Assembly (NCBI GenBank): GCA_019057355.1
Contig: DXJM01000002.1
Span: 1-36,077, forward strand
Origin: Promethearchaeota archaeon
GTDB taxonomy: Archaea > Asgardarchaeota > Lokiarchaeia > Sigyniarchaeales > SOKP01
Direction: 5' to 3'
Length of the DNA stretch: 36,077 nucleotides
This document shows positions 1 to 36,077 of this stretch, one piece after another (positions within the stretch are counted from its first letter, which is position 1; each line of letters begins with the position of its first letter). The translations under genes were made by a program, and so were the position numbers. The notes under the pieces were generated by a model that did no database searches, had not been told where the DNA came from, and saw only the letters and a program-made list of their open reading frames with translations.

Positions 1-3000
1 ATCAAGCTCAAAAGTAAGGTTGCTTCGATCACGGTAATATCCTTCGATTAGAGAGATTTCCAATCCATTAGCATTTGTATAATCTTGAGAAAGATCAAAC
101 ACGTGGTTATTTGAACTTATATCATACGGATAAAATACTTCGATGGCGTCTTGCTTGACCTCATATTCTCCTAATGTCTCATTCAAGTAAATTATTTTGT
201 ATTCCTTTGATGTTTCATTGTAATATTCGAAGCAGATCCTAATAGAATCAGGATCCACTTTAACCTGTTCTATTACATTCCATTCCTTCCAGGATTGATT
301 GTCACTCCAAGCAATATAGAGATAATTGAACTTATTGATAAATGGATGATAAGTATTATACAAATCATCAATAGCATTTTCATTATGCCCACTTGCGGGT
401 TGAGAGTACCAGTAATATTCTTCACTATATCCTGCATTCCAAGTGATATTATAGATTCCATAAATATCTTTGTTAATATTTAAATGCTTCCCAGGATAAT
501 AGGAGTTCCCGCTAGCTTCATATATTGTAAAAGATTCAGTCTCGTCAAAGTTATCATCATACGCATAAAGTGGTATTTTACCCTCAGTGTCTACTTGTAG
601 GTTATAATATTCATCATTTGGGTCATATAAATTGGTATAATTTCCATAATATATGGTCTTGAGATGATTTTCTTGATAGATTTTAAACATATCTGAATCA
701 TATAAGGTTGCATTGTTATCAAATTCAAAAATGTTAACAGAATCCACGATTAATTCATAGCGTGGATCGTTTGAAGTAATAAGGACGTCGGTGATATAAC
801 AATGTTCAATTCCTTGAGAATCTTGCATCTTAAAATCAGTATTAATTTGATCAAAACTGATATTGAAGATCCTTTGTACATGTGTATTATGAAAGCCCGA
901 TTCAAATGGTGTCAGATCTAATTGGTGTTCCCAAGCAACGAGCTTATTTCTTTGAGTAAATATATCTTCTAAAACGTTATATTCCACTTCGTCATTATTT
1001 ATACCCAAGAGGCTAATTTCGGCATAAGGGATAAATGCAGGTCCATTTTCATCGTAATTTATAACCATGGGCTTGCGTTGAAGGACTATTTCATTAATGG
1101 TGAGTCCGATATGTTTTTTTAGGATAGTATCATATTCAAGTGAGATAATATCTCCCGATCTCATCATGATGGTATTGCCATTCCGATCTTGATAATACTC
1201 GGGTAATGTTATATTATTTAATTGTATTTCCTTTTTATCTCCTTCTTCTTCAATTTTTTCTGTCCTTACTCCTATATCGGTTATGGTATACATCAATTCA
1301 TCTAAATGATTGAAAACATAAACTACTCCGTTCTCAAGCGAAAAAATATCTTTCTCCAAGTCAACTCCTAGAAATCCATTCTTTACCAAGGAATCATCCC
1401 ATTGAATTATTTGAGATGTAGGAATCCCTTGTTCGTAATAATATGCATTAAAGTCCGAATGTTCGTAAAATATTGGAGTTATTACCATTCTCGCATCATT
1501 TGCGATCGTAAATTGGTGATAATCACCTGTCGGAAGGGGCAAGTAAACGAGAGAACCTTCGATGAAATCAACGGGCTTTATTATAATCGATCCTATAACA
1601 TGAGTGCCGGAGCTATTTGTAAACTTGAATTCAACAAATAAGTGCGAAAGTATCTCATAATTTGAAATTCCCATTTTTAAAATGAGCGTGTCATAATTTT
1701 CCCATCCATTTTCAGGGTCATTAAGATCTTCTGAAAGGAGATACGTGAGGCTATTGGAATCTTCCAATTTGGCATAAATTTGTCTAGCTTTTCCTTCGCA
1801 ATAAGGACTGAATGGATCGATATGGTGAAGGAAATGTGGATTTTCCAAGTTTGGCATCAGATTATTTGTAGGATCACTCGCGACTTGCCAATTATTCAGA
1901 GTAAATCGACCATGTACCAAGTCTGCTTCAAATTCGTGGAAAGTTAGGTATTTATTGAACATTTCAGTAGTACTTGAAATAAAGATTCTTTTTCCTTCAT
2001 TCAATCCATATACGTCTAGATTACTAATACTCAAGATATTACTGTTAACATCAAAAATCAGGTGATCCTCGTCGATAAATGCAATTTCATCATCACTATT
2101 ATGATAATGTACAAACAATAAAAGCGGTTCATCATCATCATCAATTAATGGAATATTGTCTCTAAGATCGATTGAAATAAGGTTTTTAGCAATATCTTTA
2201 GCCTGTAATACATAGGATAATTCATGAGCACCTTTTTCTTGAAGTCTGTAATTGATGGACATCATGTATTGATAATTGGAGGATAAATTGTAATACATTG
2301 GCGAAATGATTGATCCAGCAGATAGTGGATTATAGGTGTTATAAAATTGAGACTCCCAAGGCATGACTTCAACGAAGAAGTGTTTTGAATCGAGTAAGCC
2401 TCCCTTGGTCTTGTGTTCATATTGTATAGTAAAATTTTCGAGAGGATTAATATAATCCATAATAGTAGGTGTAAATGTAATGGCATTACCATCCACACTT
2501 GAAAGGATGAAATCCTCTACTATATTTCCATATTTATCTCTTACGATAATATTTCCATTTTTTAATATATCATCTTCAGACATGTAATAAGTAAGAGTTT
2601 GATTTGCATAAAAGAAGACCAAGATAACTTCTGATCCATCAATGATTTCAATTTGGCGTTTTCGAACCAAGTTTTCTGATATACTAAACCTCGCAATACC
2701 ATATTGATCGACATGCCAATTTTGAATGAAATAAGTAGGTAACATTCTTTCACCCTTATTAGTTTGAACCAGTAAGCTGTACTCATATACCATAGAATAT
2801 TCCTGAATGTCAGGAACGCCAGAAAGGTTAATTTCATTAGTTTCAAAACCTTCAAATTTAAATGATGTATGATTGAAGACATTTGGACAAAATTGAAATT
2901 CTTCCACGGCAATAGCCTTATAATTATCCATGGGAGCATAATAGCTTAAATATTTATAAGATGCATAAAACTTAGAATCATCAGTCAAGTCGGGGTGATA

Positions 3001-6000
3001 TGGAAAGTCAAAAAATGAATTGCCAACACTTGGAATCATCCAATATAACTTACTATTATAACAATTAAGATCTTCATCAATATAATAATCCTTATCACGC
3101 ATAAAATCGTACTGAACATGAAGATCGATTTGTATTTCATTTGACAGTAAAATTTTAACGGAATCAAGATCTATAAAGAAATTTATTTGATAATTTCCTG
3201 TCTCATTCAAATAAAGTTCGTAATCAATTCCTTCAGTGAGAACGCTGGTTGAAGGATTATAATACTTCATGCTAGGCGAATCCCACGTATATCCGTTTTC
3301 CTTCGATTTAAAATCATCTTGGGTAAGGGAGAATCCTTGGATACCTTCCATCCACTCCCACTCCTTGCAGATACGATCAATAGAATCCACTCGAATAGAG
3401 TTAATTCTTGACGTGGAGCTTGGAATTTTATAAATGAACTCGATATTTCCATCAATAGGATAAATCAAGTCTTCCGAATCAAGGTCGATACGATGATGCA
3501 TATATACAGATCCATCTATATAGATTTCATCACTAGTCAGTGGTGTTTCAGATAGGAAAAATTCATAATCGAAATCGTTAAAATTTTCTACATCAATCGT
3601 ATAATCTCTTCCTTTCCAGCTCCATTGCCAATTCATTGGAAATTCTTGATTGATAACGGGAATCTCACCATCTATAAACGTATCATTTCCTTTATATAGT
3701 GAAATCATTCCTTCAAAATATAAAGGTACATTCGTTTCATAAGCATTAATTAACAATCCAAGCGAATCGACTAATTGATTATTATGTTCAGAAAGACATT
3801 GGAAGTGATGCTGTTTATCTTGAATTATCTCATGCACAATGAGATCACCTTCCTTATCCAGCTTGACCAGTTCTCCATAGCCATCAAACCCTTCAACTGC
3901 AATTGTCATCCAACTACCATTATAAACATCATATAGTTCATTTAATTTAGGTGAAAATATCTGAGCATAATTGGGACTAGAAATTACTTCTTTCATCTTC
4001 AAGTCACCATTGCGATACTGAGGTCTTTTTGCCACAGTTTGAACGATCCTATCATCTGCAGTAAAAATTAACTCGTCGATGATAACATATTGAGGTGTAT
4101 TCATACCATTAGGCAAGATGATGAATTCTAATTCCATATCGATAATTGAATACCCCTTCATATTGTATACGGGTTGTAGATTAATTTCAAAATCATATCT
4201 TCCATCTGGTGATAAAGTTGTATTAATAACATAATAATCAAAATAACTTTCACCATCTTCTTGATCGGTAATTATAAATGAAACTAAGACCGATCTTGTC
4301 TCATCATTTGCTTGTTTTTGAATACACCCATCAAGATAGAAAGTACCAGACATCTTTGACTCATATAATAAAGTCAAATATTTAAAAGTGAGCGTTGTGG
4401 AATTCTCTTCTGAAATTGGAACCAATAGTTTGGGACAGTTCGAAAGAAGTGAATTTTCAGGTTCTTCAGGAATTTCAACTAATGATATATCAGTTCCAGA
4501 ACCAGAATAATCATAAATCAAATTAGAGTCATGCAATCTTGAAATTTTCCTTATTGAGTCTGAAATACTCTTATCAAGTAATTGATAACCTCTATCTAAT
4601 TTGTATGTAGGAATGCCATAAGTTACATCCACCTCAATGCCATCTCCAAGATCTAAACAAGAAATCACGATTTCTCCTAGATTTTGAGGATTTATAAAAG
4701 ATGTATAACTCACGGGATTACCTGTTCCTGTAGTAACATTATAGATTTTGTATTCTCCTTGCTGTAATTCTGAAAAACCCATATCTAGTTTGATTTTTCC
4801 ATCATTAACCTCATGGGTTTCTCTAAATTCTGAATAATAGATTCCCGTATAATTTTGACTGTTGAGATTAAGGTAAAAAGCATCTCCTCCAATAACCGTG
4901 TCATGAATAAAACCATCAGCTTGTGAGAATGTCCAATTTAATACCTTTTGAGCTTCCATTTCGAGAGCGTAAATAATAATCAAATTGGATTGATTGTAAA
5001 TCTTCACTCCCATATCCTCATTAAATATAATTGTATGATTATTTAACAAGGTGTAATTACCATCAGGAAGGATTTCAATTTCATCATAATATGATTCATT
5101 AATTGCTCTAACAGAAACAATAGAAATATCTTGATATCCTTCAAGTGAGAAGATAAAATCATCTTCATCTAAACCGTAAGTATCTTTTTCGGTAGAGTAA
5201 GCGAAATGTCGTTTAAATCCATATGGATTATTATTTAAAATGTTTCCAATCGTTAATGTTCCTGAAACCGTATCATCATAGTAGGTATACAAGACAGTAG
5301 AATCATTTCTGAGATTAGACGTAGTGATGGAAAGATTAAGAATATTCAATCCCTGAATTCTCTCCTCTTGAATCATTCCAGACATATTATAAGTGCAATC
5401 TGCAGTAATATTGAGCTTGATTTGTTTCCCATTTAACATTTTTCCATCAAATCCTAAAGGAATCTCGAAATAAGTGAGTCCATCATTAACCAATGATGAG
5501 ATATATATCTTTTCCTGTCCGAGATCAATCCATTCACTCCATTCATCATCATCATTTTCCCTTATCTTGCCATAAATGATGAATTGAATATAGTCATCAA
5601 TCCCCTCTTCATCATGTAGGGGTGCTAAATAACCCGAGAGTCTTGGAAGAACATCTTCATAATAGAGCTCCTCCAAATCGATCCTTGCAGAACCCCATCC
5701 TGAGGTATACCAATCTATCAGGTCTAATTCCATAGTTGGTTCTCCAAATTTCAAGTAGTTCTCAGGACGGCATTCAAGACTAATGATACGATGGATTTGT
5801 TTAGTATAGATATCCGGATTTGTAAACACGCTAACCTGGTACAGCCCGGGGATTAGTTGTGTTAGATATTCATCTCCAATAGTGAACTCTGCCGTTCCAT
5901 ACTCATTCAAATAAACCATTTGCATGGCGCTTCCTTGGGTAAATGGACTCTCTCCATAATAGTTAGTTATCTCAGACCATATGGGGGTACCCGTGATGAG

Positions 6001-9000
6001 GTCAGATTGCTTGTTATTTCCACCTAATAACTGCTCTAGTATCAAGTCATCAGTTTTATGTGGATTAGCGAGATCGTCAGTGTCCAGGAGTTTTAATTGT
6101 GGTTTAAGATCCGCTTCGGCAATTTCAACTTCAAATGCAAATGTATTATTTAATTTAGTTCCGCATTGATAAACCAACAAGTTTGGAACACCCATCATCA
6201 AATCTTCGGGATAAAGGGTGATCAAACCTTCCGCATATGAACCTTGGTAATAAATTGTCTCAGCAGTGTTATATTCTTCAAGTTCCGCTGTTCGATCAAG
6301 ATCAAATACATTTTCACCTTCTGTACATCTTAATCCATAGGTTTCAATAAATGCTAAATCTTCAGCATTAGGTTCAAAGATAGGAACATGGAATACTCTT
6401 ATATATAGTCTAAAATCATCCAATGAATCCTTGGTGATGGTTCCCATACTAAACATGCTTTCATCAAAAATGTTGAAAAAATCATCTATAATATCATAAT
6501 CAAAACTAATATTAAAACTGACATGACCTGAATCATCAGAAATTTGATAATCATAGAAATATGAACTATATTGTTTGATTTGTAAATCATTAGGATCAAG
6601 ATAATCATATATTTCAGGTTTATTGAACATTGATGATCGAAAACCTTTAATACCGGGGCCAATTGAGGTATATTGCCCCTCTTCAGTGAAAGAAATGGTT
6701 CCTGGTGATTCAGTATCTATATAATTCCCATTCTGGTCATTCCAATCAATTTCCTTGAAATTATTTCCTGCTTTGGGTTTTATTCCAATTTCACACCAGA
6801 CAATTTGGTTGGGAAGTGGTTGATCTTTATCATCAGTGAGTTTAAAAGTAAGCTCATATTGATCAGTAATAGTCTTATGTAGATCAAGATAGGTATATAA
6901 TTCATCCTCAAGTAATTGCTCATATTCACTTGTAAGAGCAGAATATTTACGTTCAGTTGTTACAGCTCTATCACGGCTTTTGCTGGGATCATCAATGACA
7001 TATTTAATTTTACTTTTCTTACCATCAATTGAAATCTTGAAATTTTCTATTATGCTTTTCGTTGTGTCATATGGACTATTATATACAGAATAATCTATGA
7101 TAATGGTGTTTCCTTCATGATCCGTAAAGTTTGAAGGGAAATATACTAATCTTCCTATCATATCATATTTAATTGGTAATTTGAGAGCTTCCTGCCCATT
7201 CCCGATATAGAATTCACTATCAAAATCACCCGTTTTCTCAATAGGCACGTGAGTAATTGGAATCCAAGTGCCATCTTCTAACATTACTTCTAAAAGCATG
7301 TTTTGCATCAGGTTGATTTCTTCTGTCAAAAATGCATCATATTCTAACATGAATATGCTTTGCATCGTATAATTGATGCCTAATGATGTATTTAAAGAGT
7401 AAAAAATCAGATAATTTGAATCCTCTCCGGTAATGTTAAATTCACATCCATTATATAAGATCTTTTTCAAGTATAAAGCATCAGAAAGAAGATTCGACAC
7501 GGTGATAGTTGCCATATCGATTAATTCAGATATTGCATAATGTGATAATTTAATTAAGGGAATGTAAGAATATTCAATCCTGATATATGATTCACTTCCA
7601 ATATATGTAAGGAACAAGACATCCAATCCATTATTATTATTAATGAAATAATTGTAATCTGAAATGGCTATCTGATTTCCTTCACCATCATACACGTTGA
7701 TCAATCCAATAATTCCTGAACCAATTGAAGAACCGCTGATTCCCACTATAGAGCCTTGACTAACAGGGAGGAGAGAACTATTTTCAACCTGAAAGTCAAA
7801 TCGAAGCATTTCCCTGTATGCTCTCCTATCGATCCAATTAAATGTATCATAATTAAATTCCCTGAATTCAATCGGTGTCAACGCCTCATCCAAATTTGCG
7901 AATGTTGCTGGTATGATTTTCTTGCCCTGGTCGATATCATAACTAATGAGTAATTTAGTGTCATAAGGGATGAGATAATTAGCATTCCAGTCAATTATTA
8001 ATATATATTGATTTGGATAATCGGTCCTATAATAATCATAATAGTTAATGGTAATTTCTTCGATTCGGGTATCACAATAAACGATTTGTCCGTTCTTAAC
8101 TTCCCATAGCTTGAAGATCTCGTTTCCATAATCCTTGTCAATATATTCAAGCAAGTAATTATCAGAATCGATATAGCTAGATTCACCTATGAGACCATGG
8201 AGAGCCAAGGCATACTTGGTTGTGCTTGAAATGCCAATGGCATCTGTTGCTCTATATTCTATGATTTCACGCGTGATCCGGTTGATCGAGTTGTCTAAAA
8301 TAAAACCCTTGAGTTCCAAGGTTCCTTCAAAGACTAGATCAAAGTTTGTTTCCAAGCCAAAACTATAATCTTCATTCACGATGATCTCCCTGTCATTTTT
8401 GAGAGATATCTTGGATAGTAATTGAGGCACCATGGCAATTTCTATCAATTGAGTGGAATTTACCGGATCTTCAAGCGGAGTTGTCAAGAGCATTAATTTT
8501 AAACGGTAATCTACCGAATCTACTCCATTCACATCCTCAGTGATTACGAATACTGCATGATACTTGTCCACGGACTTATCCCATTCGATGATACTAACAC
8601 TCAGGAAGTTGTTGGATAATTCATCATGTAATACCGCCCACGCATCCTTGATGAAATAAATTGAGAGAGGGGTGCTTTCACCGTTTATCCTGAAATAAAC
8701 ATCGATGGTATCGGCGAAATACATGTAATTAAGTTGAGTCAAGGATACGGGATTTTTTCCAAGCCTTGCTTCCAAGTCAGTTATTTCCATATTATATGAA
8801 TCCAATTCTAACTTGGCACCATCTACCTTGCACGTGAATGAAATGTCCTTGAAAAGGACTTCCAAGTCAGAATTATTTTCCATGATGGTATAAAATTTCA
8901 AGCTTGAGAGACCAAATATCTGATATGGGAAATTGACAAGCGTACCATTAAGGTTTTCGTTATAATCTTCTATATTTCCGGGCCACACGGGAGCATCCTT

Positions 9001-12000
9001 TATCAAGAAGCTAATCGTGTTCAACTGAGACCAGTCCAAGCTTACTTCCATATTGGAAGCATCCAATCGGAGTGCATCTAAGTAAAGCGGAATTTCCAAT
9101 ACTTGCCCCAGTCCAGGTATCGTCCTGGCATATTGAGTGGAGTGCTTGAAATATTTGTCAAGTTCCAAAGAATCTAGCGTGTAAGTGAATGAATTCTTGT
9201 CATAGTCCTCCAAGGATATTTGCAAAAGATCAATCGTGCAATGAGTCGAATAAATATTTGGGATCAAGATCTTGAGGTAGAGCCCATCATTGATGCTATC
9301 TTTTAACAAGGCTTTGTAATCCGAACCGTAATAATTGAAATGAATCATGTTATCTTGTATGACAAGATTTTCAAAATCAATAGAATCATCCCAAGTAATA
9401 GAACCGTTATCATTTACAATAAAATCAATACCTTCGTTAAAATTTTTCTTGGTATCAAATTCACCAGTTTTAACGTTATAAAGATAACAATAGGTTCCAA
9501 TGCTCCTCACGTGATCGAACAATCTGAATGCATCTATATTAAAAATGTCCATTATGGCAGATTTTTCCTCTTGCAAATAATAAGTTATGAGAAGGGGATC
9601 TTTCTGTGAGGCATGTTTGACAATAGCACCATAATCTTTACCTTTGGATTCCCAATTAAGCCTATAATCGAATTTATAATTCGAATATAACTTGCCCGAG
9701 AAATAATTTTCTGAATACAAGATCAAGTCTTCAAGATCTTGGAAGACTGCTTGGTATGATTGAGTTGATTCGTTCCAAAACATCGTCTTTACGTTGTAAT
9801 TTCCAACCTTCAAGTCGATCGACTTATCAATGACTTCAGAACCATCCGGACCTATCAGAGTAAATTCAAGCGTGTCACTGATTCCATTAAGGACCTTGTT
9901 GATGTCCAAGATACCCTTATTTTCAGCAAATATGAGAGATGCTTCATTGGATATTGAGATCTTGGATACTGTGTTATAATAGGTATTTGTAATGTACATG
10001 TTACCCGCCGCATCAATTGTCTTTATGGAAATTTCATAATAATAAAGCGATGGGTCGACAAGATTGTCATGTGGAATTCCCAAAACGTGCAACATGTTAT
10101 TCGAAGAAGCTATCTCTTGGTAGTTGGATCTATATAATACCATGTCATTCTCAATGGCCTTCACGCTAACTTGATATTGCGCCCGAATTATATCATCATA
10201 ATAATGGGTTTCAGGATCAACCAAGGTTTCCAAATTATCTGAAATCAAGCATGTAAACTCGGTCCATGGAGTTGCCTTGGTAATACCTGAATAGTCAGTG
10301 TTACCATCACCGATTATGATATTTATTTCAGGACTTTCAAAATCTAGCAAACATGTAAATGTGAGATTCTCTTCTTTTTGATTATCAAGATCAATCAAGG
10401 TAATTACTAATTCGATCTCATCTCCTGTCGTGTACAAGCCATTCGTATCTAATTGTATGTTTGACCAATTACAGGTGAATTTATTTAATGATCCTGCCAC
10501 TTGTGTGAACTCATCAACAAATTGAATGCTTCCTCCCTGGCCTATGGGAGCAAGCAATTTAACCTGATCCACGTTACTGGTCGTGATCAATTCAAAAAGT
10601 TTTTCATCTCCAGCAATTATTTTCTTGGATTCTTCCGTGATATCTGGATATAAGAAACCATCCAATTCGGTACAATAGAATCGAGCGTCGGAATAGAACT
10701 CAGCAAAGATTACCTTGGCATCGCTGGAATTAAACACATCATTGTAATCGGAATCGTATAGATAACTAAATTCATACTTGAGGTATAATTTCTCGTTGTT
10801 TTGTCTCGCTTCTAAATAACCTCCATCAAGTCCAATGTCCAACACGTCATCGTTTGAGATATAACCTGTATGAAGCGTTGAATTCTCATTTAGCCTAATG
10901 GGGGATATTAATTCACTATTTATCGTGGATACTTTTGCTCGAACTTCAAGTGTATCCAATTTTATCCACGCATTGATGTCAAGCATTAATTCTTGCATTA
11001 ATTGAACCATTCCAGCATTTCGCCATTCATATTCAAGCAAGAATTCAATGTAAGGAATGCCATCTTTATAGCGGATATAGTCGTATAATTCATGCTCATT
11101 CGAGTTTTTAAGAATGACTTTACCATAATCGATGTCAAATGGAATTAAGTCTCCATCAATATTTTTAACGGAGAGCTCAACTTTATTGGAAGATAACATT
11201 TCATTCTTGATCAGGGAATTCATATCATACTTATTCGATAAAGCATCCTTCACTTCAATGCCATAATCATACTTGATATTAAATAATAGTTCATTAATAT
11301 AATTCTTGGTACCGAACGAGTTTTCAGGATTTTCTATACTCGATAGATCGACCTTAAATTCAAGACGAGGATTAAGCATCGTGATCGATTGTTTTGGATA
11401 GTAGAACGCCACAACCCGCAACCGTGAAATGTTGAAAATAGTCTTTGTGGAATATTCATCGCTAAAAAAATCTTCATCAATGACGAATCTGTATTTTAAT
11501 TGGTAGTTATAATCATCATGGGGGAGGCCATTGAACCTGGAAAAATCAACCACATTCCTGTCCATAAAAAATCCGAACGTTTTTGCATCCAGATCGTTTA
11601 AATCATATGTTATGTAATCGATGGACTTCCATTCTCCTGATTTGAAATCATAGAGTTGAATTTGTATGATGTTCGTGTTCTTTATCAATTTTGCACTAAG
11701 CTGTTTGTATGAGTTTTCTCCACCTAATGATCCAACCAACCAACTGTCCACTTGAGGAATCTCTGCGAAATCAATATAAAATGACAATCCCTCCACACGC
11801 TGGGATATCGGTATTGAAAAATTATTCGTAAATGTTTGGGAAGCGACATATTCATTACTTTTCCAGCAATCAGTGATGAATGACAAATCAGCACGCAAGT
11901 TATCGATAAAATTATTAAGATCTATTCCAAATTCATCCCATATTGCTACGTTATCGACAAAGATTGTACCATCCCGGATGTAATAGTCTTTCCGGTCTAT

Positions 12001-15000
12001 TTGAATGTCTCCCGTGCAAGTGTGAATCTTCACGGCATCTATGAGAAAGATATTTTCTTGTGCTTCGACGATGAACTTGTAGTAGAATTCTTCGGTACCT
12101 ACATTTATCAAGGGAACATCATTGACCCAACCCGTTGCCATGCAAGGGATCTCATCGAACTTCATAGAAGCATAGTAATTATCATAATGTTTGAACGTAT
12201 TGATTATTAAAGTCTTTTCATCAATGCTGTAATCCGTCGGATCTATCAATGTCAAGTTTCCCGAATCTTCATCATAACCATATAATTCGATGATATCGAT
12301 GAAGGCAGGATTGTACTGGAAAAGTTCATCCTTTAGATTTATTTCTTGAACCCCATAACCACTTGTCGGATAAAGCTTTACCATATCAACCGAAGGTCTA
12401 CAGGTCTTATAATCGGCTTTAAATATTGTATTAAGCACTTCAAACGCAAATTGTCCGCTCAAGAATTTTCCCCTGTGAACGCCATTAAAAAGAACCGTGA
12501 TGTTAATATATAAGTGATAATTACTATCAAAACATTCTTTTAAGGCGTCAAGGTTGATGAATCCTGACATGAGATCTATTGGTACCTCATATTCCGTGAA
12601 CAATCCCTTGAGATTTTCTACTTTATATGTACCTATCTTATCTACTATTTCTTGATTCCTACTCATTTTATGGAAGTGAATATTAATATCATAAGTGCTT
12701 TCGGAAACGATCACGTTTGGCAAGCCACCCAAGTCATTAAGAAATCCCGCACCAAGATAGAGTGTCAATTTAATATCAAATAATTTCAACTCGTCACCAA
12801 TTCCCAATTGTAATGGGAATAGGAGCCCGTCTGAAAACTCATGGGTGATGCTTCTCCCATTCTCAGAGTTATTGATGTAATGCACCACTGCTCGAATGGA
12901 ATCATATTGATCAAGATCAATCTCAGTTGAAAAATTAATAAAATCTACAAAACCATTTTCTTTGAAATGAACTCGGTATGGTTCCTTAAGGAAGTATGAC
13001 AGGCTCAATTCATGATTGCTATAAAAATAGTCCACACTGCCATTTGCGTGTATTCCTGCAACTTGCTCGATTATCGTTATGTTTTCATAATTGTTATCGG
13101 GATAAAAGACGGTATCAACCACGGGATCACGAGTTAAATTGCTCCAAGGCAAGGCTGTGAAAGAGAATTGGTCATAGATGAAAATGTCCGTGTTTGATAT
13201 ATACAGGAGCATTTCTGTCTTGTTAAAATACCATCCACTTGGATCGAGGACTTGAATCGTTGCGGGATTTTCCGTGATTCCGTGAACATTAACCACATGC
13301 GCTATGTCATCACCCCAAGAAAGTGATGATAAATTGAGGTATGGAGAGGAATAAGACGGTGCTTCATAAAGAGGTGAACTCAACACGTTCTTCTTGATCA
13401 CATTGGTTTTTCTATATGCTCGTGTATAAGAATATTCTTTTGAAAGAGAAGCGGAGACGCTCATCCTGCCCTTGGTCTCAAAATTATCATCGTACACGAT
13501 GTCCCAATGAGGTTTGACTCCAGAATTATCAAATGTTCCGGGTATGACGTGAGTCAATCCCAACAATGTTATAGTTGCTTCATTATTTATAAATGTAAAC
13601 AATTTATTAAAATATTGATATTCATTCCTCGATAATTTGAAAACAATAGTGCAGTTATCCTCTTCTATTCCTTCTGAATTTTCAAAATAGACATTATAGG
13701 AGTGATCAAGTTGTATGCGATCATAAGTATCAAGATAATGGTTATCATGATCCCAAATTATTTTATTTCCAGAATCATGATACGCATAAGCGATTCCATT
13801 ATAGGGTATCCAAGTAGTTCCACCAGAAGGATTATAAATCTTTAAATTAGGTCTCCATGACCAATTAACGAAGTTTTGTGTGCTCGCTTGAAAATTAATC
13901 TTAAATACCACGTCAGAAATATCATTTAGGTTGTTAATTGAAATATCAGGAAATGTTAAATTAAATGGTAATGCACTGGTAAATTCTTGTTGATGCCACC
14001 AACTTGTCGAATATTGATACATCGTGGTAAATGACTTGCCATTTCCTTCATCTGGCTTTAATTTTGGAATAATTCGAAAATCATTTATAATTGAATTGGC
14101 TGTTAAGATATTTGATTCATTACCAAAATTAGGATGAGATATCTTTGAATTTAAACCAAATGTAATTGATTTCGGACTAAATGAATTAGCAAGAAAAATT
14201 TCATTAATTGAATAAATGTCATTAGAATCTTCCTTAATCTTTGAATTATGACCTTCTAAATCACTTATATCAATCTTTGAATAATCATTTTTAACCACAT
14301 AAAATTTTTCAGAAGGGTCATTTTGGATTAATGTTCCAATGTTAAATTGATCCTCACTAATACTATCTTTAAAAGTAACAGGCTCACTTGATACACCCAA
14401 ATTTAACCTTACTTGATCTGCATTTAAATGTATGGTTGAATATGCATCATGCCAACATTGTTGAGTGTGAAGCTTGCCTCCGGAATAAGTAAAAGCATCG
14501 GTATATGCATACGCATTATACAAGTTCCCAAAGAAATCTTCAGTTCCAGATTGAAATATCCACTGATTTAAACCTACATATGTGCTAAAATGTCTATTCG
14601 AAGAATACCCTTGCCCGTTAACAGAAAAATAAATAGTTAAATCTTCGGGTCTATAACCGGTCCATTGACCCCAAGGCCATCCAGCAGAACGCATGCTTCC
14701 AAAATAATACGATACATCCAAATTTTTGATATAAACATTATCAACCGGAAGTGTCCTGGTAAATTCGAATGATAATAAGTTTAAATCAATGCCATATCCA
14801 CTTATAATAGCACAATAAACTGTTGTGCCATCATGAGCATATAATTGGTTATAATTAGAGGGATAACCACAAACCGTATGATGAATTGTCCCGGGATTCC
14901 ACTCGTATAAATGATAAGCAGGATCGAAATAGTTATTGGTTATTGAAGAATCACTTGTAGAATAATTAAAATCCGTCCACAATCTCAAGTCTTCAAAAAC

Positions 15001-18000
15001 AGTATCCATATTAATATCCTGAAATCCATCATTAAATGCTAAAATAACCTCCCTATTTGCTAAAGCGCTTGAAAAAGTCAGGTTATTTAAACTATTTCCC
15101 TCATTGACATTTACCTCTTTTGTGTATGAAAATTGAGAGGACCAATCAGGCACTCCACTAGTATATTCCACTTTCTTAAAAAGTTGGTTTTTAATTTCAA
15201 ATATTTCTAAGCCTGTATCAATATTATAAGATATTGTTAGATAAAGCTTATTACCAGAGTTGTCAAATTCTCCATTTAGTTCTTTATATTTTCCATTAAC
15301 GAAAAATTGCCAGGAATTAGTGCTATCATAGCATATTTCAATGGAATTCTTACCTTCGAGAAGATATTCGATGTCAGTAAAAATATAAGGTACTGATTCA
15401 CCGATGGTAAATTGAAGACCCTCGTAGATATCCTCAGGTTTATCAAACGTGACTATTGCCCTGTATTTTAACTTCTCATCTGCATCGATTTCGGATTTTA
15501 AAATTGGATGAATATCATCATGATTTGCTTGGATTCCACCTTTTTTCAATAAAAGACCGCTATTATCTACTAGTTCTGAATTACCATAATTAACAAGATC
15601 CCAATTATCATTATGTAAATTGTTCATATCAGAAAAAAGTATACATTGGAATTGTCTTATTCTCAATTCATTATTATAGTTTGCAAAACATCCATTAAGA
15701 GTTATTTTGAAAGTAATGGTATCATTACATATGAAATCATCTAAAACAGTTCGGGTGTCTAGTCTTAGGTAATTATAATCATAGATGTGAGTTTCGGTAC
15801 CATATATGAATTGAAATACATTATTTTCTTTTCTTTGGAATAATCCCTTGTTGATGTTGTTTGAATCGGGAGTGACCCAATCAGCCTTATGTTTGTTATT
15901 GTCTGGCTTGTAATAATTGGTATCAACTTTCGTATACTCATAATAATTATAATGATCATTAAAAACGTCAGAATAAATGGATTCTCCAAAATTATATGTT
16001 TTTTTATAGCTTCCATAATTTAATGCTTCGAAATAATCCTTCCCTTCATATTGAAAATTCTTCTCTTGTCCACCTTCAGTCAATAAACTGATTGTTATTG
16101 GTTGCTTGCTGTCTGCATTTATGATTTGGGCAAAAGCAGTCGAGATATAGATATAATCGATGCTCTCGGAATCTTCATTGTGATTGACATCAAAGGTAAT
16201 TTCAACAGAAACATTGCTTCCATCGGTCTTGTATGCACTAAGCACGTAGTCCTGTTCTGTAAGGGTATGGATCAGGTCATTTCCCGAGTAGTCATAAAGA
16301 CCATTAATGCTGACACCATCTTTAGCAATGGAAGGCTTGTAAGGGACCGTGCCTTCAACGGGAACAAGCGACTTGGAATTGATGTCTTGGATGAATGCAT
16401 CATAATCAAATCGATCAGTTCTAAAATCAGCTGAGACTGATTTTGATGGTTCTTCAACCCAGGTATCGTAATAACTATTATTGTAAAGGTACTGGTAATC
16501 TTCTGGATTGTAAAAATCTTGGCCCGACTCAAACTGGGAGAGAAGAGAGCTTGTTGACACGCTATTTCCGTTAAAATTAATAGGTCCATAATCCATTCTC
16601 AGGTTTCCAAATTCAGATAGCGTTCCGAAAGCGTCATAATTCGTCCAGCCGCTTGTAGTTATTGAGCCATCTGATAAAACATAAGGATATCCTGATATTA
16701 CATCAAAGTATTGGTAATTCCAATCTCCTGCTGAAGTCCCATATTTAAACGTGTAAGAATCATCTAACTTGTTATATAATTGGAATGCAAGCTCGTCAGC
16801 ATTCATGTCTACATTAGAAGCTGCTATGTTTCCAATATGTTGCACTTCCTCTTTTTTATAGTTTCCTGAAAGGAGACCATTCACAGTGGCGACCGTGGCC
16901 TCATAATAATATCTTACTTCATAATAGGTATTGGCATCCTCTTCATTTCGGGACTTCCAATTCCATTTATCATAAAAACATTCAAGGTTCCTCCTGTCTG
17001 AATTGATTCGATAGGAATCTTCATTAACTTGGCGTAAGGTATCCATAAAGTACATTCCAGTCTTGAGATTCTTGCTAAATTCAGTGATACTTATTATCTT
17101 GAAGATTGGATATTTTTTTAAAGGAATCAATGCAATCTGAGTTTGATTATCTGCAAGTGCATGTAAGTCCCATTTTCTAAAGTAATCTACTGCGTGATAA
17201 ATCGGTTTCAAATCTGTTGATATTACATCTGTAGCTATATATGTCTTGTGAATTCCCTTGTTAGAACCTAACAACGCATAATTGATATTATTTTCCTTTA
17301 AATGGGTGATTTGTCTTATCCTGAATTCATAAATTTCACTTGAAAAATCATCGTTCTGTGAATCAAGTGAAAATGATGTTTTATACCAGGTATCCGAGAA
17401 CTTGTCACGCAAGAAATAAATCACTCTATCGTCTTCATGATAGGTTGTCATTGAAATTCCCACTACCAAGGATTCTCCTAATTTCGTTTTAATTGACGTT
17501 ATTTCCACGACTCCACCTTTCCTTGCGTTTTCAAACATAAGAATCGAAGATTCACGAAGAAACATGTCAATGGAAAAAATGGAACTGTAAAGTTCTCCTT
17601 GGAATGTGTAAACCGATCCTACATATACCCTATCACCCATTATGTTCATCGCAGTTATAGAATTACCTACAGGAACTATATTTTGGGTAGCATTTTTATC
17701 TTGCGTTAATACTAAATTCTCGTCAAAATCGAGTCGAGCTATGAAACTCGCTCCTGTTGATTGTTCTGTTATTGTAACGTAAATTGTCAAGAACTCATTA
17801 TTCATATCATCAATGATATAATCGTTGAAGCGTGGATCTTGGAGCTTGAGAGAATATAAGATGTGTTCAAAACTGGTGATGTTTTGATTAAACTCAAACG
17901 TTTTAGATTGATGGTCAAACAAGTAAAAAGAAATGTTGTTGGAATCGGATTTTTTATTAAATGCGATCAAATCAGTATATCCATCCTTGTTCAAATCCAC

Positions 18001-21000
18001 GCTATTGATGACGTGAGATACCAATGATATTCCCATTTCGGATGTAAAATTAATGTAATATTGCTTGTTAGAAGCATTATATGAGTAAACGTATATCTTG
18101 CCCTTCAAATCAATAAGGAATGGTTGAAGAACTTCTGAACTGGAGAATATTCCATAACCCCCATGATAATACTGGGTATCAGGAGCATTATTTATTGTAT
18201 AATTCACGGGAAGATATCCGGATTCCATCGACAAGAGATCGTGATAAGTTTCATTGGAATCGATATTCCAATCAATCGTGAAATGACCATCACTTGTTTG
18301 CGCTGTACCAATAGGAACCCAGGCTTTCTTGGTAAAAGTATAATAGGACATCTCGACATTGATATTACTCTTGTCATCTTGAGAAGTCCATTCTTTTAAA
18401 TAACCATAAAATTGATAAGGTTCTTCGGTATAATTAACATCCTTAGAATAATAAATAATCTCCGCAAATGAGGTCGCATTTGATAAGGAGTACTGTCCTT
18501 CTTTAAAGACATATATATTTTGATAAACATTTTGGATATTACCAGCAAGATCTATAATTTCTGCCCGAATCGTAGAATATCCCTCGTTAAAATCTTTCGG
18601 GTTCAATTTTAAAAAGTAATAAGTGAGTGGATATGAATCAGGATCCATTGACATCATACCTATATAATGATCTGAGGCATTATATATCTTGATTTCCTTG
18701 ATATCGTTGAGGAACATGTACCCATTTTTGATGTAATAAGTTTCGGATGTCGAATTATACACGTAACCTGGAGTTAAATAAATCGTGGAATATTCCTCAT
18801 TGCTCGTGCCAAACATAATGTTTCCGATTCCATCATTCCATCCCAGAGCCCAATAATTACACTTGGTATCACCGTTTCCATCCCCTATTATCTTGCCAAA
18901 AACTCCCTCGCTTTTGAAGGGATCATATCTTGCTTTATAAATTTGGGTTGATATAATATTATCATGAACGTCCCTTGCCTCAATATGAAACTCAAACATA
19001 TCTCGCAAGTAATCTTGAGGGAAATCATAATGACGGGCAAATTGACCGTCATCATTGTCAAAACCCAATAAATTATCATGCCATTCGATGCTTTGATTGA
19101 TGAAATCCGAGATGTTAAAATCAGTTGATTGCCACGATTCACCATTGAACGTGAAAGTCTTTTTCCAGCCTAAATCACAGTGCACACCCTTTAGAATGAG
19201 ATCACCACATAAATATTCGATATATCGCTCGTCAAACGTGATTTGATTTAGCATTGAATCATAGAAGAAAGGTATGGAAACCTTTTGATCGGCTGAACAC
19301 ACCTCTTCAATGGCTATGATGTTAAGATCGATGAAGGGAATCGCTTGACTCCAACCACCCCAATAAATAATATTCTCGTAGATATATTCTCCATTGTCAT
19401 ACCATCCATCGTAAAATGAATAGGTCAATTGATATGGGTTGATATAAGTAGGCTTGCTTGGATTTTCAGAATATCGGCGCATCACGACTCGAGACCAATT
19501 TTTTTCTCCATTAATTAGTTCATATATGGCAGGATCTCCAAGAATCTTTGTTACATATAATTCTACTGAAGTAATCTCAGAGTTATCACTCAAAACCACC
19601 GTTATGTTTGCCTCGTCGCTGAAATAAATGAAGTCATCGGAAATGTCTCCATTAAATGAAAGGTTAATAATTGATGGAGCAATGTTGTCTACATATATCG
19701 TAACTGTAAAGTTGAAATATATACCACATATGTCTTGTCCGCTGAAGTGCAAAGTATAACTTCCATCCCCGAGTAAAGTAGAGTCTAATATCAAATCATT
19801 GAGACCAACAGGCAGATAGTAATAATGAGCTAACTCTATGGGATCGCCATCCACGTGGATGATCAACTCATTTAATGACTTGCTAAATAATGGTCCTTGA
19901 GAGTTTTTAAAGTGCATCAATCCAGAACCATTAAAGACGAGTCCACCATCAAGCAAGTCGGGATTGAATTCTAAGGGAGTTGAATCTAAAATTACAAAAA
20001 AGTCTTCTAAAATACTATTAAATCCTAGTTCATCGATTGCTGTTACCTTGATGTTACAGGTGCCATCCATCAATCCTGCATCATTAAGGTATAAAGTATA
20101 GGTGTTTCCACTAAACGTGATGTCATCGAGGTCAAAAAATTTCTTTTGAATGGAGGCTAATTTTAAGTTTTGTCCAATTTCATATGTCTTTTCCCACGAA
20201 TATCCAATGGCATCGAGATATGCTGTTCCAGTGGTTGTTCCTGGTGTGCCAAATATTATAGTAGTAAAATTTCCTGAAATACTTCCTTGATAACCATAAC
20301 CAGAACCTCCATCTTTGCTAATATTATCAACCCATAAATGCCAATCATTTCCACAATCAAACTCTATTTTCACATGATACCATGTACCTGCTGTATAAGT
20401 CATAAGATCATGATAACTACCATCATTATATCCATAATATCCTGTGCTCCTAAAATAAAAAGCAAGGTAATGACCACCTGCATCTGATAGCTTCAACCAG
20501 AGATCATCATTAGTATCTTCCATCATGATATAAAATTCTAATGATCCAAAATCATTATTTATTGTATCTTCTATTTTCACACCATAAACACTAGAATAAT
20601 CATATAAACAAACAGCCTTTTTATGACTATCATCAAATCCTACTACATTAACAGTCCCACCCATTTCATCTACAGTCCATCCTATTGGATCTTCCAGCGT
20701 TTCATCATCCTCAAAATTATACGTTCCGAAATAATAATTCCAATACCAGTTATCTCCAAGGACATAGTTTTCATCCCAGGAGTAGCCAAAAGCATCAAAA
20801 TAGAAAGAATAATCGGAATCAGTAGTAGATGTAAAAAACATCAATGAATCTATATAACTTGCAGGGGTATTAAAACACCCTTCACTTATTTTTAATATTC
20901 CATTAATATATATATCACAAGTATCATCGGAACAATCAAAGTCAATGTGGACGTGGTACCATGTATTAGCCTCAATGGTCTGCATTAAAATATAACTTGT

Positions 21001-24000
21001 TCCATCATGGTAGAGAAATTGATTATTCCAAATTTGGAATAATATTTTTTGATCCCCATTTTCTCTTATTCTCATGTAATTTGCTACTTTATTGATATTA
21101 TCAGTTCTAATCCAAAACTCTAAACTCCCAGATGTTTGACTTTCAAAATAATTATAGATTTCTGTAGAGTAGGATCCAGAGGTGTCATGCAATTCCAGGA
21201 CTTTTTTATGGGAATCAATTTCTGAGATAACCTTGACAGTTCCACCATTTTCTCCCACGATCCATCCATCAGGATAGCTATTGAGTTCATCATTAGTAAA
21301 GCTATAGGATCCCGGATAATGTCCGGAACAATCTATAGATTCAAGTTCTTGGGTCAATTCAATCTTGACTTGATCCACGCCATCGTAATCAGATACATCA
21401 AATGAAAGAGAGCCCGATGCAGGATCCACGTGGGTTCCATTTTCAAAAAGCGGAATAATAAAGGGACCTGCATGATCAATGAATAAATCCGTGAAAAATT
21501 TCTTGCTTTCTTGATTGTAGATGTCGAAAGCAGTCACCTCCAACACATATTCATCAGATACCAAATCTTCGACATTCAAGTTAATGCGGAAAGGATATTC
21601 TTCAATGAGCCCGTTTGAATAGGAATATTCCACGGTAACATTGTAGGCAGAAATTTCTTCCAGGAGTTCGGGTTTATTGTCATATTGGATGTAAATGTCT
21701 GTCGTGTTACCCTTTTTGTCAAAATAATAGAATAAATCATCTCCTTCAATGATTCTATCAATGCGTGAGTCCGATATATCATAATCAATCAAGAGCCGAG
21801 TAATTTCGACAACATCTTGAGGATATTCCGTTAATTCTAATATTTTTTTTTCACTCGTACTGGTAGATGTTGGAACGAGCGTGCTCGCAACATTATTTGA
21901 ATCGATGTTTGGTATTAAATCATATTGATAATGATTGTTAAACCGTTTCCCGTGGAATTCTAGGGTGGGATGCTTGTTGAAATAGGGATATCCATCACTA
22001 TTATTATAATTACTGTTTACATCCAGGTAAATCGCACTGGAACTATTAAAGACAATCTCATAATGAGCATATTGATCTATCTTTAAATCGCCAATGGATA
22101 TCTCCGTGTCTTTTGTAATTACCATCGTGATTGGTATTGTTTTCGTTATGAGATGTGAGTGTTGATCCCACAGTCTCAGGGTCAACATTTGAGAATCAAG
22201 CGCTTTTAATTCCAGTTCAAAATCGTTGAGATCAAACTGGATTGATGCCCAGAAGTAAATTCCTCCTCCTGAATAGGTTCCTTTACGTAATTGATATAAG
22301 GTTTCTCCACAGGTTATGCTTGCCAGCTGAATGTCCTGGGCAATGGGGATCACTTCAAAAATAACGGGATCGAGGATGTTGTAGACTTGTTCGCTGGAAT
22401 ATCCCTTGAGTTGCACGTCAGAATATAAGTTCATGTCATGCTTGAATGATAATTCTACTGAGGGTCCAGAGTTCCCAAGGTTATCATATCCCACTAGTCT
22501 CAATACAATATACGAATCGGGAATTTTACCTATGTTCCACGTGAATCGCTCACTGGCTTGGTATGTTTTTGAATGCCACCTGCCACCCTTGCCGTAATCA
22601 TACCATAATCGATAATAAGCAAAATCTGAAGCACTTGATTCCACATCACCAGATATTATGCAATCAAATTCATTTGGTTCAGTCCAAAATCCTGCCTTTT
22701 GTTCTATTTGATAAAGGTTATCATTTATATTTGGGATAATGCTAATGCTCGGTCCATTGCAGTCAAGACAAACTCTTTCTTTAGTCACGTTAAATTTGCG
22801 AGTTCCAAAATACAAGTAATTTAATTCAATCTCAACAAGAATATCAAATGTCACTGTATCTGTCCAAGGCAAGTTAATGAAAGGCGCTGAAAATTCAGGG
22901 GATGGATCATCATTGATTAAAAACCAATCATCATCATTTTCCTTCTTGACGAAAAATCTCGTTCGTTCAACAAAAGATTCTGTCACTGAATCAAGTTTAA
23001 GCAATACTTCATCGAGATAAATTACATTATCTTTGACAGTTATAACATCGTCAAAATTATTTATTGATAATACATGATCGAAAATATCAAATCCATCAGT
23101 CAAACCACCATTTGAACCTTCCGCAATCAAATACCAAGTACCATTTGGAATCTTGGCAGTGCTTAAAATGTGATAGAAAGATTGATTGGGGCTGGAAAGT
23201 TCAGCAACTAGGATCCAATCATCCTTGTTTTCTTCAGTTGGCAAGACGTCGTGCATGTAATATCTTACCTTCGTTAACGGAAGCTGACCAAGATTAGTGA
23301 TCGACATCTTAATATAATCCGATACAAATTTGTCATAATTTATATCAAGCCAATCACCCGTTCCCTCGTTTAGTTCACGCACTTTGCATGTTACTTCGGT
23401 GGGATCATTGGATATGACAATTTTAGAGATAGTTTTATTTCCCGTTAGACCCTTGTTGTCGTGCATTACCACGTACAATCCGTAATTAAATCCATCTTGG
23501 AATTGCGTGGTATCCAACAAGAAGGAGAAATAAGCTTGACCATCTATATATTCAAATTGGGTTTTATTCGCAATGAGATTATAACTTTGGTCTATCAAGT
23601 ATAGGGCGGCCCATTCATAATCATCTCCAGGAGCTCTCACTTGCACGTCATATTCTCCACATATGATGTCATCGTCATTGATATTAACAAATTCCTGAAA
23701 TATTTCTTTTTTAATAAATTCAAACTTGAATGAGTCGATCAAGACACCCCACTGATTAGTGAATGTCTTTTTATCCGTGATGTAATATGAATCAAAGAAT
23801 TCAGAAATGAGCTTGACTTGAATGGAGTTAGTAGCAGTCAGGATATGATCTCCATAGAAATACAATTTAATCGGTTCATTCAAGTGATAATATATCTCTC
23901 CATTTGATCCTATTACGTTAATAAAATCGTTGATATTAAGATCCTTCATTTTTATAACCGCGTTGGAATATTTGGAGAAGATTTTAATTCCAAACTGATC

Positions 24001-27000
24001 ATAAATCTCAAACTTAAATTTCATCATTTCATCTTTGAACTCTTCGAGAGCTTTCTCAGTATCCGAACCATTAACATACCTGAAATAAGGATATACATCC
24101 AGAATTGCTCTTAAATTGTAATTACTTGTGTCGATGCATTCCAAATCGGGCGTGACCAGCCCCGTTCGTCCCATAAGCTCTTCTCCATCATATAATGATT
24201 TGTTATGATAATCTCTATACTCCACGCAATCATACAAGTGAATGTTTATCTTATTTAAAGATTGAGCAGGGGATATATTTATCAAATTATTTAGGCTCGT
24301 GGGCAAGTAACGATAATAACATCCATCAAAACCTGCTGGATAATATCCATTACTATAAGAATACATCGAAATGAAATCATTTCTACCATCAACATCAAAT
24401 TGAAAGTCTCTTAACAAGGACATCCTTGCTTGTTTAGTTTTCCTTTCAAAAAAGGATAACGGTTCGGCATTGTCAAGCAAGGCTAAGTTTTGCGATCTCA
24501 TCTCCGATGTCGAGTTCCATATAGTTGTCAAGAAGAAATCATTGAAGAACACGTTAAGACCGTTTTGAACACCATAATCCTCAAAATTAAGCGTTTTTAA
24601 ATAAAACTCGAAAATAATATACAACTTCTCATTACCATCATTGAGCAAGTTTCTAATTTCTTCAAATAATGATCTTTTCTCATCTTCAGATAGAACAAAA
24701 TATGATTCCTTATTGTTCACTATCACCTCATTAGTTTCAAGATTAAAATAATAAAAGAGATCACCAAAATCCTTAGTCCATTGGCGTTTGAATTTAAGAT
24801 CGGATATCTTATAACCACTCCAACTGTCATATACCAACTCATCAGGAATGACAAGATCTGGACTTTTTTGAGCCTCCAATAATAAAGACATCTTGCAAGA
24901 GATTCTTGATGATGGTGAAAGGGTCAAATTTTCAATTTTTTTATCTAAATAACCAAAAAGATCGAAATCAACCAGGATATCTGCCTTGTTATCTGAAGAT
25001 TCCATATAATCCTCATCATTTAAGAAATCCAATTTATCTTCTGATACGACCGTAGTTATCATAAAACTACTTTCTGCATACTTGGTTTCTCCAGATTGAG
25101 TGATTACTCCAAATGAATTCGATTCTAATTTATCATCATCCTCTACATCAATCCTTAATGTTTCTATTTTAAGGTGATAATCTTGGTTTTTATTTATTCC
25201 ATAATATCTAACCTTTACTTCATTATTAGCATTGATGAAACATGAATCTAATTCATATGATTTTTGGATAAAAGAATCATAATTGCTATCATCAATAATA
25301 TCCCATGCAGATACTTCATTATTCCAGACCATAAAGTCGATAGGTTGGGAAACATCTGTCATATGAGAATATTTTAATGATACTTTTTCTGGAGTATCGA
25401 AACTATCTTCAATTTTAATGGTAATTTCATAATCAATTTCAGCATAATCAAAATTTGTATAATAAATTGTTGGAGTGCAAAGACCTGCATGTATTTGAGA
25501 CATCCATCCTACATTGAAGCCAAAAATGATCATTCTTACATTACCAGAAGAGAGTTCAGATTGTGTTATGTGCAATCCACTCCAGGTGGGGTAATTATCA
25601 CAATCCCTTCTACCTCTGTAGACACCATTTTCTGTCAAGTCCAATTGGATGGCTCCACCCCAGAGAGTCCAACCCCATACAAAATAATATTGAATTTGAT
25701 ATATGTATCCATCTAATCCCAGATCATAGTTCGCAATTGAATAAGAATCTGCTCCCAATTGTCCCATTCCACGTATTAATACATAATCATCATTGTACAA
25801 AATGCAGTATCGATTGTAAGCAGCGCTTGCTAACCAATACTCCCAACCACTATATCCCGGTGGTGTAACTGGTCCTGAGCTAGCATAAAGCGTGGCGGAA
25901 TCAAAATTTTGATGATATTCGGTAGAAGTAATTGCGGTATAGTTCCCATTAATAGCACTAAGATCCCCGTGATTGTCAATTGATTTACCTTCTATCAAAT
26001 TATCATTATTTGGAATATATGAATATGAAGGATATACTTCAACTTTTACCTTATCTAATATTAAATTGAAAGGCTGATTTGTATTGGATCCTGTCATAGA
26101 TAATAGAATTTTATAATTTTCATTGAGATGTGCTTTTTCAATATCAAATGTCCAGTCTTGAGCATAGGGAAAAGGGCGATCATCAATCAGTTCCCACTCC
26201 AAGGTATTATAGTTCCATATCTTGAAATTTATGGATTGGGTAATGTCAGTATAATAACTATAATGCAAGAGTGCTTCATCCAAGTATTTTGAGAATCCAG
26301 GACCAATCATAATGCTTGATATGATTTCCAAGTTGTAAGGTGCCGCTGCCTGAGTAGATGATATTATCGTGGTTTCGCCATCAATCACAGCTAGATCTCC
26401 TGATTGGGAGTGGAAACCTTTTTTTATTTCCATTTCATCAGGATCGGCAGCTAAAAGAAGCAATTTTCTTGGAATGATTTCAAAGGATACGTCCACATTA
26501 TCTATGCCTAATTGATATCGGTCAACATCTTCGGTTCGATTGAGACTCCAATCATCTTTTATGACATTAAAACGCAAGACATAGTCATCTTCAAAATAAA
26601 TAGGATCTTCTAGCGAAATCTCGAAGGGAAAGATGTTTTCTTGTAATTTTGGGTCGATGGCTATTAATTGAGAGTAGGTAAGATCTCCCGTGGGCAAATT
26701 ATTATAATATCTTAAGTAGCGGGGATAATATGATGCAATGGTATCTTGAAGCCAGGTAAGGAGTTCTTGCGATTGCCAATCAGAATCAAGGAGGATTGTC
26801 TGGGTTCCACTAATGTCCAGAGTAACCAAGAACCTCAGTTGATCTTCTGCTTCAAGAAGGTCATTAACAAAATCACCTAGATTGACATCAAAATAGATGC
26901 TCATGTTAGCTTGGTACTTGTCTTTATTATAAATAAGAGGTTTGAAATCAACCCAAAGCGTGCTAAACGTGGTGAGGTCCGCTCTTTCGCATGTCGTGTA

Positions 27001-30000
27001 TTGAACCATCCAATCATCATCATTCTCGCTGTTTGCAAAAGTGAAAAATAGACCATCAGACCAGAAAGACTCAGGATTGCGTTCTATTGAGTTGGAACTG
27101 TCTTTCACGACAAAAGGTCCGTAAAGATCACCAAGAATCTGGTATCCCTCGATGTAATTTCGTCCTTCATAATAATCTTCAGACCAAGAGAAATCAAGGG
27201 CATCAACATAACCAGTGAATCCCGTTGGGGAATTGTCGGTCTCAACCTGGAAATAAGTTGATTGGTTTTGATTTTGATAAAATGTGAATGTACCGAGTTT
27301 AATACCATTCACATATAAATGGTAATAATATTGACTCAATCCCTTATAATTACCATTCGTGCATTCAAAATCTATACGAAAATGATACCAGGTGTTTGGA
27401 GATCCTGTCATTCCTGAATCATGCCAACCTGATGAGTCGAGATATCCAATTTTATTTATTCCCAAGTAAACTTGAGCTAATCTATCCTCATCATTTTTAA
27501 TACCGGCATACAAATATTTTGCGCTTGTAGCGGTATTTGTTCTCATCCACCATTCGACTGTACCATTAGTTTGAGAAGTATATGTTTTTTTTAATTTAAT
27601 TGCTGCAGAACTGCTCGTGTCATCTAATTGAACAACTTTTCTATGTCCATCAATATTTTTAATTACATTAACCGAACCTCCGTCTTCAATGACAATAAAT
27701 TCTTCGGGATTTTCACCATCCTTGTCATTTTTAAAAGAATATATCGCGGGATAATCTTGGCTCGATTCAACACTAAACACATTTTCTTGAATTTCATTAT
27801 TTCTACCTTCATAATACCCTTCAGACCATGAATAATCAATTCCATCAATATATATTGAATAAGTATTTGGAGAATCGGTTCTTGAATGGATAGTTAACTT
27901 TCCAAAACTCGTGGGGCTACCCCAAAACTCATAACCATTTCCTTCATCAATGGAATTTCCATCTATCCATAAATGCCAGTCATCAGAAAGATCAAATTCT
28001 AATTTAAAATGATACCAACGATTGGCAGAAAACGGCATAATAGTATGCCATGATCCATCAAAATATTTAATATTGCCCGTCTCATCCATATATAAATAAA
28101 GTGAATCACTCGTAGAACCATCCTCAAGAGTTATATAACATCTATCGCTAGTAGTAGACATTCTCCACCAAAATTCAATCGTTGCTTTTGATATTTCATT
28201 CCATTCTTGAGACATTAATATCATATTAGATGTACTAGTATCTTTCATTTCGATCACATTACTATGCCCATCTAATTTCTTAATAATATCAATAGTCCCA
28301 CCTGTCTCATCGATGGTAAACATTGATGGATTTACTCCTGGATCCTCATAATAATCAGGATAACCAATATAATGACCTGAATCAATTTTTGGATCAAAAT
28401 ATAGATATTGAATCTTCCATTGTTCTTGCTCACCAATCTTTTTGGACCTGACTTCATAAGCAATGAAGATTGTATTATTAAATGCGTTATTTATTATTGG
28501 ATTAAGCATCTTGTAATATTCATAGTCATAATATTCTGTAAGGTCAGAAATGACCGATCTTTCCTGCAATTTATGTTGTTGGGAGTCGTATATGCAATGT
28601 TTGAACAATATTTCAGAAAAGTTTTCATTAAATGAGCTTGAATAGATTACATTCAATCGACCAAAAAAATCATATTTGAGATCTGCCTCGTTAGAGTTTT
28701 TTACATCAAAAAGGTCTTTCGAAACAGGGATGTCTTCATAAAAATTAAACATATCATCAGATACGTCGATATACACGTATCTTGAATCCTCATCAATCCT
28801 GCTCTCAAAAGAGACAGCAAGCTCTTTTTTAACATAAGATATACTAGTCAATAGTTCTTCCGGTAATTTAAACTCATCTTCAGTATATTTTACATAAAAA
28901 CAACAGTCTTCAATTTGCTCATCGTGAAACATTATGTTGATGTCATTATTACCATATGATCCAATGATTGAATAATTATTTCGATTCAAGCGAATAGCCA
29001 TATCTTCCACTTGGTCATAATCGAGTGGAGTGGGACTTATAAAGATGTCCTTAATTTTTTTTAAAGATGACGTACTCGAGTCGAGCAGTTCAGCAAGAGA
29101 ATAAATTTGAATATTTTCATTAAAACTACTTGATATCATCTTGTATTTTCTAGGGTCGTAAACGTCATGAAATTCATAATCATCAGGTAAAATAATCCTA
29201 TTATTTTCAAATTGAAGTGATTCAGGACCAAACTTAGTCAAGAAATCATTTTTGGAGTCAAATAATATTGTCTCAGTGCCAAATACATCTTTAACAGCGA
29301 TAGAGTTCAATTTATAAATATCATTGCTCGAATCAATCATTACATTCCAATTCCCATCGTATTTATATACCCTATCACTTATGCTTCCAAAAATATACCA
29401 TTCTCCATTTTTATATTGAATATCATAAGGCATCATATCTTCTGAACCAATGTAAAATGACTCGCCAGTGTAATTCCAAGTCCCATCATATTTAAGAACA
29501 TTTTTGGTCATCATATCAATGATATACCAATATGAACCATTCTTGTAAATGGAACCAGGTATAATTTCGCTAAGATTGTAGGCTTCACCGGAATACTCCC
29601 ATTGAGAATTGTATTTATAGACAGAAGATGTATTTAATCCAACCATCCACCAATATACTCCATCAAAAAATATATCCCAAGGCATAGGATCTTCTTGGGT
29701 TAAATCGTGTGAATCATCTTGATAGTTCCAAAGCTCATCATATTTACACGCGGTAAAGTTTGGATATCCGAGAACCCAATAATATTGCCCATCATGAGCT
29801 AAAGAATAGGGGTGTTGTAATTGATCACCCATATAGCGATTTTCCGATTCATAAGCAAATTTCTCATCATATTTATAAACATTGCCACTATCAAATCCCA
29901 AAATCCACCAGTCATCACCATCAGGAATTATGCCATATGGATCTGAGGTTTGATCATTAAGTAAGTAGGATTTTGCTCCAAACCAATCGAAATATAATTC

Positions 30001-33000
30001 CGTGCTGTTTTCAGCAATAATGGATGTATTTAGATACAGTGCTGTACTTGCTTCTGGTGATTCTATTTTTGCATCATAATTTACGGAATTTTCTTGATTA
30101 TCATCAATTCTTACAGGTTCAATAAAGACACCTCCGTTATAGCTGCTATCCAATCGAGCATAACACACGTGCTTTTTAATATCATTTGGGTTTTCATTAT
30201 CTCTTGAACCATTATCCATATTTATCCACGTTGTATTTTCAAAAATGAGGTGAACGATGCAATCTTGAGTTAGAACATTTCCATCTTCGTCATACTTGAT
30301 ATCTCGCGGTGTAATTGCAATATCTGGAGCAAGATAAGAGTGATAGTCAAGATCTGAAGGATCATAACTGACTACTTCCTTGATTTCTTCAAGCATAAAA
30401 TCAAATAAACTAATTCGACCATAATATATTGACCATTCTGTTTCTCCTTGAGAGTGTTGTTCAGTGTTCCTTTGCTGCCAAGTAAGGTGCAAGTCAGTTT
30501 CCGATAAAGCCATTGATGGTGCTAACTGGTAGGTATTGTCATCACCTGATTCATAAATTCTCTTGGGTGTTGAAAATTGACCATCAGGACGATATGCCCA
30601 CGTAAGATAAATTTTCCATAAATCCTCCTCGTTAAATTTTCCTGAAAAGAGAATAATGATCAAATTATTATTTGAAACTATCTTGGGCACGACATATCTT
30701 TGCCGAATTTCGTTAGTTATTGAATCTGAATCACCGAGACTCACGAATTCGTCCAAAATTTCACTTCCATAAGCATCAGATACATTGATGGGCATTCTGG
30801 AACTTTGAAGATCAAACACACCCATACCATTACCTTCCACCTCCCTCCACGTTGGGGGCATGTTAACACCATTAGAGGGGGAAAATATGGGATTTTCATA
30901 AGCATCTTCTGAAAATAATCCGCTGAAGTATTTCCACGAATTATCCTGTCGGAAATCATTGTAGAAATAGTTATTAGTAACAATTCCAGGATACTTGTTA
31001 TAAGATAAAATTTCATTTCCTAACGTAAGTGGATTATCAAAAGTCCATAAAAGAGGCTCTGCCGTGCCTAAGAGAGGGGAACTAAATTCATTATACCCAT
31101 CCTCAAATTCAAAACCTCGATAGTAAGTCGGTGGATAATTCACTTCTAAATGGGCATAATCAAACTTAATTTCGATTAGATCATTACTATCGACAATGTT
31201 ATCATAAATCAAATTAATGATAATTTTAATGCTAAATCTTTGTCCTCCTTCGGTGAAGAAATCCCTAAGATCTACATTCACTACTTCCCAACTCGAGGTT
31301 GTTGAAGTGATTGGTTCCTGAAAATGGACTTCTTCATGGACTAAATATCCGTTTCTAATCAATTGTGTCTTTACCAAACCGGTGATCTGATCTGAACCAC
31401 CATTAATGATTTTCACCATATCATAACTTAATTTAAACTTCGCGGAATCGGCAATCGTTCCAATATAGGTCAAAGTAGGACTTTCAATAAATACATTTTC
31501 TGAGTTTGAAATGGTCCTATAGATATAATCAGGATTTCCAGAATATTCAGTGAAAATTGGAGATTCTGTCCATGAAATTTCGTTATTATTAAATTCATGA
31601 TGGTAAATTAAGGCACTGGTGGTTTGGAATTCATTCTTGTTAAAAAAATTAATATCAGTTCCGTTCGTAGTTCTTTGAATCTCATTTATTTCTTGATAAC
31701 TCGTGTGTATATACTTATTTTTAGTTATCTCACAATCTTCGATATGGGAAGTGGTCTTGTAAAATGCATTTTGTTCCCCATTAAAAAAGATTTTACCTTG
31801 GGTATATTCTTTGAACCTGCTATAAGTAAGATGCTTGTAAGAGATTATACCATCAGGTCCAATTTGATAATCTGTCAATTTTTTAAATACTGGTTTTAAA
31901 CCTTCACGTTCTGTTATATACAATGAGACTTCCCCTTGAACTATTTCCTGTAAAGAATTTTCCATTCGAGTATTAAAAAAGTTGTTCCACCCCAACCCAT
32001 CATTATTTTCTTCGCAATAAATGCTCCCTCGAGGATAAATTAAATCTGATTGGTTAAGATTGTTTGAATCTAAATTATCATAATAAGGATTAAAATAGAT
32101 TTTATCTTTTTGAATATCAATATTAAAAACAAGTGGATCAGAGACCTTGCCCAACGTGAGCAGTAAATCCTGAACCCAGTACACTTGCATTTCATAACTC
32201 CCGGGTATAATATCCCTCTGAACGTCAGTGAAATCTATTTCGAGAACCACTAATTGTTTCAAGAAAGGAGTGCGAAGGGTTTTAGAGGTCAGAATATGAT
32301 TCATCCGGAAAAGATCTGAATGTTCTCCTTCTAAGTATATTTCTTTGGCAATCAGTTTCACGACCAAGGTGCGAGCCTCAAAAATCCCGATGGATACTTG
32401 AGGAATTCTCACAAGTAAAAGGCCATTAAAAGTCAAATCTGTAAGATTTTCAGGTGATTTGTAAAAGATTAGAGAATTAACATCATATGAATAATCTTGA
32501 TTATTTCTATGATATTGGGGCGCAACCGTAAATTCAACATCGGGTTGCTGGAGTGCAGTAAGCGTTCCTGGGAAGCATCCAATAAGGAAAGGAAAGATCA
32601 TTAAAAAGAGTACCACCATTATGGCTAAAAGTTTTTTTCTATATTCTATTTTTGTATATTGTTCGGGAGTCTTCCAGGGATGGGTGATTAAGTAGATTTG
32701 GTTCTTAAATGAGTCCATAGATGAAATACCTTTTTTTCGAATCAAGTCTGCCCGTCGATTCGATTTAAGGCGCGATCGGGGAAAGAAAATGCCGATAATG
32801 CCTGCCATAATGAAAAAAGAGGTTACTGATAACAAGGTATCATAATAGGCAAACAAAAAGAAGAGCAATAAAAAGGAACCGATAAACAAGGTTATAATAC
32901 AGATCACGTATTTTATGGTATCATAAACATCCTTTGCTGAGGATATCATCGTTCTCCTTAAACTTTTCCTCTTTTTAAATCTCTTTTTCGATAATATCCA

Positions 33001-34827: not shown

Positions 34828-34836
34828 TTTAATCTT

Positions 34837-34841
34837 TCTCC
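34837..34841 (-). promoter_or_regulatory. Shine-Dalgarno-like GGAGA, 9 nt upstream of the giant-gene ATG
   Basis: The reverse strand reads ...AAATGGAGAAAGATTAAAATG. No other canonical start codon lies between the upstream in-frame TAA (34888-34890) and this ATG. Confidence 0.5.
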
Positions 34842-35276
34842 ATTTGAAGAATAGAACCTCTATAATTCTCTGGTGACCGTAGTGGTCTTATGATTTTAAA
34901 TCCCTTGATAAATCTATATTTTTTAATACAGAGGGAATTTATTGTTAAAATATACCTATTTTTAAAATTCATTTTTGTCATACATGATGGGGTGATTTCG
35001 ACAAAAACTTAGAATCTACGAAGGTATCGTATTTATAAGTCTTTTAAACTATACTTTTATAATATTTATATGACAGAGTATAAAAACCTTTGTTAACGAA
35101 ATATTCGTAATAAAGTCAAAAATGATCGTAAGTTTTAAAAATCATATAATAATTGGCAAATTCCAATGTTATATGGTCTTAGTCTATATGAATTTAGCAT
35201 GTATCTATTAGAAAAGGTGATACATATATAGATTACCACGAAAGTAGACCTGAAGTCTGAGAGGAAATTCAATGAT

Positions 35277-35285
35277 AAAAAAAAA
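35277..35285 (-). terminator. T9 tract immediately after the winged-helix gene stop codon (possible oligo-T termination signal)
   Basis: The reverse strand reads TAA-TTTTTTTTT-ATC. Only a weak 4-bp hairpin (AGAC-TTCAG-GTCT) follows it. Confidence 0.25.
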
Positions 35286-35651
35286 TTAGGTAGAAGAGAA
35301 TAAGGTTTTTTCCCGTTTAATGTTACAATTTGTTTTGCTTTCCCTGTCTATTAGAGATGCCAGAGTGGGATTCAACTCGTTTTTTAAATGAGTTAAACCT
35401 GATTGAGAAATAAAATTTTCTTTCCGTTTATTTCCTGGTTTTTCTGATGCTTCATAATTCCTTAGAATAAGTTCTTTATCCTCTAAAAATCTTAGAACAT
35501 CATTGATTGTTGTTTTACTTCTACCGATGATATTTGCGATTTCCTCAACAAAAACACCTTTATTCGCCCCATAAACCTGATAACGATTTTTTAAAATAAT
35601 AAGTACCCTCAAGCTTACTGATAACGAAAGATTAAATCGTTTTACTCCCAT
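35286..35651 (-). CDS. Winged helix-turn-helix transcriptional regulator (ArsR/MarR-like fold), 121 aa
   Basis: This ORF is in the track. LRVLIILKNRYQ...GVFVEEIANIIGRSKTTINDVLRFLEDKELILRNYEASEKPGNKRKENFISQSG reads as helix, turn, recognition helix and beta-wing, followed by a charged C-terminal tail. It is on the same strand as the giant gene and directly upstream of it. Confidence 0.7.
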   Translation of the reverse strand: MGVKRFNLSLSVSLRVLIILKNRYQVYGANKGVFVEEIANIIGRSKTTINDVLRFLEDKELILRNYEASEKPGNKRKENFISQSGLTHLKNELNPTLASLIDRESKTNCNIKREKTLFSST

Positions 35652-35950
35652 TTTTTTGACTTTTTTTCTTTTTAATTTTCTTTTAGGTTAATTATTTCAA
35701 GAATGGTGATTCTATTTTAGAGTTTTGGTTTAATGATCACGAATTGGGAAAGTGTTATTTAAATGTATTTTTAGAAAAAAGAACATGCTTTTTTTTTAGA
35801 GGCATCTTTTTGATTCAAATAAAAGAATGAAGCCCGTTAGGCATTTGCTATGGTGATGAGTGCTTGTCCACTGATTAGCTGGTCGACAATCTCTTTAATG
35901 AGAGTGTCTATATATTTAATAGGAGTTTTATCTTGATCTTTCAGATCTAT

Positions 35951-36077
35951 TTATGACGCATTATATAATTTAGCATAATTGCATCGAGATTGAATTTCAG
36001 GAGATGATCGTTTATGTTTCAACACGAACTTCACGATTTCGCGCTTGAGATCATTGAAGTCGTTAAAAAACGTGTTA
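35951..36077 (-). CDS. 3' end of an unidentified reverse-strand gene entering from the right edge (41 codons plus TAA)
   Basis: An open frame runs from the window edge to TAA at 35951-35953: NTFFNDFNDLKREIVKFVLKHKRSSPEIQSRCNYAKLYNAS*. The same frame stays open for a further 37 codons after the stop (see findings). A competing + strand start exists at 36014. Confidence 0.35.
   Translation of the reverse strand, partial: NTFFNDFNDLKREIVKFVLKHKRSSPEIQSRCNYAKLYNAS

What the first reader, a model, noticed from the sequence alone, without database searches (positions are those of the whole stretch)
1..34827. One uninterrupted >=34.8-kb ORF (>=11,609 codons) missing from the supplied ORF track
The window looks empty in the track (longest entry 125 aa), yet one reverse-strand phase is open from ATG 34825-34827 to coordinate 1 and beyond.

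Three lines of evidence support this:
- About 9 kb of scattered hand translation showed no stop and always the same phase.
- All 12 reverse-strand track ORFs inside 1-34827 sit in a single other phase (end coordinate equal to 2 mod 3).
- Most + strand track ORFs sit in the codon-aligned antisense phase, which is the classic shadow-ORF pattern of a single real coding frame.

A protein of at least 11,609 aa (well over 1 MDa), with its C-terminus still missing, would be among the largest prokaryotic proteins described. Its function is unknown. Its composition (acidic, N/Y/D/I-rich, beta-rich modules) suggests a cell-surface adhesion or interaction machine.
Basis: seen in the sequence. Interest (0 to 1): 0.9.

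Follow-up and report, generated by a model that had tools for sequence, protein, structure and literature searches.

The report
Giant surface-protein gene of Asgard archaea
The window is almost entirely one real, uninterrupted gene for a protein of at least 11,609 amino acids (about 13,400 when complete), a membrane-anchored, sugar-binding surface giant from a small, uncharacterised family found in Asgard archaea; it is remarkable in size but is one more example of the giant genes already reported in these organisms.

Summary
The minus strand is open from 34887 to base 1 (11,629 codons, 0 stops against about 880 expected). The first ATG is at 34827, giving 11,609 aa (1.35 MDa, pI 4.5). The ORF tool omits it only because it runs off the contig end; the window appears to be the whole contig.

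It is a real gene. It is collinear at 35-55% identity over aa ~543-11,609 with relatives at about 15 loci. These come from Promethearchaeota, Helarchaeota and Kariarchaeaceae MAGs and from Loki's Castle sediment. dN/dS within the family is 0.07-0.17.

Relatives that reach the stop place it 1,741-1,924 aa beyond the window end, so the full length is about 13,400 aa.

Architecture:
- A basic N-terminus with two clusters of membrane helices.
- A non-repetitive, acidic, beta-rich ectodomain of about 10,850 aa, with Ig-like sandwiches and lineage-specific cassettes (two LamG/ConA-lectin pairs, a five-blade repeat).
- In relatives only, C-terminal Gly-rich membrane helices and variable tails.

There are almost no Pfam hits and no PDB sequence hits.

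The most likely role is cell-surface adhesion or cell-cell contact; this is inferred, not shown. Proteins over 10,000 aa are already reported in Asgard archaea, and far larger ones in Omnitrophota, so the "among the largest" claim is dated. Interest is moderate.

The parts
1..34827 (-). Giant ORF, 11,609 codons from ATG 34827 and open through base 1. The C-terminus is missing, about 1,750-1,920 aa judging from relatives.
   Evidence: 0 stops against about 881 expected; collinear homology at 35-55% identity over aa 543-11,609 with L002-L005 and L008-L017.
34838..34841 (-). GGAG, a Shine-Dalgarno-like motif 10 nt upstream of the ATG.
   Evidence: sequence read directly (…CAAATGGAGAAAGATTAAAATG…). 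Function is inferred.
34324..34647 (-). Membrane-helix cluster 1 (aa 61-168, about 3-4 helices). It is preceded by a basic cytoplasmic N-tail (aa 1-60).
   Evidence: Kyte-Doolittle 19-aa window maxima of 2.4-2.5, sequence.
33169..34323 (-). Basic, K/R-rich region between the two helix clusters (aa 169-553), presumed cytoplasmic. It is lineage-specific: aa 1-547 have no homologue anywhere.
   Evidence: K+R 16.6 %; pI of aa 1-759 is 9.9; all hits cover only aa ~548-1200.
32551..33168 (-). Membrane-helix cluster 2 (aa 554-759, about 4-5 helices). Family-wide homology starts here.
   Evidence: hydropathy maxima 2.9-3.05; AF2 long helices.
31738..32550 (-). First ectodomain segment (aa 760-1030): tandem Ig-like beta-sandwich domains.
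   Evidence: AF2 with 14 sequences, pLDDT about 80-90 in this stretch. (Foldseek against PDB): pilus chaperones, alpha-2-macroglobulin MG domains, transglutaminase barrels and FN3, with E 2e-4 to 1e-2 but low TM-scores. This supports only a generic fold class.
29308..29934 (-). Five copies of a repeat of about 43 aa (…DG.(W/Y)Wxx.G…VYKYD..W.Y…; aa ~1632-1840). It looks like a propeller blade set and is an insertion absent from L002, L003 and L016.
   Evidence: motif list; relatives skip window aa ~1612-1853; no Pfam hit. The fold is inferred.
27157..28425 (-). LamG / ConA-like lectin cassette pair 1 (aa 2135-2557, two modules of about 200 aa). It is an insertion relative to L002 and L003.
   Evidence: Laminin_G_3 E = 1.2e-8, 35.7 bits (cutoff 27.6); internal repeats at 31-33 % identity..
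20125..21375 (-). LamG / sialidase-CBM-like cassette pair 2 (aa 4485-4901). It is an insertion relative to L002 and L003.
   Evidence: Sialidase-like_CBM E = 8.3e-7, 29.5 bits (cutoff 27); 31 % identical to cassette pair 1; similar to a cassette placed elsewhere in L005.
17860..18003 (-). FG-GAP / XAC2610-like motif (aa 5609-5656, …DLNKDGYTDLIAFNK…), conserved in relatives.
   Evidence: FG-GAP E = 0.01, below cutoff; XAC2610_fam E = 2e-5, 25 bits against cutoff 35. Weak.
13714..14340 (-). Poorly conserved linker (aa ~6830-7038). Two relatives are split into two genes here; the window reads straight through.
   Evidence: L003 has an in-frame TAA and L002 a frameshift, at different positions. 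L004, L012 and L013 are unsplit, like the window.
35286..35651 (-). Upstream same-strand gene of 121 aa, a TrmB/MarR-like winged-helix regulator.
   Evidence: TrmB E = 1.3e-4, MarR E = 3.6e-4, both below the Pfam cutoffs.
35951..36077 (-). 3' end (42 codons) of an IS630-type DDE_3 transposase gene, cut by the contig end.
   Evidence: L001 is near-identical over its roughly 990-nt overlap with the window (one mismatch apart from its terminal bases) and carries the full DDE_3 ORF.

Best explanation
The window is one contig of an Asgard (Promethearchaeati; most likely Promethearchaeota/Lokiarchaeia-related) genome. It carries a single intact giant gene.

The product is about 13,400 aa when complete; 11,609 aa lie in the window. 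Its layout is as follows:
- A basic N-terminal part with two clusters of membrane helices anchors it in the cell membrane.
- From aa ~760 onward, a non-repetitive, acidic, beta-rich chain of about 11,000 aa is exposed on the cell surface. It starts with Ig-like sandwiches.
- Carbohydrate-binding cassettes (two LamG/ConA-like pairs) and a five-blade repeat are inserted in this lineage.
- Relatives show that the chain ends in several Gly/Ala-rich hydrophobic helices and a variable tail.

The most likely function is a surface fibre or coat that binds glycans on partner cells or matrix, that is, adhesion or cell-cell contact.

Shown: the ORF, its conservation and selection, the hydrophobic clusters, and the lectin-type domains.
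Inferred: topology, surface exposure, single-polypeptide expression, and the adhesive role.
For: The gene is real:
- 0 stops against about 881 expected.
- Codon usage is uniform across the ORF.
- There are no tandem DNA repeats.
- Homology is collinear at 35-55 % identity over aa 543-11,609 with independent contigs.
- dN/dS is 0.07-0.17 between family members over 1,200-1,400 codons.

Lineage:
- Relatives are titled Promethearchaeota (L004; P0016), Helarchaeota, Kariarchaeaceae and LCGC14 Loki's Castle sediment. LAZR01 loci also appear.
- NCBI taxonomy places these groups in the kingdom Promethearchaeati.

A single ORF is the normal state:
- L004, L012 and L013 read through the region where L002 (frameshift) and L003 (TAA) are split, and those two splits lie at different points.

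Full length:
- Stops in L008, L010, L013 and L017 lie 1,741-1,924 aa after the position equivalent to the window end.

Anchor and surface exposure:
- Hydropathy clusters at aa 61-168 and 554-759.
- The N-terminal 759 aa have pI 9.9; the rest has pI 4.4.
- AF2 predicts long helices followed by beta-sandwiches, with Ig-like Foldseek matches.
- LamG_3 and Sialidase-like CBM score above the Pfam cutoffs.

Literature:
- LamG_3 is the commonest domain of archaeal proteins over 5,000 aa, whose function is unknown (PMC11573180).
Against: - There is no expression or proteomic evidence. Internal starts or processing into several polypeptides cannot be excluded.
- Function rests on about 850 aa of lectin-like cassettes and a generic Ig-like fold.
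- About 90 % of the chain has no Pfam, NCBIfam or PDB sequence match, even with family profiles. Enzymatic or other roles could therefore be hidden there.
- The lectin cassettes are lineage-specific insertions, not part of the conserved core, so they may not define the family's function.
- Six relatives carry stops or frameshifts, so the gene may be dispensable or often decaying.
Lineage is inferred from relatives that are only 40-45 % identical.
- One relative is labelled Thermoplasmata (L005).
Confidence: 0.6

Rival explanations
1. Contact-dependent weapon of the polymorphic-toxin type. The giant conserved body presents or delivers a variable C-terminal effector, such as a nuclease, to neighbouring cells. 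The Gly-rich hydrophobic helices near the C-terminus serve membrane insertion or translocation.
For: Seen in relatives only:
- After a conserved 1,100-1,300 aa, the last 450-800 aa are not homologous between loci.
- L010 carries a double LAGLIDADG domain (LAGLIDADG_3 E = 1.5e-10, above cutoff). L013 has a weak hit, L017 an HTH, and L008 a GIY-YIG-like motif plus gene fragments.
- Gly/Ala-rich hydrophobic helices precede these tails.
Against: - The C-terminus is not in the window.
- LAGLIDADG and GIY-YIG domains are typical of selfish homing endonucleases. They could simply be fused or inserted at the 3' end.
- The L008 tail contains half of a His_Phos_1 domain and a ThiS fragment. This looks like read-through into decayed neighbouring genes rather than a toxin.
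- No conserved small immunity-like gene follows the stop. The downstream genes differ: an LRR protein, a CODH-like protein, an activase, a 5'-nucleotidase.
- No known pre-toxin or toxin Pfam domain was found.
Confidence: 0.12
2. Cargo of an Asgard mobile element of the aloposon type (Wu et al. 2022), whose hallmark is tandem giant genes. The ORF would be a fused Otus/Ephialtes-like pair serving the element rather than the host.
For: - PMC8813620 describes aloposons with tandem 3,000-6,000-aa genes. [quoted passage not shown]
- L002 and L003 show two adjacent giant ORFs.
- The neighbourhoods look mobile or variable: an IS630 transposase in the window, an AEP-primase-like gene and many ORFans upstream in L002, and a type IIG restriction-modification gene upstream in L006.
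- Flanking genes are not conserved between loci.
Against: - The 'tandem' state in L002 and L003 comes from a frameshift and a single TAA at different positions. Four other loci are unsplit.
- No tRNA gene occurs in the window or in any relative, including the 1.2-4.1 kb downstream of the stop in four loci.
- No MinD/ParA-like gene lies upstream in the window, L002 or L006.
- L017 has a core-metabolism CODH-like gene 2.2 kb downstream.
- There are no relatives in IMG/VR.
- Homology to Otus/Ephialtes could not be tested.
Confidence: 0.1
3. Structural surface coat or matrix protein. It would act as a protective, hydrated, acidic layer like halomucin of Haloquadratum, in archaea that lack a regular S-layer, rather than as a specific adhesin.
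For: - Very acidic (pI 4.4), huge, and probably extracellular.
- Apparently anchored at both ends in relatives. This would suit a surface-bound loop or mesh.
- From general knowledge, unverified here: cultured Lokiarchaeia lack a canonical S-layer.
Against: - Not mucin-like: non-repetitive, no S/T/P-rich tracts, and N-glycosylation sequons are not enriched (124 against 113 +/- 9).
- The family is rare: only 21 cluster representatives among 1.84 billion for the N-terminal part.
- It is frequently disrupted, which is unexpected for an essential coat.
Confidence: 0.13
4. Artefact or dead gene: a chimeric or mis-assembled contig, or a pseudogene that happens to be open.
For: - The contig ends in an IS element and inside the gene, so the assembly is fragmented.
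- Several relatives are disrupted.
- aa 1-547 have no homologue with which to validate that part.
Against: - 11,629 stop-free codons in a 34 % GC sequence cannot persist without selection (P about 1e-399).
- Order and orientation match independent assemblies from other samples over aa 543-11,609.
- Codon usage is uniform.
- There are no repeats that could cause a collapse.
Confidence: 0.03

Closest known systems
Unnamed giant genes of Asgard archaea (West-Roberts et al. 2023, bioRxiv 10.1101/2023.11.21.568195; Wu et al. 2022, PMC8813620, Extended Data Fig. 7; 23 Asgard proteins over 5,000 aa in PMC11573180)
   Same: - Same lineage, by relatives.
- Size class over 10,000 aa.
- LamG_3 is the only recognisable domain.
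- Function is unknown.
- Entries are annotated only as hypothetical or partial proteins.
   Different: Those reports give counts and domain sketches only. This particular family has not been described in any paper I found: its collinear core of about 13,400 aa, its N- and C-terminal helix clusters, its cassette insertions and its variable tails. Whether those surveys already include members of it is unknown.
Omnitrophota giant proteins (Archaeovorin and Dockerin types)
   Same: - Very long and membrane-associated.
- Mostly extracellular and largely unannotatable by HMMs.
- Beta-rich, with a proposed role in contact with other cells.
   Different: - Different domain of life.
- No SecA_DEAD domain, glycosyl transferase or hydrolase, peptidase, methyltransferase, dockerin or TSP3 domains.
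- Membrane helices only at the ends.
- 3 to 10 times shorter.
Aloposon giant gene pair Otus/Ephialtes of Ca. Heimdallarchaeum (PMC8813620)
   Same: - Asgard origin.
- Very large genes.
- Two relatives show adjacent giant ORFs.
- Neighbourhoods look mobile or variable.
   Different: - Here the normal state is one ORF.
- No tRNA lies downstream and no MinD/ParA lies upstream.
- Sequence relationship was not tested.
Repetitive bacterial giant adhesins (RTX/Bap/Ebh-type, e.g. MpIBP, SiiE, LapA) and archaeal halomucin; comparison from general knowledge
   Same: - Megadalton size, acidic, surface-exposed.
- Ig-like and lectin-like modules.
- Presumed adhesion or surface-matrix role.
   Different: - Those are built from tens to hundreds of near-identical tandem repeats and are secreted by T1SS or Sec with other anchors.
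- This protein is essentially non-repetitive: only four LamG modules, five short blades and one pair of about 80 aa repeat.
- It is anchored by its own polytopic N-terminus.

Membership tests
Archaeal huge proteins with the LamG_3 architecture (PMC11573180) | Protein of at least 5,000 aa from an archaeon carrying Laminin_G_3 (ConA-like) domain(s). | tested here: met
   11,609 aa. Laminin_G_3 scores 35.7 bits against a cutoff of 27.6, in two stretches. Archaeal origin is inferred from relatives.
Omnitrophota giant proteins (Archaeovorin/Dockerin types) | Divergent SecA DEAD helicase / preprotein-binding domain. | tested here: not met
   No SecA hit at E <= 0.5 in 1,000-aa chunks over aa 1-10,000, nor at E <= 0.1 over aa 10,001-11,609.
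Omnitrophota giant proteins (Archaeovorin/Dockerin types) | Characteristic domain sets: glycosyl transferases/hydrolases, peptidases, methylases and NUDIX, or dockerin plus thrombospondin type 3 repeats. | tested here: not met
   Pfam finds only LamG_3, Sialidase-like CBM and sub-threshold FG-GAP.
Omnitrophota giant proteins (Archaeovorin/Dockerin types) | Numerous transmembrane regions along the protein. | tested here: inconclusive
   Hydrophobic clusters occur only at aa 61-168 and 554-759. One weak segment lies at aa 9027-9045. Relatives add a C-terminal cluster.
Aloposon (Otus/Ephialtes) elements, PMC8813620 | Tandem genes of 3,000-6,000 aa each. | tested here: not met
   The window has one ORF of at least 11,609 aa. 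The splits in L002 and L003 are a frameshift and a TAA at different sites, and L004, L012 and L013 are unsplit.
Aloposon (Otus/Ephialtes) elements, PMC8813620 | Integration at a tRNA gene downstream of the giant genes. | tested here: inconclusive
   The downstream end is not in the window. No tRNA occurs in 12 related loci, including the 1.2-4.1 kb past the stop in L008, L010, L013 and L017.
Aloposon (Otus/Ephialtes) elements, PMC8813620 | Four conserved upstream genes including a MinD/ParA-like ATPase. | tested here: not met
   Upstream in the window lie a TrmB-like gene and an IS630 remnant, with only 1.25 kb visible. L002 and L006 have 10 kb of upstream sequence with no ParA/MinD Pfam hit.
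Aloposon (Otus/Ephialtes) elements, PMC8813620 | Sequence homology to Otus or Ephialtes. | not testable with these tools
Repetitive giant adhesins (RTX/Bap/Ebh type) | Long arrays of tandem, near-identical Ig-like or other repeats. | tested here: not met
   Self-BLASTP finds only 9 off-diagonal matches, all in the LamG cassettes or one pair of about 80 aa. TRF finds two trivial 2-copy DNA repeats.
Polymorphic toxin systems | Conserved N-terminal body with a non-homologous C-terminal toxin domain that varies between strains. | tested here: inconclusive
   The C-terminus is absent from the window. Relatives have variable tails of 450-800 aa with LAGLIDADG, HTH or GIY-YIG-like content. No recognised toxin domain was found.
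Polymorphic toxin systems | Cognate immunity gene immediately downstream. | tested here: not met
   The downstream genes of four relatives are unrelated to each other and are ordinary: LRR, CODH-like, activase, 5'-nucleotidase.

The most novel reading that the evidence does not exclude
This is an Asgard-specific, non-repetitive megaprotein of about 13,400 aa that is held in the membrane at both ends. Its conserved ectodomain mediates physical contact with syntrophic partner cells or competitors. Its exchangeable lectin or propeller cassettes and polymorphic C-terminal tails tune partner recognition or deliver effectors. It would then be a previously undescribed cell-cell interaction machine in the archaeal lineage closest to eukaryotes.
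Probability: 0.12. Interest if true: 0.8.

Novelty: new member of a known kind. Interest (0 to 1): 0.45.

Why it matters
Asgard archaea are the closest known relatives of eukaryotes. Models of eukaryote origin depend on how these cells physically hold on to partner bacteria. A conserved surface protein of 1.3-1.5 MDa with glycan-binding modules is a concrete candidate for such contacts. This work defines a family of it (about 15 loci, alignments A8-A13) that could be searched for in cultured strains, proteomes and tomograms.

It also shows a practical point. ORF callers that drop end-truncated ORFs, and word-indexed protein searches (one search missed relatives that one search found), can make a contig that is 96 % coding look empty and orphan.

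The existence of genes for proteins over 10,000 aa in Asgard archaea is not itself new.

Tried and rejected
- Pfam on 4,000-aa and 1,000-aa chunks, and NCBIfam: only LamG_3 and Sialidase-CBM pass their cutoffs. FG-GAP, XAC2610, ETRAMP, DUFs and the rest are sub-threshold noise.
- PDB sequence search with the protein and with six family profiles covering aa 760-11,609: zero hits even at E <= 1.
- The search for homologous proteins on aa 1-5000: nothing found. This was a false negative of the word prefilter, since P0001 and P0002 match aa 546-6830.
- Single-sequence scans of genome contigs and metagenome contigs: nothing found. The alignment-based scans worked.
- AF2 of aa 8090-8800 with 6 sequences: pLDDT 46, unusable, so it was not fold-searched.
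- Foldseek of the aa 540-1200 model: only generic Ig-like sandwiches with TM-score below 0.3. No specific family was assigned.
- Stop-codon recoding as the cause of the splits in relatives: rejected. The stops are TAA, TGA and TAA, plus three frameshifts.
- Ca-binding DxDxDG motifs and enrichment of N-glycosylation sequons: not enriched.
- Viral origin: no relatives in IMG/VR.
- tRNA and Rfam features: none.
- Borg or huge-virus idea for L002 (low GC, ORFans on a single strand): not pursued further once the relatives proved to be Asgard chromosomal contigs.
- Literature look-ups for the sample accessions: nothing found.
Full report
**1. The observation**

Translating all six frames shows one minus-strand frame open for 11,629 codons, from 34887 to base 1. 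The next-longest open stretch anywhere is 133 codons.
- The first ATG is at 34827, with GGAG 10 nt upstream. The frame ends flush at base 1 with no stop, so the product is 11,609 aa.
- Shuffles of the same 34,827 nt give 881 +/- 33 stops in this frame. The chance of none is about 1e-399.
The longest entry is 125 aa. All 12 minus-strand ORFs end at a coordinate equal to 2 mod 3. Twelve of the 18 plus-strand ORFs are in the codon-aligned antisense phase.
- The giant ORF is absent from the track only because ORFs running off an end are not listed.
- A cluster look-up shows the neighbouring 121-aa protein on an NCBI contig of exactly 36,077 bp. The window therefore appears to be the whole contig and cannot be extended in that assembly.
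- Codon usage in the three thirds of the ORF correlates at r = 0.95-0.97.
- There are no meaningful tandem DNA repeats and no Rfam or tRNA features.

**2. It is a real, conserved gene**

A first word-indexed search with aa 1-5000 found nothing. Searching aa 5001-10000 then found two proteins of about 6,000 aa. Alignment-based scans of GTDB genomes and JGI metagenomes added twelve loci.
- BLASTP shows strictly collinear similarity at 35-55 % identity from aa ~543 to aa 11,609.
- A full HMMER pass of aa 1-1200 over 1.84 billion cluster representatives found only 21 proteins, all matching aa ~548-1200. The family is rare, and aa 1-547 are unique to this lineage.
- Between the closer family pairs, dN/dS is 0.07 (1,226 codons), 0.09 and 0.17 (1,412 codons). 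This indicates strong purifying selection on the protein.
- Collinearity with independent assemblies also argues against a chimeric join anywhere in aa 543-11,609.

**3. Whose gene**

The named relatives are all from Asgard groups or Asgard-rich sediment:
- 'MAG: Promethearchaeota archaeon' (L004; P0016).
- Ca. Helarchaeota, Ca. Kariarchaeaceae and LCGC14 marine sediment, i.e. Loki's Castle.
- Five LAZR01 contigs from the metagenome scan. Their assignment to the Loki's Castle metagenome is my own recollection of that accession prefix, not a tool result.

NCBI taxonomy places Promethearchaeota and Kariarchaeaceae in the kingdom Promethearchaeati, that is, Asgard. One relative sits in a bin labelled Thermoplasmata (L005), possibly mis-binned. 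The window's low GC (34 %), its TrmB-like neighbour gene and the 40-45 % identity to these relatives fit a distinct Asgard lineage. This is an inference; no tool named the window's organism.

**4. One gene or two**

In L002 and L003 the locus is annotated as two adjacent giant genes (6,168 + 6,934 aa; 6,007 + at least 2,296 aa).
- The break in L003 is a single in-frame TAA.
- The break in L002 is a frameshift with no nearby ATG for the second part.
- The two breaks lie about 180 aa apart in window coordinates.
- The window, L004, L012 and L013 read straight through this poorly conserved linker at aa ~6830-7038.
- Other relatives carry a TGA, a TAA or frameshifts elsewhere.

The single ORF is therefore the normal state. 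The splits are mutations or sequencing errors, not recoding.

**5. Full length and the missing end**

In L008, L010, L013 and L017 the ORF stops 1,757, 1,924, 1,741 and 1,922 aa after the position equivalent to window base 1. The complete protein is predicted to be about 13,350-13,530 aa.

In those tails:
- The first 1,100-1,300 aa are conserved.
- Gly/Ala-rich hydrophobic helices appear at about +600, +1,000 and +1,130-1,290 aa.
- The last 450-800 aa are unrelated between loci. L010 has a double LAGLIDADG domain, L013 a weak LAGLIDADG hit, and L017 an HTH. L008 has a ThiS fragment, a GIY-YIG-like motif and half of a histidine-phosphatase domain.

None of this lies in the window.

**6. Anatomy inside the window**

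| Region (aa) | Feature |
|---|---|
| 1-60 | basic tail |
| 61-168 | hydrophobic helix cluster 1 |
| 169-553 | K/R-rich region |
| 554-759 | hydrophobic helix cluster 2 |
| 760 onward | acidic chain |

- The first 759 aa have pI 9.9. The remaining 10,850 aa have pI 4.4, with D+E about 15-16 % and K+R about 7 %.
- AF2 on aa 540-1200 with 14 sequences gave long helices followed by beta-sandwiches, with pLDDT 80-90 for aa ~760-1030. Foldseek matched only generic tandem Ig-like domains with low TM-scores.
- AF2 on aa 8090-8800 was beta-rich but unreliable, with pLDDT 46.

The chain is almost free of internal repeats. The exceptions are lineage-specific insertions that L002, L003 and L016 lack:
- Five copies of a blade-like motif of about 43 aa at aa ~1632-1840.
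- Two pairs of LamG/ConA-like modules at aa 2135-2557 and 4485-4901. LamG_3 scores 35.7 bits and Sialidase-like CBM 29.5 bits, both above their Pfam cutoffs.

Relatives carry other carbohydrate-binding cassettes at other places. P0001 and P0002 have CBM96, and L005 has a LamG insert.

Everything else has no match in Pfam or NCBIfam. PDB sequence searches with the protein covered aa 1-10,000 and part of the remainder. Searches with six family profiles covering aa 760-11,609 gave zero hits at E <= 1.

**7. How it most likely works**

- Shown: a selected ORF of about 13,400 aa; N-terminal hydrophobic clusters; a charge switch at aa ~760; Ig-like and lectin-type domains.
- Inferred: the N-terminus is a polytopic membrane anchor. 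The acidic chain is exported and forms a very long surface structure. Its exchangeable glycan-binding cassettes attach the cell to partner cells or matrix. In relatives, the C-terminal helices tie the far end to a membrane.

I put about 0.6 on this surface-adhesion/contact reading. Certainty is near-complete for 'real Asgard giant gene' and only about even for the function.

Rivals:
- A halomucin-like coat (0.13).
- A polymorphic-toxin-like contact weapon, suggested by the variable nuclease-like tails but lacking immunity genes and toxin domains (0.12).
- Aloposon-like mobile-element cargo (0.10).
- Artefact or pseudogene (0.03).

**8. Context**

Immediately upstream lie a 121-aa TrmB/MarR-like gene and the 3' end of an IS630-type transposase at the contig edge.
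- The same transposase and TrmB-like gene arrangement, about 990 nt of overlap running from the right edge of the window, occurs near-identically on a 2.2-kb contig of an ENA 'fossil metagenome'.
- Flanks of relatives are not conserved. L002 has an AEP-primase-like gene and ORFans upstream, and L006 a type IIG restriction-modification gene upstream. Downstream lie CODH-like, LRR, activase and 5'-nucleotidase genes.
- No tRNA or ParA/MinD gene is present, and there are no viral relatives.

**9. Comparison with what is known**

- Proteins over 10,000 aa have been counted in Asgard archaea (10.1101/2023.11.21.568195).
- Proteins over 3,000 aa in Asgard genomes, and the aloposon twins, were sketched by Wu et al. 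(PMC8813620).
- LamG_3 is the commonest domain of archaeal proteins over 5,000 aa, and their function is 'not understood' (PMC11573180).
- Omnitrophota proteins reach 85,804 and 147,155 aa.

The size record claim therefore fails, and the kind is known. This particular family, its architecture and its distribution appear undescribed. Its members are deposited only as partial hypothetical proteins.

**10. Verdict**

This is a new member, in effect a newly delineated family, of a known kind. Interest is moderate (0.45).

Noticed in passing
window 35085-36077; L001 1240-2233: The right end of the window (TrmB-like gene plus the 3' end of an IS630/DDE_3 transposase) is near-identical to a 2,233-bp contig of an ENA 'fossil metagenome' (ERZ925045, DRR027590, PRJDB3255). 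There is one mismatch outside the contig tip. The same strain or IS context therefore occurs in that sample. The contig break sits in the IS element.
   Followed up: partly
L010 8399-10720; L013 18017-19789; L017 13434-16049; L008 10899-12719: The C-terminal 450-800 aa of the giant ORFs in relatives are mutually unrelated. They carry homing-endonuclease-type or DNA-binding domains: a double LAGLIDADG domain, a GIY-YIG-like motif, and an HTH. In L008 they carry fragments of ThiS and half of a His_Phos_1 domain. Gly-rich hydrophobic helices precede these tails. The tails could be polymorphic effectors, selfish endonuclease fusions, or read-through into decayed genes.
   Followed up: partly
L016 925-7495 (Ga0114925_10004294): A short variant. 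The N-terminal part (equivalent to window aa 543-2765) is joined, through a frameshift, directly to the part equivalent to aa 10,149 onward. About 7,400 aa of the middle are skipped. This is either a real deletion variant or an assembly chimera.
   Followed up: no
L009 1535; L014 5219 (LAZR01 contigs): Copies that begin at positions equivalent to window aa ~8,970 and ~10,080. They have unrelated opposite-strand genes upstream and no membrane helices. L014 nevertheless has dN/dS 0.09 against a longer relative (L013) whose ORF continues upstream past this point. They are either 5'-truncated remnants or stand-alone C-terminal modules.
   Followed up: partly
L002 4496-6832 and 1-10000: Upstream of the giant gene, on a 467-kb JGI contig, lies a run of same-strand ORFans. 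It includes a 778-aa protein with archaeo-eukaryotic primase motifs (DIDV, SGSKGLHLVY; weak DNA_primase_S hit, E = 0.0097) and a NYN-domain protein. This looks like an integrated mobile element next to the giant gene.
   Followed up: partly
L006 1-1670: A type IIG restriction-modification gene (Eco57I/TaqI_C, 1,212 aa) lies 8 kb upstream of the giant gene in a Promethearchaeota MAG. This is another hint that the family sits in variable genome regions.
   Followed up: no
window 29308-29934: Five tandem copies of a motif of about 43 aa (DG.(W/Y)Wxx.G…VYKYD..W.Y) with no Pfam match, present only in the window's protein. It may be a novel five-bladed propeller cassette.
   Followed up: partly
L005 (CBDVCJ010000087.1): A 13.4-kb contig that is one open frame of this Asgard family is binned as 'uncultured Thermoplasmata archaeon'. 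This is probably a binning error; otherwise it is evidence of transfer outside Asgard.
   Followed up: no
tool behaviour: The word-indexed protein search missed clear relatives. P0001 and P0002 were not found for aa 1-5000, and the 6,934-aa second gene of L002 was never returned. 'No hit' from that tool should not be read as orphan status.
   Followed up: yes

What the first reader, a model, noticed from the sequence alone, without database searches (positions are those of the whole stretch)
32572..34827. Unusual anchor: an N-terminal 4+4(+1) TM polytopic module with a 395-aa cytoplasmic loop, fused to the giant ectodomain
Giant surface proteins normally begin with a simple signal peptide or a single TM anchor, or they carry C-terminal secretion signals. 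Here the first ~750 residues contain nine hydrophobic segments.

The basic loops (N-terminus, RVSRSKSK, the 395-aa loop, SKKRFKKRKSLRR, PRSRLKSNRRADLIRKK) all fall on the same side if the N-terminus is inside. That topology puts the >=10,850-aa remainder outside.

A large cytoplasmic domain wired through the membrane to a megadalton ectodomain suggests signalling, gating or an assembly/export function rather than passive anchoring. I do not recognise the family.
Basis: partly seen in the sequence, partly recalled or inferred. Interest (0 to 1): 0.75.

Follow-up and report, generated by a model that had tools for sequence, protein, structure and literature searches.

The report
Multi-pass membrane anchor of giant archaeal protein
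The first 752 residues of a giant (more than 11,600-residue) surface protein from a probable Loki-type Asgard archaeon cross the membrane nine times; five of the helices are an anchor shared with related giant proteins, and the other four, plus a 394-residue cytoplasmic domain, match nothing in any library searched.

Summary
One minus-strand ORF starts at ATG 34827 and is still open at window position 1 (11,609 codons). Two hydrophobicity scales find nine membrane-spanning segments in aa 1-752 and none in the next 10,857 aa. Lys+Arg near the membrane is 44/117 on the proposed inside and 1/36 outside. That places the N-terminus in the cytoplasm and the acidic 1.26-MDa remainder outside.

The ectodomain has relatives (40-45% identity) in Loki's Castle and other sediment metagenomes and in a Promethearchaeota MAG. 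Most of them carry only 4 TM + a basic linker + 1 TM, which corresponds to TM5-TM9 here. This membrane part evolves fast (19-22% identity) and matches no transporter, insertase or SecA family. It behaves as an anchor, not a machine.

The first 559 aa (TM1-4 plus the 394-aa basic, helical loop) have no homologue in any library searched, including 1.84 billion representative proteins. Codon usage there is native and the frame is clean. No evidence bears on signalling or export. The extension joins the conserved anchor at an A8 run, so a one-base indel (real or artefactual) could have made the fusion.

Verdict: a new variant of a membrane-anchored giant surface protein, of moderate interest.

The parts
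34825..34827 (-). ATG start codon of the giant ORF. A GGAG ends 10 nt upstream, and an in-frame stop lies 21 codons upstream.
34642..34827 (-). aa 1-62: basic N-terminal tail, predicted cytoplasmic (net charge +8).
34333..34641 (-). aa 63-165: first 4-TM bundle (TM1 63-81, TM2 86-103, TM3 118-141, TM4 146-165). It forms two tight hairpins with 4-residue outer turns, and is not found in any relative.
33151..34332 (-). aa 166-559: 394-aa cytoplasmic loop (46.6 kDa, pI 9.78). It is predicted to be mostly helical and has no homologue, Pfam family or catalytic motif.
33150..33157 (-). A8 homopolymer ending in the ATG of Met560, at the junction between the extension and the conserved anchor. One A fewer would split the ORF into two overlapping genes.
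32782..33150 (-). aa 560-682: second 4-TM bundle (TM5 560-579, TM6 590-612, TM7 641-660, TM8 664-682), with the basic inner loop SKKRFKKRKSLRR. It corresponds to the 4-TM unit of all relatives.
32638..32781 (-). aa 683-730: basic cytoplasmic juxtamembrane linker. It holds the few invariant residues of the anchor: the Pro after TM8 (IPNS in relatives, FPRS here), a Lys five residues further on, and a Lys-Asn (KN) pair.
32572..32637 (-). aa 731-752: TM9, the last helix, acting as a signal-anchor that leads into the ectodomain (consensus LxIFPFxLG in relatives).
1..32571 (-). aa 753-11609: acidic ectodomain, still open at the window edge. There are no further TM segments and no detectable internal repeats. 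It starts with Ig-like beta-sandwich domains (aa ~765-915, pLDDT 70-84) and has a Sialidase-like CBM at aa 4604-4668.
35286..35651 (-). 121-aa winged-helix regulator gene upstream on the same strand. Its weak matches are to TrmB, MarR and Lrs14 (the first and last are archaeal regulator families). It is not similar to the divergent wHTH gene that accompanies the relatives.

Best explanation
This is the membrane anchor of a giant cell-surface protein from a probable Promethearchaeota (Lokiarchaeia-type Asgard) archaeon.

Core anchor. The family-wide unit is TM5-TM8 (two tight helical hairpins), a ~48-aa basic cytoplasmic linker, and TM9.

How it most likely works (inferred):
- The first hydrophobic helices to leave the ribosome recruit SRP and dock the ribosome on the Sec translocon. 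Archaea have no SecA.
- The hairpins insert with both ends in the cytoplasm.
- TM9, preceded by its basic linker, acts as an uncleaved N-in/C-out signal-anchor. It starts co-translational translocation of the >=10,857-aa acidic ectodomain.
- The multi-helix bundle then holds that 1.26-MDa ectodomain on the single membrane of a cell type that, in cultured relatives, has no ordered S-layer.

Extension. This copy has gained a second 4-TM bundle and a 394-aa basic helical cytoplasmic domain in front of the core. The addition is an even number of helices, so the topology is unchanged. The addition probably came from a rearrangement or a one-base indel at the 5' end of the gene that fused an upstream membrane-protein gene to the giant. 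Its role is unknown; most likely it is an accessory cytoplasmic domain that the anchor does not need.

Shown versus inferred. Shown: nine TM segments, charge asymmetry, homology of the ectodomain, architecture of relatives, orphan status and native codon usage of the extension. Inferred: the SRP/Sec route, lack of cleavage after TM9, the mechanical anchoring role and the fusion origin.
For: - Nine hydrophobic segments lie in aa 1-752 and none in the next 10,857 aa.
- Lys+Arg near the membrane is 44/117 inside and 1/36 outside. The ectodomain has pI 4.36 and the loop pI 9.78.
- The ectodomain (aa 753-2752) matches P0001-P0004 at 40-45% identity with E = 0 to 5.5e-208. Two of these are Loki's Castle sediment contigs.
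- Fifteen loci hold relatives, including MAG Promethearchaeota archaeon YT1_007.
- Eleven of these relatives have 4+1 TM (P0001, P0002, P0004, L009, L011, L012, L013, L015, L017, L019, L020). The five of them that were scored (P0001, P0002, P0004, L009, L020) show Lys+Arg of 14-25 inside and 0-1 outside.
- L006-L008 have 4+4+1 TM with a 140-aa N-terminal soluble domain. P0003 has about 6+4+1. The window aligns to all of them from TM5 onward.
- The anchor is 19-22% identical between the window and its relatives, against 29-34% for the adjacent ectodomain (41% mean of all pairs). No member matches a consistent Pfam family, and there is no PDB relative.
- The extension is coding, with 0 stops against 25-56 in other frames. 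Its synonymous codon usage is native: -0.993 per codon against -0.985 +/- 0.045 for ectodomain windows.
- The residues just after TM9 fold as Ig-like beta-sandwiches (pLDDT 70-84), with only generic Ig-like Foldseek matches.
- Context: the cultured Loki archaeon 'Ca. L. ossiferum' has a single membrane with no ordered S-layer and with complex protruding surface proteins (PMC9834061).
Against: - No dedicated topology predictor was run, and no experiment exists.
- TM6 is marginal by hydropathy (dG +2.44).
- The window's organism is not identified directly. Only its relatives are placed in Promethearchaeota.
- A 46.6-kDa hydrophobic-rich helical domain kept in frame is unlikely to be functionless, so 'passive anchor plus accessory' may undersell it.
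- The C-terminus lies outside the window, so a second anchor or a cleavage product cannot be excluded.
- A few invariant residues in the cytoplasmic linker hint at a binding partner. So does a small upstream ORF whose stop overlaps the giant's start in relatives (suggesting translational coupling). The family anchor may therefore not be purely passive.
Confidence: 0.6

Rival explanations
1. The cytoplasmic loop, possibly together with the conserved juxtamembrane linker, is a working coupling domain. It would link the giant ectodomain to cytoplasmic partners such as the cytoskeleton, a chaperone or targeting factor, or a signalling protein.
For: - The loop is 394 aa, rich in hydrophobic residues (Ile 10%, Leu 9%) and predicted helical rather than disordered.
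- It is kept in frame with native codon usage.
- Other family members also carry variable cytoplasmic add-ons, such as the 140-aa N-terminal domain in L006-L008.
- Relatives have a small upstream ORF whose stop overlaps the giant's start. The window lacks it, so the loop could replace it.
- Omnitrophota giants carry a cytoplasmic SecA-like domain between TM helices.
Against: - The loop was seen in no other sequence; phmmer against 1.84 billion representatives found nothing.
- It has no Pfam or NCBIfam domain and no nucleotide-binding, zinc or catalytic motif.
- AF2 pLDDT is below 50 throughout the loop.
- An HMM of the small ORF finds nothing in the loop.
- Most relatives do without any such domain.
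Confidence: 0.15
2. The fusion is not real in the cell, or is only one mutation old. In reality there are two overlapping genes: a 563-aa membrane protein (4 TM plus a cytoplasmic domain) and a canonical giant that starts at Met560. A one-base error or mutation in an A8 run joined them.
For: - The junction is an A8 run that ends in the ATG of Met560 (window 33150-33157).
- With one A fewer, the upstream frame stops 4 codons later, 14 nt past that ATG.
- This is the overlapping layout of the small ORF and the giant seen in relatives.
- The window's 5' region is rearranged compared with relatives: a different wHTH gene, no small ORF, and an IS630-type transposase just outside the window.
Against: - The 34.8-kb ORF has 21 homopolymer runs of 7 or more bases and 7 runs of 8 or more, and none breaks the frame.
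- A protein starting at Met560 would have no basic residues before TM5. The in-frame flank KEKIKSFAKSKK resembles the flank in P0002 and P0003.
- Two other lineages also carry in-frame extra TM helices.
- The added helices number four, an even count, which keeps the topology.
Confidence: 0.08
3. TM9 with its basic linker is an internal signal peptide that is cleaved. The ectodomain would be released or handed to another anchor, and the eight-helix part would stay behind as a leader or pro-domain.
For: - A basic n-region, a hydrophobic core and then the ectodomain is the layout of a signal peptide.
- The C-terminus is not in the window, so a C-terminal anchor remains possible.
Against: - TM9 is 22 residues long, which is long for a signal-peptide core.
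- No small-x-small cleavage motif is conserved after TM9 in the family. The conserved residues there are PxP...ALVPQ (my reading of the alignment).
- Cleavage cannot be tested with the tools available here.
Confidence: 0.1
4. The polytopic module is a transporter, channel or insertase (YidC-like or Sec-like) dedicated to exporting its own ectodomain.
For: The only support is the number of helices and the analogy with the SecA domains of Omnitrophota giants.
Against: - No Pfam, NCBIfam or PDB match was found. The five members each give a different sub-threshold hit.
- Identity in the TM region is near random, and the only invariant positions there are one Leu and the Pro after TM8, with no charged or polar residue in a helix.
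- The number of helices varies from 5 to 9 to about 11 among close relatives.
Confidence: 0.03

Closest known systems
Unnamed family of giant proteins in Promethearchaeota (Loki) sediment genomes: LCGC14_0824170 and LCGC14_0963220 (hypothetical proteins), MAG YT1_007 contig JAEOTA010000068.1, and JGI contig Ga0326314_1000038
   Same: - The ectodomain is homologous, at 40-45% identity over the ~41-44% of the 2000-aa query that aligns.
- The layout is the same: 4 TM, a basic linker, 1 TM, then PxP..VPQ and Ig-like domains.
- G+C is similar (32-33%).
- At least one relative is just as large (>=11,779 aa on Ga0326314_1000038).

   Different: - The window copy has an extra 4-TM bundle and a 394-aa cytoplasmic loop found in no relative.
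- It lacks the small upstream ORF whose stop overlaps the giant's start, and the divergent wHTH gene.

Giant Omnitrophota proteins with numerous TM helices and SecA DEAD domains (West-Roberts et al., bioRxiv 10.1101/2023.11.21.568195)
   Same: Both are giant (>10,000 aa), largely extracellular proteins with several TM helices and cytoplasmic sequence between them. Most of their sequence has no recognisable domain.
   Different: - Those proteins are bacterial.
- They carry detectable SecA DEAD and preprotein-binding domains, and their TM helices are spread along the protein.
- Here no SecA domain is found, all nine helices lie in the first 752 aa, and the organism is archaeal.
Type II signal-anchored proteins with large C-terminal ectodomains (for example eukaryotic teneurins) and single-TM anchored giant periplasmic proteins such as TamB/AsmA-like proteins (from my own knowledge, not tested here)
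   Same: Both have an N-terminal cytoplasmic part, an uncleaved N-in/C-out helix, and a very large C-terminal domain outside. The best Foldseek matches of the first ectodomain include Ig-like domains of teneurin, at E of about 0.02-0.04, which is not significant.
   Different: Those proteins have one TM helix. Here there are five (family core) or nine (this copy). There is no sequence or fold relationship.
Ordinary archaeal surface proteins with an N-terminal signal peptide and a C-terminal TM anchor (seen next to the relatives: a 456-aa SBBP propeller protein on L002 and a 383-aa protein on L006)
   Same: Both are surface-exposed, membrane-tethered proteins encoded in the same kind of genome.
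   Different: Those proteins have the opposite anchor polarity and a single helix. In the loci read here, only the giant family has a polytopic N-terminal anchor.

Membership tests
Promethearchaeota giant-protein family (P0001-P0004, L006-L020) | Homologous ectodomain starting right after the last TM helix | tested here: met
   40-45% identity, E = 0 to 5.5e-208. The alignment is continuous from TM9 onward.
Promethearchaeota giant-protein family (P0001-P0004, L006-L020) | N-terminal 4 TM + basic linker + 1 TM, N-terminus inside and C-terminus outside | tested here: met
   TM5-TM9 of the window align with the 4+1 unit of relatives. Charge bias is the same in the relatives scored.
Promethearchaeota giant-protein family (P0001-P0004, L006-L020) | Small (75-96 aa) upstream ORF whose stop overlaps or abuts the giant's start | tested here: not met
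   An HMM of 10 copies scores the copies left out of it (on L010, L014 and L016) at E 1e-24 to 1e-36. In the window nothing scores better than E 5, and the open frame just upstream of the giant scores E 6.6. This is a locus feature, not a feature of the protein.
Promethearchaeota giant-protein family (P0001-P0004, L006-L020) | Divergently transcribed 115-150 aa wHTH gene upstream | tested here: not met
   The L003, L004 and L020 copies are 33-40% identical to each other. The window's 121-aa wHTH is on the same strand and has no BLAST similarity to them.
Cleavable Sec signal peptide at the N-terminus | n-h-c region within the first ~35 residues | tested here: not met
   The first hydrophobic segment starts at aa 63, after a 62-aa basic tail, and eight more TM segments follow.
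Omnitrophota-type giant proteins with SecA domains | SecA DEAD helicase or preprotein-binding domain in the protein | tested here: not met
   A Pfam scan of all 11,609 aa and an NCBIfam scan of aa 1-4942 found no SecA family. There is no Walker A or DEAD motif in the loop.
Omnitrophota-type giant proteins with SecA domains | Numerous TM helices in a giant, mostly extracellular protein | tested here: met
   Nine TM segments are present, but all of them are N-terminal.
Known transporter, channel or insertase families (Pfam, NCBIfam, PDB) | Significant profile match, or conserved polar or charged residues inside the TM helices | tested here: not met
   No hit reaches a curated cut-off. In the TM part the only invariant positions are one Leu and the Pro after TM8.
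Four-TM families such as MARVEL or tetraspanin | Profile match to the family | tested here: not met
   The Pfam scan of aa 1-800 and of the five aligned anchors gave no such hit. This was tested by sequence only; the fold model was too poor to compare.
C-terminally anchored archaeal surface proteins (PGF-CTERM/archaeosortase or a C-terminal TM helix) | C-terminal sorting signal | not testable with these tools
   The ORF runs off the window at position 1. All relatives held are also truncated at the 3' end.

The most novel reading that the evidence does not exclude
In an Asgard archaeon without an S-layer, the 394-aa cytoplasmic domain, together with the conserved juxtamembrane linker, physically couples a 1.26-MDa surface protein to cytoplasmic machinery. 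The partner could be the lokiactin cytoskeleton or a dedicated targeting factor that replaces the small upstream ORF of relatives. This would be an integrin-like link across the membrane in the prokaryotic lineage closest to eukaryotes.
Probability: 0.08. Interest if true: 0.85.

Novelty: new variant of a known kind. Interest (0 to 1): 0.45.

Why it matters
Cultured Loki-type archaea have a single membrane with no ordered S-layer, covered by large unidentified surface structures. These structures are thought to mediate the cell-cell contacts invoked in models of eukaryote origins (PMC9834061).

This locus defines a family of giant proteins of at least ~11,600 aa in such genomes, and shows how they are probably held in the membrane. 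The holder is an N-terminal bundle of helical hairpins followed by a signal-anchor helix. Extra helices appear to be added in even numbers (four here and in L006-L008, probably six in P0003), which keeps the topology.

This gives candidate genes for the surface densities seen by cryo-tomography. It also gives a simple, testable rule for the anchor. The 394-aa cytoplasmic domain of this copy is the only part that could connect the outside to the cytoplasm, but nothing yet shows that it does.

Tried and rejected
Searches with the N-terminal module or its extension, none of which found a relative:
- k-mer/HMMER search of aa 1-760: 0 hits.
- phmmer of aa 1-800 against 1.84 billion representatives: 0 hits.
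- GTDB genomes with aa 1-760: 0.
- Viral contigs and phage records with the extension or the loop: 0.
- tblastn of aa 1-560 against all 19 loci fetched up to that point: nothing below E = 6.

Other dead ends:
- The profile search with alignment A1 in the 5.8-billion library returned nothing, not even the members of A1. The 8000-candidate prefilter was probably swamped by TM-type words. That search was wasted.
- Pfam, NCBIfam and PDB sequence searches of the module, the loop alone, the small ORF and the L007 N-terminal domain gave only sub-threshold noise.
- AF2 on aa 1-760 as a single sequence gave mean pLDDT 44.6 and below 50 across the loop. I did not fold-search that model, because the matches would be meaningless.
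- AF2 on the 5-sequence alignment gave usable confidence only for the first ectodomains. Foldseek against PDB returned generic Ig-like matches, none at E <= 0.001.

Ideas tested and rejected:
- TM1-4 as a duplicate of TM5-8. BLAST gave E 0.15. An HMM of nine 4-TM units scored 0.4 bits, and 11 of 300 block shuffles did as well. Duplication is not shown.
- The loop as a fused copy of the relatives' small ORF. The HMM finds nothing in the giant's frame.
- Foreign origin of the extension. Its synonymous codon usage lies within the range of the ectodomain.
- More N-glycosylation sequons outside than inside. The ectodomain has 124 against 113.6 expected from composition, which is not informative.
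Full report
**What is there**

A single ORF on the minus strand starts at ATG 34827. It has an in-frame stop 21 codons upstream and a GGAG ending 10 nt before the ATG. It stays open down to window position 1, giving 11,609 codons with no stop. The finding's coordinates (32572-34827) are aa 1-752 of this protein.

**Check of the observation**

Kyte-Doolittle hydropathy and a simplified Hessa biological scale, used as unweighted 19-residue sums, agree. Exactly nine segments qualify in aa 1-752:
- TM1 63-81
- TM2 86-103
- TM3 118-141
- TM4 146-165
- TM5 560-579
- TM6 590-612
- TM7 641-660
- TM8 664-682
- TM9 731-752

None qualifies in the remaining 10,857 aa, where the best window scores 4.18 kcal/mol against <=3 for all nine. 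TM6 is the weakest at +2.44.

The outer turns are only 3-10 residues long. With the N-terminus inside, Lys+Arg within 15 residues of the membrane is 44 of 117 on the inside and 1 of 36 on the outside. An eight-helix model that drops TM6 breaks this rule, with 13 Lys+Arg outside.

The loop between TM4 and TM5 is 394 aa (46.6 kDa, pI 9.78). The part after TM9 is 1257 kDa, pI 4.36, with net charge -897. The first 559 codons have 0 stops in frame, against 25-56 in the other five frames and about 45 in shuffles. The remaining limit is that no dedicated topology predictor could be run.

**Homology of the module**

The first 760-800 aa have no detectable relative or family:
- Pfam and NCBIfam: nothing above cut-off.
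- PDB sequences: nothing.
- k-mer/HMMER search: 0 hits.
- phmmer against 1.84 billion representative proteins: 0 hits at E <= 0.001.
- GTDB genomes: 0.
- Viral contigs and phage records: 0.

**Relatives of the ectodomain explain the module**

The stretch aa 753-2752 matches four proteins at 40-45% identity (E = 0 to 5.5e-208). Two are 'hypothetical proteins' from the Loki's Castle sediment metagenome (LCGC14_0824170 and LCGC14_0963220).

A profile of the conserved region found 14 metagenome loci and one GTDB genome, 'MAG: Promethearchaeota archaeon isolate YT1_007', with 32% G+C. The window has about 33% G+C. Its neighbouring regulator gives weak matches to TrmB, MarR and Lrs14, the first and last being archaeal regulator families. 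The source is therefore very probably a Loki-type Asgard archaeon. This placement is inferred from the relatives and is not shown for the window itself.

**Architecture in the relatives**

- P0001, P0002, P0004, L009, L011, L012, L013, L015, L017, L019 and L020 begin with a short basic tail, four TM helices in two hairpins, a ~50-aa basic linker and a fifth TM helix. The ectodomain follows at once (PxP..ALVPQxFRR).
- The five of these that were scored (P0001, P0002, P0004, L009, L020) have Lys+Arg of 14-25 inside and 0-1 outside.
- The window aligns to them from TM5 onward. TM5-TM9 is therefore the family anchor, and aa 1-559 is an addition.
- Two other lineages also carry additions. L006-L008 have a 140-aa soluble N-terminal domain and 4+4+1 TM. 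P0003 has about six extra helices: 11 by Kyte-Doolittle and 10 by the Hessa sums, and 11 is the count that satisfies the charge rule.
- The additions are even in number where the count is firm. An even number is what keeps the ectodomain outside.
- The additions show no similarity to one another.

**Anchor or machine?**

Between the window and its relatives, the TM5-TM8 region is 19-22% identical and the linker 14-18%. The adjacent ectodomain is 29-34% identical, and 41% as the mean of all pairs. The only invariant positions in the membrane part are one Leu, the Pro after TM8, a Lys and a Lys-Asn pair in the linker.

The five aligned anchors each give a different sub-threshold Pfam hit, and a profile search of PDB finds nothing. 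The number of helices changes among close relatives. This pattern fits a structural anchor and signal-anchor. It does not fit a transporter, an insertase or an enzyme.

The first residues after TM9 fold as Ig-like beta-sandwiches (pLDDT 70-84 in a shallow-alignment AF2 model). The Foldseek matches are generic only, such as transglutaminase C-terminal barrels, macroglobulin domains and pilins, and none reaches E <= 0.001. Further along there is a Sialidase-like CBM (E 9e-10, aa 4604-4668). The rest has no Pfam domain, and BLAST of the protein against itself finds no internal repeat.

**The extension (aa 1-559)**

- It is coding.
- Its synonymous codon usage matches the rest of the gene: -0.993 per codon against -0.985 +/- 0.045 for 559-codon ectodomain windows.
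- The loop is basic, rich in Ile, Leu, Lys and Asn, and predicted mostly helical, but pLDDT is below 50 throughout.
- It has no Walker, DEAD, zinc or other simple motif and no Pfam match on its own.
- TM1-4 cannot be shown to be a copy of TM5-8: 0.4 bits against an HMM of nine 4-TM units, and 11 of 300 block shuffles do as well.

No evidence bears on its function.

**Locus context**

In relatives, a 75-96 aa ORF lies immediately upstream, and its stop overlaps or abuts the giant's start. L003, L004 and L020 also share a divergent wHTH gene, 33-40% identical among them.

The window has neither. An HMM of the small ORF finds nothing better than E 5 in the window. The window's wHTH gene is on the same strand as the giant and is unrelated by BLAST.

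A 2.2-kb ENA contig is 99.7% identical to window 35084-36077. It shows a DDE_3 (IS630-type) transposase gene just beyond the window. The 5' end of this copy has therefore been rearranged.

**The junction**

The extension meets the conserved anchor at an A8 run that ends in the ATG of Met560 (window 33150-33157). With one A fewer, the upstream frame would end four codons later (...KSKKWQFF*). That would give a 563-aa membrane protein overlapping a giant that starts at Met560, which is the overlapping layout seen in relatives.

This suggests the fusion arose by a one-base indel. It also leaves a small chance that it is an assembly error. Three points argue against an error:
- None of the 21 homopolymer runs of 7 or more bases in the ORF breaks the frame.
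- A start at Met560 would leave no basic residues before TM5.
- The in-frame flank KEKIKSFAKSKK resembles the flank in P0002 and P0003.

**Most likely mechanism**

The steps below are inferred unless a call is cited.
- The first helices target the ribosome to the membrane through SRP. Archaea lack SecA, so export is co-translational (established knowledge).
- The hairpins insert with both ends inside.
- TM9, with its basic linker, acts as an uncleaved N-in/C-out signal-anchor, and the ectodomain is threaded out as it is made.
- The helix bundle then tethers the 1.26-MDa ectodomain to the single membrane.

Cultured Loki archaea lack an ordered S-layer and display complex protruding surface proteins (PMC9834061).

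**Comparison with what is known**

- Giant Omnitrophota proteins also combine numerous TM helices with cytoplasmic sequence, but they carry detectable SecA domains (bioRxiv 10.1101/2023.11.21.568195). None is found here.
- That paper also notes that Asgard archaea hold most of the archaeal proteins above 10,000 aa.
- A survey of huge proteins lists 12 in Lokiarchaeota; for the commonest archaeal architecture it says the function is not understood (PMC11573180).
- None of the papers I found and read describes a polytopic N-terminal anchor of this kind.

**Verdict**

The topological inference is supported. The functional inference (signalling, gating or export) is unsupported. The object is a new variant of a membrane-anchored giant surface protein: a family-conserved 4+1 helix anchor plus a lineage-specific extension of four helices and a 394-aa domain. 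Interest is moderate.

Noticed in passing
L002 5031-5348, L003 928-1155, L005 3956-4231, L009 521-799, L011 174-452, L012 665-922, L013 4443-4721, L017 231-509, L019 1244-1522, L020 9705-9995; absent from window 34828-35285: Relatives carry a conserved 75-96 aa ORF directly upstream of the giant gene (motif FAKRQIxSYQKK...HPExK..YIxxINxLIxxERGE). Its stop overlaps or abuts the giant's start codon, which suggests translational coupling. It has no significant Pfam match. The window has no copy; the open frame just upstream of the giant scores E 6.6.
   Followed up: partly
L003 203-550(-), L004 58-414(-), L020 8806-9258(-); window 35286-35651(-): Three relatives share a divergently transcribed 115-150 aa wHTH gene (33-40% identical to each other) next to the giant locus. 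The window's 121-aa wHTH gene is on the same strand as the giant and shows no BLAST similarity to them.
   Followed up: partly
window 35084-36077; L001 1240-2233: An ENA contig (ERZ925045, run DRR027590, PRJDB3255, labelled 'fossil metagenome') is 99.7% identical to the right end of the window. It shows a DDE_3 (IS630-type) transposase gene immediately beyond the window.
   Followed up: partly
window 33150-33157 (-): An A8 homopolymer ends in the ATG of Met560, exactly where the extension meets the conserved anchor. One A fewer would give two overlapping genes.
   Followed up: yes
window 1-32571 (-): BLAST of the 11,609-aa protein against itself finds no internal repeat at E <= 1e-5. This is unusual for a giant surface protein. 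Only one Pfam domain passes its cut-off in 10,857 aa.
   Followed up: partly
window 20824-21018 (-), aa 4604-4668: A Sialidase-like CBM domain (PF22585, E 9.2e-10, 39.1 bits against a cut-off of 27) is the only curated domain hit in the ectodomain. There is also a sub-threshold FG-GAP match near aa 5610-5650.
   Followed up: no
L002 5320-10467 and 10518-20467: The relative on JGI contig Ga0326314_1000038 is split into a 1715-aa ORF and a >=10,064-aa ORF about 50 nt apart. This is either a frameshift or stop in the assembly, or a pseudogene. Together they make >=11,779 aa, and the gene runs to the end of the 40.7-kb contig.
   Followed up: no
L006 3217-, L007 1161-, L008 6392-: One sub-lineage of the family has a 140-aa soluble N-terminal domain with a CxxC pair (SDCRVC), followed by 4+4+1 TM helices. 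This domain has no Pfam match and no similarity to the window's extension.
   Followed up: partly
L002 1486-2856(-), L020 4030-5304(-), L006 1740-2891: Genes near the giants in relatives encode SBBP beta-propeller repeat proteins and one other protein. The L002 and L006 products end in an ordinary C-terminal TM anchor. In the loci read, the N-terminal multi-pass anchor is therefore specific to the giant family.
   Followed up: no

Follow-up and report, generated by a model that had tools for sequence, protein, structure and literature searches.

Bacterial lipoprotein signals (Lgt/LspA, PROSITE PS51257) are recognised by a K/R-bearing n-region, an uncharged h-region and a lipobox of the form [LVI][ASTVI][GAS]C, by an N-terminal position (the cysteine 15-35 residues from the initiator, with K or R in the first seven) and by a cysteine that is invariant at +1 among orthologues. 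In archaea, no homologues of Lgt or Lsp have been identified and few lipoproteins are predicted in Asgard, while the lipidation enzyme AliA (arCOG02177) is present in Euryarchaeota and DPANN; the AliA/AliB-dependent lipobox proteins, as described in Haloferax volcanii, bear N-terminal Sec/Tat signals and belong to these same lineages (PMC12462473). The signal-anchors of polytopic proteins, on the other hand, combine a hydrophobic span with a positive cytoplasmic flank and an exported domain that follows directly. Finally, Asgard genomes are known to contain giant genes (PMC8813620, Extended Data Fig. 7), and among archaea it is in Asgard that proteins above 10,000 aa are most numerous (10.1101/2023.11.21.568195, Fig. 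1c).

At the locus analysed here, a lipobox-like string is found 730 residues into a giant protein. The window, that is, the whole stretch of 36,077 nt that was analysed (34% G+C), is occupied nearly completely by one reading frame. This minus-strand frame runs without stops from 34887 to 1, leaving the window at position 1; its first ATG lies at 34827, with GGAG 10 nt upstream, and the resulting protein comprises at least 11,609 aa, its C-terminus lying beyond the window. As in other Asgard giant genes, the ORF exceeds 10,000 aa, is mostly devoid of recognisable domains and adjoins a transposase. Unlike the Otus/Ephialtes aloposon pairs, it has no tandem twin gene or tRNA target visible in the window, and no evidence was found that the family belongs to the described pairs. 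The features to which the text refers are the following:

1..34827, minus strand: giant ORF, encoding nine helices in an N-terminal membrane region and then 10,858 aa or more of acidic ectodomain (stop-free frame 34887 to 1, translation, GGAG).
34336..34644, minus strand: TM1-TM4 (residues 62-164), two helical hairpins drawn from hydropathy and loop charges, without detectable homologues.
33151..34335, minus strand: Lys/Arg-rich loop (165-559), predicted cytoplasmic, K+R 18.5%, net charge +32, lineage-specific, no Pfam match.
32779..33150, minus strand: TM5-TM8 (560-683), two hairpins, where the family-wide conserved region begins (phmmer, with match starts at query residues 548-633; alignment A3; hydropathy).
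32632..32778, minus strand: basic TM8-TM9 linker (684-732), predicted cytoplasmic, net charge +10, ending in RKK (730-732) and containing M704.
32575..32631, minus strand: TM9 (733-751), predicted N-in/C-out signal-anchor helix ending in L-I-G-C751 (hydropathy, AlphaFold2, family motif).
32575..32577, minus strand: TGC codon of Cys751, at the interfacial aromatic position of the family.
31825..32535, minus strand: two beta-sandwich (Ig-like) domains (about 765-914 and 936-1001), the best-conserved part of the family (AlphaFold2 pLDDT 75-93, alignments A1 and A2).
35289-35651, minus strand: winged-helix gene of 121 aa upstream of the giant gene, TrmB/MarR/Lrs14-like at a sub-threshold level.
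About 35951-36077, minus strand: IS630/DDE_3 transposase, present with its 3' end and likewise upstream of the giant gene.

Outside its membrane region the giant protein is acidic (D+E 15.3% vs K+R 7.1%), and cysteine is infrequent, as the first-pass annotation had noticed in partial translations, with 84 of the 11,629 translated residues (0.72%). Pfam and PDB sequence searches of the ORF returned nothing except one Sialidase-like CBM (Pfam), far downstream at residues 4604-4668 approximately. Internal repeats of about 200 aa, with 30-33% identity, are found around residues 2150-2560 (nt 27150-28380 approximately, minus strand) and 4490-4900 (nt 20130-21360 approximately, minus strand), one of these sets overlapping the CBM match, and a further repeat pair lies at residues 1620-1850. 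In the cytoplasmic N-terminus there is a C-P-L-D-C pair (residues 28-32, window 34732-34746, minus strand), and the N-terminal region of the relative P0009 has a fuller Cys-rich, zinc-ribbon-like segment. Regarding the genes upstream, just one contig bearing the upstream gene of the window was found, in an ENA assembly with the label 'fossil metagenome'; the ENA contig L001 has the same winged-helix and transposase pair, the transposase being arranged there as a frameshifted two-ORF layout. Small HTH genes are also present near the giant-protein homologue of locus L002.

The membrane region was delimited by Kyte-Doolittle hydropathy. Eight helices precede the lipobox-like string (62-82, 86-104, 119-143, 145-164, 560-580, 584-612, 641-660 and 664-683), with no stop in the open frame, in agreement with the first-pass reading, and they are followed by a ninth, TM9, at residues 733-751, with a 19-residue mean of 2.92 and a length sufficient to span the bilayer. 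Within the window, no convincing transmembrane segment was detected by hydropathy in the next 10,858 aa. The segments on one side of these helices are strongly basic (net charge +8 for the N-terminus, +4 for 105-118, +32 for 165-559, +9 for 613-640 and +10 for 684-732), whereas the loops on the other side are of 1-3 residues with net charges from -1 to +1, and the first 49 residues past TM9 have a net charge of -4. By the positive-inside rule, these charges point to an N-in topology with nine helices and the C-terminal part outside. Thus, TM9 is predicted to be oriented like a signal peptide, with its C-terminal end at the outer face of the membrane. An AlphaFold2 model of residues 545-1010, built on an eight-sequence alignment (mean pLDDT 69), shows residues 721-750 as one continuous helix, after which come a short linker and the two beta-sandwiches (pLDDT 75-93). 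The only structures that Foldseek matched to this model were Ig-like sandwiches of a generic tandem kind, among them transglutaminase C-terminal barrels and pilus chaperones, and sequence searches of the membrane region gave no usable Pfam, NCBIfam or PDB match for the five-helix module TM5-TM9.

The lipoprotein-like motif which the first-pass annotation had singled out is real. Residues 730-751 consist of RKK (730-732), 18 uncharged residues and L-I-G-C (748-751), the cysteine codon occupies 32575-32577, and M704 corresponds to the ATG at 32716-32718; the residue numbers and positions given initially were right, while the string then quoted, from RKK to CFPG, covers 730-754 and not 730-752. 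Both the PS51257 core and a G+LPP-style pattern have a single match in the whole protein, and in both cases it is Cys751. With regard to composition, the string has a lipobox, an uncharged h-region and a K/R n-region, like bacterial lipoprotein signals and, in the form of the lipobox, like the AliA/AliB-dependent proteins. Nevertheless, it is not N-terminal, the cysteine standing at position 751 when counted from M1 and at position 48 when counted from M704, and, as detailed below, the cysteine is not invariant among orthologues; moreover, the named genomes of the relatives are archaeal. The motif exceeds chance only moderately: the PS51257 core also occurs at four non-homologous transmembrane positions in relatives (P0003 C412, P0005 C705, L006 C257 and L012 C743), among some 220-316 hydrophobic helices, which amounts to about 1-2% per helix.

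Since word-indexed protein searches with residues 1-1100 gave no matches, and nothing came of scanning genome, metagenome and viral contigs with single proteins, recovery of the family needed an exhaustive phmmer search together with a small alignment of a conserved block. With residues 1-1200 as the query, phmmer found 21 proteins among 1.84 billion representatives (best E = 4e-107), all of the matches beginning between query residues 548 and 840. The conserved block A2 retrieved 5 loci in GTDB species genomes and 18 in JGI metagenome contigs. Alignment A1, of 16 sequences, diverged too much to serve in the locus scan, and with it the word-indexed search returned only P0017. The relatives come only from Asgard or unclassified archaeal MAGs and from metagenome contigs, and the labels of the five genome loci are Candidatus Thorarchaeota, Promethearchaeota (three) and 'uncultured archaeon' MAGs. 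Judging from this occurrence of its homologues, and not from a marker gene, the window probably derives from an Asgard archaeon.

Upstream of residue 548, phmmer found no homology among the 1.84 billion representatives. Residues 1-547 (window 33187-34827, minus strand), with four transmembrane helices and a Lys-rich loop of about 395 aa, are thus without detectable homologue. The N-terminal regions differ greatly among the relatives as well, and a separate domain preceding TM5 is common to P0005, P0006, P0009 and P0013. At two loci (L009 2706-2999 and L010 2692-2943), a short ORF (97 and 83 aa, respectively) stops shortly ahead of the annotated start of the giant homologue, on the same strand; these ORFs may be small leader genes or mis-called N-termini. 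About a dozen relatives have a semi-conserved C-P-x-P-x-F motif 10-14 residues past TM9; at this site (residues 762-768 approximately) the query has QQPDVEF, without cysteine.

The nature of the motif becomes clearer when TM9 is compared across the family. In an alignment of 32 non-identical TM9 regions, the column of Cys751 contains W in 22, F in 5, C in 4 and S in 1. Of the residues before it, position -1 is G in 23 and A in 6, position -2 is L in 19 and I in 7, position -3 is mostly I, L or V, and position -5 is P in 16 and S in 9. The end of TM9 can thus be written as F-[PS]-[TM]-[ILV]-[LI]-[GA]-[W/F], a small residue followed by an interfacial aromatic. The [ILV][LI][GA] part is kept regardless of the residue that follows, and precedes Trp in most relatives; when W is allowed in place of C, the PS51257 core matches the TM9 end of 12 relatives. 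As these residues are already conserved, a single change from TGG to TGC suffices to produce a lipobox. The codons used in the column are TGG for Trp, TGC or TGT for Cys and TTT for Phe, which places Cys one step from Trp and on a one-step path between Trp and Phe.

Cysteine is found at this column in the query and in three other sequences, P0003 (PFLIGC), P0021 (MMLAC) and L019 (ALIMC). The last of these has Met at -1 (LIMC) and is not a lipobox, which leaves three of the four cases compatible with one. The idea that the Cys variants share one origin was rejected, for neighbour-joining trees do not group them: the query, P0003 and L019 fall on three separate branches among W/F sequences, although the trees are star-like with long branches and hence suggestive more than firm. 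Judging from the trees and the alignment, several independent origins of the cysteine are likely, Trp, the majority state, is probably ancestral, and Cys751 is best read as a lineage-specific replacement of the interfacial Trp of the family.

On these grounds we hold with high confidence that residues 733-751 are TM9, an uncleaved N-in/C-out signal-anchor and the last helix of a conserved TM5-TM9 module, in a protein made as one polypeptide, whose Cys751 derives from Trp; the lipoprotein-like motif is very probably ordinary. This was the plainest of the readings proposed at first ('simply TM9'), and the Trp-dominated column, the uninterrupted ORFs and the topology all speak for it. TM9 resembles the signal-anchors of polytopic proteins in its hydrophobic span of 18-19 residues, sufficient for the bilayer, in its positive-inside flanks, in the exported domain placed directly after it and in the 'belt' formed at the outer interface by a small residue and an aromatic (W/F in 27 of the 32 family members); furthermore, the helix is conserved contiguously with both flanking modules. 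It differs from them in that the belt residue of the query is Cys, that the domain to be exported is of exceptional length (10,858 aa or more) and that its five-helix module has no Pfam, NCBIfam or PDB family. According to this model, the basic linker ending in RKK would stay in the cytoplasm, and TM9 would insert N-in/C-out as an uncleaved signal-anchor, launch the acidic ectodomain into Sec-dependent export and keep it attached to the cell surface. A Trp codon TGG would have become TGC at the outer end of the helix, the string matching a bacterial lipobox from then on. A single polypeptide would be made, and neither lipidation, SPII-type cleavage nor internal initiation would be needed to explain the sequence. 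Of these elements, the sequence, the hydropathy and charge pattern, the column statistics, the open frames and the archaeal labels of the named genomes are observed, and we infer that export depends on Sec, that the protein is displayed at the surface and that it is not processed. Three observations sit less easily with the signal-anchor reading: the lipobox match is complete, from the K/R n-region through the 18 uncharged residues to L-I-G-C; the predicted orientation puts Cys751 at the outer leaflet, within reach of a lipid transferase; and Cys recurs in 4 of the 32 relatives, three of them lipobox-compatible.

The continuity of the gene bears on all the readings that divide the protein in two. 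At each of the 23 genomic and metagenomic loci, the frame is already open 330 aa or more before the ectodomain match and stays open through and beyond TM9. The first-pass annotation had proposed looking in orthologues for a stop or start between the membrane module and the ectodomain; when this comparison was made, none appeared in any relative with upstream sequence. Two apparent stand-alone starts were discarded: that of P0021 (a 156-aa call beginning 34 residues before the Cys) is an internal Met within a longer ORF that has two more upstream transmembrane helices, and that of P0007 begins inside a hydrophobic segment, which suggests a truncated gene call. The gene of L002 (GCA_019057735.1) is broken about 160 residues past TM9 and not at the junction; its homologue (2806-8242) is split into ORFs of 391, 1073 and 314 aa, as either a pseudogene or an assembly/frameshift artefact would be. 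The L008 and L003 homologues also end prematurely.

Among the alternatives, a later release or trimming of the ectodomain by another protease (an archaeal signal peptidase I or a sheddase), acting in the 10-15 residue linker past TM9, seems unlikely. Between the helix and the first beta-sandwich there is indeed a short non-conserved stretch (752-764), processing is known for some giant surface proteins, and possible cleavage is discussed for them (10.1101/2023.11.21.568195). However, the family alignment has no conserved small-x-small motif past the helix, and no other anchor is visible in the window, the C-terminus lying outside it.

We regard as very improbable a lineage-specific lipidation, by which Cys751 would carry a thioether or acyl modification on the outer side of the membrane and, whether or not the polytopic part is cleaved off, give a lipid-anchored ectodomain. 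The unique and full lipobox match, the correct N-in/C-out orientation and the recurrence of Cys there in the query and in P0003, P0021 and L019 are what such a site would call for. Nevertheless, 28 of the 32 relatives have no Cys and L019 has Met at -1; the lipobox-like residues are conserved for another reason, since they stand before W/F; and lipobox cores turn up at random transmembrane positions in relatives. Moreover, counted from M704, the cysteine falls at residue 48, outside the 15-35 of PS51257, and no ATG, GTG or TTG codon offers another start between M704 and L733. The distribution of the known machinery described at the outset (PMC12462473) also argues against it, and the phrase 'internal lipobox' had no match in the paper library searched. 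The lack of the Cys or lipobox in orthologues had been named beforehand as an observation that would count against the two-product readings, and most relatives do lack the Cys, one of the four Cys-bearing cases being without a lipobox besides. That Cys751, together with the independent Cys of P0003 and P0021, forms a recurrently acquired lipidation site in an internal signal-anchor is, similarly, a long shot; if true, an internal lipobox in a polytopic protein of an Asgard archaeon without known machinery would imply an undescribed lipid-transfer pathway.

An ancestral fusion at the TM8-TM9 junction, joining a polytopic protein to a giant lipoprotein whose old signal peptide survives as TM9, is hardly credible. 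A modular-looking architecture and a lineage-specific region before residue 548 can be cited in its favour. In every relative, however, homology is unbroken between TM5 and the ectodomain, TM9 included; the GTDB genomes, JGI metagenomes and 1.84 billion representatives searched yielded no ectodomain encoded by a gene of its own; and the majority state of the Cys column, probably ancestral, is Trp, a cysteine being absent from 28 of the 32. A module boundary, if any exists, would lie before TM5.

As for internal initiation, with M704 starting a second product that has its own signal peptide, the in-frame ATG 47 codons before Cys751, with AGGT 11 nt upstream, speaks for it, but it has next to no chance, given that 61 of the 192 in-frame ATGs of the giant ORF have a Shine-Dalgarno-like match at least as good, that 42% of positions in the giant protein have an in-frame Met 18-50 aa upstream, that the TM8-TM9 linker, basic in every relative and variable in sequence, has no Met in most of them (P0001, P0003, P0005, P0016 and P0017 in alignment A3) and that the resulting n-region would span 29 residues.

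Lipoprotein processing, internal initiation and a lipoprotein fusion are thus not supported, and the signal-anchor reading of TM9 is the one retained. The apparent internal lipoprotein signal is, on that reading, the incidental result of Trp having changed to Cys in a signal-anchor of the ordinary kind, and matters little as it was originally framed. It does show how a helix end made of a small residue and an aromatic can mimic a lipobox, which calls for caution with pattern-based lipoprotein calls, especially in archaea. Furthermore, TM5-TM9 and the two Ig-like domains would constitute the membrane anchor of an unannotated family of giant surface proteins in genomes of the Asgard lineage, and the definition of this anchor could aid the annotation of fragmented giant genes in Asgard MAGs.
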